Assembly: GCA_031414595.1 (NCBI GenBank)
Contig: JANNVX010000031.1
Coordinates: 1 to 64,000 of the forward strand
Reading direction: 5' to 3'
From: Deinococcales bacterium
GTDB lineage: Bacteria > Deinococcota > Deinococci > Deinococcales > JAAFIG01
Length of the DNA: 64,000 nucleotides
Positions 1-64,000 of this stretch are shown here, one piece after another (the first letter of the stretch is position 1; every line of letters begins with the position of its first letter). Below the pieces are notes generated by a model. That model saw nothing but the letters and a program-made list of their open reading frames with translations. It had not been told where the DNA came from and did no database searches. The translations under genes and the position numbers were made by a program.

Positions 1-137
1 CCATATCACTTGGCGACGAGTTTTTTCTTTGGCATCTTTGCACTGTTTGTAGTGTTTCTCGAGTTCTTCAGTCGTATGGTGGGCGGTTAGAGGTGTGCCT
101 AATCTTGACATTCCTTATTATCTACCTAAAGTTGGTA
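1..137 (-). mobile_element. IS630-like element left end with transposase N-terminus (ATG at 111, runs off the window)
   Basis: The minus strand from 111 reads MSRLGTPLTAHHTTEELEKHYKQCKDAKEKTRRQVIW, resembling IS630-family HTH N-termini. It begins at a TA (136-137) where the DUF1905 gene breaks. Confidence 0.65.
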
Positions 138-252
138 TCACGAGTTTAGAGGCTGCTTTTAAGTCAGCAGATTGCTCGAGTGGGACAGTCACAAAATACC
201 AAGGGGCTGGACCGCGCCAATACCAAATAACGCCGTTAAACTCGAGTTCCAT
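118..252 (-). pseudogene. DUF1905-family protein truncated by IS insertion
   Basis: MELEFNGVIWYWRGPAPWYFVTVP...ASKLV, then an abrupt switch to IS sequence. TATACT lies 7 nt before the ATG. Confidence 0.7.
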
Positions 253-301
253 AGAGGGCAGTATATCGGTGATTCTCGAGTTTAATGGGGTTTCATATTT
301 T

Positions 302-1387
302 CTATCTTTTTCCGTCTTTGTCTTGCCAGCGCAAAAAGGTTGGTATTTCGTATATATCTGGGGAACTGTTTGGGCTTGGAAGACTTGGGAATGGTTGACT
401 GAGCGGTGATTGCTGTCCGTTACGAATAAAGTTGCCCAGTCCGGGGGTGTCGTTAAAGCCACTGGCAACCACAGTCACACGGATTTCATCACCAGCGTGT
501 TCATCGTAAGCCACACCAAACAGCACTTCGACGGTATTTTGGTCAAAGCCGGTAGCTTCGGTGATGCGATTGACAATTTCGTAGGTATCCGAAAGGGTGA
601 CTTTTTCTTCGTGTCCGGTGATGTTGATTAAAATTTTCTTTGCGCCTTCAATAGAGCGCTCGAGCAAAGGCGAGTGAATCGCGCTTTTGACCGCATCTTC
701 GATTAAGTTGTCACCGTGTCCAGCCCCAATCCCCATCAAGACACTACCCGCGTCTTTAAGTTGGTTTTTGACATCGGCAAAATCAACGTTAATCATTCCG
801 CTCGAGTTGATCACATCCGAGATTCCCTTGATGCCGTAATACAGCACTCGGTCTGCCAGTAAAAATGCGTCTTTTAAGGATACTTTTTTGTCGGTGGCTT
901 GGATCAATTTCTCGTTGTTGACAATAATCATGCCATCCACGCGCTCTTGGAGTTTTTTAATTCCGTCTTCGGCAACCCGTTGACGTTTTGGTCCTTCAAA
1001 GCGAAATGGTCGGGTGACAATCGCAATCGTTAAAATTCCCATTTCACGGGCGATTTCGGCAACCACAGGAGCGCTGCCCGTACCTGTACCGCCGCCCATA
1101 CCTGCCGTGATAAACACAAGGTCGGTATCAGAAAGGTGTTCTTTGATCGTTTCGCGGTCTTCTTCGGCGGCTTTCTCGCCCACTTCTGGGTCTGCCCCAG
1201 CCCCTAATCCACGGGTGATTCTGTCGCCCATTTGAATGCGGTATTCGGCATGGCTTTTACTCAGCACTTGGGCATCGGTGTTGCCTGCGATAAATTCCAC
1301 GCCATCTAAACCATTTTCGATCATGCGATTAACAGCGTTATTACCAGCGCCACCTAAGCCGATCACCCGAATCTTTGCTCCTAACAC
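302..1387 (-). CDS. ftsZ: Cell division protein FtsZ
   Basis: [12 protein letters not shown] and GMGGGTGTG tubulin signature; GTG start at 1387 after GGAGG. Confidence 0.99.
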
Positions 1388-1457
1388 GTTACGCCTCCCG
1401 AGCGCGAGGCTGCCCAAGCGCGGGTTGAAATACTATCAAAAAATTGGGGTATAAGCA

Positions 1458-2834
1458 TTAAAACCAGTCCTTAAAAAATCCGCGAATTCTGTCCATTAAA
1501 CCCGGTTTATCGTTGGCAATTGCCCGTTCGCGTTCTTGGACGGTCTCGAGTGTGCCTTCGGCGCGTTCTAAACGCGGTTGCGGTAGTGTCTCGAGTCTTG
1601 GGGTTTCAATGGCGGGGCTATAGACTTCTTCGGGTTGTGAATCCACCACATCGGCGCGGATTGCACCGCTTCCAGAGCCATGTTCCATGCCGTACCAGAT
1701 AAGTCCAACCACGGTTGCATGGGTCGGTGTGCCGATTAAACTGTTTAAGCCACCCGCCACAGGGCGAGGCTTACCGACTCGGACAGGTAACTTAAAGCGT
1801 TCACGGGCGAGTTCAACCACGCCGCGCATTAAAGCAGTACCGCCCGTTAGAACCACACCGCCAGCAATCAGTTCAACTGGTCCTAGAACACTGTCTATTT
1901 CGGCTCGAGCCAGATTAAAAATCTCGGCAACTCGAGGTTTGATGATGCGGCTTAAATCGTATGCCGAGACACTTGGCACAACCCCGTTCTGGGTGAGTTC
2001 TAAATTCAGTTCAGGGTCGGCAAGTTCTGGAACAGCACTGCCATATTTCTTTTTGACCCGTTCGGCTTCATCGGCTGGGATTTTCAGGATTTGGGCGAGG
2101 TCTTGGGTCACATGCTCGCCACCAAGGGGCAAGACAGCACTATGGGCAAGGTTTCCGCGCCGGAAGACCGCCACATCGGTTGTGCCGCCGCCAATGTCAA
2201 TCAGTACCGTGGTGGTATCCTCTTCAACTGGCTCGAGGGTACTCAGACCACTGGCATAGCCTTGTAAGACCAAACCATTGACATGCACCCCAGCTTGAGA
2301 AACACAATGGCGTAAATTCGCCAAAGGTCCCTGAGCGCCGGTCACAATATGAACATCCACCTCGAGCCTAACGCCGTGCATTCCCAAGGGGTTCTTGATG
2401 CCTTCTTGACCATCTACCGTGTACTCTTGCGGCAGCACATGAATCACTTCGCGGTTTGGGTCAAGCGGTACGGCTCGAGCGTTTTCGACCGCCCTGTCAA
2501 TATCAGAACGGGCAATTTGTTGTCCGCGCCGAATTGCCGCTAAACCATGACTGGTCAGCGCACTTAAATGCCCACCCGCCACACCAACATAGACATCGCG
2601 CACTGAGGCACCCGCCACCCGTTCGGCAGCGCTAATGGCTGCCCGAATGCTGGCAGTGGCTCGCTCGAGATTGACCACCACACCGCGTTTTAAGCCCTCG
2701 GAAGGGACTGTGCCTTCGCCAATAATATCAAGGATATTGTCGGGTCCAACCTCGCCGATGACCGTGGTGATTTTGGTGCTACCAATGTCCAAACCAACAA
2801 TTAAACGACTCTCTGTAATTCTCGAGGCAGTCAT
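1458..2834 (-). CDS. ftsA: Cell division protein FtsA
   Basis: VGLDIGSTKI and DIGGGTTD actin-like motifs; upstream of ftsZ. Confidence 0.98.
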   Translation of the reverse strand: MTASRITESRLIVGLDIGSTKITTVIGEVGPDNILDIIGEGTVPSEGLKRGVVVNLERATASIRAAISAAERVAGASVRDVYVGVAGGHLSALTSHGLAAIRRGQQIARSDIDRAVENARAVPLDPNREVIHVLPQEYTVDGQEGIKNPLGMHGVRLEVDVHIVTGAQGPLANLRHCVSQAGVHVNGLVLQGYASGLSTLEPVEEDTTTVLIDIGGGTTDVAVFRRGNLAHSAVLPLGGEHVTQDLAQILKIPADEAERVKKKYGSAVPELADPELNLELTQNGVVPSVSAYDLSRIIKPRVAEIFNLARAEIDSVLGPVELIAGGVVLTGGTALMRGVVELARERFKLPVRVGKPRPVAGGLNSLIGTPTHATVVGLIWYGMEHGSGSGAIRADVVDSQPEEVYSPAIETPRLETLPQPRLERAEGTLETVQERERAIANDKPGLMDRIRGFFKDWF

Positions 2835-3478
2835 TGAACACTCACCCCCCATGAATAGACATTGACCCGTTTGGTTTGAGATGACCGAGTTTGCGATACC
2901 AATTGGGATTGCATAACCATCATTCTGACACTTTCCCCATATTTCAGCAAACTGTCATGGGTTTGCGCCCAAATTTCGGCATTCTGGAAAACCACCAAGA
3001 AGCCATTAGAGTCAAATTTGACCCGAACCGCCCCCATTTCCTTGGCGGTTCGAGCCACCAATAACGCCTGTGCAAACTGCTTTTGGCTTTCACCCTCGAG
3101 AACCAGTTTGGCTGTGCCAGTTGGTAAAATCACACCATCTTCGGCAATCACATCGCTTTTACCTAGGCGCTTCCAAACCGCTAAAGGCAGACGTTCGACA
3201 AGTTGAATCGTGACTGTCCCCGGAAAAGTCTTGACCAATTTGGCTTGCTGCACCCAAGGCTCACGCTCGAGCGCCGCCGCCCGAACCTTAGAAACCCACA
3301 ACCAAGGATTCCCTCGGGCGACCCCCGCCATTTGTGCCACATCTTTAGGATTTAAGTTCTTTGTCCCAGAAACCAACACTTTATCCACAGGAAAAAAGAA
3401 CCAACTCGAGGCAAAAAGCACCGCTGTAATCACAAAAAAAGCAAAAAAAGAACGCCAAACCGTTTGTCTAAATGTCAT
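2831..3478 (-). CDS. ftsQ: Cell division protein FtsQ/DivIB (POTRA)
   Basis: TM helix then POTRA (PWVQQAKLVKTFPGTVTIQLVER). ATG 3478 follows GGAGG; the longer ORF-track start only translates a repeat. Confidence 0.9.
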   Translation of the reverse strand: MTFRQTVWRSFFAFFVITAVLFASSWFFFPVDKVLVSGTKNLNPKDVAQMAGVARGNPWLWVSKVRAAALEREPWVQQAKLVKTFPGTVTIQLVERLPLAVWKRLGKSDVIAEDGVILPTGTAKLVLEGESQKQFAQALLVARTAKEMGAVRVKFDSNGFLVVFQNAEIWAQTHDSLLKYGESVRMMVMQSQLVSQTRSSQTKRVNVYSWGVSVQ

Positions 3479-3489
3479 GCTGCCTCCCA

Positions 3490-3569
3490 GCAAGGGCAAA
3501 AGGCGAAAGGCAAAGGGCAAAGGTAAAAATCCTTTCGCCTTTCGCCTTTCGCCTTTTGCCCTTTGCCTT
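3490..3569. repeat. Heptamer (AAGGCRA-like) tandem repeat hairpin
   Basis: A run of aaggcga/agggcaa units followed by the inverse run ctttcgc/ctttgcc. Confidence 0.9.
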
Positions 3570-3572
3570 CCT

Positions 3573-4496
3573 TCATACCTTCCCCCAAATTTCAACTTCG
3601 CGTTCTAATGGCACTTCAAGCGCCGACTCGATTTGCTCGAGAAGCGCGATTATATCCTTAGCCGTTGCTCCACCAAGATTGACTATAAAGTTACCATGTT
3701 CTAAGGAGACCATTGCTTGACCAATCTGAGAGCCTTTTAGCCCAGCTTGGTCTACCAAGCGCCCAGCGCTCTGTCCGACAGGGTTTTTCCAAGCACAACC
3801 AAAGGTGCGCCAATGCGGTTGTCCTTTACGGGCTTCATCGGCTAAGTTCATGCGTTCTTGGACAATTTCTGGACTGGTTTTCTCGAGTTTAAGTTTGACT
3901 CTGGTAACGATACCCACACCATTTTGACCTTGCGGCAGGCTCGAGTTGCGGTAGACAAAACCCAGTTCTTGTGGCTTGTAGACTTTGGCGATTCCATCCG
4001 TGACCACCTCGACAGCCACCAGTGTATCCGCCATTTCGCCAAAGCGCGTACCAGCATTCATTCGCACTGCACCACCGATTTGGGCTGGAACACCCCACAG
4101 CCCCTCGAGTCCAGACAGCCCACGGCGTTGCAACTCGCGTACAAAACCCGGAATTGGCTTGGCTGCCCCGACCCAACCTGTAAAAATATGGGTTTCGGTC
4201 TCGAGTTCTGCCGATAAATCAGCTTGACTAAATTCTCCACCAAGACGAATTACCCGTTCGGAAACACCTGCATCAGAAACAATTAAGTTACTGCCGCCGC
4301 CCAAAATTTTATAGGGCGCTTTAGTCGCTTCACACAGCGCAGGTAAATCATGACAAACCCAAAGTTGGGCTTGTCCACCAACACCAAGCGTCGTGAACTG
4401 GGCTAAATGCACCATCCGAGGCGCACCTTTGGTAGTTGGGTTTGGCATGACCGTACAGGCTTCAAGCACTGGCATGACCGCACAGGTTTCAGGCAT
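3573..4496 (-). CDS. murB: UDP-N-acetylmuramate dehydrogenase
   Basis: LGGGSNL, GGAVRMNAG, HGNFIVNLGGATAKD, LEREV. Confidence 0.96.
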   Translation of the reverse strand: MPETCAVMPVLEACTVMPNPTTKGAPRMVHLAQFTTLGVGGQAQLWVCHDLPALCEATKAPYKILGGGSNLIVSDAGVSERVIRLGGEFSQADLSAELETETHIFTGWVGAAKPIPGFVRELQRRGLSGLEGLWGVPAQIGGAVRMNAGTRFGEMADTLVAVEVVTDGIAKVYKPQELGFVYRNSSLPQGQNGVGIVTRVKLKLEKTSPEIVQERMNLADEARKGQPHWRTFGCAWKNPVGQSAGRLVDQAGLKGSQIGQAMVSLEHGNFIVNLGGATAKDIIALLEQIESALEVPLEREVEIWGKV

Positions 4497-5865
4497 GATT
4501 CACCTGTTCATTCAGCACTTCCCGCAAGACCTTGGTCACATCACCAGCGCCCATTGAAACAATTAAATCGCCAGCTTGGGCAGTTTGCCGCACATGGGTT
4601 TTGACGGCGCTTAAATTAGGGTAATAGGACACAGCCTTAAAACCATCACGCTGCATTTTCTCGAGAATACGCTGTGAGCTTACCCCCTGCATACTGGCTT
4701 CACCCGCGCTGTAAATATCGAGCATTAATACTTCGTTGGCATCTTGCAGCACTTGGGCATAACGCTCCCAATCCCTAGCGGTGCGAATCACCCGATGCGG
4801 TTGAAAAATCACTCGGACACGCTTGCCATACGATAACGCACCATGAATTGCCGCACCAACCTTGGTTGGATTATGAGCATAATCATCCACCAACAAGGCT
4901 TCTTGGAATTCGCCCAGCACTTCCCAACGCCGCCCAGCCCCACGAAACCCAGCCAGCGCCACGGCAGCCGCATTCAAATCTAAGCCCTCGAGATGCGCCA
5001 CGGCTAAAGTCGCTACCGCATTGAGGACATTATGCGCCCCCGGAACGAGTAAATGCACATCCACCAACGGCAGACCATGCAGGGTAAACGTAAAAGTAGG
5101 CTGCCCACCCTCGAGTTTAAGGTTAGTCGCACGGTAATCTCCGTGTTTAATGCCATAAGAAACACCGTTCTCAAGACACCCAGCCAAAATTTGCTCAAGC
5201 GGCAACCAATCGGCGCAATACACCACTTTTTTAGCATTACGGGCAAATTCCCTGAACGCCAAATGTAAATCCTCAACACTGGCATGATAATTATTGCGAA
5301 CATCAGCTTCAGACAGCGCCACATGGTCATCTTCGATATTGGTGATAATCGCAATATCCGATGTAACCAAAGCAAAAAGTGGGTCAGATTCATCTATTTC
5401 GGCAATAAAATGCGCCCCAGAACCGACCTTGGCATTGCCGCCAATGGCTGCCACCTCACCACCGACCGCCGCCGTGGGATTGACCCCGCACCCCTCAAAC
5501 ACAGTTGCCACCATTGCACTGGTACTGGTCTTACCATGCGTTCCCGCTACCGAAATCCCACGTTTAAGGCGCATTAAATCCGCCAGTAATTCGATTCGGC
5601 GCAACACCACCTTACCTTGGTCTCGAGCAAACAAGACCTCGGGTTCTTGGGCATGAATCCCTGTACTTAAAACCACCACATCCACGTCCGTTGTGATATG
5701 TCCCACCGAATGCCCATGTGCCACCCGAATTCCAGCCGCCTCGAGTTCTCGGGTCTTATCAAAGACATTTTTATCGCACCCAGACACCAGATGCCCAAAC
5801 GACTGTAAAATCAGCGCCAAGCCACTCATGCCAATTCCGCCAATATCCATTAAGTGATAGTGCAT
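4489..5865 (-). CDS. murC: UDP-N-acetylmuramate--L-alanine ligase
   Basis: IGGIGMSGLA, AGTHGKTST, EIDESD, DDYAHNP, FQPHR. Confidence 0.98.
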   Translation of the reverse strand: MHYHLMDIGGIGMSGLALILQSFGHLVSGCDKNVFDKTRELEAAGIRVAHGHSVGHITTDVDVVVLSTGIHAQEPEVLFARDQGKVVLRRIELLADLMRLKRGISVAGTHGKTSTSAMVATVFEGCGVNPTAAVGGEVAAIGGNAKVGSGAHFIAEIDESDPLFALVTSDIAIITNIEDDHVALSEADVRNNYHASVEDLHLAFREFARNAKKVVYCADWLPLEQILAGCLENGVSYGIKHGDYRATNLKLEGGQPTFTFTLHGLPLVDVHLLVPGAHNVLNAVATLAVAHLEGLDLNAAAVALAGFRGAGRRWEVLGEFQEALLVDDYAHNPTKVGAAIHGALSYGKRVRVIFQPHRVIRTARDWERYAQVLQDANEVLMLDIYSAGEASMQGVSSQRILEKMQRDGFKAVSYYPNLSAVKTHVRQTAQAGDLIVSMGAGDVTKVLREVLNEQVNHA

Positions 5866-5882
5866 GGCACTCCTTCGGAGTG

Positions 5883-5985
5883 AGGCGACAAGGCAAAGGC
5901 GAAAGCGCGAGTAGCCCGCGAGGTGCTATCCCACGAGCAAGAAGGCGAAAGGTTAAACCTTTTGCCCTTTGCCTGTCGCCTTTCA
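5883..5985. repeat. Heptamer repeat hairpin carrying a nested 39-nt insert (5906-5944)
   Basis: aaggcaa/aggcgaa run and its inverse run; the insert matches 27394-27432 and 12013-12051. Confidence 0.85.
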
Positions 5986-5992
5986 ACTTCTC

Positions 5993-7069
5993 TCATAATC
6001 CCTCGAGTACCGCGTCAGCAAGGCGTTTGGCTGCCCCTGCTGGTGTGTTTTTCCGCACGATTTCCCGCCAATTAGCAAGGCGTGTCGTGTCAAAGCATGA
6101 CAGCATACCGCTAACCAGCTTGCCGTCAAGACCCGAGACCTCTTGTTCTAAGTCTGACTCGAGGATACACAAACCCGCGCCTCTGAGTTCTAAACTTTGG
6201 GCATTTTTGACTTGATGGTTTTCGGCACTGCTTGGCAAGGGAATCAGTGCCAAAGGCACACCATGAAAGGCAGCATCGGCAATGGTACTCATACCGGCTC
6301 GGGTGATGGCAAAGTCTATGGCAGAAAAGGCAGCGCTACCATCCACAAATTCGGCACAGTGATACCACGGCAAGTGTTTAACCTTTGGCATGACTTCCTC
6401 GAGTCTGCCACGCCCAGTTTGATGCAGCACTTGGGCGTTTTTTTCAGTTAAAACACGCTCGAGAAGCGGTGGCAAAAGCGCGTTCAAACGCATACTGCCT
6501 TGCGAACCACCCATGACTAGCACTGTAAATTTTTCTGGCTCGAGACCAAAAATACTTCTTGCCTCGAGACGCGGTACGCTTTTTTCACGCACTGGCATTC
6601 CCACCACAACCGTCTTGACGTTCTTTAAGTGTGTCTGTGTGGCGGCATCGGCTAAAGCAATAATTCTGGCTCGAGACGCAAAAAAACGTGTCACCAAACC
6701 TGGAAAAGCATTGGCTTCGTGCATCGCTAACGGTATACCCGATAAAAACGCTCCCGCCATACCTTGCAGACTGGCAAAACCACCAAAACCAACCACTAGA
6801 TTTGGCTTAAAGCGTCGTACCACCGTAAAAGCATCAAAGACACCAAGCAGGGCATTAAACAGTGCTATAGGATTTGGATTTGAACGATCCAATTTACCAG
6901 AACGGACTCCAAAAAAAGTCAGATTCTCCTCGGTCGCCAGACGTTCTTCCATGCCGCCAGAAGCCCCAATTAAAGCACTTTCTATGCCTCGAGATTTCAG
7001 TTCTCGAGACAGGGCAATGGCTGGGAAAATATGTCCAGCCGTCCCACCCGCCGAGAGTAAAATTTTCAT
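5993..7069 (-). CDS. murG: Lipid I N-acetylglucosamine transferase
   Basis: GGTAGHIFPA, GGSQGS, HQTG, TRAGMST, HQVKNA. Confidence 0.98.
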   Translation of the reverse strand: MKILLSAGGTAGHIFPAIALSRELKSRGIESALIGASGGMEERLATEENLTFFGVRSGKLDRSNPNPIALFNALLGVFDAFTVVRRFKPNLVVGFGGFASLQGMAGAFLSGIPLAMHEANAFPGLVTRFFASRARIIALADAATQTHLKNVKTVVVGMPVREKSVPRLEARSIFGLEPEKFTVLVMGGSQGSMRLNALLPPLLERVLTEKNAQVLHQTGRGRLEEVMPKVKHLPWYHCAEFVDGSAAFSAIDFAITRAGMSTIADAAFHGVPLALIPLPSSAENHQVKNAQSLELRGAGLCILESDLEQEVSGLDGKLVSGMLSCFDTTRLANWREIVRKNTPAGAAKRLADAVLEGL

Positions 7070-7101
7070 GTAGCCCCTCGGAAGTCTGCTAGACTCTGAG
7101 A

Positions 7102-7329
7102 ATGCAATGGAATGTGACCGAACAGAGCGACCTGAATACCATGCTTGAAGCGATTAAACGCGGTGAGAACGTCATTCTGACCCAAAACGGCGAGGCTGTT
7201 GCCCAAGTGACCGCCTTGCCAAAACCCCAAAATACGATTCGGCTTGGCGTTTTCCCAAAAGAAATCAAATCGGACTTGCTTGAACCAACTGACCAAGAAA
7301 TGATTGATTCGTTTTACGGGAATAATTGA
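7102..7329 (+). CDS. Phd/YefM-family antitoxin
   Basis: MLEAIKRGENVILTQNGEAVAQV Phd-like pattern; leaderless (TAGACT 7090-7095); abuts the PIN gene. Confidence 0.85.
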   Translation: MQWNVTEQSDLNTMLEAIKRGENVILTQNGEAVAQVTALPKPQNTIRLGVFPKEIKSDLLEPTDQEMIDSFYGNN

Positions 7330-7725
7330 ATGCGTGTTTTGCTTGACACCCACACACTCGTTTGGGCAGTGATGCAGCCGAAACAATTGCCCATTAAAGT
7401 TCATCAAATTCTGAACGATACCAAGACCCAAAGTTTTTTTAGTTCGGTCAGTTTGTACGAAATCAGCCTGAAATACCATGCTGGAAAATGGGATGATGTG
7501 GCGGAACTTGCAATTGAAAAAAATAGCCTTGAAATACTCCGTGATTTCGGTGCGATTGAACTGCCAGTCTACTCGAGCCACACACGATTGGCTGGAGCTT
7601 TCCCTAGCAGCCACAAAGACCCTTTTGACCGTTTGCTGGCAGCCCAAGCCATGCTCGAGCAAATGACCTTGTTGAGTGCCGACCCCTTGATGGATGGCTT
7701 TGGGGTACAAAGGATTTGGAATTAA
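7330..7725 (+). CDS. vapC: PIN-domain VapC toxin
   Basis: LLDTHTLVW, SLYEI, HKDPFDRLLAAQA, LLSAD. Confidence 0.95.
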   Translation: MRVLLDTHTLVWAVMQPKQLPIKVHQILNDTKTQSFFSSVSLYEISLKYHAGKWDDVAELAIEKNSLEILRDFGAIELPVYSSHTRLAGAFPSSHKDPFDRLLAAQAMLEQMTLLSADPLMDGFGVQRIWN

Positions 7726-7727
7726 AG

Positions 7728-8870
7728 TCATTTAATCCCACTCTCGAGTAGAGCAATCCGAGGTTCTGGACGTGGCACGGCGCGTTTTTCGTATTTAACC
7801 AGCAGCGCATGAGCCGAGTGCATCCAGCCCATCACAATGGCGCAAGCAATCATGCTCGAGCCACCATCGGAGACAAAAGGTAAGGTCATACCCGTGTTTG
7901 GAAAACGCCCAACCGTCACGGCTAAGTTAATCATCGCTTGGGCAACCAATAAAAGCATTGCCCCACCACACAAAATACTGGCGGCATTGCGTTCGTCTGC
8001 GTCTATATGAACTGCCTTTGAGAGACGGTGCATCAGGTCTAGTCCAACCAATAAAATACAGGCAAAAGCAGCAAATATGGTGGTGATACCGATTAAACCA
8101 AGACTGTGCGCTACGGTAGAGGACACAAAATCATTGGTTTGGGCAAAGAGCTTAATTTTATCTTGGGCAGGACCTCGCCCCGGAATTCCACCGCGCTGAA
8201 TGATGCAACGCGCCAATTCAACTTGGGTTTTGTCACGCTTGGCACACATATCATCTGAACGGGTCACGGAGGTAAAGCCCTCTAACCGGTTTCCCACGTA
8301 CTTATTTTGTTGTAAGTAATAACCAATGAGAGGCGAAGCCATCAGTGCCGCCGTTATCGCAATACTGAGGATTCGTCCGATGGGGGCATTGGCAAGAAAC
8401 ATCACCCCTAAACCAAGTGCAAAAGTAAACACACCCGCCGAAGTGCTGGGCGCGAGTAAAATCAGGACACTGGTTGCCCCGAGTGCCAAAGCTGGAACCC
8501 AAAGCGCATAACGAGTTCCGCGCCGCGCAAAAAATGAAGCAAAATAGGCAATCAAAGCCACTTTTGCAAATTCAGAAGGTTGAAACTGAAAACCAAAGAC
8601 TGGAATCCAACGCCGTACCCCATTGATTTCACGTCCAAACAATAAAACCGCCACCAACGCCACCAAGCACAAGACCCAAGCGTACTTGCCAAGTTGTACC
8701 GAAGCCCCCGCCCGCATCTGCGAAACAACCAGCGTGACCGTAAAACCAATGGCAATAAACACCAAGCTCTCGGGGATATCGTTGACTGAAGCCGTCGCCA
8801 TGGCGAGTAAACCCAAGGCGAACAAGACCATCTGGGCGGAGAGGAGTAAAGGATTTAAGGGTTTTAGCAT
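7728..8870 (-). CDS. ftsW: SEDS protein FtsW
   Basis: NGVRRWI, FQPSEFAK, PNTGMTLPFVSDGGSS; multi-TM; dcw position. Confidence 0.93.
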   Translation of the reverse strand: MLKPLNPLLLSAQMVLFALGLLAMATASVNDIPESLVFIAIGFTVTLVVSQMRAGASVQLGKYAWVLCLVALVAVLLFGREINGVRRWIPVFGFQFQPSEFAKVALIAYFASFFARRGTRYALWVPALALGATSVLILLAPSTSAGVFTFALGLGVMFLANAPIGRILSIAITAALMASPLIGYYLQQNKYVGNRLEGFTSVTRSDDMCAKRDKTQVELARCIIQRGGIPGRGPAQDKIKLFAQTNDFVSSTVAHSLGLIGITTIFAAFACILLVGLDLMHRLSKAVHIDADERNAASILCGGAMLLLVAQAMINLAVTVGRFPNTGMTLPFVSDGGSSMIACAIVMGWMHSAHALLVKYEKRAVPRPEPRIALLESGIK

Positions 8871-8907
8871 GGGAGAACCTCGGGCGAAAAGCGACAAGGC
8901 AAGGGGG

Positions 8908-10209
8908 TCATGAAGTTGCCTCCTCGAGTGATTTGACGGCATCCCGAAAGGCTTGCCCTCGAGCTTTGTAGTTTTTGAATAAATCAAAACTTGTACCTAA
9001 CGGAGCTAAGACCACACTACCGCCTTTGGCTGCCTCGAGTCCGAGTTGTACGGCTTTTGGCATGACAGAATCTGTGGTTAGGGCAGTTAAATCAAGAATT
9101 CTGATGCCCGTGTGCTGCAAGGCTTTGGCGTACTCGAGACCAGATTCTCCAAAGGCAATCAAGACCGCTACTTTTTTCATTAACGGCTCGAGTTTTGGCA
9201 GTTCTGATTTATGTTCTTCTGGGGTGAGTTTATCGCGTCCACCGACAATCCAAGCAATTGGCGCTGGGGCATTCTCGAGGGCGCTTTGGACGGCTAAGAC
9301 CCGAGTAGCAATACTATCTTCGATAAAGCGCGTGTTTTGGATGGTCGCAATCGTTTCAAAACGCCCCCGTACACCCGGAAACTCGAGCAGCGCTGTTTGT
9401 AATTTTTCTAAATTTGCTGTCCGACCATGACGCTTTAAGTACGCCAGCACCGCCGCTACAGCCATACGTACATTTTGCGGATGCACGGTATTTGGAATTT
9501 CTTCTAAGGCGAGCAGTTGGCTCTCCTCTATTCGCACCGCCCCAGTTTCGGCAACTCGAGCAATCTGGGCTGGGGTTTTGGTTTCTAGGGCTAAGGATTC
9601 TGGAAGCACCAAGGTATCCGCCTCGGTTAAATTCTTGGCGATTTGCCATTTGGCAGCCTTGTATGCTTGTACCGAACCGTGGTCACGCACATGGTCTACT
9701 CCGATATTGGTGATGACTGCCACGTCTGGGCGGTAGGTGTGAATCCGTTCCAACTGAAAACTAGAAAGTTCCACCACGCAGACTTCGGCATCCAAGACCT
9801 CGAGAAGCGGCGGGTCAAAATTTCCACCAACTTGCGCCTTAAAACCCTGTGACTCAAGCAAATGGGCAATTAACAAAGTGGTGCTGCCTTTACCTGCTGT
9901 ACCAGTAATGCCAATACTTGAGAATGTGGCGGTTTGAAACGCCAATTCAACCTCGCCCCAGACCGGAATACCTACTGCCAGCGCCGTCTGCATATGCGGA
10001 TGACGCATCATCACCCCGGGCGCAGCAATCACCAAATCTATGCCCGTTAAATCAAACGACTCGAGTCTCGAGAACCCCAGTTCTAGGGCTTCGGGCGCTC
10101 CAAAAGGGTTTGACGAATCATCAAACCAAACTCCAGACCAACCGAGTTTAGCAAGGTGTTTAATCACACTCGAGCCACTGCGTCCGAGACCAAAAACAAG
10201 ACAATTCAT
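8908..10209 (-). CDS. murD: UDP-MurNAc-L-Ala--D-Glu ligase
   Basis: FGLGRSG, GITGTAGKGSTT, VELSSFQL, DSIAT, SFDLFKNYKARG. Confidence 0.97.
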   Translation of the reverse strand: MNCLVFGLGRSGSSVIKHLAKLGWSGVWFDDSSNPFGAPEALELGFSRLESFDLTGIDLVIAAPGVMMRHPHMQTALAVGIPVWGEVELAFQTATFSSIGITGTAGKGSTTLLIAHLLESQGFKAQVGGNFDPPLLEVLDAEVCVVELSSFQLERIHTYRPDVAVITNIGVDHVRDHGSVQAYKAAKWQIAKNLTEADTLVLPESLALETKTPAQIARVAETGAVRIEESQLLALEEIPNTVHPQNVRMAVAAVLAYLKRHGRTANLEKLQTALLEFPGVRGRFETIATIQNTRFIEDSIATRVLAVQSALENAPAPIAWIVGGRDKLTPEEHKSELPKLEPLMKKVAVLIAFGESGLEYAKALQHTGIRILDLTALTTDSVMPKAVQLGLEAAKGGSVVLAPLGTSFDLFKNYKARGQAFRDAVKSLEEATS

Positions 10210-11138
10210 GCTTTACCGCCAGTCATGATGCTCCAAGCAAGCATGGTAGCCACAGCAGTGATGGCTAAAAACCGAATCGTGACTTTGGTTTCTGCCCAAC
10301 CGAGTTTTTCAAAATGATGATGAATCGGAGTCATTAGAAAAAGGCGTTTGTCCACCCCATGAAATCGTTCATTGTAGCGCTTAGAAAGGACTTGCAGCAC
10401 TACACTGACAATCGCCATCACAGGGAAAATCGCAGCAATCGGTAGAACCCATGTCCAACCTTGGGTGATATAAACCCCAGCCACAATCCCACCAAGGGCA
10501 TGAGAACCCGCGTCGCCCATGAAAATCTGGGCTTTTGGGGCGTTAAACCATAAGTAGCCAAGCAAAGCCGCAATCGTGAAACCCGCCATTGGCGAAGAAA
10601 CCACCAATGGAATCAAAATAATCGCCACTGTACCCGCGCAAAGTCCATCCAAGCCATCAGAGAAATTGACTGCATTGGCAGTACCAACCGCCACAAAGCA
10701 GTAAAAAGCAGCATCCAACCAAAAACTACCCAGTAAAGAAATTTCACCCGCCACAACATAGGCAAAAATACTCGAGACAAGAATCTGGGCTGGGAATTTA
10801 ATTCGCGCTGGTAAATCACCTCGAGTCGCCGCGCCAAGCATCCGCGCCCGAACAATACCGATGTCGTCCCATGCGCCAATTAAGTACATTCCAAAGGATA
10901 AACCCAGCACTGCCCAGCCTTTGGTGTCGGACATGCCCGTCAAACCAATCAAAACCAGCCAGACTAAAAAGATAGTCAGGGTGAACGGGATTCCGCCCAT
11001 CGTCGGTGTGCCGTCCTTAATCAGATGGGTGGCGGGTCCATCGCGGCGTACCGTCTGCCCCCAACCGCGTTCCTTAGCAAAGCGCAGAAAAATCCCCACA
11101 GCAAACCATGAGATTAAAGCAGTCAGCACAAACCTCAC
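10206..11138 (-). CDS. mraY: Phospho-MurNAc-pentapeptide transferase
   Basis: KDGTPTMGG, NAVNFSDGLDGL, FMGDAGS, PIHHHFE. Confidence 0.98.
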   Translation of the reverse strand: MRFVLTALISWFAVGIFLRFAKERGWGQTVRRDGPATHLIKDGTPTMGGIPFTLTIFLVWLVLIGLTGMSDTKGWAVLGLSFGMYLIGAWDDIGIVRARMLGAATRGDLPARIKFPAQILVSSIFAYVVAGEISLLGSFWLDAAFYCFVAVGTANAVNFSDGLDGLCAGTVAIILIPLVVSSPMAGFTIAALLGYLWFNAPKAQIFMGDAGSHALGGIVAGVYITQGWTWVLPIAAIFPVMAIVSVVLQVLSKRYNERFHGVDKRLFLMTPIHHHFEKLGWAETKVTIRFLAITAVATMLAWSIMTGGKA

Positions 11139-12217
11139 CGCGTCACCTCACAAGCTCGAGTTAAAAGTGGGGCAAAGGTTCGGGCATCAAAAAACATCAC
11201 ACTCGAGCCAATTGCCACTGCCAGTGTATCACCACCAACTGCAATTTTTGAACCAGCGCTTGGCAAAGAAATAGTACGAAAAGCATTCAGGTCATTACGG
11301 CTAATTCGTACCTCAGATTTCTCGAGAACAAAGGTATAGTCGGCATTTCGCACCGCCGTACCTTTGACCGCCACAAACGAATTATTTTCTGACAGCAATG
11401 AATACTGGGCAGAATCAAGCTCTTTAACTTGAGTGGTTTGCCCATTTTGCAATACAAACACTTCTTTACCAACCAAAAAATAGGTGCTGTTTGGCAATTC
11501 AAGCACATCTTGTGGCGGAATAGAAAAACGGGTCACTCGAGAACCTAAGAAATTAAAAACATCACCCTCTGAAGTTAAAATGTGCCGTGCCGATAACCGT
11601 GTGGGTTGCCCCGAAACAGCCACACTTTTTGGCAGACCCACAGCTGTTTGCACCAAACCGGCTCGAGGTAAAGCAAACCACCATGTGTTATCCAGCCACA
11701 CTGCACTGCTGACCCGAGTTGGCGCGGACAACCATTCATGCCCAGACTGCCCACGAATCGCGGCTCGAGAGAAAAGTGCTACTGATGTGGCATTCTGCGC
11801 CACACAAACCGTGTCGCCATTGGGATTGACCACCAAACTGACCACAGCACTCGAAGCCGCAACTGCACCAGAACTTGGGGTGACTCGAGTCGGAGCGCAA
11901 GCTGTCAGAAATACAATAGGTAAAAGCCAAAGCAACAAAGATTTTCGTAGAGGCGCAACGAAAATCTTAAGGAATTGTCCGAAAATAAAATCTATGAATC
12001 GTTGGGCGAGGCTATCTTGACCATAAACGCGCACCTTACGGGCATGGTCGCATGCCTCGCCCCTACGAAAAAAATCTCGTGCTAGACCGTAGGGGTTAGG
12101 CATGCCTAACCCTCTTGCAGTCAATGATGATTCAAATCCAAATTGGGATGTTATTTCAGGACAGTTCCGATGGGTGAATTGGTGGGCAAAGCCCACCCTA
12201 CGCTCAAAGCCGTTCAC
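11135..12217 (-). CDS. Hypothetical lipoprotein (beta-rich); start uncertain, 5' part reads in frame through a REP and a MITE
   Basis: Lipobox-like RKSLLLWLLPIVFLTA-C. GTG at 12217 has GGAGG and overlaps the murF end; the frame is open through 11971-12168. Confidence 0.6.
   Translation of the reverse strand: MNGFERRVGFAHQFTHRNCPEITSQFGFESSLTARGLGMPNPYGLARDFFRRGEACDHARKVRVYGQDSLAQRFIDFIFGQFLKIFVAPLRKSLLLWLLPIVFLTACAPTRVTPSSGAVAASSAVVSLVVNPNGDTVCVAQNATSVALFSRAAIRGQSGHEWLSAPTRVSSAVWLDNTWWFALPRAGLVQTAVGLPKSVAVSGQPTRLSARHILTSEGDVFNFLGSRVTRFSIPPQDVLELPNSTYFLVGKEVFVLQNGQTTQVKELDSAQYSLLSENNSFVAVKGTAVRNADYTFVLEKSEVRISRNDLNAFRTISLPSAGSKIAVGGDTLAVAIGSSVMFFDARTFAPLLTRACEVTR
11971..12168. mobile_element. 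MITE-like element (198 bp) with terminal inverted repeats and an internal GTAG-REP doublet
   Basis: Ends GGAATTGTCCGAAAATAA ... TTATTTCAGGACAGTTCC. Inside are an interrupted GGGCGAGGC/ATGCCTCGCCCCTAC and GTAGGGGTTAGGCATGCCTAACCC. Confidence 0.8.
12181..12201 (-). repeat. Solo GTAG-family REP
   Basis: GTAG-GGTGGGC-TTT-GCCCACC hairpin on the minus strand just after the murF stop. Confidence 0.8.
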
Positions 12218-13475
12218 GCAGCACCTCCACAATTTGCTCGAGTTGCACAAATCTCGAGCCTTTGACAAGGATGGTGTCGCCATTTTTAATATCGGGCAAT
12301 ACTCGGGTTTTGGCTTCTTCGGTTGTGGCATACCAAAGTGCGTCTGTACCATTATCAAGCGCAGCTTGGGCAAGCGCGTCGCCGTGTTCGCCAATGGCAA
12401 TCACCAATTGGGCGTGTTTAGCAGCCGTGATTCCGATTTCGCTGTGGTACTGGCGGCTGTGTGTGCCGAGTTCGCGCATATGTCCAAGAATCGCCACTTT
12501 GCGTCCAGTAAACCGTGCCAGTGTCTCGAGACTAGCGGTCACAGACAATGGATTGGCGTTGTAAGCATCGTCTATCAAAGTAATTTGTCCACGTTCGATG
12601 CGGAGTCTTCCCCCTGGAATTTGGCTGTTCTCGAGTCGGGTTTTGGCGGTCTCGAGCGGGATGTTGTAGCGCTGGGCTAGGGCAAGTGCCAAGACTGCAC
12701 TTTCGGCAATTTGGGTACTTGGGGTCTCGAGGGTAATCTGCTGCCCGTGATAGAGAAAGCTAACGGTTTCGGCAGTGGCGTGTAGGTTCGTGGCGTGGTG
12801 GGTGCAGGTCTCGAGAAAACCATAACTCGGGGTGTTCGGGTAACGGTGGGCGGTGTTGCCCGCGACCATGCTATGAGGAGCTTCTAGGATGCGTCCTTTT
12901 TCAAAAGCAACGGTGTCTACATCGCCAAAAAATTCGGTGTGGGCAGCCCCGACCGAGGTAATAATGCCGATGTTTGGCGCAATCAGTGCCATCAGTTCAT
13001 CCATTTCACCGATGTGGTCTATGCCCATTTCAATCACATGGGTGCTACCCGCTTTTACGTTTGAAAGTAAATAACAGGCTAAGTAATTGAGGGTATTGAG
13101 GTTTCCGGGCGTACATGGCACATCCAAAGCACTCGAGACAAGGCTTTTAGCGGTGGTTTTTCCGGCTGAACCCGTGATGCCGATTAACTCGGCTTGGGTG
13201 GTGTCGCGGTGCAGTCTTGCCCAGTGGCGGAGCGCCATAACTGCGTCTGGAACACGCACCGCCCTTGGCACATCCAGATTGGTCAGGATAAACGGTGCGC
13301 CAGCTTCAATTGCCGCCTCAATAAAATCGTTGCCATGCCGCGTTGCGCCTTGCAGTGCCGCGAACGCCGTGTGTTCGTTGCACTCCGAAGTCATAAAAGT
13401 GATGCCCTTAGCGGCTCGAGCATCACTGTCGATAGTGGCTTGGAGTTGTTGGGCATAAAGAAAAGGGTCAATCAT
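12204..13475 (-). CDS. murF: UDP-MurNAc-tripeptide--D-Ala-D-Ala ligase
   Basis: GITGSAGKTTAK, GNLN, EMG, DDAYNANP, LVKGSR. Confidence 0.97.
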   Translation of the reverse strand: MIDPFLYAQQLQATIDSDARAAKGITFMTSECNEHTAFAALQGATRHGNDFIEAAIEAGAPFILTNLDVPRAVRVPDAVMALRHWARLHRDTTQAELIGITGSAGKTTAKSLVSSALDVPCTPGNLNTLNYLACYLLSNVKAGSTHVIEMGIDHIGEMDELMALIAPNIGIITSVGAAHTEFFGDVDTVAFEKGRILEAPHSMVAGNTAHRYPNTPSYGFLETCTHHATNLHATAETVSFLYHGQQITLETPSTQIAESAVLALALAQRYNIPLETAKTRLENSQIPGGRLRIERGQITLIDDAYNANPLSVTASLETLARFTGRKVAILGHMRELGTHSRQYHSEIGITAAKHAQLVIAIGEHGDALAQAALDNGTDALWYATTEEAKTRVLPDIKNGDTILVKGSRFVQLEQIVEVLRERL

Positions 13476-13524
13476 TGTAACCTCGAGCATACAGGTAGTA
13501 AGATGTGTAAATCACTCATTTGTC

Positions 13525-14973
13525 CTACTTTTTGGCACACGGCACAGGGGCAATCCCGTACCGTGCGGCGGTCTCGAGAACAATTTGCCGAAAAACGGGC
13601 GCAGCCCCAAGCGAACCATGAATGTCGTTTTTTGGGGCGTACAACTGCACGGCAATTGTCACTTTTGGCTTGTCCACAGGGAAAAACCCGGCAAAGAGCG
13701 CGTGGTAACGACTCGAGGATTTTTTGCCGTTGTACCAAGTTTCCGAAGTCCCCGTTTTACCACCAACACAGTAATTGGGAACTCGAGCGCGAGGCACACC
13801 TTCATTGACCGTGTACTCGAGCATTTCACGGGTGGTGCGGGCAGCGCTTTCGGAAATGACCCTGCGTGGTTCGGGGATGTCTTGTCCTTCAAATAATTTT
13901 GGCGTAATCAGTTTGCCATCATTGACCAGCACACTAAACGAAGTCGCCAGTTGCAGGGCAGTGGTGGTGAAACCCTGTCCAAAACTATGGGTCGCAAAGT
14001 CTCGAGGTCGCCAATCTTGCCAGTCAGATAAATCATTGCGTTCTAAACTCGGGTCGTTTTTCCACGTTTTTGCGCCAAAACCAAATTTGACCAAATACTC
14101 ATGGAGTTTTTGCGCCCCCAACTGGTCGGCAAAAAAGGAAATTCCAACGTTACTCGAGTAACGCAAAACTTCTTTTAAGGTTAAATCCGAAGGATGCTTA
14201 ATCGCGTCACGCACAGGTGGCGCATTGCGGTACTGACGCTGCATTGGCGCGTACATTGGCGTGTCTGGTGTGGCTCGACCTTCATTGACCAGCATACTGG
14301 CAACCAAGGCTTTAATCGTGCTACCGGGGTCAAAGGTATCGCGGAAGGCACGGTTTTTCCATAGTCCTTCGCGTCCATCTTGCCAATTGGCAGCATCAAA
14401 ACTCGGGGCATTGGCAACCGCCAGTAAACGGTTGGTTTTGGCTTCGAGAATCACCACTGTGCCACCTTCTGAACCAGTGGCAAGCATCGCGTTTTCTAAA
14501 GTCGCTTCGGCGCTGGCTTGCATGGTTGGGTCAAGCGTCAGGATTAAATCTTGACCACTGGCAAGCCAATCATTCTCAAATTTTTCCACGCCGTATAAGC
14601 CTTTGTTAAATACACCGTTGTCATCTTTGCCAACAAACCCAAGCACCCCAGAAGCCAAACGCCCTTGTGGGTATTTACGATTCTGATTAACCGTCTTGCC
14701 TGTGCTTTCAGATAAGGTCACAAATCCTTGTTCGCCACGCAACAAAACCCGTCCGCGTTGCACATCTTTACTGACCACAGGAGCATACGGTAGCCCCAAG
14801 GACAAACCCGTAAACTCGAGCCAAAGCCTGACCATCACCAGTGCCAAGACCCCACCAATCAAAGCAAAACGCCACGGTTGACTTGGGGTTTCCAAAGGCA
14901 TGACCTCGACAGGTGTAAAGACTGTCTCGAGGGGTGTGGGAATGTGTTGGGTTTTGGTTTCGACTTGGGGCAT
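13525..14973 (-). CDS. ftsI: Class B penicillin-binding protein (FtsI-like)
   Basis: PGSTIK (SxxK), YSSN (SxN), KTGT; N-terminal TM. Confidence 0.93.
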   Translation of the reverse strand: MPQVETKTQHIPTPLETVFTPVEVMPLETPSQPWRFALIGGVLALVMVRLWLEFTGLSLGLPYAPVVSKDVQRGRVLLRGEQGFVTLSESTGKTVNQNRKYPQGRLASGVLGFVGKDDNGVFNKGLYGVEKFENDWLASGQDLILTLDPTMQASAEATLENAMLATGSEGGTVVILEAKTNRLLAVANAPSFDAANWQDGREGLWKNRAFRDTFDPGSTIKALVASMLVNEGRATPDTPMYAPMQRQYRNAPPVRDAIKHPSDLTLKEVLRYSSNVGISFFADQLGAQKLHEYLVKFGFGAKTWKNDPSLERNDLSDWQDWRPRDFATHSFGQGFTTTALQLATSFSVLVNDGKLITPKLFEGQDIPEPRRVISESAARTTREMLEYTVNEGVPRARVPNYCVGGKTGTSETWYNGKKSSSRYHALFAGFFPVDKPKVTIAVQLYAPKNDIHGSLGAAPVFRQIVLETAARYGIAPVPCAKK

Positions 14974-14991
14974 GAATACCTAGGAGAGAGA

Positions 14992-15023
14992 CAGGCAAAG
15001 GGCGAAGGGCAAAAGGCAAAGGG
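14992..15023. repeat. Heptamer repeat run (same family as 3490)
   Basis: aggcaaa gggcgaa gggcaaa aggcaaa ggg. Confidence 0.8.
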
Positions 15024-15077
15024 AAGAAGAGTCGGGTTGTACACATTTCTCGAGGTTTAAAAATTGGATAACTAGAT

Positions 15078-15404
15078 TTAGCGCCATTTGGTATCCACCG
15101 AAATTTTTTCTTGGACTTTGAGTAGGGGTTTTAGGGGTTTTAGCGACTTAAATTCAAGTTGTAAACTGCTGGCACTCGAGAATGGAATCATGTTGTTAGC
15201 AAAAGCCCAGCGTCGCACTCGAATCGGGCTTTCTAGGGTATCGAGTTGAAATTGCAATTTGGAACGCTCCTCGGTCAGTTCGACTGTTTCGCCTTGTAAA
15301 TCCAGTAGATTCTGGTCTGAATCCCGAGTCACAAAACGCACCCCGACCAAAATCACCACCAAGGCAGCATAAAAAAGCATAAAACGCTGAATCCGTTCGG
15401 TCAT
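15078..15404 (-). CDS. ftsL: FtsL-like cell division protein
   Basis: TM plus coiled coil plus ESPIRVRRWA; between rsmH and ftsI. Confidence 0.75.
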   Translation of the reverse strand: MTERIQRFMLFYAALVVILVGVRFVTRDSDQNLLDLQGETVELTEERSKLQFQLDTLESPIRVRRWAFANNMIPFSSASSLQLEFKSLKPLKPLLKVQEKISVDTKWR

Positions 15405-16318
15405 GGCTTGATTACCTTTGTACCAACCCGCAATTTGGCACTTCTGGAACGTGGATTTTCCAGCAATTCGGCTTGGGTCGCTTCAAGTGGTTTTTTATGA
15501 AGCGGCTCGAGTTCGGAACGCATAAAACGCTTAACAATGCGGTCTTCAAGCGAATGAAAACTGATTACGGCTAAACGCCCACCTGTTTTGAGAATCTGTT
15601 TTGCCCCATTTAGACCCGCCTCGAGAACCGCCAATTCATCGTTGACGTAGATTCTTAAAGCCTGAAACGTCCGCCGTGCTGGATGAATCCCCCGAGCGTG
15701 CTGCCCCGGATAAGCCCGTTTAATCACGCCTGCCAGTTGGACGGTACTGTTCAATTCGGTTTTTTCGCGTTCTGCCACGATTGCCCGAGCGATTCGCCGT
15801 GAATGACGTTCTTCGCCGTAATCAAAAATAATCTGTGCCAATTCTTCGTACTCGAGATTGTTGACCACATCAGCCGCGCTTTCGCCGCTTTGTGACATCC
15901 GCATGTCTAAAGGCGCATCGGTATGAAACGAAAAACCCCGCGCCGCATCGTCTAACTGAAAACTCGAGACCCCCAAATCAAGCAACACACCATCCACCGC
16001 TTCTGGTACAAGCGTGACCAAATCCCGAAAATTGCCTCGTCTGGTTTCTAAGCCCACCAAACCAGCCTCATTTACCCGTTCAAGCGCAAAAGGGTCTTGG
16101 TCAATCCCAATCACCCGCGCCCCAGCCTCGAGCAACAACCGCGTATGCCCCGCCCCGCCCAATGTCCCATCCACAAAAAGCATCCCTGCTTGTGGCATAA
16201 GCCCAGCCAGCACTTCGGCAGGTAAAACAGGCAAATGCGTAAGTTCAGGCGAAAGGCGAAGGTCGAAAGGCGAAGGTAAACCCTTTGCCCTTTGCCCTTT
16301 GCCCTTTGCCTTTCCCAT
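15401..16318 (-). CDS. rsmH: 16S rRNA m4C1402 methyltransferase
   Basis: HLPVL, DGTLGGAGH, DLGVSSFQLD, FQALRI, ISFHSLEDR, NPRSRSAKLR. The ATG overlaps the mraZ stop (TGATG). Confidence 0.98.
   Translation of the reverse strand: MGKAKGKGQRAKGLPSPFDLRLSPELTHLPVLPAEVLAGLMPQAGMLFVDGTLGGAGHTRLLLEAGARVIGIDQDPFALERVNEAGLVGLETRRGNFRDLVTLVPEAVDGVLLDLGVSSFQLDDAARGFSFHTDAPLDMRMSQSGESAADVVNNLEYEELAQIIFDYGEERHSRRIARAIVAEREKTELNSTVQLAGVIKRAYPGQHARGIHPARRTFQALRIYVNDELAVLEAGLNGAKQILKTGGRLAVISFHSLEDRIVKRFMRSELEPLHKKPLEATQAELLENPRSRSAKLRVGTKVIKP
16247..16313. repeat. Heptamer repeat hairpin inside the 5' coding end of rsmH
   Basis: aggcgaa run and ccctttg run, translated as GKAKGKGQRAKGLPSPFDLRLSP. Confidence 0.85.
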
Positions 16319-16758
16319 CACCCCACCAACCTTTGCAGCACTTCGGGTAAATCGGTTTGCTTTGGCGGCTGCATTTGCACTTCGGCAATAATTGCATTCC
16401 ATCGGTCAATGTTCCATAACTCGAGTCGTTTCGGTGCGCCAGTCACGACCACATCGCCCTCGAGCGCCGCATAGCCACGCAGGGTTGTCGGAATCGAAAT
16501 CCGAAAGGCACTATCAAGCCTGATTTTTTGAGCGCCACTGTAAAAAAAACGCATAAAATCCCGACCTGCTTTATCGTTTAAGGGGAGTTCAGTCACGGCT
16601 GTCTCGATGCGTTGCCATTCGGACAAGGGAAAAACATAGACACAACCCTCAAAGCCCCGAGTCAGCACCATGCCATCCTCGACAAACTTACGAAAGTCCG
16701 GCGGCATCACCACCCGACCTTTGTCATCAATTGCGTAAGGGTACTCTCCGAAGGGCAT
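16318..16758 (-). CDS. mraZ: Transcriptional regulator MraZ
   Basis: MPFGEYPYAIDDKGRVVMP, LTRGFEGC, RFFYSGA, LELW. Confidence 0.97.
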   Translation of the reverse strand: MPFGEYPYAIDDKGRVVMPPDFRKFVEDGMVLTRGFEGCVYVFPLSEWQRIETAVTELPLNDKAGRDFMRFFYSGAQKIRLDSAFRISIPTTLRGYAALEGDVVVTGAPKRLELWNIDRWNAIIAEVQMQPPKQTDLPEVLQRLVG

Positions 16759-16843
16759 CTCCCACCCATTCCCACCTCGCCGCCAAGCGCTTCTCGAGAC
16801 CACCCCAAGAATAACCACGCCCAGCAAAAGAAGAAGCGCTGAT

Positions 16844-16888
16844 AACACAGGTTATCACGCTTTCCCCAGATTTACCACTCATTCCCAC
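16844..16888 (-). promoter_or_regulatory. Putative MraZ binding boxes
   Basis: GTGGG, GTGGT, TGGGG, GTGAT, GTGTT at exact 10-bp period on the minus strand upstream of mraZ. Confidence 0.7.
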
Positions 16889-16958
16889 AAAACCCCAAAA
16901 GAAAGGTATTTTTTAGATTGATTTCCCACGAGGCTTGTGATGAATCAAGGTAAGTGGC

Positions 16959-17073
16959 TGTGATTGTGATGCTGTGATGCTTAGAATTATCTGCATGTGA
17001 TGCTTAGAATTATCTGCAAAAAGTGGAATCATACTGTGATGCTTAGAATTATCTGCAAAAAGTGGAATCATAC
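16959..17073. repeat. Ladder of direct repeats (6, 8, 23, 39, 39 bp), all starting TGTGAT
   Basis: tgtgat / tgtgatgc / tgtgatgcttagaattatctgca / two copies of tgtgatgcttagaattatctgcaaaaagtggaatcatac. Confidence 0.9.
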
Positions 17074-17506
17074 GGAATCGAGCGGAATTTAGGCGAATTG
17101 AAACGTAACAGACGGGAAAGTATGCGAGTCTTGGCGGAATGAATTCCGTTTAGGGGTCGCACAGCGCTATTTGTCATAAGCGCCATTATTGCACAGAATT
17201 ATTTGTCAAATTCAACAACATTATTTGTCAAATTTGAAAAGATGGTTTTGAAGATGAGAAAGTAAAGATTGCAGAGGTTCAGGATTTATGAGCAAGATTG
17301 GCTCAGGTTAGAAGCACAAAAAAACTCGAGGTTAATCGGGTTTAGACTTCAGTTTAGTCACTTAAATTGATGGGGTTTCTAGCTTTTGCCAAGCACTCGA
17401 GCAGCGCAGACGGATTCAGTTGCTTCTAAAACAATGTAATGTTCGGGCTGATACACCAGTGCGAGGCGTTCGGCTTCGTCTTTGGCTGACTATCTCTGTC
17501 AATAAT

Positions 17507-17554
17507 AAAATACAGTGCGCCTCGAGAGATTTCCCGAGGCGCACTGTATTTTTT
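17507..17554 (-). terminator. Intrinsic terminator after the tRNA pair (possibly bidirectional)
   Basis: AAAATACAGTGCGCCTCG ... CGAGGCGCACTGTATTTT long stem with A/T tails. Confidence 0.85.
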
Positions 17555-17629
17555 GGTGATCCCAACGAGACTTGAACTCGTGTCTGCGCCTTGAGAGGGC
17601 ACCGTCCTAGACCGCTAGACGATGGGACC
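17554..17629 (-). tRNA. tRNA-Glu (CTC)
   Basis: GGTCCCATCGTCTAGCGG...CTCTCAA...GTTCAAGT...GGGATCACCA; 76 nt, encoded CCA. Confidence 0.95.
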
Positions 17630-17689
17630 ATCGTGGGTTCGCGCCGGTACTGGCGCGGGCTTGCTCGAGGCGGACGTTCTCGAGGGCTT

Positions 17690-17763
17690 TGGCTGGGGAA
17701 CGTGGATTTGAACCACGATAAACAGATCCAGAAACTGTTGTCCTGCCATTAGACGATTCCCCA
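17690..17763 (-). tRNA. tRNA-Gln (CTG)
   Basis: TGGGGAATCGTCTAATGG...TTCTGGA...GGTTCAAATCC...CCCCAGCCA; 74 nt. Confidence 0.95.
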
Positions 17764-17826
17764 CCGTATCAGGCAGACTCGGGAATCCCCGAGCAGGGAT
17801 GAGTGTATCAGGGTGTTTGGTGTGTG

Positions 17827-18846
17827 TCAATGGAGGCTGTGACTGCGTGGTGCAGCACAACTGCTGCGGGTAATCAGCCGACAAGCAAAGCGTTCGAGAT
17901 GGGTTTGATTCAATTGACGACGTTCTATCGCACCAATCACCAATTCGGCAGCCCGTAATCCCATGGTTTGGATTGGCTGGGTAATCACATCTAAGGGCGG
18001 TTCAACCAGACTTGTCCATGAGTAATCATCGAAGGTCAAAAAAGAAATATCTTCGGGAATACGAATGTGTTGCTCTTTCAGCGCCCGAAAAGCACCCGCC
18101 GCTTCGTTGCCAGTCATCGAAAAAATCGCCGTTGGTGGCTCAGGTAAACGCAGTAACTCGAGGGTGCGCCGATACGCGCCTTCTTCGGTCAGGTCGGTGC
18201 TGCGCTGGTAGGCTTTGGGAATTTTTAAGCCCAAGTCGGTCATGATTTCGGTGTAGGCTCTGGCGCGTTCATCTTGGTGAGCCTCAAAAACCGTCAGAGC
18301 AGCAATTTTACGGTGTCCGAGGTTATGTAAATAGCGCAGTCCAGTCTCAACTCCGCCGTGGTTATCAAGCATGATATGACTAAAGCCACTTTCGGGCAAA
18401 AAATGGTCTATCTCGAGGATATATGTGCCTTGTTGGTGTAAGCGCCGTAAATACTCGAGGTTGCCCGTACCAAAAGCCGAGCGAATAATTAAACCACTGA
18501 CCCGTTGCCCGTGGAACATTCGTAGGTTCTCGAGTTCAAGACTGGTGTCGTATTCGTTATCGGCAACAATCAGGGCGTAACCTTTGGCATGAACCGCTTT
18601 GGCAATCGTGCGGGTCAGTTGGGCAAAAAACGGTTCGATGATGTTACCGACCATTAAGCCGATGGTCTGGCTGTGTCCGCGCCGCAGTGCGCCAGCCGTG
18701 CGGTCTGGTTCGTAATTGAGGAATTCTATAGCGGTTTGAACCCGTTCCAAGGTGGCTTTGGTCAGTAAATGCGGTTGATTGACGGCGCGTTTAGCGGTGG
18801 TTGGTGAGACTCCCGCTTTTTTGGCGACATCGAGAATACTGGTCAC
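17827..18846 (-). CDS. LacI-family transcriptional regulator
   Basis: SILDVAKKAGVS HTH, LNYEP, IPEDISFLTFDD; leaderless GTG after TATACT. Confidence 0.95.
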   Translation of the reverse strand: MTSILDVAKKAGVSPTTAKRAVNQPHLLTKATLERVQTAIEFLNYEPDRTAGALRRGHSQTIGLMVGNIIEPFFAQLTRTIAKAVHAKGYALIVADNEYDTSLELENLRMFHGQRVSGLIIRSAFGTGNLEYLRRLHQQGTYILEIDHFLPESGFSHIMLDNHGGVETGLRYLHNLGHRKIAALTVFEAHQDERARAYTEIMTDLGLKIPKAYQRSTDLTEEGAYRRTLELLRLPEPPTAIFSMTGNEAAGAFRALKEQHIRIPEDISFLTFDDYSWTSLVEPPLDVITQPIQTMGLRAAELVIGAIERRQLNQTHLERFACRLITRSSCAAPRSHSLH

Positions 18847-19016
18847 GTGGTCAGTATAACTTTTTAGGGGGCTTTACAAATGTGAGTTCAATCTTGTAGA
18901 GTTCTGACCACGTGACCATTCAAACAAATTCTTGATTTTGCTTGTCAGCAAATCTCGAGAAGCGCAGTTTTCTATTTTTGCGTTTTGTTCACAACAAAAA
19001 TGGACACGTGTCCATT
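18840..19016. promoter_or_regulatory. Three related palindromic operators for the LacI regulator
   Basis: TGGTCACGTGGTCA (18840), TGACCACGTGACCA (18905), AATGGACACGTGTCCATT (18999). Confidence 0.75.
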
Positions 19017-19120
19017 CAAAATTTTAATGGATTTCTGCAAGGGGGTGAAAATAAAAACAAAGCCAGATTCGTGAATTTTTAATCGTCCACACAACTCTTT
19101 AGGTAATTTCAGGAGACCAT

Positions 19121-20485
19121 ATGAAATCAAAAGTTTGGATCATCAGTGCAGGTTTAGCCACAAGTGCCGCCATTGCCGCCCTAGCCACAGGAGCATTTGC
19201 CCAAAGTCCAGTCACTGTGACGATTGCCACGGTTAATAATTCGGATATGGTCACGATGGAAAGCCTGACCAATGTCTTTGAAGCCGCTAACCCCGGCATC
19301 AAACTAAAATGGAATGTGCTGCCAGAAAACGAACTGCGCCAAAAAGTCACCACCGATATTGCCACGGGTGCTGGCAGCTATGATGTTGCCACCATCGGGA
19401 CTTACGAAGTGCCAATCTGGGCTAAAAACGGTTGGTTAAACTCGATGGATGCGCTTTTTGACAAGAACACCAGCATCAAAGCCAGTTACGACCTTGCCGA
19501 CCTCTTAACTCCTGTTCGCCTTGGCTTGTCATACAACAAAAACTTATATGCACTGCCGTTCTACGCCGAATCGAGCATGACTTTTTACAATAAAGCCGCT
19601 TTTGCGGCTGCCAAACTGACCATGCCCGTCAAACCAACATGGGCGCAAATTCAAACTTTTGCAGCTAAACTCCATAAACCACAAAATGGTTTCTTTGGTA
19701 TTTGCTTGCGTGGCTTACCCGGTTGGGGCGAGAACATGGCAGTCTTTAGCACCATGGTCAACACCTTTGGCGGACGTTGGTTTGATACAAGCTGGAACGC
19801 CACCATCAACTCACCCGCTTGGAATACGGCTTTAACCTTTTATGTCAATCTGCAAAAGCGCTACGGCGCACCAGGCGCAACAGGCAACGGCTTTACCGAA
19901 AACCTGACCTACATGAGCCAAAATAAATGCGGTATGTGGATAGATGCCACCGTCGCCGCAGGATTCTTAAAAGACCCACGCCAATCAAAAATTGTGGATA
20001 CTGTCGGTTTTGCCAACGCCCCAACTGGACCCGGCACACCAAAAGGCAGCAACTGGCTCTGGTCGTGGTCTTTGGCTATTCCAAAATCGAGCAAAGTTGC
20101 CGATGCCGCCTTTAAGTTCATCACTTGGGCAACCAGCAAAGAATACATTGCACTGGTTGCTAAAACCAACGGCACATGGGCAAGTGTACCCCCCGGAACT
20201 CGAGCCAGCACCTACGCCAACCCAGAGTACAAAAAAGCGGCTGGGGACTTTGCTGGTATTACACTCGATTCAATTAACCGCGCTGACCCAACCGATGCCA
20301 CCAAAGACCCTGTTCCATACGTTGGTGTGCAATTTGTGGGAATCCCAGAATTCCAAGCCCTTGGCACACAAGTTGGACAGTACGTGGCTGGCGCATTGGC
20401 TGGACAATACAGCGTTGCCCAAGCCCTGAAACTGGGTCAAACAGCCGCCGAAAAAGTTGCCAAAGAAGGCGGCTACAAGAAGTAG
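19121..20485 (+). CDS. Polyol (sorbitol/mannitol, SmoE-like) ABC substrate-binding protein
   Basis: Signal peptide, TIATVNN, ENELRQKVTTDIAT, CLRGLPGWGEN, WIDATVAA, VQFVGIPEFQ. Confidence 0.9.
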   Translation: MKSKVWIISAGLATSAAIAALATGAFAQSPVTVTIATVNNSDMVTMESLTNVFEAANPGIKLKWNVLPENELRQKVTTDIATGAGSYDVATIGTYEVPIWAKNGWLNSMDALFDKNTSIKASYDLADLLTPVRLGLSYNKNLYALPFYAESSMTFYNKAAFAAAKLTMPVKPTWAQIQTFAAKLHKPQNGFFGICLRGLPGWGENMAVFSTMVNTFGGRWFDTSWNATINSPAWNTALTFYVNLQKRYGAPGATGNGFTENLTYMSQNKCGMWIDATVAAGFLKDPRQSKIVDTVGFANAPTGPGTPKGSNWLWSWSLAIPKSSKVADAAFKFITWATSKEYIALVAKTNGTWASVPPGTRASTYANPEYKKAAGDFAGITLDSINRADPTDATKDPVPYVGVQFVGIPEFQALGTQVGQYVAGALAGQYSVAQALKLGQTAAEKVAKEGGYKK

Positions 20486-20517
20486 CTCGATCAACCTCCA
20501 CTCGAGCCTCATTTATC

Positions 20518-20547
20518 GTGAGCAGGTGGCAACACCATCTGCTCACC
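20518..20547 (+). other. Intercistronic stem-loop after the SBP gene
   Basis: GTGAGCAGGTGG ... CCATCTGCTCAC, no U tail. Confidence 0.6.
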
Positions 20548-20596
20548 AATTATACAAAAACAGAAATCCAAATTTGTTCAATATCCTAATCAGAGG

Positions 20597-21523
20597 TTGA
20601 TGATGACATTTCAAGAACGCTCATTAAAAAAGAATGCGAACCGTGGGCGTACTTCAAGATTACCTGCACTATGGCTGCTTGCGCCCGCTTTGGGGTACTT
20701 AATTATTACGACCCAAGTACCGTTTATCATGACGATTTACTACAGTTTATTTCGCTATAGCTTGGTAGACCCGTTTAAGCGCCCTTTTATTGGACTCGAG
20801 AATTACCTAACACTATTTACCGACCCACTTTCGATTCCGATTTTAATCAATACTTTGGTGCTGGTGCTAAGCGTAATTTTCTTGACCGTGATTTTTGGGG
20901 CAGCCTTGGCATTGCTGTTTAATCGTCCATTTTTTGGGCGCAATGTGGCTCGTACCCTACTGATTGGTCCTTTTTTTATCATGCCAGTCATCACCGCTTT
21001 AATCTGGAAAAATTCGCTGCTTAACCCTGTTTTTGGTTTGTTTGGGATGGCTTCAAGGGCTTTGGGGTTTGAAGCAGTTGACTGGTTAGAACGCTACCCA
21101 ATGCTTTCGATTATCATGATGGTCACGTGGGAATGGACTCCGTTTGCACTGCTGATTTTACTGACCAGTTTGCAGTCTTTGCCGACTGATCAACTCGAGG
21201 CGGCGCGTTTGGATGGCGCAAGTCAATTGCAAGAATTTTGGTATATTGTTCTGCCGCACTGGACAAGGGCATTTGAAGTCGTGGTGCTGCTCGAGGCGAT
21301 TTTTATTCTACAAATTTATGGTGAAATTTATATTGCCACCAGTGGCGGACCCGGGCTGGCAACCACCAATTTACCGTACTTTATTTTCCAAAAAGCCTTT
21401 GGTGAGTACAGTATCGGCATGGCATCGGCGGCTGGGGTCATCGCCGTGATTATCGCCAATATCATCACGGCTTTATTTTTGCGTCTGGTCAATCGCAATG
21501 TCGTTACGGAGGTTAAATCATGA
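20597..21523 (+). CDS. Carbohydrate ABC permease
   Basis: FIGLENY, EAARLDGA motif, SGGPG. Confidence 0.93.
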   Translation: MMMTFQERSLKKNANRGRTSRLPALWLLAPALGYLIITTQVPFIMTIYYSLFRYSLVDPFKRPFIGLENYLTLFTDPLSIPILINTLVLVLSVIFLTVIFGAALALLFNRPFFGRNVARTLLIGPFFIMPVITALIWKNSLLNPVFGLFGMASRALGFEAVDWLERYPMLSIIMMVTWEWTPFALLILLTSLQSLPTDQLEAARLDGASQLQEFWYIVLPHWTRAFEVVVLLEAIFILQIYGEIYIATSGGPGLATTNLPYFIFQKAFGEYSIGMASAAGVIAVIIANIITALFLRLVNRNVVTEVKS

Positions 21524-22359
21524 TGGCTGCAAAAAAACCAAGTCAACTCTGGCGAACCACCAAAAACATTGCATTGGGAGGGCTGGCGTGGCTAATTGCT
21601 TTGGCATTTTTCTTTCCGATTGCGTGGATGATTAGCAGTGGTTTCAAAACCGAAAATGAAGCCTTTGCGACTCCACCAGTCATTATATTTCAACCGATAT
21701 TTGATAATTTTTCGACAGCACTGGCAAAATACGCCCCAGCCCTGACCAATTCTTTAATCGCGGCGCTCGGTTCAACGCTTCTGTCTTTTTTGTTGGGCTT
21801 ACCCGCCGCGTTCTCGATGGTTTTTTACCCTGATGCACGCAGCCGCAGCACCTTGTTATGGATTGTTTCGACCAAAATGATGCCGCCCGTTGGCGTGATT
21901 GTACCGCTTTACCTGATTTTTAAGGACTTACAATTGCTTGATAATATTTTTGGGCTAACCCTGATGTACACCACCATGAATTTACCGTTGGTCATCTGGA
22001 TGATGCACTCGTATTTGTCTGAAATCCCGATGGAAATTCTCGAGGCAGCGCGGGTGGATGGCGCGAGTTTACAACACGAATTCCTCAGAATCGCCATGCC
22101 ATTGGCTGCCCCCGGAATTGCTTCTACAGCGCTTCTGTGCATTATTTTTGCGTGGAACGAAGCCTTTTTTGCCCTGAACTTAACCAATGTTGATGCCGCG
22201 CCACTTTCGGTCTACATCAGTGGGTTTAAGACCACCCAAGGCTTATTCTGGGCTGGATTATCGGCTGCTGCGACACTGGTTATTCTGCCCGTGATGGCAT
22301 TTGGTTGGTCGGCACAACGTCAATTGGTGCAAGGGCTAACGATGGGAGCAGTGAAATAA
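21520..22359 (+). CDS. Carbohydrate ABC permease
   Basis: EAARVDGA, FAWNE, QGLTMGAVK. Confidence 0.93.
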   Translation: MMAAKKPSQLWRTTKNIALGGLAWLIALAFFFPIAWMISSGFKTENEAFATPPVIIFQPIFDNFSTALAKYAPALTNSLIAALGSTLLSFLLGLPAAFSMVFYPDARSRSTLLWIVSTKMMPPVGVIVPLYLIFKDLQLLDNIFGLTLMYTTMNLPLVIWMMHSYLSEIPMEILEAARVDGASLQHEFLRIAMPLAAPGIASTALLCIIFAWNEAFFALNLTNVDAAPLSVYISGFKTTQGLFWAGLSAAATLVILPVMAFGWSAQRQLVQGLTMGAVK

Positions 22360-23372
22360 TGCAAGCTGCGGTTATATTAAGAGCCAATCACCTCGAGATT
22401 CAAGAAGTTCCTGAGCCAACTGTTAAGCCAGATGAAGTTCGAGTTCGTGTGGCAGCCACGGGAGTCTGCGGCACGGATTTGCACCTCTATGGCGGGCATT
22501 TTGGTGCGGTTTTCCCCTTAATCGCTGGACACGAAATTAGCGGCATAGTAGACCAAGTTGGCTCGAGTGTAGTTTCTGTCAAAGAAGGCGACGCGGTAGC
22601 CCTTGACCCGAATATTTCTTGTGGACACTGCCACCATTGCCGCCGAGGAATGCAACACCACTGCGAGAATTTTGCTGCCCTTGGGGTGACAAGGGGCGGA
22701 GGATTTGCCGAGTATGTGACCGCGCCGCAAACCAATGTTCACCCGATTGGCACACTCGACCTCGAGACGGCAGCCTTTGCCGAACCCTTGGGCTGCATCG
22801 CATGGGGTATCAAACGCCTTCAACCTGAAATTGGTAGCAAAGCCCTGTTATTTGGGGCGGGTCCAATTGGGATTCTCCTCATGCAAGCCTTACTGATTTC
22901 TGGATGCAGCCAAGTGACGGTCATCGAACCCAACTTAGAACGCCGTGTGGTTGCTAAAGCTCTGGGCGCAACCACAGTTCTCGAGCCAAACCCCGACTTA
23001 AAAACCCAATTGTACGACCTCGAGCCACATGGTTTTGATGTTGTCACCGAAGCCACAGGCATTGGCGCAGTCATCAGCCAACTGCCACAATACGCCACCC
23101 AAGGCGGCAAAATTTTGTACTACGGCGTAGCCCCAGACGATTTAACCGTACAGATTAGCCCTTACGAAGTTTTTCGCCGTGACTTGACGATTTTAGGTAG
23201 TTTTTCTTTGCATGGCACATTACCGATTGCGCTGCGTTGGTTAGCCAGTGGACTTATCAAAGTCAAGCCACTGATTACCCACCGTTTACCGATTAAGGAC
23301 TTGCAACTCGCCCTCGAGTACAAGAATCAAGTTGGCTTGAACGGCTCGCAAAAAACCCTGATTATCCCGTAA
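22359..23372 (+). CDS. Zinc-dependent alcohol/polyol dehydrogenase
   Basis: GVCGTDLH, GHE, CGHCHHC, GAGPIG; the ATG overlaps the upstream TAA. Confidence 0.92.
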   Translation: MQAAVILRANHLEIQEVPEPTVKPDEVRVRVAATGVCGTDLHLYGGHFGAVFPLIAGHEISGIVDQVGSSVVSVKEGDAVALDPNISCGHCHHCRRGMQHHCENFAALGVTRGGGFAEYVTAPQTNVHPIGTLDLETAAFAEPLGCIAWGIKRLQPEIGSKALLFGAGPIGILLMQALLISGCSQVTVIEPNLERRVVAKALGATTVLEPNPDLKTQLYDLEPHGFDVVTEATGIGAVISQLPQYATQGGKILYYGVAPDDLTVQISPYEVFRRDLTILGSFSLHGTLPIALRWLASGLIKVKPLITHRLPIKDLQLALEYKNQVGLNGSQKTLIIP

Positions 23373-23391
23373 AAATACTTTAAGGAGTTGT

Positions 23392-24138
23392 ATGAATCTT
23401 TCTCTCGAGCAACAAATTGTTATTGTCACTGGTGGTGGACGTGGGATTGGACTCGAGATTTCTCGGGCGATGCGGACGGCTGGGGCGCATGTGGTGATTG
23501 CTGAAACAAATGCCGTGATTGGCTTAGCCGCCGCGCTCGAGTTACAGGGTGATTTTATTCAGACCGATGTGACCGACTCGAGTAGTGTTCGGGCAATGAT
23601 TGAAGCGGTAGTGGCTAAGCATGGGCGGATTGACTGCTTGGTCAATAATGCGGGGATTTGTCGCAACACGCCGTCCGAGGATGTAACCGATGAAGAATGG
23701 CGTTTAGTGATGAGCATAGATTTGGATGGTGTTTTTTATGGTTGCCGTGAAGTGGCTCAAGTGATGCTCAAACAAGGGGCTGGCACGATTATCAATATCG
23801 GTTCGATGTCGGGGATAATCTCGAATCGTCCGCAACCGCAGTCGGCATACAACACCGCCAAAGCTGGGGTGATTCACCTCACAAAATCTTTGGCTGGAGA
23901 ATGGGCAAGCCGTGGTATTCGGGTCAACTGCATCAGTCCGGGGTATATTGGTACACCGATGACCAAACTTGGACTCGAGACCCCCGAATGGCGCGAGACT
24001 TGGCTCTCGAGTACCCCCATGGGACGGCTGGGTGAACCAACCGAGGTGGCAAGCGTGGCGGTTTTTCTTGCCAGTTCCGCCTCGAGTTTTATGACTGGTT
24101 CTAATGTTGTGGTGGACGGAGGCTATACCTCATGGTGA
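23392..24138 (+). CDS. SDR oxidoreductase (polyol dehydrogenase-like)
   Basis: TGGGRGIG, NNAG, YNTAK, VDGGY. Confidence 0.93.
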   Translation: MNLSLEQQIVIVTGGGRGIGLEISRAMRTAGAHVVIAETNAVIGLAAALELQGDFIQTDVTDSSSVRAMIEAVVAKHGRIDCLVNNAGICRNTPSEDVTDEEWRLVMSIDLDGVFYGCREVAQVMLKQGAGTIINIGSMSGIISNRPQPQSAYNTAKAGVIHLTKSLAGEWASRGIRVNCISPGYIGTPMTKLGLETPEWRETWLSSTPMGRLGEPTEVASVAVFLASSASSFMTGSNVVVDGGYTSW

Positions 24139-25193
24139 TGCAAACGGCGGTGCTGCATGGCATTCGGGATATTCGACTCGAGAACCGCGAAATTCCACAA
24201 CCAAAAGCCAACGAAGTGCTGGTTAAAATTGCTCGGGTTGGGATTTGTGGTTCGGACTTACATTATTATACCGACCTGCATATTGGGCAGTATGTGGTCA
24301 AAGCCCCGCTTATTCTGGGGCATGAATCGGCTGGGGTGATTACAGGGGTTGGTTCAGGTGTCACCAACCTAGAAATCGGCGACCGCGTGAGTCTCGAGCC
24401 GGGCATGACTTGCGGCACTTGTTATCATTGTAAACGTGGACGGTATAACCTCTGCCCCGATGTAATTTTTATGGCTACTCCGCCGGTGGATGGGGCTTTT
24501 GCCGAGTATGTCACTTGGCGCTCAGACTTTGTGTTCAAAATTCCCGATTCTGTCAGTTTAGACGCGGCTGCTCTACTCGAGCCGCTCTCTGTGGCAGTCT
24601 GGGCGGTGCAACGCGCCAGTATTGGCATGGGTGCAAGCGTTGCAATTTTTGGCGGTGGCACTATTGGTTGTATGACCGTCCAAGCAGCCAAAGCAGCCGG
24701 GGCGACCACAATTATTGTTGTTGACCTCGAGCCATTTCGCCTAGAATTTGCGGCTTCACTCGGTGCGACCCACACGATTAACGCCCGTGCAGGCAGTGTT
24801 CTCGAGCAGATTCGAGCAATCACCGAACCCTTAAATGGTTTAACTGGCTCGAGTGCTGGGGTGGATGCGGCTTTTGAGACGGCTGGAGCGCTGATTACCT
24901 GCCGTCAAACCATCGAAGCGGTGCGTTCTGGTGGCGTGGCGGTACTGGTCGGTTTACCACCAGACCCGATGGTCAGCTTGGATATTGTGGCGGCGGCTTC
25001 CAGAGAAGTAGACATTCGTGGTCAGTTCAGGTACGCCAATTGTTACCCTGCAGCATTGGCACTGGTCTCGACTGGGCGGGTCAATTTAGACAAAATGATC
25101 ACCCAACGTTACGGGCTTAAAGACACCAAAGCGGCGCTTGAGTTTGCCGACAAAGAAAAAAATGCTTCCTTAAAAGTTATGATTGAGTTATAA
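24132..25193 (+). CDS. Sorbitol/xylitol dehydrogenase (MDR)
   Basis: GICGSDLHYY, LGHE, YNLCPD, FMATPPVDG, FRYAN. Confidence 0.9.
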   Translation: MVMQTAVLHGIRDIRLENREIPQPKANEVLVKIARVGICGSDLHYYTDLHIGQYVVKAPLILGHESAGVITGVGSGVTNLEIGDRVSLEPGMTCGTCYHCKRGRYNLCPDVIFMATPPVDGAFAEYVTWRSDFVFKIPDSVSLDAAALLEPLSVAVWAVQRASIGMGASVAIFGGGTIGCMTVQAAKAAGATTIIVVDLEPFRLEFAASLGATHTINARAGSVLEQIRAITEPLNGLTGSSAGVDAAFETAGALITCRQTIEAVRSGGVAVLVGLPPDPMVSLDIVAAASREVDIRGQFRYANCYPAALALVSTGRVNLDKMITQRYGLKDTKAALEFADKEKNASLKVMIEL

Positions 25194-25199
25194 TCACCC

Positions 25200-25499
25200 A
25201 TGTTGGCGGTCAAACCAGAGCAATTCAGAGGCGTTGCCAAGGCGTTACGCGCCCATTACGGGCAACGCTACGGGATGCTGGTCTTGCTCGAGACCAGACA
25301 AAAGGGTTTACTCGAGTGCTTATTGGTACTCGAAGGCGAAGTCAATACCATCCGTGAAATTCTGCGGGTTGAACCTGTGGCACGGCTTCATTCAAGTGTT
25401 CAGGTCGAACTGGCAATCCTGCCAATCTCGAGGCATAACTGGGATGCCGCCCTTGAACCCGAGGTTTGGGAAGCCCACTGGACTGGTATCAGGCTCTAA
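25200..25499 (+). CDS. Small protein resembling a degenerate minimal nucleotidyltransferase
   Basis: Size and LRAHYGQR...LLVL...GIRL pattern fit MNT, but the GS/DxD motif is missing. Confidence 0.45.
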   Translation: MLAVKPEQFRGVAKALRAHYGQRYGMLVLLETRQKGLLECLLVLEGEVNTIREILRVEPVARLHSSVQVELAILPISRHNWDAALEPEVWEAHWTGIRL

Positions 25500-25517
25500 A
25501 TGGTGTATACTAAACTC

Positions 25518-25565
25518 ATGAAGTCCCTGCTTTCGTGTTGTTGCCCTCGAGTCCGAGTGGCGTAA
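25518..25565 (+). CDS. Leaderless leader peptide MKSLLSCCCPRVRVA
   Basis: TATACT 25506-25511, ATG 25518, three consecutive Cys codons, directly upstream of cysS. Confidence 0.85.
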   Translation: MKSLLSCCCPRVRVA

Positions 25566-25584
25566 TTTTGTGTTGTATTGCGTT

Positions 25585-25616
25585 CGCTCGAGTGTAGATT
25601 CTCGGGCGTTTTTTAT
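25585..25616 (+). terminator. Attenuator terminator of the cysS leader
   Basis: CGCTCGAG-tgtagatt-CTCGGGCG followed by TTTTTTAT. Confidence 0.8.
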
Positions 25617-25651
25617 TTTAGGAGTCCTATGGACACCAAACTAGGAGTTGT

Positions 25652-27100
25652 ATGATTACTGTTTTTAATTCCCTAACCCGCAGCAAAGAAGAATTTGTTC
25701 CCAGTTCGCCGCATCATATTGGCATGTACCTCTGTGGTCCGACAGTCTATTCAGAAAGCCACCTTGGTCATGGGCGGACAGGCGTTTCATTTGATGTGAT
25801 CAGGCGTTGGTTTGAATACCGTGGTTTTGCAGTGCGCTTTGTTTCTAATGTCACCGATGTTGGACATATCACTTCAGAAACCGATGATGACGGTGTGGAC
25901 AGAATTGGACAGCGTGCCAAACTCGAGCAACTCGAGCCGATGGAAATTGCCGATAAGTACATGTGGGGCTACTTTCAGGACTTAGCAGCGCTGGGGGTTA
26001 AAAAACCAAGTATCACCCCAAGAGCCACTGGGCATATTTTAGAGCAAATCGAAATGGTGCAACGTTTAATAGCTAAAGGTCATGCTTACGAACAGGGTGG
26101 CAGTGTTTACTTTCGGGTTAGGAGTTTTGCTAAGTATGGGCATTTAAGTGGTAAGAAAATAGATGACTTAGAGCATGGTACACGCGAAGATGTCCGCGAG
26201 GACAAAGAAGACCCACTCGATTTTGCCTTGTGGAAATTTGCCGAACCCGAACACATCATGCGTTGGAATTCACCGTGGGGACAAGGTTTTCCGGGCTGGC
26301 ACATCGAATGCTCGGCAATGGCGCTCAAATACCTAGGCGAGAATTTTGATATTCATGCTGGTGGCTTAGACTTGCAATTTCCGCATCACGAAGCCGAAAT
26401 TGCCCAAGCTGAAGGGGCTGGCTACCAATTTGCCAAGTATTGGCTTCATGGCAATATGTTGACCATTGGCGGTGAGAAAATGAGCAAATCTAAAGGCAAT
26501 TTTATCACCCTCGCCGATTTCTACACCCAGAAAGCCGAACCGATGGTATTGCGCCTTGCTTATGTGCAGAGTCATTACCGTAGCATTGCCGAAATTGGTG
26601 ATGACACCATCGAAGGGGCAAAAACAGCACTCTCGAGACTGCGTGAAGTTAAACGCGAACTCGAGCGGCGGATACCGGAAGCCAGTGCTGGCACGACCCC
26701 AAGTTTAGAAACCGCCATCACTCGAGCCACCAACGAATTTGAAGCTGCGCTGGACGACGATTTCAACACCCCCAAAGGTTTGGCGGCGGTCTTTGACCTC
26801 ACCCGAGAAGTCAATGCGGCACTGACGGCTGGAGCAGGGAAAACCAGTCTCGAGAACGCCCTGAATTTTTACAATACTTTTGTTGGCGGGGTGCTGGGTT
26901 TGTACCACTCAGGGCAAGCCTCGGCTCGAGATGATGCCCAATTACTCGAGGGGCTAATGCAAATTGCCATAGAAGCTCGCGGGGTCTACCGTCAGAACCG
27001 AGATTTTAGCCGTTCAGATGGGTTGCGTGAGCGCCTAAAAAGCCTTGGTGTGGCACTCGAGGATACGGCAGTTGGCACACGTTGGAAACTCGAGGGTTGA
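25652..27100 (+). CDS. cysS: Cysteine--tRNA ligase
   Basis: [34 protein letters not shown]. Confidence 0.99.
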
Positions 27101-27145
27101 GGCTAAAACTGTTTTGGTAATCCAGCTTGCTTCAAAACACCATTA

Positions 27146-27336
27146 GGAACTGTCCAAGAATAACTTCCCGATTTCAATTAAACCAAGAACATACAATTGG
27201 TCACAGGGCGGACACGGGGGTCCGCCCCTACCTGACGTATTTTTATGATTTTTGTAGGGACAGACCCCTGTGTCTGTCCTGCTAGGAAATGATATTTCGT
27301 CGTTTCCAATTTGGGAAGTTATTTCAGGACAAATCC
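27146..27336. mobile_element. MITE-like element (191 bp) with a GTAG-REP doublet
   Basis: TIRs GGAACTGTCCAAGAATAACTTCC / GGAAGTTATTTCAGGACAAATCC; REPs at 27206-27231 and 27254-27279; closely similar inverted copy at 52228-52418. Confidence 0.9.
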
Positions 27337-27376
27337 TAAGGAAATAATTTAGCGACAATAGATGCAAATGGGATGG

Positions 27377-27537
27377 TTACGAACTCCCCCCGCCTTCTTG
27401 CTCACAAGACAGCACCTTGCGGGCTGTTCGCGCTTCGGCGACCCCCTCGAAAAAGAGGGGGTTACAGGTCGAGGTCTTGGTTTTTGAACCCCCTCTTTTT
27501 CGAGGGGTCAGCGCTCCGCGCTGGGGGGAGTTCGTAA
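27377..27537. repeat. Large palindromic repeat with a nested 39-nt insert (27394-27432)
   Basis: Outer arms TTACGAACTCCCCCC / GGGGGGAGTTCGTAA; inner arms CCCCTCGAAAAAGAGGGGGTT / AACCCCCTCTTTTTCGAGGGG. Confidence 0.85.
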
Positions 27538-27548
27538 GAGCTTACGTT

Positions 27549-28868
27549 TTATTTGAACTGGCTACGAACCTGTGCAATTTGCTTGTTGGCTTCAGAAACA
27601 CCTTGGTCAAGCGCCGTTTTGACATCTTGCTTGCCGAGGTACGCCCGTTCCCATGCGCCATCAAATGGTCCTAAAACTTGTCCGCCCCACGGGAATCCAG
27701 AAGTGGCAAAAACATTGCCGAGCTTGTCAAAAATTCCACTGATTGCCATACCGTCAAAGCGTTTGTCGTCGGCAACGGCTTTCATGACGGGTAAGCTGCC
27801 AGTCGCAGTCCAACTCAGGTTTTGGGCTGGAAGGCTCATCCAGTTGATAAATGCCATCGCAGCCGTGCGCTTATTGCGGTCGTAATTGGCGGGTTGTTTG
27901 GGTAGGGTCAGGTGGCTCGAGCCGCCCCAAGTGGCATCTTGTTTGCTGCCGATGCGTGGCACAAAGGTCAGGGCGTAATCTGGGTTTTTCTCAAAGCGGT
28001 CTAAGTACCATTGTCCAGATGGGAACATACAAACCTTGCCTTGGGAGAAGGCTGCCAGTTCGGCTTCTTCGGTGGCGCTGCTGCGGGCAACATTTTCTTT
28101 TTGAATTAAATCCACTAAGAATTGTACCGCTTCAACGGCAGCCGGCGAGTTAAAGGCAGCGTTGTTGTCTTTGTCGGTCAGGCTGCCACCGTTTTGCAAA
28201 ATGGCACTGTAGGCAAGTCGAGCGCCAACCCAGTTGTTGTACAGGCTGATGCCCCATGTTTCCAAGTTCTTGCCGTCAAATCCAGCTTCGCCTGGTTTTT
28301 TACCAGCTTTATCGGAGGTGCAGGCTTTGGCAGCGGCCAACAATTCGGCTCGGGTTTTTGGAGCGCTGGCAATCCCGTTTTTCTTCAGTAAGGCTTTGTT
28401 ATAAAACATCACATAAGCGACACTCGAGACTGGCACACCGTAGGATTTACCTTTGTAATCCGAAGTTGCAAATAACGGCGCGTAGAAGCGACCTCTATCT
28501 ATGCCGGCGGTTCGCAACATCGAAGCAGTCATTTCGGTCAGTGCGCCACGAGCAATAAAGCGGGTCACTTGGTCTTCGTTGATGACCGCTACATCTGGGG
28601 CGCGTCCGGCGGCAACCAATGGCTCGATTTGATTCCAAGTTGTTCCCCAAGGTTGAGCCGTGGCTTTGACGACAATGTTTTGGTTGGCATCGTTAAAACT
28701 CTTGACCAGTTGTTCCATCACAGGGCGGTCTGCACCCGTAAAACCGTGCAGGTAAGTAATTTCGACTTTTGGTCCTTTGTAGGTGGTTACGCCTTGGGCA
28801 ACGGCGACAGCCGCTATTCCAAGAATTCCAAATCCAATGGCAAGTTTAACCGAGGTACTGACTTTCAT
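27549..28868 (-). CDS. Sugar ABC substrate-binding protein
   Basis: Signal peptide, [21 protein letters not shown]. Confidence 0.92.
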
Positions 28869-30709
28869 AATGCCTCCTTTGTTTTTTGCTGGCGCTCGAG
28901 CCAGCCGTGCGAATAACCCAATGGGTTTGAATGGGGTTCAAGAACAAGAAATTGTCCTCGTGTGGCTGCCGAAAGTTGCTCGAGATTGGCTTTGGGGGTG
29001 CGGTTCATAAAAAGCAGTCCGTTTTCTTCTTGGTAGGTATCGGTTAATTGGGTGTAACAAAAACCGCTTAGGGTTGCTCGGCAAGCATGAATGGCGCTTA
29101 GGAGGGCTTTGTACTGCTCTAAAAAACTTGTGGCATCGTTGGCACGGCTGTAGCCCCAACCCATGTTGTCTTGGGAGTAAGCAATACCGCCAAATTCGCT
29201 AATGATGACGGGTTGTTGGTTTCGCACAAAGCCTTCGATGGTCAATGCCCGCCCGCCGGGTTGGAAGGTCTCGAGACTCGAGGCTAAAGCCGTCTGATTG
29301 TGGTAGCGCTGCACCAAATGTTGTGGGTCGTGGTCGTAATCGTGAATGCCGATGATGTCGGACACCACGCATTCCCAGCCATCATTGCCAATCACTGGGC
29401 GGGTTGGGTCAAGGGTTTTGGTCAGGTGGTACAGCGTGCGTACCAAATCGCGTTGGGCAGCATTTTTGGCTAAATCTGGTACACCCCACGATTCGTTGAT
29501 TGGTAGCCAAGCGACAATACACGGATGCGAGCGGTCACGCTTGATGGCTTGTGTCCATTCGGAAACCAGCCGTTCAACACTCGAGTTACTAAAGCTGTAG
29601 GCGCTTGGCATTTCTTCCCAGACCATCAATCCCAGCACATCGCACCAGTACAACCAACGTGGATTCTCGAGCTTTTGGTGTTTGCGAGCGCCATTAAAAC
29701 CAAGTTGTTTGGTCAGTTCAACATCGGCTCGCAGTTGCGCGTCGGTGGCGGTCATGATGCCTTCCGACCAGTAGCCCTGGTCGAGTACCATTCGCAAAAA
29801 ATACGGACGACCATTGAGCCAAAACTGTTTGGCTCGAGCCTCGACGCTGCGTAATGCCGTATAAGAACGCACCGAATCAAGCACAACCCCAGTTGAGTCC
29901 AGTAATTCTAAAACAGCAAAAATCAGTTGAGGATGCTCTGGACTCCATAAAAAGAGGTCGCGGGCGTTGTCTATTCCGGGGTCTGGCAAGATTATTTCGC
30001 GTTTTAGCTCGAGACTCTTTAAGCCATAAGTATCGCTTATCAGTTCGCTGGTTTCAGTAAAAAGCCGTACCCGCAGCGCCAGACCTTGGCTCAATTTGCC
30101 ATCCAGCCCAACCTCGAGACCAATTGCCCAACCTTCAAAGTTTGGAGTCCAAACAATTTCAGCAAGTCGCAAAGCTGGCACAAGCTCGAGCCAGACTGGT
30201 TGCCAGATGCCTGTGGTGCGTGGATACCAGATACCATGTGCTTCGAGTAACCAATCTTGTTTGCCGCGTGGCTTACTCAGGTCGTGCGGGTCATCTTCGG
30301 CACGAACCACAATTTCGAGCGCCGTTAAATCACCAACGGCGGCGGTGATGTCCGCCGTGAACGAGGTGTGACCACCACAATGTTCAGTCACCAATTGCCG
30401 ATTGACCCAGACTTTTGCACTGTAATCCACTGCGCCAAAATGTAGCAGTAATCTCGAGCCATTTTGTGGGCGCTGCCCCTGCTCGAGGGTAAGGTTTAAC
30501 TTGTACCAAACAACCGCGTGAAAACCTTGGTCGCCAATCCCACTGGCGTGGCTCTCGGGTGCGAACGGCACAATAATTTGACGATCAAATGTCACCTCAG
30601 ATGGGTTTTGCCACGTTGCATCCGCATCAAAAGCAAATTCCCAAGTACCATTTAAGTCGTGCCAAGCGGCACGCTCGAGTTGTGGCTGAGGATGAGTTGA
30701 ATAGGTCAT
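28865..30709 (-). CDS. Glycoside hydrolase family 2
   Basis: [46 protein letters not shown] 30709 after AAGGA. Confidence 0.93.
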
Positions 30710-31016
30710 GGTGTCCTTTGCGACTGACAACAATTTGATTTTTTTAACTGTCTTAATACTAACAAGAAAAATTGTTATAAGTCAAGTTTTTTATAAAGTT
30801 AATCTGGTTATGTTGGTTAAATAACCATGCTTTAATTCAAATCAGCAGGCATACATCAATCTATTTACTCGAGAAAAACTCGTTTAAGACAATAAATTTA
30901 CTCAAGACAGCCAAATTTTTGATAGAACATTTAACCATCCCAAAACTCGAGACCCTATTTTGTTTGTAGCAAGTTTTTATGTTATAATTGCGACAATCAA
31001 ATTTTGGAGGGTAAAA

Positions 31017-31967
31017 ATGGTCATTGGTGGTTCAAAAGTCTTAATTGTGGATGGCGAATCGTCCTTGCCGGTACTCAAAGCCCTTGCCAGTGAAACCCGA
31101 ATGCTGATTTTGGGTTTGCTATCGCATAATGTGCTGAATGTCTCGGAATTGGCATCGGCGCTGGGCTTACCGCATTCAACCGTTAATTTTAACCTCAAGC
31201 AACTCGAGGAAGCTGGCTTGCTGCACGTTGAATACGAACCCGGCACACGCGGCTCGCAAAAACTCTGCTCAAAAAGATACGATGAAATTCAAATCAAAAT
31301 GCCCGGGGTGGCGGTGCAGTCTGACAACACCGAACGCATCGAAATGTCCATGCCGATTGGCAATTATCGTCATCTCGAGGCACTGCCAACTTGTGGTTTG
31401 GCTTCAGACACGAAAATCATTGGAATGCTCGATAACCCACGCAGTTTTTTTGAACTCGAGCATTTATTTGCCCAGATTCTTTGGTTTAGACAAGGCTTTG
31501 TCGAGTATGCTTTCCCCAATAATATTCCGTATGGCGCTAAAGCCACCGCCCTCGAGTTATCTATGGAAATCTGCTCCGAAGCGCCACAGTACGACCCCAC
31601 TTGGCTCTCGGACATCACCCTTTGGATCAACAATCAAGAAATTGGCACATGGACTTCACCCGGCGACCTTGGCGGGGTCAAAGCCCGTTTAACCCCCGAT
31701 TGGTGGCAACTAGACCAGTCTACGCATGGGTTTCTAAAACGCTGGCGCATCAGCCAAACGGGGGCGATGATTGACGGCGAAAGCCTGTCGGAGATTGGCA
31801 TGGAGGCTTTGGCACTTGAAGCCAATAACCATATTGCGGTGCGAATTGGGGTCAAACCCGATGCCAGACATATTGGCGGAATTAACCTATTTGGCAGGAA
31901 ATTTGGCAATTACCCACAAGATATTGTGATGCGACTCGAGTATGCCTTTATCCAAAATGGCAAGTAG
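31017..31967 (+). CDS. ArsR-family regulator with a long C-terminal domain (sugar-locus type)
   Basis: KALASETR wHTH, PTCGLAS, EICSEAP, WTSPGDLG, LFGRKFGNY; divergent from the GH2 gene. Confidence 0.88.
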   Translation: MVIGGSKVLIVDGESSLPVLKALASETRMLILGLLSHNVLNVSELASALGLPHSTVNFNLKQLEEAGLLHVEYEPGTRGSQKLCSKRYDEIQIKMPGVAVQSDNTERIEMSMPIGNYRHLEALPTCGLASDTKIIGMLDNPRSFFELEHLFAQILWFRQGFVEYAFPNNIPYGAKATALELSMEICSEAPQYDPTWLSDITLWINNQEIGTWTSPGDLGGVKARLTPDWWQLDQSTHGFLKRWRISQTGAMIDGESLSEIGMEALALEANNHIAVRIGVKPDARHIGGINLFGRKFGNYPQDIVMRLEYAFIQNGK

Positions 31968-32067
31968 CTCTTGTGTTTAGGCTGACAGCACGGGTGTAGA
32001 TTGTGCAGCAAATTCTGTAGAAGTCTGGTTTAGGTTTTTATTCTTCCACCTTATCAGCACCCACGGC

Positions 32068-32241
32068 ATGACCGCCATGATTTTTTTGATGCGCTTACTA
32101 CCCTGGATTCACGGGGAATACGAGAACACAAATTGGCTTCATAACTGCGGTTTTGTGCGGTTTAGACTCGAGGGCAACTGCTACCAAATCAGCTTAGATT
32201 GCCGCCAAGGACAGTGCTGGCTGGCTCAAGCCAAAAAATAA
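32068..32241 (+). CDS. Possible 57-aa small protein
   Basis: Open frame MTAMIFLMRLLPWIHGEYENTNWLHNCGFVRFRLEGNCYQISLDCRQGQCWLAQAKK fills the gap; no family recognised. Confidence 0.35.
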   Translation: MTAMIFLMRLLPWIHGEYENTNWLHNCGFVRFRLEGNCYQISLDCRQGQCWLAQAKK

Positions 32242-32266
32242 ATCTTGTTTCAGGTAGACTATAACC

Positions 32267-33154
32267 ATGCAGACCACGATTCAATCAACCCTTGAAGCCC
32301 TCGAGATACACGGGTATATTGCCGAGCGTTCACTTGGCACGGCGGTGTTTTTGGCGCAACAACTGGGTAGACCGCTTTTTCTCGAGGGTGAACCGGGTGT
32401 GGGAAAAACCGAAATTGTCAAAGTGTTGGCAAAAATTTTAGATACCAAACTGATTCGTTTGCAGTGTTACGAAGGGCTTGATATTTCTAGTGCTGTCTAC
32501 GAATGGGATTATGCACGGCAGATGCTCGAGATTAGGCTACTTGAAGCGACTGGCGAACGCGATGGTAGCCGTGTACGCCGTGAGGTGTTCTCAGAAGATT
32601 TCTTGGTCAAACGTCCGCTTTTACAAGCCCTAGAACTCGAGAATAATCAAGCCCCTGTGCTTTTAATAGACGAATTAGACCGTGCCGATGAGGAATTTGA
32701 AGCCTACCTGCTCGAGTTTTTAGCCGAATGGCAAATTACCATCCCAGAAATTGGCACAATCAAAGCCATAAAGCCACCCGTGGTGATTATCACCAGCAAC
32801 CGCACCCGAGAAATTCATGATGCCTTAAAACGCCGTTGTTTATACCACTGGATTGATTATCCAGATTTTTCTAAGGAATTACGAATTTTGCAACAAAAAG
32901 TGCCGCATATCCCAGAATTACTCGCCAAGCAAATTGTGGCGTTTGTCCAAGGACTGCGTGAACTGGATTTATACAAAGCCCCCGGGGTTGCCGAAACCCT
33001 CGATTGGGCAGCCAGTTTAATGGCACTGAACATCACCAATCTCGAGGCAGGGGAAATTGAAGATTCATTTGGGGCGCTCTTAAAATACCAAGATGATTTA
33101 CTCAAAGCCCGAGCGCAAGCCCAAGATGTTTTGGCAAAAGCGCAGATGTCATAA
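32267..33154 (+). CDS. MoxR/CoxD-like AAA+ ATPase
   Basis: GEPGVGKT, RLQCYEG, LLIDELDRADEEFEA, HDALKRRC. Confidence 0.93.
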   Translation: MQTTIQSTLEALEIHGYIAERSLGTAVFLAQQLGRPLFLEGEPGVGKTEIVKVLAKILDTKLIRLQCYEGLDISSAVYEWDYARQMLEIRLLEATGERDGSRVRREVFSEDFLVKRPLLQALELENNQAPVLLIDELDRADEEFEAYLLEFLAEWQITIPEIGTIKAIKPPVVIITSNRTREIHDALKRRCLYHWIDYPDFSKELRILQQKVPHIPELLAKQIVAFVQGLRELDLYKAPGVAETLDWAASLMALNITNLEAGEIEDSFGALLKYQDDLLKARAQAQDVLAKAQMS

Positions 33155-33162
33155 AGGAAAAT

Positions 33163-33462
33163 ATGAGACCAAAAATTGTTTTTGTGGATGTTGATGATAC
33201 TTTGGTTCGTTCAGTTGGCACAAAACGAATTCCAATGCCGGCTGTTATTGCTGGGATTAAAAAATTAAAATTAGAAGGTGCATTGTTGTACTTATGGAGT
33301 TCTGGAGGTGCATTGTACTGTCGAGAAACGGCTGTAGAACTTGGAATTGAAGGACTTTTTGAAGCCTACTTACCTAAACCAACTCTTTATGTAGATGATC
33401 AAGCCGTACCTAGTTGGCGGTTTTGTCGTCATGTTTACCCACTACAAATTGAGGATGCTTAG
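33163..33462 (+). CDS. Small HAD-like protein
   Basis: FVDVDDTL, LWSSGG, PKP, YVDD. Confidence 0.8.
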   Translation: MRPKIVFVDVDDTLVRSVGTKRIPMPAVIAGIKKLKLEGALLYLWSSGGALYCRETAVELGIEGLFEAYLPKPTLYVDDQAVPSWRFCRHVYPLQIEDA

Positions 33463-33463
33463 A

Positions 33464-34054
33464 ATGCTGCAAATTGGTTTAACAGGTTCTATCGGCAGTG
33501 GCAAAAGCACGGTGGCGAAACTCTTGCTGAAGCGTGGGATTCCCGTGCTGGATGCTGATGCAATTGCCAAAGAGGTCTCGAGTTCAAACGAAGTGCTGCT
33601 CGAGGTAGCAAAGACTTTTGGGGCAGAATATGTGCAAGAAAACAGCTTAAACCGTCCAAAATTAGCCGAACTGATTTTTAATAATCCCCAAGCCCGTTTG
33701 ACCTTAAACGCGATTATTCATCCTCGGGTTAGAACCGAAATGACTAGGCGCACAACTGAACTCGAGGGCGCAGAAATGGTGGTGCAGGATATTCCACTTC
33801 TTTTTGAAAATGGTCTCGAGAAACTCTTTGATGCGGTCATTCTGGTGGATGCACCTTTGGAGACGCGAATTGCTCGGGTGATGGCACGTGACGGCAGCAC
33901 TTACCAACAAGTCTTGGCACGAGATGCGGCACAAATGCCAGCCCTTGAGAAACGCAAACGCACACTGTATATTCTCGAGAATGTGGGTGATTCGGTCAAT
34001 CTCGAGGGGCAGTTAAATTCTATTCTTGAGCGATTAAACCCTAAGAATTCCTAG
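33464..34054 (+). CDS. coaE: Dephospho-CoA kinase
   Basis: IGLTGSIGSGKST, DADAIA, IIHP, DIPLLFE. Confidence 0.96.
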   Translation: MLQIGLTGSIGSGKSTVAKLLLKRGIPVLDADAIAKEVSSSNEVLLEVAKTFGAEYVQENSLNRPKLAELIFNNPQARLTLNAIIHPRVRTEMTRRTTELEGAEMVVQDIPLLFENGLEKLFDAVILVDAPLETRIARVMARDGSTYQQVLARDAAQMPALEKRKRTLYILENVGDSVNLEGQLNSILERLNPKNS

Positions 34055-34071
34055 GGTTTAATCGCTAATTT

Positions 34072-35340
34072 TTATCGTTCATCAAAAACAATTTGCCCGC
34101 GCACAATCGTACAAACCGCCCAACCGCGCAGGGCTTCGGCTTGCCACGGACTATCAAAACGGGCTTTGGTCTTAAAGGTTTTGCTATTCACCGCTTTGGT
34201 GCTGTTCAAATCAAAAACTGCAATGTCCGCCACGCTGCCAACCTCGAGACTGGGGGCTTGCCAAGCCAAAACCTTCGTCACCCCAACGGTCATTAACTCG
34301 AGTAAACGGGTTAATTCGAGCTTACCTGTTTCGACAAACCGAGTGTACAGAAGCGGAAAAGTGATTTCGATGTTGGCAATCCCAAACGGAGCAGTCAGCA
34401 TATCGTGTTGTTTTTCTGCCATCGTGTGCGGTGCATGGTCTGTGCCAAGGCAATCCACCGTGCCATCGCGTAAACCCTCGAGCAGAGCAAGGCAGTCAGA
34501 TTCAGCCCGAAGCGGTGGGGCAACTTTTAGGACTGGATCGCAGTAAAAACGCTCAGACTCGAGCAGGGTATCCGTCAGGGTCAGGTGGTGCGGCGCAACT
34601 TCACATGTCACCTTCAGACCACGTGCTTTGGCTTCTCGCACCAGCGCCAAACCCCGAGCGCTAGACAGGTGCTGAATGTGCAGTCTTGCGCCAGTCAAAG
34701 CACAAATCTCTAAGTCTCGAGCAATCCGCGCTGCTTCGGCTGCCACAGGATTACCTGGTAAGCCCAAACGTTCCGAGGTACGCCCTTCATTCATTACCCC
34801 ATCGCCACGCAAACTGGCATCCTCGGCATGAACACTAATCACCAAGCCCTGTGCATGGGCATACTCGAGACCACGCCGCAACACCCCCGCATCTTCGTTT
34901 GTGCCACCATCGTCGGTCAGCATCACCGCCCCGGCTTTTTTAAGGGCAATCGCATCGGTTAAATGCTGCCCTAAGCGCCCTTTGGTCAATGCCGCACTGG
35001 GAAACAACCGCGCCAAACCCAAGCCTTCGGCATCCCGAATCAGTTTCTGTACCAATTCTGGTTCGTCCACGGCTGGACTGGTATTGGGCATACAGACGAT
35101 ACTGCCAAAACCACCCGCCACGGCTGCACTTAACCCAGACTCGAGGCTTTCTTTTTCCTCTTGCCCCGGCACACGCAAATGCACATGTGGGTCTATTAAA
35201 GCGGGTGTGACTATGTACCTCGAGCCATCAATGCTGACATCGGCAAGACCAGATAAACTCGAGACAATTAAACCATTTTCGACCAGAATATCTCGAGAAG
35301 AACCGTCTGCCAAACGCGCCTTGTTAATTTCAATTTTCAT
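34072..35340 (-). CDS. pyrC: Dihydroorotase (multifunctional-complex type)
   Basis: DPHVHLRVPG, MPNT, HAED, TDHAPH; after pyrB. Confidence 0.95.
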   Translation of the reverse strand: MKIEINKARLADGSSRDILVENGLIVSSLSGLADVSIDGSRYIVTPALIDPHVHLRVPGQEEKESLESGLSAAVAGGFGSIVCMPNTSPAVDEPELVQKLIRDAEGLGLARLFPSAALTKGRLGQHLTDAIALKKAGAVMLTDDGGTNEDAGVLRRGLEYAHAQGLVISVHAEDASLRGDGVMNEGRTSERLGLPGNPVAAEAARIARDLEICALTGARLHIQHLSSARGLALVREAKARGLKVTCEVAPHHLTLTDTLLESERFYCDPVLKVAPPLRAESDCLALLEGLRDGTVDCLGTDHAPHTMAEKQHDMLTAPFGIANIEITFPLLYTRFVETGKLELTRLLELMTVGVTKVLAWQAPSLEVGSVADIAVFDLNSTKAVNSKTFKTKARFDSPWQAEALRGWAVCTIVRGQIVFDER

Positions 35341-35343
35341 GAT

Positions 35344-35413
35344 TAGCTCCTAGCTCCTAGCTCCTAGCTCCTAGCTCTTTTAAGCTAAAAACTAGAAGCT
35401 AGAGGCTAGTAGC
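35344..35413. repeat. TAGCTCC heptamer hairpin (second family)
   Basis: tagctcc x4-5, then the inverse run tagaagc/tagaggc/tagtagc. Confidence 0.88.
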
Positions 35414-35418
35414 TGTTT

Positions 35419-36330
35419 TCAACCCTTACCCACCAGCAAATGATACAAAACCGCCATTCGCACTGGCACACCATTTTTGACCTGCTCGAGAATCAGACTT
35501 TGGCTCGAGTCCGCCAGTTCTCCTTCGATTTCAAGGTCGCGGTTCATTGGACCCGGGTGCATCACCACCGCATTTTCCCGAGCTAAACGCATGGTTTTGC
35601 TGTTCACTTGATAACTGCTGCGGTATTCTTCTAAACTTGGAATATAGCCAGATTTCATCCGTTCAAGCTGTAAGCGCAAAGCCATGACCGCCGAAGCACC
35701 AGAAACCGCTTCCTCGAGATTGGTGGTCAGGGTTACACCGGGTGCCTCGAGTTCACGCGGCAGCAGTGTCGCAGGGGCGCACAAGCGCACCTTTGCCCCA
35801 AGTTTAGGCAGAAGTTCGGCGTTGCTTCGCGCCACCCTCGAGTGACGCACATCGCCAATAATTGCCACTTCTAAGCCCTCGAGACTGCCAAAACGTTGCC
35901 ATAAGGTATAGGCATCAAGCAGCGCTTGGGTTGGATGCGCCCGACGACCATCGCCAGCGTTAATCACTTTGGCTTTGCTAAATTTATTGACACTGTGCGC
36001 CGCGCCACTGGCTTCATGGCGCACAATAAAACAATCTATTTTCATCTGTTCTAAAGTCGCAATCGTATCTTGTAAACTTTCGCCTTTGGCGGTACTCGAG
36101 GTGGCACTGGTAAAAGTCAGCACATCGGCACTCATCCGCCGCGCCGCCAATTCAAAACTTAAACGAGTCCGCGTGCTGTTCTCAAAAAATACATTACAGA
36201 CTGTAAAACCCTGCAAAGCTGGAACTTTTTTGACCGGACGCTCAAGCACATCCGCCATGACCTTGGTGGTCTCGAGAATATTTTCTAAACTTCCCTTCGA
36301 CCACGCCTGAAAATCAAGCAGGTGCTTCAC
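35419..36330 (-). CDS. pyrB: Aspartate carbamoyltransferase catalytic subunit
   Basis: [31 protein letters not shown]. Confidence 0.98.
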
Positions 36331-36890
36331 CCTTTGACCTCGCCGCGTAATTCGTAGAGTTCGACTGCATCTTCGTTATCGGTTTCTAAAAGTTTGACCT
36401 TAACAATTTCTTGGCGGCTGGTGGGGATATTCTTACCGACATAATCGGCACGAATAGGCAGTTCACGGTGTCCTCGGTCTATCAGTACCGCCAACTGAAT
36501 ACTCGAGGGGCGACCAAGGTCAATCAGGGCATCGAGTCCCGCTCGAGCGGTGCGACCCGTATAAAAAACATCATCCACCATCACAATTCTTCGGCTCGAG
36601 ATGTCAAAAGGCACTTCGGTCTGACGCACAATCGGTTGTAAACCAACTTCGGACAAATCATCGCGGTACAAGGTAATGTCGAGCTTGCCATTTGGCACTT
36701 CTACACCCTCGAGTTCGACAATTTTTTTGGCAATGCGAGCGGCAAGCGGAATACCGCGAGTATGCACCCCAACAATCGCTAAATTCTGAGCGCCTTTATT
36801 GCGCTCGATAATCTCATGGGCAATGCGGGTAATTGCCCTACGAATATCGTCTGGCTCGAGTAACCGAGCTTTGAACTCAGCGTTTTTCAT
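36327..36890 (-). CDS. pyrR: Pyrimidine regulator / UPRTase PyrR
   Basis: [47 protein letters not shown]. Confidence 0.98.
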
Positions 36891-36993
36891 GGTCTCTCCT
36901 ATAAAAGAAAGCGACCCAGCCCGTCAGGTGCATCTTTAGGGTCAAGAAAAACGCCGCGCTTATTCCAAGCGTGGCTGCCAAAAAAGTATTCAT
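36877..36993 (-). CDS. Putative pyr leader peptide (38 aa) overlapping the pyrR start
   Basis: Strong AAGGAGG RBS, then [16 protein letters not shown]...HEKR; contains terminator-like hairpins. Confidence 0.55.
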
Positions 36994-37006
36994 TCTTTCC
37001 TCCTTT

Positions 37007-37046
37007 TGTGCCTCTCGGGACACAACCTTCCGTCTCTCGGGACAGA
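37007..37046 (-). promoter_or_regulatory. Tandem PyrR-binding RNA hairpins
   Basis: UGUCCCGAGAGACGG and UGUCCCGAGAGGCAC, resembling the GUCCNGNGAGGY PyrR loop consensus. Confidence 0.75.
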
Positions 37047-37244
37047 TTTTAAGGTCTGAAAGAATGTACAACGTTACTCGAGAATTGGCAAGTGCAATCT
37101 TTACTCGAGCTGATGCACCGTGCCTAAAAGTAACTCGGATTCTCGAGGTTTAAGCAGACAACTCGAGGTCAGGACGGCTCTGTATTGGCTGATAAAAATA
37201 GATTCACGCTTGTACAAAAGCGAATCTTAAACTACACTAAAAAC

Positions 37245-37427
37245 ATGAACATCAAAGAAACAGCCCATCAATTGGTTGAAAACCTTCCCGATGACGGGAC
37301 TTGGGAAGATTTAATGTACCAGATTTACGTCAGAGAAGTGATTGAACAAGGACTCGAGGATAGTCGGAATAATCGTATTCATTCGAGTGCTGCCATTCGA
37401 GAACATTTTGGTATTACCAGACCATGA
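37245..37427 (+). CDS. Antitoxin paired with a ParE/RelE toxin
   Basis: KETAHQLVENLPDDGTWEDLMYQIYVREVIEQGLED; leaderless (TACACT); ATGA overlap with the toxin. Confidence 0.85.
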   Translation: MNIKETAHQLVENLPDDGTWEDLMYQIYVREVIEQGLEDSRNNRIHSSAAIREHFGITRP

Positions 37428-37705
37428 CCGTTGAATGGACAGATGTTGCAAAACAGCATTTGCAACGAATTTATGACCACATTGAACCTCAAAGTGAGCT
37501 TTACGCACGGCGTATGATTGATAAATTGGTATTACGTGCCGACGGATTAGGCGATTTTCCTGAAATGGGACGTGAAGTCCCAGAGTATGAAGACCCAAGT
37601 GTTCGTGAATTACTGGTTTCCCCATACCGAATTATTTATGTTGTGCGTAAAAGCAGAATTGACATTATTGGTGTGATTCATACAGCCCGAAACCGCCCAA
37701 TTTGA
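37424..37705 (+). CDS. ParE/RelE-family toxin
   Basis: VEWTDVAKQHL, FPEMGREVPE, RELL, YRIIY, VIHTAR. Confidence 0.92.
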   Translation: MTVEWTDVAKQHLQRIYDHIEPQSELYARRMIDKLVLRADGLGDFPEMGREVPEYEDPSVRELLVSPYRIIYVVRKSRIDIIGVIHTARNRPI

Positions 37706-37841
37706 ATAACCCGCACTCGAGGCTATGCGCCTTGGCTTGTGCTTAGGTTGCGCTAAAAATAAAAATCCCAACTCGAGCAAATGGAGTTTTTATGTAGAAG
37801 GAACACACCACCGACTTTTACTTGTTTGGTAGGCTCTTACC

Positions 37842-38630
37842 ATGCCTTGGATTTCCTTTGATTTAGACGGAACACTCTTAGATTCACCAATGGGTAAAAC
37901 GGTTTTTAAGCGCTTAAGAAACGAATTTTCCACGCCACATCTCGCCGAAGCATTCCGACTCGAGTACCGCAAACGTTTTGCCTCGGATAATCCTGTCACG
38001 GCTTTTGACTGGGATGACATTCATGACCAAATTTGTGACGAATTGGCTACACCGCGCTTACCTCGGGTTCTTGAAGTGGCAGCTGAGGCACACTGGGATG
38101 AATCTTTGTTGTACCCAGATACCCAACGCGCCCTCGAGAAACTCGATGCCAAGGGTTGGTTACTGACCCTTGGTACAAATGGTTTTGCCAAATACCAGAA
38201 TTTTGTTCTCGAGCAGTACGGCTTGGTGTTTGGGGCGACGCTTGCGCCAGATACGACTGGTTTTGTTAAACCGCAAGCTGGTTTTTTAGATGCCCTAAAG
38301 ACTTTAACCGACGATCAAAATGCACTCGAGGGACTGGTGCATGTCGGCGATTTACTGACCCATGATATTGCCTGCGCCAATAACGCTGGGGTACGTGGTG
38401 CGTGGGTTTGGCGTTTTATGCCCCCAGAATTGCAAGCCATTCCAATTTTTGAACGTCTGCATCATCCAAGTTTTTTGACTGCCATCCACCAAGAGTGGCT
38501 TAATGAACTCGAGCAGCATGGGGCATTCTCGGTTTTAGAAACCCAGCCCAAACCCGATTTTATTGTGGCGGATTTACTGGAATTGGTGGTAGCGCTGGAA
38601 ATTCCAGAACCCGTTCGAGTGGAAGCGTAA
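37842..38630 (+). CDS. HAD-family hydrolase
   Basis: FDLDGTL, TNG, KP, HVGD...HD. Confidence 0.88.
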   Translation: MPWISFDLDGTLLDSPMGKTVFKRLRNEFSTPHLAEAFRLEYRKRFASDNPVTAFDWDDIHDQICDELATPRLPRVLEVAAEAHWDESLLYPDTQRALEKLDAKGWLLTLGTNGFAKYQNFVLEQYGLVFGATLAPDTTGFVKPQAGFLDALKTLTDDQNALEGLVHVGDLLTHDIACANNAGVRGAWVWRFMPPELQAIPIFERLHHPSFLTAIHQEWLNELEQHGAFSVLETQPKPDFIVADLLELVVALEIPEPVRVEA

Positions 38631-41325
38631 AAATCACGGTTAGCCCGCCGCCGTTGGTGTCCTCGAGCCGAATGCTGCCCCCGTTATGTTCAACAATCCG
38701 TTTGACCATCGCTAAACCAACCCCAGTCCCTTCAACGGCTGGGTTTAACCTCGAGAAAAGCTCCAAGGCTTTTTGGCGCAGATGCGAAGCAATGCCAATG
38801 CCGTTGTCACGCACCATAAATTCAAGGTGCTGATTTTTTTTCTTAAAGTCTAATTCAAGGATATTTTGACTGCTCATATCCATAAATTTAACCGCATTGC
38901 CAATCAGGTTACTAAAAATTTGGTATAAGCGTTCAGGTGCGTAACTGACCGTTGGAAACTGGCTGGGGCGTTTAACCTGAATTTGTTTTTCAGCAATTCG
39001 CCCCTCGAGTTCATTCAATACCGTTTGAATGGTTTGGGTAACATCAACTTCATCCATACTTTCGTTAATTCGCCCAACCCTCGAAAGCTCGAGTAACCCA
39101 TTAACCAGTGCCGTCATGGTTTGCACATTGGCGCGTAAGCGGGTCACAAAAAACTCAAGTTCGTTGTATTCCTGGCTGGCAAGGCTTTCTTCAAGCAGCA
39201 CACTCATGCCTTCCATAGACACCATTGGGCTTTTAAGGTCATGCGAAACACTGTAGACAAAGGCTTCCATCTCGGCACTTTTGGCTTCTAAGGCACGGCT
39301 TTTTTCTTCTAGGGCGGTTGCCTTTGTCTCGAGTAATTCGCGGTTTTCGGCGCGTTCTAAGGCTAATCCGATGGTGGCAGCCGCCTGCGCCATCAGTTTC
39401 ATTTCGCTCGGCATCCATGCGCCAGCTAAGGGGTCGCGCCCGACCGATAAAATGGCGAGTACCCTCCCACGAGAATTACTGATTGGTTCAAGTCCAACAC
39501 TGACTTGGCGGTTTGACAGTTCTTTGACATCTGGGTCTATATAAACCGTGTGATAGAACGGGTCGCCTGTTTCATAAATTCCCTTAGAGATTCTGGTGGT
39601 TTCGATGTTTACTCCGGGACTGCGAAAATAACCATCGTATAAATCGGGCAGTTCACCCCAAACACCCATTGAACGCAAAAAAACCCCATCGGTTCTGGTC
39701 TCTATCCGCAGGGTAATGACATTGACCGCATTCAAACTTGGCGCAAGTAATTTCATCGCAAATTCTGCTACTTCTTCGCCTGTTTGGGCTACTTGAAGCG
39801 CATCGGATAAGCGCGATAAAACCTCGGCACGTTGCTTGGCACGCAGTAATTCCTCGCGCACTTCGGCTCGCTCTAAAGCCAGACCAACTGTGGCGGCGGC
39901 TCGAGCCAGCAATTCTTTTTCGCTGCTGCGCCAAGCCCCTAAACTCGAGTCGCGCCCGACCGAAATTAAAGCAATCACTTGCCCTGCCAAGTTCCGCACA
40001 GGCTCAATGCCTAGCGCGATACTTTCGCCTGTTTGTCGTCGCGTATAACTGTTTTCGTAATGGGCGCGGTTTTGTTCGACCACCAAACGGGTCATGGTGG
40101 TTTTCTCGAGTGGTAAGCCGGGGGCAGTAAAATGATTGCCGTAAGTTTCGGGGACATGCCCCCATGCCCCCATGCCACGCACCATAATCTGCTGTGGTTC
40201 ACGCACCACCCGCAAAGAAAAAATGTTGTCAGCCCGTAAACTCGGAGCAAGTAAACGCATCGCAATATGTGCCACTTCATCGGCGGTTTGGGCGGTTTGC
40301 AGGGCGTCGGATAACCCTGCCAGCAACTCAGCGCGGACTCGAGCCTCAAAAAGGGCTTCGGCAACCCGTAAACGCTCTAAGGCTGCGCCAATCATCCGTC
40401 CTGAAGCCCCTAATAAATGCCGTTCGGCTTGGGTCCAATTGGCTGCTTGAGCGCGGCGTAGTGCCAATAATGCCATGCCATTGGGCAAGGGCAGAACACT
40501 TAGCGCCGTGATTCCAACTTTTGAAAAACGTCCTTCTTGGGCTGGCAACGTATCAAAAAAAGCATTGCTGCCCGATAAAACCGCCTCGAGCAGAACCGCA
40601 TCATCGGATTCTTGGCTACTGGTCAGGGTTTGGGCTAAACCCTCATGTCCATTAAACTCCAAAATCTCGAGCCGCTCGGTTTTGAGTTCGGCAAAACACA
40701 AACTGACCCCAGCCAAATGCGGACGCAGTGTCTCGAGTGCCGAACGCCGCAAATTTGATTCGTTCGGCACACTCTCGAGTAAACGCATCAGCCCAGAAAG
40801 CGCCACAATTTCGGCATTGTTGGTGGGCGGCGGCGCAAGTTGCCTATCCACACAAACCGCCATAATTCGTGCCATTGCCACCAGCACATGCTGTTCGGGC
40901 AGGACAAAACCAGTTTGTTGTTGCCGTGTAACCGCCAACACACCACGCACCGTGCCATGTGTTCCAGACAAAGGCAGCAATGCCAAAGCCGAGCCGCTTA
41001 GTGTTTCAAAACCATGTGGTGTTCCCAGCCCACCGACCGAAAAAGTCAATGCCACCCCAGCCTCGAGCGAAGTCCACCAATGGCTACGCCCTTGCACGGG
41101 CAAATGACTTAAAACAGCTTGGTGCTGGTACTGAGCGGCGGCAATTGGACGCAATTCATCGGCAGCAAAAACATACAGTGCCATGGCTTGTAAATCCAAA
41201 GTCTCGGCTAAACCTGATAATGTTTCCTCGAGCAGTAAACCCAAAGGTGGATTAGAAATCAGTAAGCCCGTAAAACGCTCCAACGCACTGGCAGGTAAGC
41301 GCAAGAACATTTCATCTGGGGTCAT
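38560..41325 (-). CDS. Multi-GAF sensor histidine kinase
   Basis: Repeated GAF-like units; SHDLKSP H-box, NLIGNAVKF, DNGIG, GTGVGL. Confidence 0.92.
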   Translation of the reverse strand: MTPDEMFLRLPASALERFTGLLISNPPLGLLLEETLSGLAETLDLQAMALYVFAADELRPIAAAQYQHQAVLSHLPVQGRSHWWTSLEAGVALTFSVGGLGTPHGFETLSGSALALLPLSGTHGTVRGVLAVTRQQQTGFVLPEQHVLVAMARIMAVCVDRQLAPPPTNNAEIVALSGLMRLLESVPNESNLRRSALETLRPHLAGVSLCFAELKTERLEILEFNGHEGLAQTLTSSQESDDAVLLEAVLSGSNAFFDTLPAQEGRFSKVGITALSVLPLPNGMALLALRRAQAANWTQAERHLLGASGRMIGAALERLRVAEALFEARVRAELLAGLSDALQTAQTADEVAHIAMRLLAPSLRADNIFSLRVVREPQQIMVRGMGAWGHVPETYGNHFTAPGLPLEKTTMTRLVVEQNRAHYENSYTRRQTGESIALGIEPVRNLAGQVIALISVGRDSSLGAWRSSEKELLARAAATVGLALERAEVREELLRAKQRAEVLSRLSDALQVAQTGEEVAEFAMKLLAPSLNAVNVITLRIETRTDGVFLRSMGVWGELPDLYDGYFRSPGVNIETTRISKGIYETGDPFYHTVYIDPDVKELSNRQVSVGLEPISNSRGRVLAILSVGRDPLAGAWMPSEMKLMAQAAATIGLALERAENRELLETKATALEEKSRALEAKSAEMEAFVYSVSHDLKSPMVSMEGMSVLLEESLASQEYNELEFFVTRLRANVQTMTALVNGLLELSRVGRINESMDEVDVTQTIQTVLNELEGRIAEKQIQVKRPSQFPTVSYAPERLYQIFSNLIGNAVKFMDMSSQNILELDFKKKNQHLEFMVRDNGIGIASHLRQKALELFSRLNPAVEGTGVGLAMVKRIVEHNGGSIRLEDTNGGGLTVIFTLPLERVLEFPALPPIPVNPPQ

Positions 41326-41362
41326 ACAGCACCTCGTCTGGGGTCATGTAGTACAGACTAAC

Positions 41363-41394
41363 AAAAAAGGGGCTGCCAATCGCAGCCCTCTTTT
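41363..41394 (-). terminator. Intrinsic terminator
   Basis: AAAAAAGGGGCTGC ... GCAGCCCTCTTTT. Confidence 0.8.
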
Positions 41395-41407
41395 AATTAC
41401 TAAATTT

Positions 41408-41944
41408 TTAGCGTGTCACAACTACAAAAGTATCTTTTAAGTCACGCAATTCAACAGGATAAGGGCTTAAATAGGCATTGCTGGTATCTTCAAAAAACGA
41501 AATACCAGAACCGCGCAAAAACGAAACATTGGTGTTTGGTTGCGGCGTAAAGAAGGCTCTGGCTCGAGTCACACCAGTTGGTTCAGATGCCACGACTTCG
41601 TTGCTGTTCGGAATTAAATTTAAGCCTGTTTGTACCGCGATGTTGCGGATTTCATAATCGGGCAAAGAACCATCGTTATAAAATACCAAGGTCACAAAAC
41701 CGGGTCGGTTGACGCTCAATCGAAAAACAATGCTTTCTCCAACACGATAAGTTGCACCATTGCCACGGGTCGGTTGAAAATCTTGGATGATGTTCGACAC
41801 CACTGGACGCGGATTGGTGTTGGTAAAGACTGGCGTGGTTGGTGTCGGTGTTGGACGCACAGTTGTGGTTGGTCGGTCCGGTACAACAATAAAGCAACCC
41901 GAGAGGCTAAAAGTAAGTGCCGCCAAAATAAGAATTCGTTTCAC
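41408..41944 (-). CDS. Lipoprotein, DUF4384-like
   Basis: LSGC lipobox, Pro/Thr linker, RGNGATYRVGESIVF..VNRPGFVTL. Confidence 0.75.
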   Translation of the reverse strand: MKRILILAALTFSLSGCFIVVPDRPTTTVRPTPTPTTPVFTNTNPRPVVSNIIQDFQPTRGNGATYRVGESIVFRLSVNRPGFVTLVFYNDGSLPDYEIRNIAVQTGLNLIPNSNEVVASEPTGVTRARAFFTPQPNTNVSFLRGSGISFFEDTSNAYLSPYPVELRDLKDTFVVVTR

Positions 41945-42015
41945 ATTTAAGAGCTTAGCGCAAATTTCAAAACACATCGCCTTGGGTTAAGGATTGTTTA
42001 ACGCCTCATGAGACG

Positions 42016-42528
42016 CTAAGCCAAACCCAGCAAACGCAGCAACAAACCAAACGGCACAGCCATAAACAAAAAAGTCAGTAACGGCGCAAGAAGTACAGTC
42101 CGCCAAGCTGTAGCAGGATTTTGGGTCATGACCGACACGCCAATCCATACGGCTCGAGATGAGAAAAGCAATGCCAAGAGCATCAGAGCTGACCCTAAAC
42201 CCCTTGCCAAATCACCTAGAAACCACAAACCAATCATCAAGAGCATTGCTAAAAGCACAGCAATAAGCGAAAAACCCAGTACCTCGAGAATCCGCATTGT
42301 GCCAGACAAACCCCAAGCGCAAAGCAAAAAAACAACTAAGCCCACAGCATTAAAAATGAGGGAAGCCAATAAATCCTTTTCCGTTAATGCTCCAAGCAAA
42401 AACGGAATAAAACTGCTCAGGATAAAAAATAGAAACAATAAGAAACTTGGCATTGCCCACTGCATATTTTGGGATTTCAAACGCTCAAAAAAAACTTGGG
42501 GCTGTGTTAAGACTTCAAACAAGAACAT
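42016..42528 (-). CDS. Membrane protein (Yip1-like)
   Basis: LTQPQVFFE N-terminus and about five TM helices. Confidence 0.65.
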   Translation of the reverse strand: MFLFEVLTQPQVFFERLKSQNMQWAMPSFLLFLFFILSSFIPFLLGALTEKDLLASLIFNAVGLVVFLLCAWGLSGTMRILEVLGFSLIAVLLAMLLMIGLWFLGDLARGLGSALMLLALLFSSRAVWIGVSVMTQNPATAWRTVLLAPLLTFLFMAVPFGLLLRLLGLA

Positions 42529-42608
42529 CTGCCCATCTTAAAGGCTGTTTAGGCGAACAACAACGATTATGCACACCGATTTGCTGTGAACTCGAGTACA
42601 CTGGTTTT

Positions 42609-43724
42609 ATGAAACGACTGATTTATGCAGGTTTGACTATTTGTTTGTGTTTTTCTTTGGTTGCCGCTCAACGAATGAACAGCCTTGGCATTGTTTATAA
42701 CGCTGCCGATAAAATGGATCGGAGTTTTAATCAACGTGCCTTTGAAGGTGCAAATCGTGCCAGCATGGCGCACAACATTGGTTTACTCGAGTACCTACCA
42801 AGCAGCCCAGACAAAATCGAAGCTGGGGTCACAGAACTATCCGAGGCTGGCATGGGTCTGATTATTGCCGTGGGTTTTAGTTCCGAACCGGCAGTCACCA
42901 AAGTTGCTAAAAGTTTCCCACAAACCAAGTATGCGGTACTGGATTCCGTACCAACAGGTAAAAACACCCTCGGACTGGTATTTAGAGAAGAAGAAGGAAG
43001 TTATGTGGTTGGTTATGTTGCAGGTCGCAGCACCTCGACAGGGGTGGTGGGGTTTGTTGGTGGTATGGACATCCCGTTAATTCATAAATTTGAACTTGGC
43101 TTCGCGGCTGGAGTCAAAGCTGCCTGTCCAAACTGTAAGGTATTGGCAGAATACATTGGCAATGACCCATCGGCGTGGGGTAATCCGACTCGAGCCGGAC
43201 AAATCTCGGCTAACTTTGCCAAACAAGGCGCAGACATTATTTATGCGGCCGCGGGTGGGTCTGGCAATGGTGTGATTGACTATGTTAAAAAAACCAAATG
43301 CCTAAAAGCCAGTGGTTTACCCAAAAGCATCAAATTTCGCAGCACCAACATCAGCGCTAACGTACCCAAAGAAGCCACCTATGCTAAAACTTGTGGTACA
43401 AATTCACGCCCGATGTTTTTTATTGGTGTGGATTCTAACCAAAATTACTTAGGCGACAACGATGCCACACCGCGCACCATGAATTATGTGCTGACCAGCA
43501 TGGAAAAACGCTTAGACAATGTGGTTTATAAATTACTGACCGAGTTAAACACAGGTGGCGTGTGGAAATCGGGTGTCCGAGATTTCGGACTGCGCGAAGA
43601 AGGCGTGGGCTTCTCGGTGGATAGCTATAATAAAGCCTTGATTTCTAAAGATGTTCTGACCCAAGTTGGACGAATTAAATCCGATATTATCTCAGGCAAA
43701 ATTAAAATTCAAAAGACCAAATAA
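42609..43724 (+). CDS. BMP-family ABC substrate-binding protein
   Basis: DRSFNQ, FREEEGSY, GFVGGMDIPLI, AAAGGSG, IGVDSNQ, TSMEKR; leaderless ATG 42609. Confidence 0.92.
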   Translation: MKRLIYAGLTICLCFSLVAAQRMNSLGIVYNAADKMDRSFNQRAFEGANRASMAHNIGLLEYLPSSPDKIEAGVTELSEAGMGLIIAVGFSSEPAVTKVAKSFPQTKYAVLDSVPTGKNTLGLVFREEEGSYVVGYVAGRSTSTGVVGFVGGMDIPLIHKFELGFAAGVKAACPNCKVLAEYIGNDPSAWGNPTRAGQISANFAKQGADIIYAAAGGSGNGVIDYVKKTKCLKASGLPKSIKFRSTNISANVPKEATYAKTCGTNSRPMFFIGVDSNQNYLGDNDATPRTMNYVLTSMEKRLDNVVYKLLTELNTGGVWKSGVRDFGLREEGVGFSVDSYNKALISKDVLTQVGRIKSDIISGKIKIQKTK

Positions 43725-43728
43725 CCCG

Positions 43729-45915
43729 TTACGCTTTGTAAAGTTGCCGTACTGCACTCGAGAAACCTGTGTCATCGGCTAAACGATAAAACCGTAGAAA
43801 ACTTTGGATGCGGTACGCCTCGAGTTCGTGCTGACGCAACAATGCACTGGTTTGGTATGCCTCGAGTGTGCTAATCCCTTTAACCTGCTCGAGTAAGCGC
43901 TTAGCATTGGCGGGTGGCAGTGTGCCTTTTTTGGCTTGACTTTCAAAGGCTCGTAGCTGCTCGAGGGAGTAGTATTCATGATTTTGTATTTCCAGCAAAG
44001 TTTTTTCGGTCAAGGCAAAGCGAATTCTGGTATTGGCAAGAATCCAAGCCCCTAACAAACTTGCTTCGGGCATCGAAAAAAGCGTGATTGTTTCAGGTAA
44101 TTCTGGGATGTCGGTTGGTAAATCTGGGTAACGACTTTGCAAGAATTCGAGCGCGGCAGCACTGGCATAAATCGTGTTTGCTTCGGTTTTTAAGCGCTCC
44201 AACTCGGCTTTGGTGTCCACCCTTGGGTAGAGGAGACCAGAGTCAACATCGGTCTCGAGAATCCGCACCGCACTTTGATAACGCATTTTCTGGGTGGTGA
44301 ATTCTAAGCTCGAGCGCCCATTGAAAACATTGTCTTCTAAAGTCACGGCGGCATCTATCGCGTCGCCACTGGCAAATGGCACGCCAACCCCCCATTGCTT
44401 ACCTTTAATGCCAGCCACGCGGTACTGAAAATGCTTGCCTTCTTTGCCAAGTGTACCAACGGAATCTAGGTTCTCGCGCAACCAAAATAATGGGGCGCGG
44501 TGTCCTTGTCCAAACGGTTCTAGGCTTGCAAGTTGCTCAATCAGTTCGCGTGACACTTCGTTTGGGTGTAGCAGCGCGTCGGCAAGAATCGTTTCTTTGG
44601 GGTCTGGGCAGGTGCGGGCGTACTCGAGAATTTTATCGGTAAAGGCTGGAATGTTGTGGTCAAGCAGCGCAAAACCCCCAGCCTGAGAATGTCCGCCGTA
44701 CCGTTTTAGGGTGTCATGGGCATGGCGCAGTGCCAACACCGCACTGATTCCTTCGGTGCTGCGAACACTGCCTTTGCCCTCGGCAATAATAAATACGGGT
44801 TTATAGAACTGCTCGAGTAATTTAGAAGCCACAATGCCCATCACACCAGCGTGCCAACCAGCTTTGGTGACCACAATTGCGGGGGCTTCAGGGTCGCAGA
44901 GTGCCAATGCCTCTTCGTACATATCATCTTGAATACGTTTACGCTCGAGATTCCGCGCATCCAAGTAAGTCGCTAACGTCAATGCCCTGTTTGAATTATT
45001 GGTGGTCAGTAACTCAAGTGCCAAGTCTGCCTCGCCCAGCCGCCCCGCCGCATTGATTCGCGGCGCAATGATAAAGCCAACATCCATGGCAGTGGGATTG
45101 ATAATACTTTTTTGGCGTAGCATGGCTTGAATGCCAATCCATCTCGAGTGACCCATCTGTGCCAGCCCAGCCTTGACCAAAGCGCGGTTTTCGCCCAGTA
45201 ATGGGGCGAGGTCGGCAATTGTGCCAATCGCGGCGAGGTCGCTGTACTCGAGCGGCGGCGGTGCGCCAAATTCTCGGCACACCGCCCAAAGCAAATGAAA
45301 AGCCACGCCACTCCCCGTTAAAGCTGGTAAATCATGATGGTAATTAGGGGCAAGTGCTGGATGCACCACCAAGCAGCCGGGCAGTACCTTACCGGGGGCG
45401 TGATGGTCGGTGACAATGGCTTGTTTACCAGCCGCCACAATCGTTTCGATTTCGTCTAGGTTACTCACGCCGCAATCCACAGTAATAAATAAATCACAGG
45501 CTTGTATATGCTCACTTACTCGTTCGGGGTTAATGCCATAACCATCTAAAATTCGGTGCGGAATAAAAGCATGGGCATTGCCGCCAAGTTCATTCAAACC
45601 AGAGACGAGTAAGGCTGCCGCCGTCACACCATCAGCATCGTAATCTCCATGTACCCGAATACGCTGTTTACCCCGAATGGCGGTGCTAATAATTTTGGCT
45701 GCCTCGAGCAGCGCTGGGTTGGGGCTGAGTTCAAGCGGAGGCTCGAGGGCATCCACACTATGAATGCCCCTTGAGTACAAGACTGCCGCGAGTTTAGGCG
45801 ACAACCCAAGGGTTTTACTAAAAGCCTCGAGTGGAAAAAGTGGCGCAGGTAAACGCAAAGCCCACTGCACAGGACGGACTCTTAGACTGGGGATACTGGT
45901 GTTCGGCACGGTCAT
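43729..45915 (-). CDS. recJ: ssDNA exonuclease RecJ with C-terminal extension
   Basis: GDYDADG, TVDCG, TDHH, PRINAAGR, GGH, LEPFG. Confidence 0.96.
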   Translation of the reverse strand: MTVPNTSIPSLRVRPVQWALRLPAPLFPLEAFSKTLGLSPKLAAVLYSRGIHSVDALEPPLELSPNPALLEAAKIISTAIRGKQRIRVHGDYDADGVTAAALLVSGLNELGGNAHAFIPHRILDGYGINPERVSEHIQACDLFITVDCGVSNLDEIETIVAAGKQAIVTDHHAPGKVLPGCLVVHPALAPNYHHDLPALTGSGVAFHLLWAVCREFGAPPPLEYSDLAAIGTIADLAPLLGENRALVKAGLAQMGHSRWIGIQAMLRQKSIINPTAMDVGFIIAPRINAAGRLGEADLALELLTTNNSNRALTLATYLDARNLERKRIQDDMYEEALALCDPEAPAIVVTKAGWHAGVMGIVASKLLEQFYKPVFIIAEGKGSVRSTEGISAVLALRHAHDTLKRYGGHSQAGGFALLDHNIPAFTDKILEYARTCPDPKETILADALLHPNEVSRELIEQLASLEPFGQGHRAPLFWLRENLDSVGTLGKEGKHFQYRVAGIKGKQWGVGVPFASGDAIDAAVTLEDNVFNGRSSLEFTTQKMRYQSAVRILETDVDSGLLYPRVDTKAELERLKTEANTIYASAAALEFLQSRYPDLPTDIPELPETITLFSMPEASLLGAWILANTRIRFALTEKTLLEIQNHEYYSLEQLRAFESQAKKGTLPPANAKRLLEQVKGISTLEAYQTSALLRQHELEAYRIQSFLRFYRLADDTGFSSAVRQLYKA

Positions 45916-45958
45916 GAGGGTTTAATCTAACATGCTTTGAGTTATTGTATAATTTTGT

Positions 45959-46228
45959 ATGGCACAACCACACAAAATCGAACTGAAAACCATTTCTTCA
46001 AGCGGACAGATTTCTTTGGGTAAAGCTCATGCAGGAAAACACATTCAACTCGAGCAACTTGAGGATGGACGTTGGATGATTACGCCTGTACAAGTCATTC
46101 CAGAACACTTAAAATGGGCGCACACCCCAGAAGTGACAGCGCAACTCGAGCATTACTTAGCTTGGAAAGTCACCACGCCGCTAAAAGAAACTGACTTGGA
46201 TGCTTTTCTAAAAGAGTTTGTGAGTTAA
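45959..46228 (+). CDS. AbrB-like putative antitoxin
   Basis: KTISSSGQISLGK AbrB-like start; leaderless (TATAAT); TAATG coupling to the next gene. Confidence 0.7.
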   Translation: MAQPHKIELKTISSSGQISLGKAHAGKHIQLEQLEDGRWMITPVQVIPEHLKWAHTPEVTAQLEHYLAWKVTTPLKETDLDAFLKEFVS

Positions 46229-46512
46229 TGCCGCGCTTAAATTTGAATTATGACCCGTTTCAGCAACAATGGTTTGCCCTCGAGAAGAACGAGCAATTCG
46301 CTATTGTCAAAACCTTAAAGAAACTACGCCAACTGACTTGGCAAGAGGTTTATAGGGACAAAGGCTTAAATTGGGAATTGGCTCGAGAAGAACGTGGTGA
46401 GCGGTTCTACTCTATTCGAGTGACCAAAAAATTTCGGGCTTTGGTACAACGCGAAGGTGATTTTGTGATTTTTATTGGGCTGCATCCAGACCATGACAGT
46501 GCTTATGCTTAA
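46228..46512 (+). CDS. RelE-like putative toxin
   Basis: YSIRVTKKFRAL..., LHPDHDSAY; small basic protein. Confidence 0.7.
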   Translation: MPRLNLNYDPFQQQWFALEKNEQFAIVKTLKKLRQLTWQEVYRDKGLNWELAREERGERFYSIRVTKKFRALVQREGDFVIFIGLHPDHDSAYA

Positions 46513-46530
46513 ACAGAGTAGAATCGGTTT

Positions 46531-46959
46531 ATGGAAAAACTAGAATTATTTAGCGCAGCTTGGGCAGAACAGGCAAAAACAGCCATTCAAAGCAGTGTTG
46601 CCTATAAAAAAAGTGCTGCCACTTGGGAAGGCGCAATGGTCTTTACCCTCCAAGCCGACTCGAGTTTAGGTGTGCCAGACAACCAGAGTGTTTACTTTGA
46701 TTTACGGCATGGCGAATGCTTGGATGCTCGAGTTGCCACAGCTACTGATTTAGCCAGCGCTCCGTACATGATTAGTGCCGATGCGTTTACCTGGCAACAG
46801 GTGCTGAACAGCAAACTCGAGCCAATCGCAGGGCTATTACGCGGTAAACTGAAACTCAGCAAAGGCAGCATGGCGGTACTGGCAAGGTATGTGATGGCAG
46901 CCAAGGAAATGGTCAATTGTGCAGCTCGAGTGCCAACTCGTTTTCCAGGAGAACATTAG
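46531..46959 (+). CDS. SCP2 sterol-binding domain protein
   Basis: FSAAWA, AATWEG, LEPIAGLLRGKLKLSKG. Confidence 0.85.
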   Translation: MEKLELFSAAWAEQAKTAIQSSVAYKKSAATWEGAMVFTLQADSSLGVPDNQSVYFDLRHGECLDARVATATDLASAPYMISADAFTWQQVLNSKLEPIAGLLRGKLKLSKGSMAVLARYVMAAKEMVNCAARVPTRFPGEH

Positions 46960-47015
46960 GTGCTACGCCAAATAGCTGATTTCTCGAGACGTAAAAAACA
47001 TGCGATACTGCCCGA

Positions 47016-47804
47016 ATGCGCCTTTTTTGGGAAATCACAAAACGCGCCTTTGCTCGGCATTTAACTTACCGCACTGCCACCATCACAGGTTTAATCACCA
47101 ATCTGTTCTTTGGTTTGCTGCGTGCCAGTGTGCTGTTGGCGCTCCTTGGTAACTCGAGCAGCACAGGCGGTTGGAGCGCTCAGGACTTAGTGACCTATGT
47201 GGCTTTAACCCAAGCGATCATGATGGTGGTTTCTATTTTTGGTTGGTCTGAACTTATGAATACCGTCTACCGAGGTGAAATCGCGGCTGAACTACTTCGT
47301 CCGACCAGTTTGTACTTATTTTGGTTGGCTCAAGACATTGGGCGTGGCTTGACCGCGCTGGTCACTCGAGGCATCAGTATTATGCTGGTCTGTTATTTGG
47401 TTTTTGCGATTCGATTGCCGACTGATTTTTGGCACTGGATGACCGTTTTCCTGTCGCTCGCGCTTGCCATAGGCATCAGTTTTGCTTTTCGTTTTATCGT
47501 TAATTTAGCCGCTTTTTGGTCGCCAGATGCTCGGGGCATCGCCCGATTTGCCTTTATTGTGCTGGGCTTTGCCAGTGGTTTTTTGATGCCTTTGCGTTTC
47601 TTCCCAGATTGGTTACAGCAATTTCTTGCCCTCACGCCTTTTCCGCACATGATGAACTCAACTATAGAAATCTACATTGGCTCGAGTAACACCAAGCCGC
47701 TCGAGTTACTGGCACTCCAAGGCTTTTGGGCAATCGCGCTAACTTTAGTTGCCCAACTGATTTTGTCTCGAGCCACCCGCAGATTGGTGATTTTAGGTGG
47801 GTAG
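47016..47804 (+). CDS. ABC-2 family (DUF990) permease
   Basis: GEIAAELLRP, SGFLMPLRFFPDWL. Confidence 0.88.
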   Translation: MRLFWEITKRAFARHLTYRTATITGLITNLFFGLLRASVLLALLGNSSSTGGWSAQDLVTYVALTQAIMMVVSIFGWSELMNTVYRGEIAAELLRPTSLYLFWLAQDIGRGLTALVTRGISIMLVCYLVFAIRLPTDFWHWMTVFLSLALAIGISFAFRFIVNLAAFWSPDARGIARFAFIVLGFASGFLMPLRFFPDWLQQFLALTPFPHMMNSTIEIYIGSSNTKPLELLALQGFWAIALTLVAQLILSRATRRLVILGG

Positions 47805-47807
47805 GTC

Positions 47808-48620
47808 ATGATTTTTGATAATCTACGTTTGTACCATTTTTTATGGCTGGCACAACTACGCCAAACTTTGCAGTACCGTGTCTCTTTTATTTTGGATGTG
47901 CTAAGTACCAGTCTGGTGACAATCCTAGAATTTTCGGCTTTTGCCCTGATTTTCGCTAAGTTTCAGGGTTTGGGCGGTTGGTCGCTACCAGAAATCATGT
48001 TTTTGTATGGCATGGTTGAATTTGCCTTTGGTTTGACCGATATGGTTTTTGATGGTTTTGATTCGCCAACTTTTTCGGCACATATTCGTAAAGGCACACT
48101 TGACCAATTTTTGCTTCGTCCAGCCAACCTGATGATTCAGATTTTTGGTTCATCGTTATCGTTCCGGCGTATCGGACGGGTGATTCTCGGCGCAGGTATT
48201 TTTGGCTACGCACTTATCTATAATCCGCAAGTTTGGCATCTCGAGAAATTAATGTACTTACCTCTGGTGGTGCTGGGTATGAATTTGTACTTTGGGGCGC
48301 TTTTTTTGGTTGGGGCAAGCATCACCATTTTTACGGTGGACAGCACTGATGCGATGAACTTATTGACTTACGGCGGTAAGGACATGATGTCTTATCCCAT
48401 GAATATCTATGCCGATTGGTTACGGATAGTGTTCACTTTTTTGTTTCCAGTGGCGCTCTTAAATTACCATCCAGCCCTTTTTTTTCTGGGTAAGCCCGAC
48501 CCATTTGGTTTGCCTGATTTTATGCCTTTTCTTGCTCCTGTTGCGGGGTTAGTGATGTTTTTATTGGCGTTGCAATTTTGGAAATTTGGCTTAAAGCATT
48601 ATCAAAGTACAGGGAATTAA
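47808..48620 (+). CDS. ABC-2 family (DUF990) permease
   Basis: GGWSLPE, GTLDQFLLRP, YPMNIY, YQSTGN. Confidence 0.88.
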   Translation: MIFDNLRLYHFLWLAQLRQTLQYRVSFILDVLSTSLVTILEFSAFALIFAKFQGLGGWSLPEIMFLYGMVEFAFGLTDMVFDGFDSPTFSAHIRKGTLDQFLLRPANLMIQIFGSSLSFRRIGRVILGAGIFGYALIYNPQVWHLEKLMYLPLVVLGMNLYFGALFLVGASITIFTVDSTDAMNLLTYGGKDMMSYPMNIYADWLRIVFTFLFPVALLNYHPALFFLGKPDPFGLPDFMPFLAPVAGLVMFLLALQFWKFGLKHYQSTGN

Positions 48621-48621
48621 G

Positions 48622-49605
48622 ATGATTGAGGTCGAAAATCTTTGTAAGTATTTTGAAATTCGCAATCACCACAAGAGCAGTTTAGGGGTGCTGCAAAACT
48701 TTTTTAAGCGCGACTCGAGAACCCTTAAAGCCGTGGATAACATTTCTTTTGGTATTAAACGCGGCGAGATGATTGGCTATTTGGGTCCAAATGGGGCGGG
48801 TAAAAGTACCACCCTAAAAATGCTGACGGGGTTGCTTGTGCCAACTTCGGGGCGGCTCGAGGTGATGGGTTTTACACCTTGGAAATCTCGGCAAGCCTAT
48901 GTGGCAAAAATTGGGGCGGTTTTTGGGCAACGCAGCAGTTTGTGGTGGGATTTACCTGTCATAGAAAGTCTCGAGTTACTGCAACATATTTATAAAATCC
49001 CAGCCCCGCGCTTCTCGAGTAACTTAAATACGTTTAAGAAACTACTAGATTTAGATGAATTTATTTTCAGCCCAGCCCGTTCTTTAAGCCTAGGGCAACG
49101 AATGCGAGCAGACCTTTGCGCCGCACTGCTGCACGACCCAGAACTGCTTTTTTTAGACGAACCGACGATTGGCTTAGATGTTGTTGCCAAGGAACGCATC
49201 CGTGAATTTATCCGTGCCATGAACGAAGAACGCGGCACAACGATTATTCTCACCACTCACGATTTATCAGACGTACAAAAACTTTGTTCTCGAGCGATGA
49301 TTATAGACCACGGGAAATTACTGTTTGATGGGCAACTGACCAGTTTACAAGATAAATTTGGCGGACAGAGGCGTTTAATCATTGATTTTGAAGAACCCCC
49401 GCCACACCTCGAGATAAACGGCGCAAGCCTTATTCATCAAGATGGCTCGAGGGTAACATTTGAAATCCACAAAGACACCCGAGTACCAGCAATCATTGCC
49501 AGTATTTCTGGGATGTACAGCATTCGGGATTTGAGCCTTCAAGAACCAGAAATCGAAAGCACCATCAGGCGCATTTACGAAGGGAATTTACTCTCCTCGA
49601 GTTGA
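48622..49605 (+). CDS. ABC transporter ATP-binding protein
   Basis: GPNGAGKST, LSLGQRMR, FLDEPTIGLD. Confidence 0.95.
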   Translation: MIEVENLCKYFEIRNHHKSSLGVLQNFFKRDSRTLKAVDNISFGIKRGEMIGYLGPNGAGKSTTLKMLTGLLVPTSGRLEVMGFTPWKSRQAYVAKIGAVFGQRSSLWWDLPVIESLELLQHIYKIPAPRFSSNLNTFKKLLDLDEFIFSPARSLSLGQRMRADLCAALLHDPELLFLDEPTIGLDVVAKERIREFIRAMNEERGTTIILTTHDLSDVQKLCSRAMIIDHGKLLFDGQLTSLQDKFGGQRRLIIDFEEPPPHLEINGASLIHQDGSRVTFEIHKDTRVPAIIASISGMYSIRDLSLQEPEIESTIRRIYEGNLLSSS

Positions 49606-49850
49606 CAGGCTACGAATCCAATAACCGTTTTAGGTCTTTGCAAACTCGACTTATAAAGAAAATCTACTATCTTTTGCTGTGTGAGTTACAATCAAGCCGT
49701 GCGTCAAACCTCGCCGCAAACCCAACCAGACTTGGTGGCAAACAGTGGGTTAAGCACGCCACTTTTTTAGGACGCGATGCGGGTTTAATCGGTGTTGCGC
49801 TTTTGACTGCCGAACGCCTCGAGCAAGAACTGCTTTTACGGGTTTAAGGA

Positions 49851-52178
49851 TTACTTATTCACTGGTTGGACAGCTTCCACCCCGCGAATCTCGAGAAAAG
49901 CGGCTTTGGCAGTTTCAAATTCCCCAGCGTGACGCAGTTCTATCCGTAAGCCAATTCGCGCTTCGCCGTTTGATACATTGGCTTCGACTTTCAGCGCACT
50001 TTTTTGTAGTTGCTCGAGTACATCAAGCACATCTTTTAAGAGTCCTACACGGTCTTTAGCCAGCACATCGAAGTCTATATACTGACTCGAAACACTGGCT
50101 ACATCCCAACCTGCACCAATTACGCGGTTGTTCTCCTCGAGCCGCAGGCGTTTAGAGTTGCTGCAACTGATTTTATGAATCGTGACACCGCGCCCGCGAG
50201 TGATATACCCCAAAATCGTGTCGCCCTGAGCCGGTTTACAACACTGGGCAAATTTAACTGGGGCTTGTAATCCACCCTCAAGGTAAATCCCACTGGTGCT
50301 GGGTGGTGGTTTTTCGTGTGGTTGTGGCAGGGCTTGGGCTGGTTCGAGGTCTGGCACAAGCGCCCGTGCTACTTGCTGTGCGGTGTAGCGCCCCGAATGC
50401 AGCGCCATGTAGAGGTCGTCGGGGTTGCGTGAACCCATCAGTTTCTCGGTAATGTCCTCGAGATTTTTGATTCGCATTAACTTACGGGCTGGCAAACCAC
50501 GTTTTTTGAGGTAGCGGTCTAGGGTCTCGTAGCCGTGGGTCAGGGCTTCGCCACGTTCTTGGACACGAAAAAAAGCCCGAATTTTACTTTTGGCACTGCG
50601 CGTAGCCGCAAAATCCATCCAGTCGCGGCTAGGACCCGGCGAACCGCGATTAACAATAATTTCGACCCGTTCGCCGTTATCGAGTTTATACGATAACGGC
50701 ACAATACTTCCGTTGACTTTAGCGCCAACCGCATGATGCCCGATGTTGGTGTGAATGTGATACGCCATGTCTATTGGGGTTGCTCCAAGCGGTAAGGAAA
50801 TACTTTTGCCTTTGGGGGTAAAGACAAAAATACGGGTAGATAATAAATCTTGTTGCACCGCGTCCACAAAGTCGCCCGCGTCAGAAATTTCGCTGGATAA
50901 TTTTTCTAAGTTCTCGAGCCAGTTCATTCCTTGGCGCAGTTCATCTAAGCCTGCGCTACGGCTTTCAAAGCCTGTGCCATCATCCACCCCAGATTTGTAG
51001 AGCCAGTGAGCGGCTACGCCGTACTCGGCAATGCTGTGCATTCGGGTGGTGCGAATTTGTACTTCGATGGGTTGACCTTCTAAAGAAATCACGGTGCTGT
51101 GCAGGCTCTGATAGCCGTTGGGTTTTGGGACAGCAATATAATCCTTAAAGCGCCCCGGAATCGGGGTGTACAAACTATGCACCACGCCTAGGGTGTGATA
51201 ACAAACGCGTTTTTCGCGTTGTAGCGCTAAGGTTTCGGAGCTTGCCCCTTCGCCACTGCTAAACTCCGCATCAGACACGGGTCGAGGCTCGAGAATCACA
51301 CGGATGGCGAGCAAATCAAAAATCTGTTCTAAGTGCTTGGTATCGCGCTGCATTTTTCCCCAAATGCTGTACAAGTGCTTGCTGCGTCCAGTAATTTCAA
51401 AACGCACCAACCAACGGTTGAGTTCGCGGTCGGTCTCGAGAACTTCGCGCAAATCAGTGATGGCGTGCTGTACCACCGAATCGCGTTCGGCTTGGGCTTG
51501 ACGAATTTCTATGGCAAGTTCGGCGTAGGCTTGTGGGTGCAAATACAAAAAACTTAAGTCCTCGAGTTCCCATTTTAAGCTGCCAATCCCTAAACGGTGG
51601 GCTAACGGGGCATAAATCTCGAGGGTTTCGGTGGCAATTCGCACCTGTTTTTCGGGCTTCATGCTCGATAAGGTACGCATATTATGCAGGCGGTCTGCCA
51701 GTTTGACAATAATAATCCGAATGTCCTTGGTCATCTGCACCAATAACTGCCGCAAGTTTTCGGCTTGTTCGTCCTCAATGCCGTCCTTGGCTTGTTTACT
51801 GAGTTTAGAGACTTTGGTTTCGCCTTCGACAATCCGCCGAACAGTAACCCCAAATTCGTGTTCGACATCGGACAGCGACACTGGCGTGTCCTCGACTGTA
51901 TCATGCAGTAAACCCGCTTGAATCGCACTGGCATCCATCCTTAAATCCGCCAGAATAATTGCCACAGCCACAGGATGGGTGATATACGGCTCACCGCTTT
52001 TACGCAGTTGCCCGTCATGGGCAGCCGCCGCAAAACGAAAAGCCTTTTCAATGCGGTCTCTCGAGCCAGCCGTCAAGTACCCGAGGCGTTCCTTCAAGGC
52101 TGGGAAACCATGCTCGGTCAGCAGTGTTTCACCACCAAATTTTAGCCATGTTGGTTCTGGAGTCTCGAGTGTCGTCAT
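49851..52178 (-). CDS. relA: Bifunctional (p)ppGpp synthetase/hydrolase Rel
   Basis: HDGQLRKSGEPYITHP, HDTVED, GRSKH, KPNGYQSLH, EVQIRT; TGS and ACT domains. Confidence 0.97.
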   Translation of the reverse strand: MTTLETPEPTWLKFGGETLLTEHGFPALKERLGYLTAGSRDRIEKAFRFAAAAHDGQLRKSGEPYITHPVAVAIILADLRMDASAIQAGLLHDTVEDTPVSLSDVEHEFGVTVRRIVEGETKVSKLSKQAKDGIEDEQAENLRQLLVQMTKDIRIIIVKLADRLHNMRTLSSMKPEKQVRIATETLEIYAPLAHRLGIGSLKWELEDLSFLYLHPQAYAELAIEIRQAQAERDSVVQHAITDLREVLETDRELNRWLVRFEITGRSKHLYSIWGKMQRDTKHLEQIFDLLAIRVILEPRPVSDAEFSSGEGASSETLALQREKRVCYHTLGVVHSLYTPIPGRFKDYIAVPKPNGYQSLHSTVISLEGQPIEVQIRTTRMHSIAEYGVAAHWLYKSGVDDGTGFESRSAGLDELRQGMNWLENLEKLSSEISDAGDFVDAVQQDLLSTRIFVFTPKGKSISLPLGATPIDMAYHIHTNIGHHAVGAKVNGSIVPLSYKLDNGERVEIIVNRGSPGPSRDWMDFAATRSAKSKIRAFFRVQERGEALTHGYETLDRYLKKRGLPARKLMRIKNLEDITEKLMGSRNPDDLYMALHSGRYTAQQVARALVPDLEPAQALPQPHEKPPPSTSGIYLEGGLQAPVKFAQCCKPAQGDTILGYITRGRGVTIHKISCSNSKRLRLEENNRVIGAGWDVASVSSQYIDFDVLAKDRVGLLKDVLDVLEQLQKSALKVEANVSNGEARIGLRIELRHAGEFETAKAAFLEIRGVEAVQPVNK

Positions 52179-52227
52179 GGGAAAGTAGTGTAACGCGAGC
52201 GGCGTACATTTGGCTATCGCTTGCTAT

Positions 52228-52418
52228 GGATTTGTCCGCAAATAACTTCCCTATTTGGAAATGATGAAACATTGTTTCCTAGCAGGACAGACACAGGGGT
52301 CTGTCCCTACAAAATCCATAAAAATACGTCAGGTAGGGGCGGACCCCCGTGTCCGCCCTGTGACCAATTGTATGTTTTTGGTCTATTTGAAATCAGGAAG
52401 TTATTCTTGGACAGTTCC
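52228..52418. mobile_element. MITE-like element (191 bp), inverted copy of 27146-27336
   Basis: Same TIRs and the same two GTAG REPs. Confidence 0.9.
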
Positions 52419-52837
52419 TTAGTGAGCAAATTTATGCAGGAGCAAATCAAGAATTTCTATCAGCGTTTGAGCATTATCGTCACAAAAGAAATAAAGATGC
52501 TTTAGTAAATGCACTCAAATCACTTGAAAGCGTACTAAAAGCAATATGCACAAAAAGAAAGTGGACTTATTCGCCAAATGACCCAGCCAAGAAATTACTT
52601 GAAGTGGCTTTTGCAAACAATTTAGTTCCAGACTTCATGCAAAGTCACTTTAGCTCTTTGCGTTCTATGCTTGAATCCGGAGTTCCAACAGTGCGGAATA
52701 AGTTGGGAGGACATGGACAAGGAACACAGGTTATCGAAGTCCCCGAGTATTTTGTTTCTTTTGCAATTAATTCAACTGCAAGCACAATTCTACTTTTGGT
52801 GAATGCGGAAAAAGCGTTGAAACAATGTCTGCCATAA
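52418..52837 (+). pseudogene. C-terminal remnant of an Abi/HEPN protein (STM4504/CBY_0614-like)
   Basis: The frame LSEQIYAGANQEFLSAFEHYRH...KSLESVLKAIC...RNKLGGHGQG starts at the MITE end with no start codon; AT-rich. Confidence 0.75.
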
Positions 52838-52943
52838 ATTATTTTTCTTGCATTGTTCGAGCCATACACATTTTTTAATTTTCTCGAGACCAACTAATCC
52901 AGCACGGCTCGAGCTAAATGCTTAATGCCTTCTTCAATTTGTT

Positions 52944-54875
52944 CTAAACTTGGGGTGAAAGTAAGGTTTCACACCACCCAACCACTCGAGCAAAAGTGAC
53001 CGCTTGGCAGACCCCAAAAAGCCTGTGTTTACCTAGTTTGGCTCGAGTGGTTTTTGGACTGGTCATAGCGCATAAAAATCGGGCAAGCTGGCGCGGTTCG
53101 CTCAGGGCATCGGGATACATTTCTATCAAGGCGTTGATCACTCGAGGCTCGAGAATTTGCTCCAAGTTGGGTTCGAGTTGGGCAGGTGGCAGTTTCACGA
53201 TTTGACCGAGGCAGACACTACATTTTCCACAAGTCTGGCTGTCAATATCGCCAAAGTAATTGGCAAGCGCATCGGGGTAACATTGGTTGTTCTCTAAGAA
53301 TTGCGGGATGTTGTTGAGGCGTTCTAAATCGGCTTTTTCACGCAATGCAAAACGCTGCTCGAGAAGTTTAGCAAGTTCGTCTGGATTGATAATCTCATTT
53401 GGGCGGATGTATTGATTCATGACGTTACTGACTTTTAATTCCACCAGCTTTTGTTCGGATAGATAATTGAGTGCTGTCACGATTCGTTCGCGTGGCTGTT
53501 CGATTTGCTCAGACACAACTCGAGGCTCGAGGGTTAGCCAGTCACGTCCCATTTTACCGTGACGAAGCACATTTTCTAAGAATTCTCGTCGTTCACCTGT
53601 GAAGCGTTCTAAAATAGTTTGGCGTGACTCGATGTACTTTAAGGCGTAAGTATCGTATTGCGGTGTGCCTTGGTGCAGCACATTCTCGAGTTCAAGATAA
53701 GTAATCGCGGTTCGCAGCACCAGAGGGCGCAAATCGGTCTCGAAAGATAAATTATAGAGACTTACCAGCATTTCCTCTGGCTGTACCGCAAAAAAGCGCA
53801 CAAGACGCGACAAGGCATCTCGGGACGGCGTATCGCCATAAATAAACTGCTCGAGAATCGCAGAATCTTCCAAACTGCCAAAAATCATCGCCATAGCTGG
53901 CAAACCATCACGCCCAGCCCGACCGACTTCTTGAGCGTAACCCTCGAGACTCTTGGGTAACTGATAATGGTAAACACCACGCACATTGGCTTTATCTATG
54001 CCCATGCCAAAGGCGATGGTTGCCACGACAATTGCGTTGGGCGTGGTCATCCACCAGTCTTGGACTTCGGGTTTTACTTCCTCAGACAAGCCAGCATGGT
54101 ACGCTCGAGCTTGAATCCCAGAAGCCGCTAAAAAATCCGCCACCCGTTCAGCATCGCGTTGCAAGGTCGCATAAACAATACTCGTGCCAGTATTTTTTTG
54201 AAGCACTTCAAGCAATACCGCATCTCGAGATTTTAGTGCCGTGGGCTTAGCAAGAAGTTGCAGATTCTCGCGACGAAAACCAGAAATCACTGCCGCAGAT
54301 TGCGGAATTTCAAAGGCTTGACAAATATCTTGCACCACACTTGGCGTGGCGGTAGCGGTCAGTGCCAAAATGCGTTCTGCCCCAATATCTGCCGCCACTC
54401 GAGCCAGTTTGAGATAATCTGGGCGGAAATTATGCCCCCACTGTGAAACACAATGGGCTTCGTCGAGAGCAAACAAAGCAATTTTGGCAGATTTTATCAG
54501 GGCATAGAATTGTTCGTTGTTAAAACGTTCCGGCGAAACATAAACAATTAAAGATTCACCGTTGCGAACAGCAGCATTGACCCTAAATAACTCTTCACGC
54601 TCTAAACTCGAGTCGAGCCGTGCGGCTGGAATCCCCAAGGCTTGCAGGGTTTGCACTTGTTCTCGCATCAGGGCAATTAGCGGCGAGACCACCAAAGTAA
54701 TACCCTCGAGCAGCACCGAAGGCAACTGATAACACAAGGATTTTCCGCCTCCCGTTGGAAAGACCGCCAACGCCCGTTTGGACTCGAGCAGATGGGTTAA
54801 AACTGCTTCTTGCCCAGCCCGAAAGCGTGTATGCCCAAAACGAGCCAGTGCGGTCTCGAGATTAAATTGGGTCAT
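52944..54875 (-). CDS. recQ: RecQ-family helicase
   Basis: PTGGGKSLCYQL, DEAH, WGHNFRPDY, TATA, AFGMGIDK, QEVGRAGRDG. Confidence 0.93.
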   Translation of the reverse strand: MTQFNLETALARFGHTRFRAGQEAVLTHLLESKRALAVFPTGGGKSLCYQLPSVLLEGITLVVSPLIALMREQVQTLQALGIPAARLDSSLEREELFRVNAAVRNGESLIVYVSPERFNNEQFYALIKSAKIALFALDEAHCVSQWGHNFRPDYLKLARVAADIGAERILALTATATPSVVQDICQAFEIPQSAAVISGFRRENLQLLAKPTALKSRDAVLLEVLQKNTGTSIVYATLQRDAERVADFLAASGIQARAYHAGLSEEVKPEVQDWWMTTPNAIVVATIAFGMGIDKANVRGVYHYQLPKSLEGYAQEVGRAGRDGLPAMAMIFGSLEDSAILEQFIYGDTPSRDALSRLVRFFAVQPEEMLVSLYNLSFETDLRPLVLRTAITYLELENVLHQGTPQYDTYALKYIESRQTILERFTGERREFLENVLRHGKMGRDWLTLEPRVVSEQIEQPRERIVTALNYLSEQKLVELKVSNVMNQYIRPNEIINPDELAKLLEQRFALREKADLERLNNIPQFLENNQCYPDALANYFGDIDSQTCGKCSVCLGQIVKLPPAQLEPNLEQILEPRVINALIEMYPDALSEPRQLARFLCAMTSPKTTRAKLGKHRLFGVCQAVTFARVVGWCETLLSPQV

Positions 54876-55932
54876 GAATTCGCCCTTTGCGCCCATTTAA
54901 TAACCCGCCCTTAAAGCCGCGCCGCACGGCAATCAGTTCCGCCATTATCGCTAAAGCAACCTCATCTGGGCTTTCTGCACCGATGTCCACCCCGACAGGA
55001 TTACGAACCTGATGACTGGTACTCCTCGAGTTCATTTTCAAAAACCGTTCTTTTGGACCTAGCACCCCGATATACGGCACATCTTGACCTAGAATCCACG
55101 CTAGACTAGCTGTGTCACGTTCCAAATGATGATTCATCAACATTGCAAAAGTGCGCTTGCCAACTCTTAGCTTGGAATCAAATTCTTCGGCATGAGCCAA
55201 AACCAAATCGCAATTTGGAAAGCGTTCAGCATTCAAAAACATGGCTCGAGCATCCACAATTCGCACCATCCAGCCCAATGCCACAGCTTGTTTGGCAAGC
55301 GGAATGGCATCATGACCCGCTCCAAAAATGAGGAGTTCTGGGGCTGGACTGCTGGTGTCAAAAAACCAATCTGAGGTATGGCGCAGGGTTTCAATAGACT
55401 TTGTTTCGGCTCGAGGATACAAGGAATTCATTTGCTCGAGTCCAAGGCTGCGAATCGCTTGCATAATTACAGGGTCGGTGATGCCCTCGAGACGCGCATC
55501 TGAATGCACAATCACCCTTTGAAAACCAGCCCCGTCTAAGCCAACCGCCGAGACCGCCAAGTCGCCACGCTCGAGAATCGCAAGCCAAGTCCCCAGCAGT
55601 GCGTTATTCTCGAGCGGTTCGATTAAAATATCCACGCTGCCACCGCAGCCAATCCCTAAGCCCCACATCGCATCTTCGGACAAATCATAAGAAACGACTT
55701 TAGGCACACCCAGAGCAATTTGTTCTCGAGCCACCTCAACCACTTCCGCTTCTAAACACCCACCAGACAGCATACAAACGTAATCGCCATCCTCACGAAT
55801 CAGCATTTTTGCCCCTTCGCGGCGGTAGGCACTGCCACGCACCCGCACCACGGTTGCTAATGCCACCCGCACACCATCGGCTCGAGCTTGGGTTTTGGCT
55901 TCAAGAATGTCTTCAATTTCGCGTTGTTCCAT
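54862..55932 (-). CDS. xdhC: XdhC/CoxI-family maturation factor
   Basis: GSAYRREGAKM, SGGCLE, GIGCGG, FGAGHD, PVGVDIGAESPDEVA. Confidence 0.9.
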   Translation of the reverse strand: MEQREIEDILEAKTQARADGVRVALATVVRVRGSAYRREGAKMLIREDGDYVCMLSGGCLEAEVVEVAREQIALGVPKVVSYDLSEDAMWGLGIGCGGSVDILIEPLENNALLGTWLAILERGDLAVSAVGLDGAGFQRVIVHSDARLEGITDPVIMQAIRSLGLEQMNSLYPRAETKSIETLRHTSDWFFDTSSPAPELLIFGAGHDAIPLAKQAVALGWMVRIVDARAMFLNAERFPNCDLVLAHAEEFDSKLRVGKRTFAMLMNHHLERDTASLAWILGQDVPYIGVLGPKERFLKMNSRSTSHQVRNPVGVDIGAESPDEVALAIMAELIAVRRGFKGGLLNGRKGRIHDPI

Positions 55933-55951
55933 TAAAAAAGAGTACAACGAT

Positions 55952-56328
55952 TCAACTTCCCGAATTTGTCTCGAGCCACACAAGTATTGCTTGCCGAACC
56001 TTTAGGGCTTCTTCGAGTGCTAATTTAGCTTGCTCAGGCGTAGCTTGATGTCATAGCGAACATCAATTGCAAATGCACTGACCAACTCAAGAAATGTCTC
56101 GTTAATCTCGAGTGGCACATATTGGCTCGCAATTGACCACAATTCTACAAGGTCGTGAATCGGAGGCGCACGAGTGCCAGATTCGCCAATACAGACCTTA
56201 AATAACTTCTCGAGTCCTTGCTGCACATGAAAAGCAATGATACTTGGTAATTCTTCGGCATCAAGAAGTTGTGCCACCTTAAAATCCTGCTCTGCCTTTT
56301 TAAGCAAGCGCTGGTAGCGTGGTCGCAT
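55952..56328 (-). pseudogene. HEPN-domain protein with a frameshift near 56048
   Basis: AEQD, FHVQQGLEK, HDL, RY. The expected final helix QATPEQAKLALEEALKVRQAILVWLE is in another frame; the span is 377 nt. Confidence 0.75.
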
Positions 56329-56623
56329 AAATCACTTTGCCTTCTTCAAAAACATTGTCTAAAAAATCACTACCGTCGTCAGCTAAAAGCGCCTCAAGTT
56401 GTTTTTTGGGATAAACAATCACATCCAACGCCACTCGAGATTCCCGAAGTGCGCCGCGACCTTTGGCACTCAGTTCATACCGATTACCCTCGTATGGCAC
56501 AATCACAAATAAGTCTATGTCAGAATCAATTGTAGCCGTCCCACGCGCCCTTGACCCGAACAAAATAATCTGCTCAGGGGCAAGTGCCTTGACTATTTTT
56601 TCAACAATCACCTCGAGCGTCAT
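56300..56623 (-). CDS. Minimal nucleotidyltransferase (MNT antitoxin)
   Basis: ILFGSRARG..DSDIDL, EGKVIY; leaderless (TAGACT). Confidence 0.92.
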   Translation of the reverse strand: MTLEVIVEKIVKALAPEQIILFGSRARGTATIDSDIDLFVIVPYEGNRYELSAKGRGALRESRVALDVIVYPKKQLEALLADDGSDFLDNVFEEGKVIYATTLPALA

Positions 56624-56659
56624 AGCTAAAGTCTACTACAATCTCGAGGTGATGTTTTT

Positions 56660-57499
56660 TTAGAGTTTTGAAATGGCGTACTCGGCAATTTTTTGTGGGA
56701 TGTTCACACCAGTAGTGGTGACACTGTTCTTAAATTCCATGGTGTGATTGACTTCAATCACCAATAAGCCGCGAATCGGGTCTTCGACCAAATCCACTGC
56801 CACCACTGCCCCACCAACCGCCACAGCGCTGCGTTCGGCAAGACTAGCCAGTTCTGGGGTGACTTCGCAGTTCTCGGCTTTGCCACCACGGGCGGTGTTG
56901 GTAATCCAGTGCGAACTGTTGCGGTAAATGGCAGCAATGCACTTGCTCGAAGCCACAAACGCCCGAATGTCACGCATCGGTTTATCAATAATTTGCTGCA
57001 TGTAAAAAATTTGGTGTTGATAGCCACCCAAGACTTCTTTATGCTCGAGAATAGATTCAGCAGCGTCACGGTCATTGATTTTAGACAGTAAGCGTCCCCA
57101 TGAACCGACTGGTGGTTTCATGATTACGGGGTAGCCCATTTCTTCGATGACTTCTAAAGTTTTTTCGGTGTCAAATGCCACTTGGGTGCGTGGCGTAGGA
57201 ATCTTGTGTTTTGCCAGTAACGCATTGGTCACAAGTTTATCGCCGCAATTGGCTATCACAATACTCGGATTGACGACTTCCACTCCCCAAGCCTCGAGAC
57301 TGGCAGCAATTGCATAGCCTCGAGACTGCGAAACACAACGTTCAATCACAACTTTCCATTTTGGGGCATCGCCATGAAAGTCAAAACTCAGGTGTGGGGC
57401 GTAGACTTTATCGTAAGCCACACCAAGTCCATCGAGTGCCGCAAACAACATTTTTTCGTCCTCACGGACACGATCATAAATAAGCGCAAGGTCAGCCAT
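56660..57499 (-). CDS. lysX: Alpha-aminoadipate--LysW ligase
   Basis: [39 protein letters not shown]. Confidence 0.97.
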
Positions 57500-57502
57500 A
57501 AA

Positions 57503-57607
57503 TTAGCTTCTAGCTTCTAGCTTTTAGCTTCTAGCCTTTTCGCTCAAAGTGTATTTGGGTGTCGACCCACTTTGAGCTAATGACTAGCGGCTAGTGGCTA
57601 ATAGCTA
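57503..57607. repeat. TAGCTTC heptamer hairpin with an internal stem
   Basis: tagcttc run, GCTCAAAGTG...CACTTTGAGC stem, inverse gctag run. Confidence 0.85.
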
Positions 57608-57781
57608 TTACTCTCCCCAATCCTCGCCCTCTTGTGGGGCGGCTTCAAGGCGAGGTGGCTCGAGACTGACGACTTCAAATTCTGCGCCAGTTTCGTCGTC
57701 TAGGACAATTTCACCCAGTTCGGGGTTGTCGAGTTCGATGATTGCACCAGATTCGGGGTTTTCAAACTTAATTTTTGCCAT
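57608..57781 (-). CDS. lysW: Amino-group carrier protein LysW
   Basis: 57 aa, acidic, C-terminal EDWGE. Confidence 0.95.
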   Translation of the reverse strand: MAKIKFENPESGAIIELDNPELGEIVLDDETGAEFEVVSLEPPRLEAAPQEGEDWGE

Positions 57782-57809
57782 TGTGTACTCCTTAACACTA
57801 CACTGTATT

Positions 57810-58088
57810 CTAATTATCCTCGAGCGCAAAGGAAAACTGGCAGTCTGGACAAGTGACTTGTCCTGTGCCGAGTTCAAGTTCCCCAAGCGCCAAGAAACTA
57901 CCGCATTTTGGGCATTCGGTGCTATAGCCTAGCGGCTCAAACTCGGGTGGCTCGAGACTGGTAACTTCAAGTTCTGCACCGCAGGAATTACAACCCAAGA
58001 TGTCACCGACTTGAAACTCTTTCCAGTCGGTGGCAGAAATCTCGAGTTCTTCAAAACAATCCGGGCAAGTGACGATTAACATGTTCAT
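57810..58088 (-). CDS. LysW-like zinc-ribbon protein (LysV-like)
   Basis: Four CxxC motifs, LEVTSLEPP, no EDWGE; between lysU and lysW. Confidence 0.7.
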   Translation of the reverse strand: MNMLIVTCPDCFEELEISATDWKEFQVGDILGCNSCGAELEVTSLEPPEFEPLGYSTECPKCGSFLALGELELGTGQVTCPDCQFSFALEDN

Positions 58089-58179
58089 TTAACAACCTTC
58101 ATTCTACAACCTCGAGTAACTGCTGCAAAGATTGCACAACTTGTTCGGCAATAAAAGCATCAAACATCCCGAAATGAAT

Positions 58180-58671
58180 TTACTCACCGGGAAATTTCTG
58201 GTACTTCTTATAAAACTCTAAGATACTGCCTTCTTTAAGCGCTTCACGTAAGAATTCTGGCGGTGGTGGAAGGCGCAATACTTCACCATTAGCCCTTGTG
58301 ATAATTCCCTCATCGCGGTTGTATTCGACTTGTTCACCATCCTCGAGCATGTCTGGGATATTTAAGTCATCAAAAGCTGGAATACCAAGGTTCAGTAAAT
58401 TTCGGTAATGAATTCGAGCAAAACTTTGAGCAATAATTCCACCAATCTCGAGTTTTTTCAGTGCCATCGGCGCGTACTCTCGGCTCGAGCCTAAGCCCCA
58501 GTTCTTACCGCCAACCAGCAAATCACCACGTCTCACCTCAGCCGCAAATTCTGGGCGAAAGTGGGCAAAAGCATATTTATAAAACTCTTTACCCGCCATA
58601 AACGGCGCGTACTTACCGGGTAAAATATCGTCGGTGTTGATAGAATTTCCAAATTTCCAGACTCGAGCCAT
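58180..58671 (-). CDS. lysU: Homoaconitase small subunit (LeuD family)
   Basis: INTDDILPGKY, GLGSSREYAP, SFARIHYRN; lys context. Confidence 0.88.
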   Translation of the reverse strand: MARVWKFGNSINTDDILPGKYAPFMAGKEFYKYAFAHFRPEFAAEVRRGDLLVGGKNWGLGSSREYAPMALKKLEIGGIIAQSFARIHYRNLLNLGIPAFDDLNIPDMLEDGEQVEYNRDEGIITRANGEVLRLPPPPEFLREALKEGSILEFYKKYQKFPGE

Positions 58672-58689
58672 TATAAATTCTCCCTTCGT

Positions 58690-59478
58690 TTATCCCATAT
58701 TAGTCGTAATTTCTCCACGCATGTACACCATTGCCTGACCACAAATCAGCACCCGATTGCCAAGCAACTCGCATTTCAAGACCCCACCTCGGTTTGAAAG
58801 CTGCCTCGCCTCGAGTTTAGTTTTACCTAGTCGCTCTGCCCAAAATGGGGTTAGAGTCGCATGAATCGAACCCGTAACAGCATCTTCGGGAATACCATAA
58901 CTTGGGGCAAAGTACCTCGAGACAAAATCGGCGCTATCGCCCTTAGCAGTAACACACACCGAGTACGGATGCACTTGGGCTAATTCTAAGTAATTCGGCG
59001 TAACCTCACGCACGGCTGTTTCTGAATCGAGCAGCAGAAAATAGTTCTCAAAGTTTTTTAGCACTGTAAGCGGTTTAGCCCCAATTCCCAAAAGCAATTC
59101 TTCGGGTGGCTCGAGGACGACTTCTGGAATAAAAGCCGGAAAATCCATCTCGAGCCAGTCTACATTTTTAGTCACCCGTAACTCCCCGACTTGGGTAAAG
59201 AATTTAATGGTGGCTTGGTCAAACCCGAGTTCGTCAAATAAGACTTTGGCAGTTGCTAGAGTTGCATGTCCACAAAAGTCCACTTCAAGCGTAGGGGTGA
59301 ACCAACGCAAGCCGTAACCATCAGCCTCGGGGACAAAAAAAGCAGTTTCGGCTTGGTTATGCTCCATCGCCATACGCTGCATGGTCGCATCAGGTAGCCA
59401 AGCCTCAAGTGGGACAACGGCGGCTGGGTTGCCCCCAAAAGCATGATTTGTAAACGCATCCACCAGAAAAAATTTCAA
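58690..59478 (-). CDS. PhzF-family isomerase
   Basis: VDAF..GGNPAAV, ETAF, RWFTP..EVDFCGHATLA, EDAVTGS; TTG start after GAGGG. Confidence 0.93.
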   Translation of the reverse strand: MKFFLVDAFTNHAFGGNPAAVVPLEAWLPDATMQRMAMEHNQAETAFFVPEADGYGLRWFTPTLEVDFCGHATLATAKVLFDELGFDQATIKFFTQVGELRVTKNVDWLEMDFPAFIPEVVLEPPEELLLGIGAKPLTVLKNFENYFLLLDSETAVREVTPNYLELAQVHPYSVCVTAKGDSADFVSRYFAPSYGIPEDAVTGSIHATLTPFWAERLGKTKLEARQLSNRGGVLKCELLGNRVLICGQAMVYMRGEITTNMG

Positions 59479-59612
59479 TTCATCCCTCTTTTTAGCCAAA
59501 TGCTCAGGCTCGAGGCTACAGTATGGCACAATTTGAAAAAGTAAAGAACAAATTTCTGCTTGACAATCCACAAAATTTGTCTTACGGAAGCCAAAAAATA
59601 ATATATTGAGCC

Positions 59613-60713
59613 ATGAACCAACCACTTTGGAATGACCATCCTTGGGATGCCCTGCCGCCACTCGAGACCGATATAACTTGTGACCTCTGCGTGATTGGCT
59701 TGGGCGGCAGTGGTTTAGCCGCCATTCTTGAGGGCGTAGACCAAGGTGCAAGTGTGATTGGCATAGATACCGTGGCAGTTGGGGCTGGGGCGGCTGGGCG
59801 CAATGGTGGTTTTGTGTTGGCGGGACTCGCCAGTTTTTACCATGAGGTCGTGGCGCAGTACGGGCGTTCTCGAGCCGCAAAAATGTACGGCGCGACACTC
59901 GAGGAAATTGAACGATTGCGAACACTGACCCCAAATGACATTCGGCACACGGGCAGTTTACGAATTGCCATGTCAGGCGATGAACTCGAAGATTGTGCTT
60001 TGCAAAAAATGGCACTCGAGGCGGATGGTTTTCCGGTGGAAAGTTATGAAGGCGCTGAAGGCATTGGGCTGTTATTTCCCGCCGATTGCGCCATGAATCC
60101 GTTAGCTCGAGTACGAAATTTAGCGCGGTTGGCGATTCTCAAAGGGGCAAGGTTATTTGAATCTTCAAGGGCTTTAGAAATAAAAACTGGTCTGGTGCGT
60201 GGCGAGAAGTTTTTAATTCGCGCCAAGAAAATAATCGTGGCGGTGGACGGTAAACTCGAGGGTATTTTCTCGGAATTAAAAGTTCGTACTGCCCGATTAC
60301 AAATGCTCGGCACAGCCCCAACCGAAGCACGTTTCTCGAGACCAGTTTATGCTCGGTTTGGCTATGAATACTGGCAGCAACTTCCAGATGGTCGGGTGGT
60401 TTTGGGTGGTTTCCGTGACCAATTCGAAACCGACGAATGGACATTTGAGGATTCTCCAAGTGAAAATTTACAGGCTCGGCTCGAGCATTTTTTGCGAACC
60501 GATTTAGGAGTTACCTCAGAAATCACCCATCGGTGGGCAGCCAGTGTTTCTTACTCGAGTGAGTTATTACCCGTTCTCGAGCAGGTGAGTACCGATGTTT
60601 GGGCATTGGGTGGCTACAGTGGCACTGGCAATGTGGTCGGCAGTATTTTTGGTCGCATGACAGCGCAATTGGCGTTACAAGGACATTCTAAAAGTTACGA
60701 TATTTGGGTGTAG
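59613..60713 (+). CDS. FAD-dependent oxidoreductase (DAO family)
   Basis: VIGLGGSGL, GAAGRNGG, GGYSGTG. Confidence 0.9.
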   Translation: MNQPLWNDHPWDALPPLETDITCDLCVIGLGGSGLAAILEGVDQGASVIGIDTVAVGAGAAGRNGGFVLAGLASFYHEVVAQYGRSRAAKMYGATLEEIERLRTLTPNDIRHTGSLRIAMSGDELEDCALQKMALEADGFPVESYEGAEGIGLLFPADCAMNPLARVRNLARLAILKGARLFESSRALEIKTGLVRGEKFLIRAKKIIVAVDGKLEGIFSELKVRTARLQMLGTAPTEARFSRPVYARFGYEYWQQLPDGRVVLGGFRDQFETDEWTFEDSPSENLQARLEHFLRTDLGVTSEITHRWAASVSYSSELLPVLEQVSTDVWALGGYSGTGNVVGSIFGRMTAQLALQGHSKSYDIWV

Positions 60714-60722
60714 AGTAAACAA

Positions 60723-60923
60723 ATGGGAGAGAACAAGAAAATCCGTAAACAAATAGCCAGTTTGATTGCTCGAGTTACCGAACACGAAATAAAAATTGCC
60801 GAAGAACTGATTCGAGAACAACCAAATTGGGGTGTTATTCGTAAATGGGAAACTGAAATTAACAGCTGGCAAGAGCAAATCAATCACAAAAGCAAACGCT
60901 TACCAGATTGGAGGAAACCATGA
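60723..60923 (+). CDS. Small helical hypothetical protein
   Basis: 66-aa amphipathic ORF, ATGA-coupled to the next gene. Confidence 0.7.
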   Translation: MGENKKIRKQIASLIARVTEHEIKIAEELIREQPNWGVIRKWETEINSWQEQINHKSKRLPDWRKP

Positions 60924-61132
60924 GCCTTAAAGAAATTGCAATAACCGAACTCGAGCAGAGCGCCAAACAAACCTTAGCTCGAATTGTTCAGCTTCGTCAA
61001 AGTAAAGAAGTAAGTGAAATTGAAGATATTGAAGCTGAGCTTTTCGCGGATGCTAGGGTGCTACAAGCCAAAGCGAGTAGTTTAGCGGTTGAACTCGAGC
61101 TTGAAGCCGAAGCTGAACTTGCGCTTGTTTAG
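60920..61132 (+). CDS. Small acidic hypothetical protein
   Basis: GGAGG RBS, ATG 60920, Glu-rich helix. Confidence 0.7.
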   Translation: MSLKEIAITELEQSAKQTLARIVQLRQSKEVSEIEDIEAELFADARVLQAKASSLAVELELEAEAELALV

Positions 61133-61187
61133 TGATTCTGGGTTGTTTGTTACGATATTTGCTTATAAAACCAGTTAAACTGCCATC

Positions 61188-62969
61188 ATGTCCTTAAATA
61201 AAAGAAATCTCGAGTTTATGCTTTATGAACTCTTTGACTTGGCTGCCCTGACCAGCCGCACCCGTTTTTCTGAACACGATAAAAGTGTGTTCGATGATGT
61301 GCTGAACATGTCCCTCGAACTTGCCAGAAAAGAATTCGCGCCACACAACCGTAAAAACGACCTCGAAGAGCCGCATCTCGAGAACGGCGTAATTAAAATT
61401 ATTCCAGAGGTTGGGCAAGCCCTAGACAAACTGCGTGAAGCTGGTTTTTTTGCGGCTCATGCCAATTTTGAAGATGGTGGGATGCAACTGCCGAATTTAC
61501 TCTGGAATGCTTGTCAAGCGGCTTTTTTGGCTGCCAATTGCGGTACGACGGGTTATGCGTTTTTGACCGTTGGGGCGGGAAACTTAATCTCGAGTTTTGG
61601 CACACAAGCGCAAAAAGAAAAATACTGGCATAAAATGCTGACGGGGCAGTGGTTTGGGACGATGTGTTTGTCTGAGCCTCATGCGGGGAGCAGCTTGGCT
61701 GATATTTACAGCAAAGCCACACCACACGAAGACGGCACATACCGCATCAAGGGTTCTAAAATGTGGATTTCGGCAGGTGATCATCATTTAGCCGAAAACA
61801 TTGTCCATATGGTTTTGGCAAAACTGCCCGATGCACCAGCTGGGGTCAAGGGAATTAGTTTATTTATTGTGCCAAAGTTTAGGCTCGAGCATGGACAGCT
61901 TGTGCCTAACGATGTGAACTTGGCTGGCTTAAATCATAAAATGGGCTACCGAGGCACAACCAATGCGCTGCTTTCCTTGGGTGAAGCAGATGATTGTCAT
62001 GCTGAATTGGTCGGGCAGCCTCATCAGGGCTTACCGTATATGTTCCAAATGATGAACGAAGCCCGAATTGGTGTGGGTATGGGCGGGGCGGCGCTGGCTT
62101 GCGCTGGTTTTGAGTACAGCCTTGGCTACGCCCTCGAGCGGCGACAAGGACGGCACGCTGGCAGTAAAGACCCACATGCGGCTCAGGTGCGAATTATTGA
62201 ACACACCGATGTGCGGCGGATGTTACTGGCGCAAAAAGCACTGGCAGAAGGCGCGTTGGCGCTGTGTTTGTACGCTTCAAAGTTGGTGGACGAGCATCAG
62301 ACGCATCCCGAACCAAGCAAGCAAAAAGAGGCACACACCCTGCTCGAGTTGCTGACCCCAATTGTTAAAGCATGGTCTACCCATTACGGCTTAGAAGCCA
62401 ATTACCATGCGATTCAGATTCTTGGCGGGTATGGCTACACCCGCGAGTACCCAGTCGAACAAATTTATCGTGATAACCGCTTAAATCCGATTCATGAAGG
62501 CACAAATGGAATTCAAGCCCTCGATTTATTGGGGCGTAAAGTTCCAATGCTGGACGGGGCTGGTTTAACCTTATTGGCTGCTCAAATTAAAGAAACCACG
62601 TCGCTGGCTCGAGAAGCAAATCTTTTTGAATTGTCCGAATCCCTAGACCAAGCCTTAGAAGTGGTGCAACAAACCACCATGGCTTTAATGAGTGCCAAAC
62701 ACAGCCCAGAATTGCGTCTGGCAAATGCTTGGCACTACCTCGAGATGCTAGGTCATACCGTTGTGGCTTGGTTGTGGCTACGCCAAGCGGTGATTGCTGG
62801 GCAAGCCTTGCAAAGTCGAACAGTGACTCGAGAATCCGAATTTTACCAAGGGAAATTACAAGCTGCCAAATACTTTTTTAAGTACGAACTGCCCAAAGTT
62901 GCCCTGTGGAGTAATCTGCTCAGCAGTTTTGACAACACGGCACTGGAAATGAACGAGAATTGGTTTTGA
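61188..62969 (+). CDS. Acyl-CoA dehydrogenase
   Basis: GTMCLSEPHAGS, GSKMWIS, KGISLFIVPK, MMNEAR, GGYGY, IHEGTNGIQ. Confidence 0.96.
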   Translation: MSLNKRNLEFMLYELFDLAALTSRTRFSEHDKSVFDDVLNMSLELARKEFAPHNRKNDLEEPHLENGVIKIIPEVGQALDKLREAGFFAAHANFEDGGMQLPNLLWNACQAAFLAANCGTTGYAFLTVGAGNLISSFGTQAQKEKYWHKMLTGQWFGTMCLSEPHAGSSLADIYSKATPHEDGTYRIKGSKMWISAGDHHLAENIVHMVLAKLPDAPAGVKGISLFIVPKFRLEHGQLVPNDVNLAGLNHKMGYRGTTNALLSLGEADDCHAELVGQPHQGLPYMFQMMNEARIGVGMGGAALACAGFEYSLGYALERRQGRHAGSKDPHAAQVRIIEHTDVRRMLLAQKALAEGALALCLYASKLVDEHQTHPEPSKQKEAHTLLELLTPIVKAWSTHYGLEANYHAIQILGGYGYTREYPVEQIYRDNRLNPIHEGTNGIQALDLLGRKVPMLDGAGLTLLAAQIKETTSLAREANLFELSESLDQALEVVQQTTMALMSAKHSPELRLANAWHYLEMLGHTVVAWLWLRQAVIAGQALQSRTVTRESEFYQGKLQAAKYFFKYELPKVALWSNLLSSFDNTALEMNENWF

Positions 62970-63150
62970 GATTTTGAATCTCGAGCCTCTAAGTCAAAGC
63001 GATTCTACTCGAGATTAGCCCCTAACGCCTACCATTGTGTCTTCGCCAAATTTAGGCTACTATTCGGCACTCCCAAAAGTTGAATCTGCTCGAGAAATTT
63101 CTCAAAACGGGGCGAAAACCGATTGTGCTATACTCTGGTCAGGAGGTTTT

Positions 63151-63339
63151 ATGGCTAAACCAATTTCACCAACACCAGTTCTAACCGGACAAGATGCCCA
63201 AGCTGTTATCCAGCAACTCGAGCGTGGTACACCCATGACTCCAGAACGACAAGCCTTTCTGAAACAAGCCCAAGCCAATTTCAAACGACACCAAACTGCT
63301 TTTGCTCGAGAAGGTATCGCTTCTGCACCTCGAACTTGA
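63151..63339 (+). CDS. Putative antitoxin upstream of a GNAT toxin
   Basis: AGGAGG RBS, MAKPISPTPVLTGQDA; overlaps the GNAT gene. Confidence 0.7.
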   Translation: MAKPISPTPVLTGQDAQAVIQQLERGTPMTPERQAFLKQAQANFKRHQTAFAREGIASAPRT

Positions 63340-63849
63340 CCAAATTACCATCCTTCCTTTACCCCAAGGTTTTGACTTTGAGGATTTTGATTGTGGCGAA
63401 CCAGACTACAACGACTATCTGCGAGATGGCACGGCGTACAGAGACGAAGCGGCGGGTGTAGCAAGGGTTTGTACGAAGACAAACTGATTGGGTACTTTGC
63501 AGTTCTGAACGACTCGATTCAACTCGAGACCAAAGAACGCCCAAAAACCATTGCTTACTCGAGTGTACCCGCTCTGAAAATTGGGCGTTTGGCAACAAGC
63601 GTAGAAGTTCAAGGACAAGGCATCGGAAAATATCTGGTGCAGGTCGTGGTTGGTTTAGCCATAGCCCAATCAAAGGTTGTCGGATGCCGATTTGTGACTT
63701 TGGATGCTTTACCTGGGCGAGAAGATTTTTACTTGAAACAGGGATTTGTTCGCAATAAACTTGTCCACAAAAACTTTGAGAAACTACGCAACAAACCATT
63801 AGAAAACACCAGTATGCGCTTGGATATTTTGATTGAAGAAAAAAGTTGA
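63302..63849 (+). pseudogene. GNAT acetyltransferase toxin, frameshifted near 63467
   Basis: FDCGEPDYNDYL is in one frame; LIGYF, PALKIGRLA, QGQGIG, GCRFVTLDA and FYLKQGF are in another. Confidence 0.8.
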
Positions 63850-63934
63850 AAATTTTACTCGAGCAGCGCCAAGCCCAAATTGGACAGATAGAAAACCACT
63901 GGAAAAAAAGCCGATGAACGCCTAAACTGATTCA

Positions 63935-64000
63935 ATGACCCTAACCTTACACCTCCCAGAAAAACTCGAACAGAAACTTCGAGCAGTTGCACAACAACAC
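63935..64000 (+). CDS. Partial RHH-like antitoxin (runs off the window)
   Basis: MTLTLHLPEKLEQKLRAVAQQH; TAAACT 6 nt upstream. Confidence 0.6.
   Translation, partial: MTLTLHLPEKLEQKLRAVAQQH

Follow-up and report, generated by a model that had tools for sequence, protein, structure and literature searches.

CTCGAG is a highly iterated palindrome of one Deinococcales family

Here, we report that one Deinococcales family has a genuine highly iterated palindrome, the hexamer CTCGAG, which is the counterpart, at higher density and in a different phylum, of the cyanobacterial word HIP1 (GCGATCGC). In the genome from which the analyzed DNA derives (G000; 4,488,778 bases in 120 contigs), CTCGAG occurs 23,235 times, i.e., 5.18 per kb (5,176 per Mb, or approximately one per 190 bases), which is 23.9 times (∼24-fold) the number expected from base composition. 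We consider it very probable (roughly 0.9) that CTCGAG is a genuine word whose entire sequence is actively maintained. On our best reading, a weak genome-wide fixation bias that favors the entire six-base word holds it at about 5 per kb; the strength of this bias, as inferred from ln(24), would be about 3 population-scaled units.

Abundance of CTCGAG in the window, the genome, and the family

The window, by which we mean the whole stretch of 64,000 nt that was analyzed, contains 362 copies of CTCGAG (5.66 per kb) compared with 8.2 expected; in 100 dinucleotide-preserving shuffles, the mean count was 8.19 (SD, 2.49; maximum, 16), and none of the shuffles reached 362. Called ORFs contain 300 of the sites (5.6 per kb), distributed over the reading frames CTC-GAG (194), xxC-TCG-AGx (50), and xCT-CGA-Gxx (56), while 62 are located outside (6.0 per kb); the reversed word GAGCTC has no copy in the window. 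The earlier note on this DNA had claimed a HIP1-like palindrome in a non-cyanobacterium, an excess of ∼20-fold or more in coding and intergenic DNA and in all three frames, and many LE dipeptides left in the proteins. Our data bear out each of these claims and show in addition that the palindrome is conserved between relatives; the hand counts given in the note (15 for bases 1-3000 and 12 for murD) are exact. The features considered in the window are as follows:

1..64000, no strand: whole window, with 362 CTCGAG sites spread throughout genes and spacers
1..3000, no strand: the stretch counted first in the note, with 15 CTCGAG sites at positions 58 to 2821 in ftsZ, ftsA, and flanks
302-1417, minus strand: ftsZ, identified gene
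1458-2852, minus strand: ftsA, identified gene
4489-5865, strand not given: murC, identified gene, which served as search query
8908..10209, minus strand: murD, 1.3 kb, with 12 CTCGAG sites (TIGR01087, E 2.9e-95)
17557-17629 and 17693-17763, strand not given: pair of tRNA genes flanking the next-listed spacer, with 0 CTCGAG sites inside the tRNAs
17630..17692, no strand: 63-base spacer between the two tRNA genes, with two CTCGAG sites at 17664 and 17679
18960..20198, no strand: longest CTCGAG-free stretch of the window, 1,245 bases from site to site
27095..27915, no strand: CTCGAG-free stretch with a copy of a dispersed repeat (core at about 27141-27345)

The assignment of 4489-5865 as murD was rejected, the gene being murC. 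The dispersed repeat belongs to a family that is nearly devoid of CTCGAG (five sites in 73 copies comprising 12,245 nt, or 0.41 per kb) and the copies of which are ∼90% identical to their own consensus. Because this consensus has neither CTCGAG nor a one-off neighbor, the family is unable to reveal gains and was dropped for polarizing them.

Genome-wide, CTCGAG is the top-ranked hexamer; words overlapping it rank next, followed by TTTTTG with 11,129 occurrences compared with 46,470 (both strands counted). A maximal-order Markov expectation gives an observed-to-expected ratio (O/E) of 1.16, which is uninformative because the abundance of the flanking pentamers comes from CTCGAG itself. GAGCTC is present in six copies, compared with the 23,235 of CTCGAG, and CGATCG, the core of HIP1, in three copies in 4.49 Mb; nearly all palindromic hexamers other than CTCGAG are strongly avoided. 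Thus, CTCGAG falls in the HIP class, i.e., short palindromes that are over-represented at least ∼15-fold and number hundreds to thousands per Mb.

The excess does not vanish when codon and dipeptide usage are controlled for. When synonymous codons were shuffled within each gene, which keeps the protein and its codon usage, 1,975 sites were expected and 20,242 observed (10.2-fold); the ratios for the individual frames were 9.3, 9.8, and 15.9, with 12,147, 3,910, and 4,185 sites in the respective frames of all genes, so that the Leu-Glu frame accounts for 60% of the in-gene sites. Neither is the word missing from intergenic DNA or from the frames that do not encode Leu-Glu: based on a crude ORF caller (3,843 ORFs), for which the intergenic class includes some missed small genes, the density is 5.37 per kb in spacers and 5.15 per kb in genes, and spacers by themselves have a 29-fold excess. 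LE is the most over-represented dipeptide in G000 (O/E, 2.22, compared with 0.98 for EL). Although the codon GAA exceeds GAG 2 to 1, 12,147 of the 20,298 Leu-Glu pairs are spelled CTCGAG, and both CTC and GAG are minority codons outside CTCGAG. Hence, the pressure for CTCGAG overrides codon preference in this genome.

The density of CTCGAG is alike in genes, in spacers, in all gene deciles, and in accessory DNA. Counts per kb are near-exactly Poisson (variance/mean, 1.01; coefficient of variation of the gaps, 0.99), and short gaps are depleted, those of ≤30 bases making up 8.2% compared with 14.5% under a geometric law. The equal densities of genes and spacers had prompted the idea of a regular-spacing "set-point," which we rejected based on the Poisson-like counts.

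All 19 genomes searched of this family (G000 and 18 others) have the excess, with 4.3-7 CTCGAG per kb when counts are divided by rounded genome sizes, and contain 0-568 copies of GAGCTC. A sister-family genome has a weaker excess that is biased to GCTCGAGC, and Thermus-sized relatives (f4 and f5) have 1-3 CTCGAG per kb matched by similar GAGCTC counts; 12 genomes of the order that lack the excess were included in the comparison. The family itself is an uncultured clade. The DNA of the window is present only as contigs in sequencing runs from two studies, the metagenomes with such contigs including freshwater sediment and biofilm; related strains were obtained from four runs of the second study. 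Full-text literature searches and a term look-up inside Elhai 2015 returned no published report of the CTCGAG repeat.

Protection of existing CTCGAG sites

Protection was assessed in an alignment of G000 with its relative G001 (157,689 columns; 90.7% identity). In this alignment, 783 CTCGAG sites are shared, 110 are exclusive to G000, and 106 to G001; thus, gains and losses balance. CTCGAG is conserved beyond background, with a retention of 88.3% compared with 63.0% for all hexamers, which places it at the top of the 382 hexamers with sufficient counts. Retention of a codon depends on its neighbor: of 529 CTC codons preceding GAG, 486 were retained, compared with 254 of 399 in other contexts, and of 528 GAG codons following CTC, 495 were retained, compared with 338 of 503 in other contexts, i.e., 92-94% within CTCGAG compared with 64-67% outside for these two codons. 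The same holds for TCG (141 of 156 kept within CTCGAG; 249 of 342 outside) and CGA (137 of 155 and 212 of 307, respectively). In spacers, 44 of 57 CTCGAG sites were kept, compared with 59.8% for other hexamers.

Loss of CTCGAG to each of nine neighbor classes was below baseline; dividing the observed rate of each class by the baseline gave 0.14-0.42 for transitions and 0-0.13 for transversions. Losses are suppressed at all six positions, which goes beyond any single mismatch type. The commonest loss is CTTGAG, and no position is more labile than the CpG cytosine. Among the transition neighbors, the O/E is 1.07-1.23 (CTTGAG, 1.07; TTCGAG, 1.23), and none is singled out. Because losses of all classes are suppressed and no neighbor stands apart, the pattern fits a potential and is unlike a one-step drive. 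We infer that the bias acts like a potential, i.e., selection or biased conversion, which are inseparable from sequence alone, and unlike one hypermutable step.

Possible sources of the bias

A recombination or DNA-uptake signal fits the protection of the whole word better than methylation-directed repair, and we tentatively suggest, as one possible source of the bias, a protein that reads CTCGAG during uptake, processing, or recombination. According to this model, a hypothetical protein would recognize CTCGAG in DNA undergoing uptake, processing, or recombination, and word-bearing alleles would then replace word-less alleles; CTCGAG would thereby act as a "self-DNA watermark," a role that has now been proposed for HIP1. 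The setting would be a lineage under heavy restriction pressure with frequent DNA traffic, and the near-total avoidance of other palindromes points to both. Mobile DNA living in the clade would carry CTCGAG for the same reason. For HIP1, a 2026 paper proposes an uptake role and describes an abundance that tracks pilus and competence genes (PMC13756078), and methylated HIP1 is described as raising natural transformation (bioRxiv 10.1101/2024.09.10.611283). The competence channel ComEC (PF03772) is present in 18 of 19 family genomes; it is equally present in all 12 of the other order members without the excess and, therefore, is non-discriminating. No reader protein for CTCGAG was found in the family.

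DNA sampled from invading elements carries the word. The 58 CRISPR spacers of G000 (2,117 nt) contain nine CTCGAG sites, compared with 9.5 at the host rate and 0.43 by chance; their positions within the spacers vary, and none of the 58 spacers matches the host genome. Because eight of the nine sites come from one array, this sample may reflect one class of element. In addition, 59 kb of G001 without a homologue in G000 still has 4.36 CTCGAG per kb. Three CRISPR spacers, one per array, each had 0 exact matches in viral contigs; the C11 array used as DNA query against 20 relatives identified no protospacer; and the prophage hallmarks TerL_ATPase and HK97 capsid were not found in G000. Viral contigs with three CTCGAG within ∼80 bases comprise at least 127 loci, which we rejected as phages of the clade since, among those listed, nearly all are high-GC phages that are rich in GAGCTC too, or short tandem repeats. 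One viral locus (L145; 2.8 kb; GC, 0.45) has five CTCGAG and no GGCC or GATC; it may belong to the clade and represents too little DNA to use.

Further considerations argue against uptake as the source. An uptake drive should not reach lytic phages, yet the CRISPR spacers are word-rich; selection for another per-site function would leave the same signature; and the effect of HIP1 depends on methylation, whereas no shared methylase was found here. A broader version of the uptake reading is more doubtful: CTCGAG would be a methylation-independent, family-wide mark of "self" read by a hypothetical protein whenever DNA enters or recombines, such that word-poor DNA would be discarded, plasmids and phages would be forced to copy the mark, and host proteins would have been rewritten by some 11,000 additional Leu-Glu pairs. 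In that case, highly iterated palindromes would be a general, convergent kin-recognition device of heavily restricted lineages and not a cyanobacterial curiosity.

It is unlikely that CTCGAG is maintained by methylation-directed repair, which the earlier note had put forward as a drive and which our results leave unsupported. In this scenario, modeled on Elhai's account of HIP1 (PMC4390886), a methylase resident in the genome modifies CTCGAG or TCGA, after which repair toward the methylated word gradually fills the genome. G000 carries about 25 DNA-methylase genes; two of them encode gamma-class adenine enzymes with a TaqI-like specificity domain (TaqI_C). The lability of the CpG cytosine, the predominance of CTTGAG among losses, and the co-occurrence of HIP1 with orphan methylases described in PMC4390886 also speak for such a drive. 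However, the two TaqI_C-type methylases are sparse in the family (3 of 19 and 4 of 19 genomes), and no methylase orthogroup of the N6_N4, C5, N6_Mtase, or D12 families is common to G000, G006, G009, G010, G011, and G013, a comparison in which unrelated enzymes could have one specificity, as specificity is not readable from sequence here. N6_N4 matches are missing from the complete genome G013 and C5 matches from G010 (91% complete), and MT-A70 was found in one of the 18 other family genomes and not in G000. Vsr and the XhoI nuclease family PF04555 were each found in 0 of 19 family genomes; PF04555 was found in one Thermus-sized relative. Thus, methylation-directed repair is not supported, no XhoI-type nuclease, Vsr, or family-wide methylase having been found. 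Moreover, CTTGAG and TTCGAG are not depleted, and the suppression of losses extends to positions outside the reach of any single-mismatch repair. The density of CTCGAG in the methylase genes themselves, considered as a clue to a long-resident enzyme, was non-discriminating, most of them carrying 3-9 per kb.

A role in chromosome or nucleoid organization, in which an abundant DNA-binding protein uses CTCGAG and selection keeps each site, appears quite unlikely. Xu et al. read HIP1 as chromosome organization sites and report its conservation and a periodicity of 10-90 kb (PMC5861425). CTCGAG is conserved as if under selection, and the deficit of short gaps could reflect the footprint of a protein. 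However, the Poisson counts and the equal density across genes, spacers, gene deciles, and accessory DNA argue against this role, which also does not predict that CRISPR-sampled foreign DNA has the density of the host.

We regard a palindromic Chi-like signal as very unlikely. Here, a helicase-nuclease would degrade DNA until it meets CTCGAG, so that word-rich DNA survives and recombines and invaders mimic it; this would account for recognition of the whole word, the even density, and the word-rich invader DNA, and a Chi-like role has been raised for HIP1 (bioRxiv 10.1101/2024.09.10.611283). However, the AddAB/RecB nuclease domain PDDEXK_1 is found in 11 of 19 family genomes (G000 and 10 of 18 others), but in neither of the two genomes of genus g3 (one of them the complete genome G013) nor in the one genome of genus g4, which makes a classical Chi-type reader unlikely. 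The sole PDDEXK_1 protein of G000 has 256 residues, and a helicase-nuclease common to the whole family is already largely lacking. Also, known Chi sites are asymmetric and oriented with respect to replication.

Finally, the idea that CTCGAG merely reflects codon, dipeptide, or base usage, or the avoidance of other words, with no force acting on it, agrees with the matched CTCGAG and GAGCTC counts of the f4 and f5 relatives, as a codon effect gives, and with the share of Leu-Glu sites but is refuted by the synonymous shuffle and the codon-context results and further contradicted by the excess in spacers, the six copies of GAGCTC, and the minority status of CTC and GAG elsewhere.

Comparison with known systems

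The same six-base word is the target of XhoI/PaeR7I restriction-modification; a resident nuclease of this type, however, would deplete CTCGAG, and its family is the one found in none of the 19 genomes. VSP repair bias in Escherichia coli (Dcm/Vsr; CCWGG versus CTWGG) resembles the present case in offering a repair-type explanation for an over-represented methylase target. Its effect on words is well under 2-fold, whereas the excess here is 24-fold, Vsr was found in none of the family genomes, and the T-bearing neighbor CTTGAG is not depleted. DUS of Neisseriaceae and USS of Pasteurellaceae are, like CTCGAG, clade-specific short words located in genes and spacers, and ComEC is present here. Their accumulation is attributed to a preference as to which DNA is imported and recombined. 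Unlike CTCGAG, these uptake sequences are longer (9-12 bases), non-palindromic, and, at about 1 per kb, about five times sparser.

HIP1 has posed a puzzle for thirty years, and, to our knowledge, work on it has been confined to a single phylum. A further case that is independent and denser, with another word and apparently no shared methylase, can help to separate the features of such words that are general, for which whole-word protection, lineage variants, presence in mobile DNA, and strong avoidance of palindromes are candidates, from those that are cyanobacterial accidents. CTCGAG is also a clear example of a force at the DNA level that rewrites proteins, with 60% of Leu-Glu pairs in non-preferred codons. 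In practice, it provides a sharp marker for binning the clade and for spotting recently acquired DNA, and, should it act in transformation as HIP1 reportedly does, it may open a route to genetic tools for the clade.

Both HIP1 and CTCGAG are short palindromes that are over-represented tens of times and occur in genes in all frames and in spacers, as described for HIP1 in PMC4390886 and PMC5861425, and both are conserved between related genomes beyond background. The exact form of both varies by lineage, here from the bare CTCGAG to the biased form of the sister family, and CTCGAG is also found inside the CRISPR repeats of G000, as PMC6604393 reports for HIP1. HIP1 differs in being another word that is two bases longer and belongs to another phylum, and it co-occurs with conserved orphan methylases (Elhai 2015), whereas no clade-wide methylase was found for CTCGAG. 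Finally, CTCGAG visibly reshapes the proteome of its host, with LE at 2.2 times expectation, and reaches about 5,200 copies per Mb, compared with 300-2,700 per Mb given for HIP1 in PMC4390886.

The CTCGAG excess in genes and spacers

Our analyses show that the excess of CTCGAG is real, family-wide, actively maintained as a whole word, independent of coding, and without a tie to any detected methylase, Vsr protein, or XhoI-type nuclease. The window (contig C31, bases 1 to 64,000) contains 362 copies, compared with 8.2 in dinucleotide-preserving shuffles (SD 2.5, maximum 16, 100 shuffles). The 15 sites in bases 1 to 3000 and the 12 in murD that the earlier note had counted by hand are exact; murD is part of the following cluster.

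302-14973, minus strand: division and cell-wall cluster with ftsZ, ftsA, an unnamed ORF, murB, murC, murG, an unnamed ORF, ftsW, murD (8908-10209), mraY, murF, and a gene for a PBP2-type transpeptidase

In the source genome, G000 (4.49 Mb, 120 contigs, 47.2% G+C), we counted 23,235 copies, i.e., 5.18 per kb or 23.9 times the base-composition expectation, in agreement with the previously proposed excess of about 20-fold or greater. CTCGAG is the top-ranked hexamer, and the next ranks are occupied by words overlapping it. Its counts per kb are near-exactly Poisson (variance/mean 1.01, gap CV 0.99), with too few close neighbors (gaps of ≤30 bases, 8.2% vs 14.5% expected), and its flanking bases are near-uninformative except for a slight shortage of C directly before and G directly after. 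The earlier note knew of no description in Deinococcota; similarly, we found no published description of the excess in the full-text literature, outside of which most subscription journals lie, and in a term look-up of Elhai 2015 (PMC4390886), "Deinococc" and "CTCGAG" each occur zero times.

Using a simple codon-score caller, we identified 3,843 ORFs covering 87.7% of G000; based on these crude calls, in which "intergenic" includes some missed small genes, CTCGAG density is 5.15 per kb within ORFs vs 5.37 per kb in the rest. Density is flat from the start to the end of genes and differs little between convergent, tandem, and divergent spacers (6.8, 5.6, and 4.7 per kb). As proposed, all three frames are used, mostly that encoding Leu-Glu (CTC-GAG, 12,147; xxC-TCG-AGx, 3,910; xCT-CGA-Gxx, 4,185). 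When synonymous codons were shuffled within each gene, so that neither its protein nor its codon usage changed, 1,975 sites remained compared with 20,242 observed (by frame, the excess is 9.3-, 9.8-, and 15.9-fold); shuffling codon order left 909. The earlier note would have been refuted by disappearance of the excess once codon-pair and dipeptide usage were controlled or by its absence from intergenic DNA and non-Leu-Glu frames; neither is seen, and the idea that the excess is a by-product of coding is refuted by the 10.2-fold excess over the synonymous shuffle and by the equal density of spacers.

Codon preference is overridden by the word: GAA outnumbers GAG 2:1, and TTA, TTG, and CTG are each commoner than CTC; nevertheless, 12,147 of the 20,298 Leu-Glu pairs are spelled CTCGAG. 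The many Leu-Glu dipeptides noticed in the proteins are borne out, Leu-Glu being the most over-represented dipeptide (O/E 2.22, compared with 0.98 for Glu-Leu) with a surplus over composition of ∼11,000 pairs by our arithmetic. CTCGAG thus alters proteins as well as overriding codon preference.

Conservation, accessory DNA, and the kind of force

All 19 genomes of the family (G000 and 18 others in five genera) have 4.3 to 7 CTCGAG per kb by our division, and the reversed word GAGCTC is present in 0 to 568 copies. In the order's other families, CTCGAG reaches 0.03 to 3 per kb and, where frequent, is accompanied by frequent GAGCTC, which is a codon effect. We sampled 400 kb of G019, a sister-family genome (L300-L319 on its contig C4; 58% G+C), in which CTCGAG is 5.2-fold over-represented and again first among palindromic hexamers, a weaker form of the excess. 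There, 51% of the copies have G before and C after, giving GCTCGAGC (14.8-fold); therefore, the word has lineage-specific forms. The same sample contains 256 copies of the non-palindromic AAGAGGTC (reverse complement GACCTCTT), which is 23-fold over-represented, perhaps as a variant ribosome-binding site or as one more iterated word.

The comparison with relatives suggested earlier was done with 60 of the 820 contigs (252,889 bases) of the relative G001. We kept 88 non-overlapping alignments of ≥400 bases and ≥85% identity to G000, excluding weaker ones (157,689 columns, 90.7% identity). In these, 783 CTCGAG sites are common, 110 are specific to G000 and 106 to G001, so gains balance losses. 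The retention of 88.3% is the highest among 382 hexamers with enough counts, compared with 63.0% for all hexamers. The cleanest control, in our opinion, compares one codon across different neighbors: CTC is unchanged in 486/529 cases when GAG follows vs 254/399 elsewhere, GAG in 495/528 when CTC precedes vs 338/503, TCG in 141/156 within the word vs 249/342, and CGA in 137/155 vs 212/307. Conversely, 9 of 17 CTT codons before GAG correspond to CTC in the other genome (66 of 744 elsewhere), and 13 of 39 GAA codons after CTC correspond to GAG (112 of 2,028). Spacers retain 44 of their 57 sites, vs 59.8% of other hexamers.

For each of the nine one-off neighbor classes, the loss rate per site is lower than the genome-wide rate of the same base change (by our division, 0.14 to 0.42 times baseline for transitions and 0 to 0.13 times for transversions); CpG C-to-T is the most frequent loss. 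In G000, the three transition types of neighbor have O/E of 1.07 to 1.23 and the transversion types of 0.17 to 0.69, some of the latter including other avoided words. A one-step hypermutation or over-repair drive would be expected to deplete a single neighbor and leave the remaining positions unprotected; the observed pattern is what a whole-word potential predicts, acting by selection or biased conversion. From the 24-fold excess, we infer, rather than measure, a population-scaled strength of ∼3.

Accessory DNA carries the word as well. In 59 kb of G001 DNA lacking a homolog in G000, CTCGAG occurs at 4.36 per kb. G000 has three CRISPR arrays, of two repeat types that both include CTCGAG.

C11:14152-16121: CRISPR array with 28 repeats
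C82:70753-71697: CRISPR array with 14 repeats
C101:43-1634: CRISPR array with 21 repeats

The C82 array is preceded by genes for Cmr4, Cmr5, Cmr6, a CARF protein, a group-II-intron-type reverse transcriptase, Cas1, and Cas2, which makes it a type III-B system, one that may take spacers from RNA. The 58 spacers (2,117 nt), none of which matches G000 beyond its own array, contain nine CTCGAG at variable positions, compared with 9.5 at the host rate and 0.43 by chance (Poisson tail near 1e-9, our arithmetic), and neither GGCC nor GAGCTC. Eight of the nine are in the 27 C11 spacers and one in the remaining 31, so one class of element may dominate this sample. We conclude that the mobile and accessory DNA of the clade is likewise subject to whatever maintains the word, or copies it.

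Only 95 kb of G000, in 16 stretches, has ≤1.5 CTCGAG per kb. Of the five that we annotated, three are a polysaccharide cluster of low GC, a transposase region, and a block of unknowns; the other two are listed here together with a repeat of the window.

C14:20501-40500 (L277): SIR2/RHS island with a SIR2-domain protein, a TPR protein, and a 3,646-residue RHS/PT-HINT protein
C86:22958-27511 (L278): S-layer gene slpA, 1,517 residues, GC 0.54, 7 sites in 4.5 kb
Window 27141-27345 (also 27090-27560): dispersed repeat of ∼200 bases with GC-rich hairpin arms

Such stretches are as expected if acquired DNA gains the word slowly and one gene is under strong constraints specific to it. The repeat family has 73 copies of ≥70 nt in G000, ∼90% identical to the consensus, many copies in same-genus genomes, and just 0.41 CTCGAG per kb. 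A second dispersed repeat of ∼40 bases (window, about 36906-36950) occurs 19 times in G000 and, as exact copies, in several same-genus genomes; in contigs from other samples, it is joined to the 27.2-kb repeat, with the two on opposite strands.

Methylases and palindrome avoidance

The earlier note had proposed that methylation-directed repair or a recombination/DNA-uptake signal maintains CTCGAG. G000 has about 25 DNA-methylase genes, most at or near genome CTCGAG density, including two gamma-class adenine methylases with a TaqI-like specificity domain; these two are present in only 3/19 and 4/19 family genomes. Comparing four methylase families between G000 and five good genomes from four genera, we found no orthogroup common to all six, these assemblies including incomplete MAGs. 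The complete genome G013 (genus g3) has no N6_N4 match and G010 no C5 match, the D12 enzymes group in orthogroups absent from G000, and MT-A70 is present in 1 of the 18 other family genomes, with no match in G000. The methylase complement is almost wholly different from genome to genome, and neither Vsr nor the XhoI nuclease family was found in any of the 19 genomes. We therefore consider repair of this kind unlikely. Within MAG completeness, the four families searched, and a possible shared specificity of unrelated enzymes, an orphan-methylase link of the HIP1 type was not found.

Among the 64 palindromic hexamers of G000, CTCGAG has no equal, and avoidance of the others is extreme: O/E is ≤0.5 for 54 of them and ≤0.03 for 24, and many have 2 to 30 copies in 4.49 Mb (TGCGCA 2, CGATCG 3, GACGTC 3, AGGCCT 4, GAGCTC 6). 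Other palindromes containing TCGA are scarce (TTCGAA 29, GTCGAC 26, ATCGAT 89), as are the tetramers GGCC (152 copies, O/E 0.011) and GATC (O/E 0.14); the window has two GGCC and no GAGCTC, AGGCCT, or CGATCG. Avoidance varies by lineage: AGGCCT has 0 to 14 copies in genera g1 and g5, 147 to 525 in g2 to g4, and 784 to 2,916 in other families except G019, which has its own, different set of near-absent palindromes. This points to unusually heavy restriction pressure on the family, varying between lineages; CTCGAG, by comparison, is in uniform excess throughout it.

Possible source of the excess and comparison with HIP1

We tentatively suggest, with a probability of about 0.35, that the most likely source is a protein that reads CTCGAG during DNA uptake, processing, or recombination. 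Recognition by such a candidate reader would let word-bearing alleles win over others. Arguing against this reading, ComEC is present in 18 of 19 family genomes and equally in relatives without the excess, the AddAB/RecB-type nuclease domain is absent from part of the family, and no reader protein was found. A role of the word in nucleoid structure appears doubtful, slightly more so than methylation-directed repair, and a Chi-like signal is improbable.

CTCGAG resembles HIP1, the highly iterated palindrome of cyanobacteria, only in part: an orphan-methylase link marks HIP1, and none was found for CTCGAG in the methylase families and genomes searched. In contrast, lineage-specific forms are common to both words, and the role suggested here is of the uptake or recombination type currently argued for HIP1. 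Methylated HIP1 promotes natural transformation (bioRxiv 10.1101/2024.09.10.611283), and pilus and competence genes correlate with HIP1 abundance, with methylases below significance (PMC13756078).

Follow-up and report, generated by a model that had tools for sequence, protein, structure and literature searches.

About a hundred copies of a hairpin element of 38–40 nt are scattered through the genome of an uncultured Deinococcales MAG (G000), and the element forms a family that is confined to one family of these bacteria. It is insertion-polymorphic among close relatives, and its insertions are precise and without target duplication. It prefers to land at exposed C|T steps that lie within hairpins or next to them. 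Among known repeats it stands as a novel variety of the REP or Nostoc small dispersed repeat (SDR) kind, and its host is not a cyanobacterium.

Identification of four element copies in the window

The window, the whole stretch of 64,000 nucleotides that was analysed, lies on contig C31 of this genome. A preliminary description of the window reported three related 39-mers, and these were recovered letter for letter at 5906–5944 (minus strand), 12013–12051 (plus strand) and 27394–27432 (plus strand). Their shared pattern, TCTTG..C-N8-GCACCT..CGGGC, was significant against shuffles, matching four times in the window compared with 0.02 expected; none of 100 shuffles reached four. The fourth match was a further copy. 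The copies and the host repeats of the first three are listed below.

5905–5944, minus strand: A-type copy; frame 5906–5944 in the preliminary description, C|T at both junctions in frame 5905–5943.
12013–12051, plus strand: B-type copy; outer stem GACCAT/ATGGTC, covariance-model score 61.3 bits.
27394–27433, plus strand: A-type copy; frame 27394–27432 in the preliminary description, C|T frame 27395–27433.
36911–36949, minus strand: copy of the GACCCT..TGGGTC subfamily, 63.1 bits; missed in the preliminary description.
5884–5980, no strand: host 1, a heptamer palindrome with GGCGAAA/GGCAAAG-type inverted heptamer runs around TTAAA, read from the sequence.
12004–12066, no strand: host 2, the REP palindrome GGGCGAGGC^ATGCCTCGCCC, with the complement of the GTAG tag (CCCCTAC) on its right side.
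27377–27537, no strand: host 3, a MITE-like palindromic element of about 122 nt with 15-nt terminal inverted repeats TTACGAACTCCCCCC / GGGGGGAGTTCGTAA, read from the sequence.

The A-type copy at 5905–5944 interrupts one arm of the host 1 palindrome, the insertion point of the B-type copy is 1 nt off the centre of the GTAG-tagged REP palindrome, and the A-type copy at 27394–27433 occupies the CGCC-TTC-GGCG hairpin loop of host 3. The fourth copy is found ahead of a pyrR-like gene, where it immediately follows a terminator-like hairpin and its T-run. It had been claimed that removal of exactly 39 nt restores each host. This was confirmed by uninterrupted junctions for all three, with an insertion frame that is ambiguous by 1–3 nt. 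The host 2 junction, gggcgaggc|atgcctcgccc, has 5–22 uninterrupted occurrences depending on the 22-mer frame, and an uninterrupted REP variant lies at 12089–12112, 23 nt downstream of host 2. The host 3 junction, ...ccccccgc|cttcggcgacc, occurs uninterrupted six times elsewhere in the genome. A composite identical to host 3 with its A-type copy was found at C64:21816–21854, and a host 3 paralogue at C109:82910 holds a B-type unit in the same loop. The orthologous spacers of host 1 in five genomes differ in heptamer content. Across copies, the hosts were REP hairpins, heptamer runs, the MITE-like palindrome and other copies of the element, in agreement with the earlier suggestion that it targets other repeats.

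Copy number and distribution

Allowing at most one mismatch to the pattern, we found 67 matches genome-wide and none with the reversed control. A covariance-model scan of the genome, which the preliminary description had proposed, returned 104 matches at E ≤ 0.01, and the copy number is given as 67–104. The element was present in all 18 genomes of the host's family, with 1–165 pattern matches each, and the loop and tail sequences were kept across five genera. In 42 genomes of four sister families, the pattern gave 0–2 matches each, equal to the control level, and 11 genomes of the family to which genus g7 belongs likewise yielded nothing beyond noise.

The unit folds as a covarying hairpin

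The unit consists of 5'-T(T/G)TCTTG, a 6-bp covarying stem, an A-rich bulge, a GC(A)CC-TNNC-GGGC stem-loop, the returning stem and CGC-3'. It forms a single hairpin in which the outer stem covaries and the top, GC(A)CC/GGGC, is invariant, as are the 5' TCTTG and 3' CGC tails. The most conserved parts comprise 17–24 invariant columns, and one or two variable nucleotides precede TCTTG. In the alignment of 49 B-type sequences, 94.9% of cells were paired, compared with at most 47% in slid controls, and four column pairs (8-36, 9-35, 11-33 and 12-32) had changed on both sides, with 46 such cells. The alignment of 26 A-type sequences was 99.1% paired, with three covarying pairs (11-34, 12-33 and 18-32). 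For both types, 0 of 500 shuffles reached the score. The A-type stem contains a conserved 2x2 mismatch, and both types share a bulged A. These results show that the hairpin of the element is under selection, and covariation in both types backs the original view of a very small structured element. The TAGC/GCTA pair (columns 17-33), which had been read as compensatory, is not the pairing that is conserved; the partner of column 33 is column 12.

A-type units were always 39 nt long, other subfamilies ranged over 38–40 nt, and paralogous empty sites yielded unit lengths of 38, 39 or 40. A length that is a multiple of 3, as stated for the first copies, is therefore a feature of the A-type and not a property of the family. 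The associated idea of frame preservation matters only for the few genic copies, a small minority exemplified by those in the metH linker and the nuoC tail.

Empty and filled alleles in close relatives

The preliminary description had inferred mobility and named empty versus filled alleles as a way to check it. Both states were found at six orthologous loci and on one metagenome contig, besides many paralogous empty sites in the genome, which bears mobility out. At the heptamer spacer of host 1, G001 is filled by the orthologous copy, the genus relative G006 is empty with an uninterrupted run, and G003 holds another subfamily of the element within its own heptamer run. The pyrR leader site (36911–36949) is empty in G007; in G001 it carries a B-type copy, itself holding a nested A-type copy found only in G001. 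The metH linker is empty in G007 at GTCTGTCC|TGAC, and two filled sites on C105 are both empty in G001. The run X6 contig carries a 39-nt unit in the REP loop GGGCGAAC-C|TTGT-GTTCGCCC, where this genome is empty. At gacacaggggt|ctgtccctaca, 62 uninterrupted paralogues stood against 8 filled ones. Copies were also found at non-repeat sites.

For some copies, hitch-hiking within larger repeats was clear: 8–9 of them share one GGACAGAC-type REP, and there are two occurrences of identical composites. One copy adjoins an attenuator-like terminator. These cases would suit a hairpin that is a host-useful motif under selection (a protein site, a terminator or an mRNA stabiliser), with an apparent mobility that reflects how the larger repeats carrying it have spread. 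We consider this explanation extremely improbable, given that copies are found in many unique contexts, in both orientations to genes, in coding linkers and nested three deep. Moreover, the same orthologous site can hold different subfamilies in different genomes, which fits repeated targeting and not a conserved local function.

Junction rule and orientation of insertions

Junctions and orientations were counted over 152 copies with distinct flanks, many of which share host repeat families and so are not independent events. The unit begins with T and finishes with C, and it usually sits between C and T. Of the 152 copies, 127 allow a C|T reading of the left junction, 118 of the right junction and 100 of both, and 52 had no frame with C|T at both ends. 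The observation that each copy follows GC was correct for the three copies first noted and does not extend to the family, where the general rule upstream is that C precedes the first T of the unit. Comparison of the C101 and C106 copies with empty paralogues showed that the unit must include the 3' C. C|T does not hold everywhere: in GGGGT|CTGTCC, the host with the best documentation, the junctions read T|G and C|C, and the target at C105 site 1 is T|T. Where the left dinucleotide of an A-type copy was not CT (n = 14), the right one was CT in all 14 and equal to the left in none, which excludes a 2-nt target duplication.

The favoured targets included the apices of REPs, the loops of hairpins, runs of heptamers and the CACC|TNNC loop of the element itself. 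Insertion at the junction beside an existing copy was also favoured and gave rise to tandem arrays. All 22 insertions nested in the CACC|TNNC loop of a host copy were direct and none was inverse. Direct tandems numbered 12, nesting reached three levels, and a core within 45 nt was direct in 13 copies and inverted in 1 of the 152. Tandem spacing in G010 was 39 nt for A-type and 38 nt for GATCC-type units. In tests for the strand bias that single-strand transposition would produce, local GC skew gave counts of 16/14/12/16 (p = 0.45). In G013, the sole complete genome, the copies were 6 plus and 1 minus on one replichore and 3 plus and 4 minus on the other, with the origin guessed from dnaA.

Hairpins and tandem heptamers are known slippage-prone contexts, and insertion might in principle proceed with no dedicated enzyme, through template switching or gene conversion between hairpins at stalled forks with 1–3 nt of microhomology. 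The junction ambiguity of 1–3 nt and the loop-length variants at a hot spot (TTC, TGC and TGACGAC) would agree with such a process. However, identical unit ends recur across dozens of targets that are unrelated to one another, some of them non-repeat sites and one the metH linker. The microhomology is often one base or zero, as in the GGGGT|CTGTCC host. The loop and tails are also invariant over five genera, which indicates sequence-specific recognition. An origin by template switching is thus quite improbable.

Between co-directional genes, 16 copies had the orientation of the genes and 26 the reverse (crude ORF calls), so the sense strand was not preferred. A search of Rfam with the element matched no family. 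Both results argue against an RNA copy of the unit being reverse-transcribed and then inserted, a route that would also leave the C|T junctions, the solely direct nesting and the exact 38/39-nt tandems unexplained, and we regard it as highly unlikely. In its favour, the hairpin folds equally well as RNA, the one or two nucleotides ahead of TCTTG are variable, and the genome has a group-II-intron-type reverse transcriptase (C82) and a second, broken one. Elhai et al. reportedly favoured the RNA and reverse-transcription route for the Nostoc SDRs.

Candidate enzymes and a proposed single-strand mechanism

We propose that the element is a non-autonomous single-hairpin "peel-and-paste" unit that is moved in trans by a REP-type Y1/HUH transposase, a reading to which we give about an even chance. 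We infer the link to a Y1/HUH enzyme from the junction signature and from analogy. One strand of the unit would fold as single-stranded DNA, and a tyrosine transposase of the RAYT/TnpAREP Y1/HUH type, acting in trans, would cut C|T on both sides of the hairpin. The transposase would seal the donor, and the unit would become a small circle or a covalent intermediate. It would then be pasted into another C|T that is single-stranded near a hairpin bound by the transposase or by a partner molecule. The element would in this way be a parasite of the genome's GTAG-REP/RAYT system. In E. coli, TnpAREP cleaves single-stranded DNA at the C|T on either side of an inverted REP hairpin, and it also cleaves C|T steps over hundreds of nt surrounding a bound REP (PMC3333891). 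For other RAYTs, the cleavage dinucleotide is CT or CA (PMC8266576).

The genome encodes two RAYT-like Y1 genes, and a genome-wide search found no classical IS200 TnpA. As the preliminary description had placed the mobilising enzyme outside the window, it is consistent that no member of the Y1 transposase or reverse transcriptase families turned up on contig C31 when the whole genome was searched. The RAYT-like proteins of G000 fall under the NCBIfam RAYT cut-off (62.9 compared with 80 bits; 36 and 34 by genome search), and the C-terminal motif is RNYYE in paralogue 1 and SSFHD in paralogue 2. Paralogue 1 is flanked by hsdM and hsdS and has no adjoining repeats. In G003 and G006, and not in G000 and G004, a GTAG-REP bearing the element lies upstream of paralogue 2 at a distance of about 50 nt. 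RAYT-like genes were found in 16 of the 18 genomes of the host's family and also in 8 of the 42 sister-family genomes, which are without the element. In G005, which has 56 pattern matches (84% complete, 800 contigs), there was no RAYT-like match by protein or NCBIfam model. Copy number did not follow RAYT number: with at least 4 RAYT-like loci, G013 gave 11 matches, and G010, with 1 locus, gave 95. When a longer partner sharing these ends was sought, the distance between genuine left and right halves never exceeded 105 nt in this draft genome, where a partner could be split across contigs.

The mover might instead be another DNA enzyme, such as a different nuclease-ligase, a recombinase or a topoisomerase-like activity, that recognises the GCACC-TNNC-GGGC stem-loop with the TCTTG/CGC tails and has C|T as its own specificity. 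This is unlikely in our view. The genes beside the element clusters are housekeeping genes and include no candidate mobilising gene, and the absence of duplication, the strict strand specificity and the hairpin-adjacent C|T together match the Y1/HUH outcome documented in PMC3333891 and PMC8266576. What speaks for another enzyme is that the GTAG tag is absent from the element, that RAYT-like genes do not track it across families and were not found in G005, and that its 17–24 invariant columns are unlike the REP consensuses described in the portions seen of PMC3333891 and PMC3733652.

Taking the Y1/HUH reading further, it is possible, though doubtful, that the element is a minimal single-hairpin, single-strand transposon of 38–40 nt that hyper-parasitises REP/RAYT, in which a domesticated Y1/HUH activity cutting at C|T would produce a tiny circle that re-enters at C|T in REP loops, heptamer arrays and the element's own loop. 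If so, it could tentatively be placed among the smallest mobile DNAs with exactly defined ends, and the same route may serve the SDR-like micro-repeats found in cyanobacteria and in other phyla. To our knowledge, the spread of REPs and of Nostoc-type repeats has never been shown directly, and the evidence for REP mobility is mostly statistical. The present element offers clean single-unit empty/filled alleles among close relatives with exact ends, a simple rule for its junctions (units of the form T...C, flanked by C and T) and a built-in hot spot in its own loop. Its cut-and-join signature is a testable clue to the movement of very small mobile elements, and with only two candidate Y1 genes in the genome the question can be reduced to a small oligonucleotide experiment. 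The family documents such elements for Deinococcota, where they can occupy in-frame positions within essential genes (metH) and re-target the same hairpins repeatedly.

Relation to known repeats and transposons

SDR1–8 of Nostoc punctiforme and other Nostocaceae, described by Elhai et al. in 2008 (Genome Res 18:1484), are reportedly 21–27 nt long. The analogy drawn earlier with these repeats was apt, as the element behaves alike. Compared by description, both are very small, dispersed and non-coding, form a hairpin with compensatory changes, insert precisely into tandem heptamers, other small repeats and their own copies, and are restricted to one coherent lineage. Unlike the SDRs, the element measures 38–40 nt, outside that range, belongs to Deinococcota, and has the C|T rule and strictly direct nesting in its own loop. 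A citing paper reports no SDR-like repeat outside Nostocaceae among the cyanobacteria examined.

REPs and REPINs with their RAYTs, as far as the accessible parts of PMC3333891, PMC8266576, PMC3116915 and PMC3733652 describe them, are imperfect palindromes of 20–40 nt with high copy number, mostly intergenic and at times in frame within genes, and the RAYT enzyme cuts single-stranded C|T flanking the hairpin. The element resembles them in form, copy number and location, its junction counts would fit processing at C|T, and this genome has RAYT-like genes as well as REPs with the GTAG tag. It differs in showing clean single-unit empty/filled alleles and self-nesting, and no clear REPtron arrangement of its own was seen. 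The element carries no GTAG or CGTC at its 5' foot (the tails are TTCTT and GC), a tag that RAYTs reportedly need, and it stands single or in direct tandem and not in the inverted REP pairs of REPINs and BIMEs; both observations run against the RAYT reading.

IS200/IS605 insertion sequences (IS608, ISDra2) and their miniatures share with the element strand specificity, the absence of target duplication, hairpin ends and single-stranded targets. In contrast to their separate left and right end hairpins, the element has one hairpin within 38–40 nt. Its target is no longer than N|T (mostly C|T), with no tetra- or pentanucleotide, and neither a full-length partner with the same ends nor a classical TnpA was found in the draft genome. 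A classical MITE was rejected, as fixed-length duplication is absent (0 of 14 A-type copies) and unambiguous empty/filled pairs show no repeat.

The SNRs of Deinococcus radiodurans are also noncoding repeats in the same bacterial order. They are described as mosaic-type repeats of at least nine types, with none in D. geothermalis (PMC1978522). The pattern of the element was at noise in the 11 genomes of the family of g7, and no relationship to the SNRs emerged. The genic copies of the element are few, and the family as a whole is not Rickettsia-like in its sequence or its size. Like the Rickettsia palindromic elements and the REPs in ORFs treated in PMC3733652, the genic copies are small palindromes tolerated in frame in essential genes, here in the metH linker and the nuoC tail.

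A family of small hairpin elements in Deinococcales

The 39-mers are members of a genuine family of hairpin elements of uncultured Deinococcales, which are very small, nest in one another and have been recently active. The preliminary description had claimed three related 39-mers in the window, and all three were located exactly where it had placed them. In this study, we found a fourth copy:

36911-36949, minus strand, fourth copy, match to the pattern TCTTG..C-N8-GCACCT..CGGGC

The four pattern matches in the window compare with a mean of 0.02 in dinucleotide-preserving shuffles, and none of 100 shuffles reached four. When up to one mismatch was allowed, the source draft genome (G000; 4.49 Mb, 47% G+C), of which the window is contig C31, gave 67 matches and a reversed control pattern gave 0. 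A covariance model, which had been proposed as a check, was built from 49 copies and gave at least 104 matches in G000 at E<=0.01 (150 of 3343 candidates scored). These included split matches of 70-78 nt, which are copies interrupted by another copy.

When one genome was scanned for each prokaryotic species, the pattern was present in at least 118 stretches. Among the 80 matches listed, 64 belonged to MAGs with a Deinococcales, Deinococcota or Deinococcaceae label, often with several stretches in one MAG, and the remaining 16 were single occurrences in unrelated phyla. The pattern was carried by each of 18 further genomes of the family, from five genera (1-165 matches each), and 42 genomes of four sister families had 0-2 matches, not above control. 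The preliminary description had made its reading depend on further copies, empty sites and significance against shuffled controls, and it stands because all of these were found, the copies genome-wide.

A search of Rfam gave no family match, with microRNA noise only (E 0.28-0.92), and the stem and the CGC end were both missing from all five pattern matches in the phage sequences of IMG/VR. No autonomous full-length element with the same ends was found, as genuine left and right halves were at most 105 nt apart throughout. A CRISPR-like array was ruled out because the units stand in tandem without spacers.

Structure of the two unit forms

The units have two main forms. The A-type reads CT-TCTTGCTC-(G/A)(T/C)(G/A)(G/A)(G/A)-A(T/C)(A/G)-GCACC-TNNC-GGGC-(T/C)(A/G)(C/T)-TCGCG. 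The B-type and its relatives read NN-TCTTG-[GACCAT, GACCAC, GACCCT, GAACCC, GATCCC, GCCC..]-AAAC/AAAG..-GCACC-TNNC-GGGC-[matching arm]-CGC. For the B-type, 49 copies drawn from several MAG species were aligned without gaps, after 14 of 63 copies, of 40-41 nt, had been left out. This form has a 6-bp outer stem and an inner stem GC(A)CC/GGGC closed by a TNNC loop, and the same helices were predicted independently by RNAalifold. In this alignment 94.9% of cells were paired, compared with at most 47% when the partner was slid, and four pairs were changed on both sides (46 cells); the covariation score was reached by 0 of 500 shuffles. The A-type alignment held 26 copies, with three 40-nt variants excluded, and was 99.1% paired; column pairs 11-34, 12-33 and 18-32 covaried and a 2x2 mismatch was retained in the stem. 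The compensatory change claimed earlier, TAGC/GCTA versus CAGC/GCTG, is not a conserved pair, since the partner of column 33 is column 12.

The inner stem and its bulged A are invariant. They therefore give no information on pairing, and their invariance points to sequence-specific recognition. Loop length varied among otherwise standard copies (TTC, TGC, TGACGAC).

Empty and filled sites

Removal of exactly 39 nt had been claimed to restore the host of each of the three copies, and uninterrupted counterparts were found for all three. The junction ccccccgc|cttcggcgacc occurred uninterrupted six times elsewhere in G000, the REP junction gggcgaggc|atgcctcgccc did so between 5 and 22 times according to the frame chosen, and the heptamer spacer was uninterrupted in a congener, G006. 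Measured against paralogous uninterrupted hosts within G000, all A-type inserts were 39 nt long, and inserts of the other types had 38, 39 or 40 nt.

The comparison of empty and filled alleles, also suggested earlier, showed both states at orthologous sites among the relatives' genomes. At the heptamer spacer of copy 1, an A-type unit was present in G000 and G001, a different subfamily in the heptamer run of G003 itself, heptamers only in G006, and neither heptamers nor unit in G005. In the pyrR leader that hosts copy 4, G007 was empty, G000 carried a GACCCT form and G001 a GACCAT form; the latter holds a nested A-type copy at GCAC^CT, which G000 is without. The metH interdomain linker carried a unit in G000, G001, G003 and G006 and none in G007, whose sequence at this site is GTCTGTCC|TGAC. 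Two sites on contig C105 were both empty in G001, and one of them held a different subfamily in G007. A contig assembled from a sequencing run of another study (X6) had the loop of the REP GGGCGAAC-CTTGT-GTTCGCCC filled by a 39-nt unit, where G000 is empty; it is weak evidence alone because its depth is only 3.2.

Four orthologous sites were occupied by different subfamilies in different genomes, which fits repeated hot-spot targeting better than slow divergence in place. We also looked for excision joints in assembled contigs, the scope of this search, which places rare excision products outside its reach; 0 of the 15 joints listed (45 in all) skipped 38-40 nt.

Two hosts within the window have features of their own. 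At 36950-37040 on the minus strand lie a conserved leader CCCGAGAGGCACAAAAGGAGG, a terminator-like hairpin and a T-run, in this order; the pyrR-like gene downstream starts at about 36889 on the same strand. This arrangement looks like a PyrR attenuator, and the element lies directly after the T-run. The MITE-like element at 27377-27537 is palindromic, about 122 nt long and bounded by 15-nt terminal inverted repeats TTACGAACTCCCCCC; G000 has several paralogues of it, some with an A-type or B-type unit in the same loop.

Junctions and targets

Junctions were analysed in 152 exact-core copies that differ in their flanks, taken from G000 and the MAG loci, a set that leaves out at least 30 variants found by the covariance model only and may include one chance non-Deinococcales match. 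Among the A-type copies (n=45), the dinucleotide before TCTTG was CT in 31, TT in 7 and GT in 5, and the base after ...TCGCGC was T in 42. Among the other types (n=107), C preceded the first T of the unit in 81, and the base after ...CGC was T in 76, C in 14, A in 12 and G in 5. A C|T reading was possible at the left junction of 127 of the 152 copies and at the right junction of 118, and 100 copies allowed it at both. A 2-nt CT target duplication was excluded because 14 A-type copies whose left dinucleotide was not CT always had CT on the right, equal to the left in 0 of 14. Comparison of the copies on contigs C101 and C106 with empty paralogues showed that the 3' C must belong to the unit. 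These counts and this comparison favour writing the unit as 5'-T...C-3', usually flanked by C before and T after. There were exceptions, among them the host GGGGT|CTGTCC (62 empty, 8 filled), which gives T|G and C|C, and C105 site 1, which gives T|T. The C|T junction rule makes the mechanism of the element testable.

The targets were rich in hairpins: the apex of GTAG-tagged REPs, hairpin loops (including CGCC|TTCGGCG and C|TTGT), heptamer runs, the element's own loop (CACC|TNNC) and C|T adjoining a copy. A GTAG tag lay within 32 nt of 39 of the 107 non-A copies, on the same strand in 14 and on the opposite strand in 25. Copies nested in a loop were direct in 22 cases and inverse in 0. Twelve copies abutted another in direct tandem, and the core spacing of such tandems in the relative G010 was 39 nt for the A-type and 38 nt for the GATCC-type.

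Position relative to genes

Copies were mostly intergenic. Stop-to-stop frames of at least 150 aa spanned 22 of 74 pattern matches, mostly as repeat read-through, and two of the 74 were false matches within genes. Genuine in-frame copies were found in three genes: metH (in the linker), nuoC (in the C-terminal tail) and an IS110-like transposase gene that is broken. The earlier point that a length divisible by three lets frames survive is relevant to these cases and matters nowhere else, because genuine in-frame copies are few. The reading frame of the metH linker was kept in six of six genomes (lengths 341, 305, 317, 299, 251 and 251). In G000 (C72:44655-48475) this linker is colonised by REPs as well as the element, and the insert differs in length among six congeners, always in frame. 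The IS110-like gene (C42:2483-3458) is split into two overlapping frames, with one A-type copy in frame and another just upstream of the start. Genes beside two element clusters, on C1 and C41, were housekeeping genes.

Movement by an RNA and reverse-transcriptase route is a rival explanation that the presence of a group-II-type reverse transcriptase in G000 favours; however, no sense-strand bias was seen, as 16 copies had the same orientation as neighbouring genes and 26 the opposite by crude ORF calls. The reverse transcriptase (C82:67380-69242) has 620 aa and a group II intron maturase domain, and a 278-aa ORF directly upstream gave no Pfam match. Orientation relative to local GC skew was 16/14/12/16 (p=0.45; mean absolute skew 0.014). 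The replichore orientation test covered one closed genome, G013, with few copies and an origin guessed from dnaA; it gave 6 plus and 1 minus on one replichore and 3 plus and 4 minus on the other.

Candidate enzymes

G000 encodes two RAYT-like Y1 proteins, 44% identical to each other, and no classical IS200 transposase was found in it:

C98:106767-107468 (in the region 105267-108968), RAYT-like paralogue 1, 234 aa with a low-complexity insert, between hsdM-like and hsdS-like genes
C109:4189-4776, RAYT-like paralogue 2

Paralogue 1 scored 39 bits against Pfam Y1_Tnp and 62.9 bits against the NCBIfam RAYT model, under the cut-off of 80. It carries the motifs HVH and RNYYE, and paralogue 2 carries HIH and SSFHD. 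A search of solved structures (PDB) gave no significant match, the best being IS200-like transposases at E=1 and E=2.3, so the putative catalytic residues are assigned by motif, by analogy only. Paralogue 1 lies in a type I restriction-modification operon, overlapping hsdM by 20 nt and 33 nt from hsdS. Paralogue 2 may be a decaying copy; it reads SFHD in G000 and G004 and SFYD in G006, and the two H-bearing genomes also are without the REP-plus-element upstream of it.

E. coli TnpAREP requires a folded REP; it cuts at C|T to either side of the inverted REP and at C|T steps in a surrounding stretch of more than 400 nt, with 5'-phosphotyrosine links (PMC3333891). Other RAYTs use CT or CA (PMC8266576, section 28). 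The element is precise, makes no duplication, has strict strand specificity and one-hairpin ends, shows C|T at donor ends and targets, and enters hairpin loops or hairpin-adjacent sites. This signature matches that documented for Y1/HUH enzymes on single-stranded DNA. Since the junction signature matches, we propose that the folded unit would be moved by peel-and-paste, with a RAYT-like Y1 enzyme acting in trans. Past the junction pattern, we infer every step of this mechanism.

Several observations stand against the link to this enzyme. The element is without a GTAG tag and inverted pairing. RAYT-like genes were found in 16 of the 18 family genomes, yet also in 8 of 42 element-free relatives; G005, with 56 pattern matches, gave no RAYT-like match at 84% completeness. 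Copy number showed no dose relation to RAYT gene number, and the orientation tests above gave no clear strand bias. The rival explanations are movement by another DNA enzyme, the RNA and reverse-transcriptase route, template switching, and a motif useful to the host.

Comparison with known systems

Among known systems, the Nostoc SDRs and the REP/RAYT systems come closest to the element. The SDRs described by Elhai et al. in 2008 are reportedly 21-27 nt long, nested, found in heptamers and built as compensatory hairpins. A paper citing that work reports no SDR in the cyanobacteria it examined other than Nostocaceae. The element differs from SDRs in length (38-40 nt) and from REPs in its GTAG tag and inverted pairing, both of which it is without; it is thus outside both as defined, though working like both. 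The SNRs of D. radiodurans, described as mosaic repeats in PMC1978522, are different from it. We found no published account of such an element in Deinococcota, provisionally, in a search that left subscription literature mostly uncovered.

Deinococcota are absent from the available part of a 2013 survey of tagged REPs (PMC3733652). G000 carries at least three GTAG-tagged REP families, for example at 12089-12112 in the window; they are GTAGGGGCGAGGCATGCCTCGCCC, GTAGGGACAGAC..GTCTGTCC (about 70 copies) and GTAGGGGCGACC-CTTGT-GGTCGCCC.
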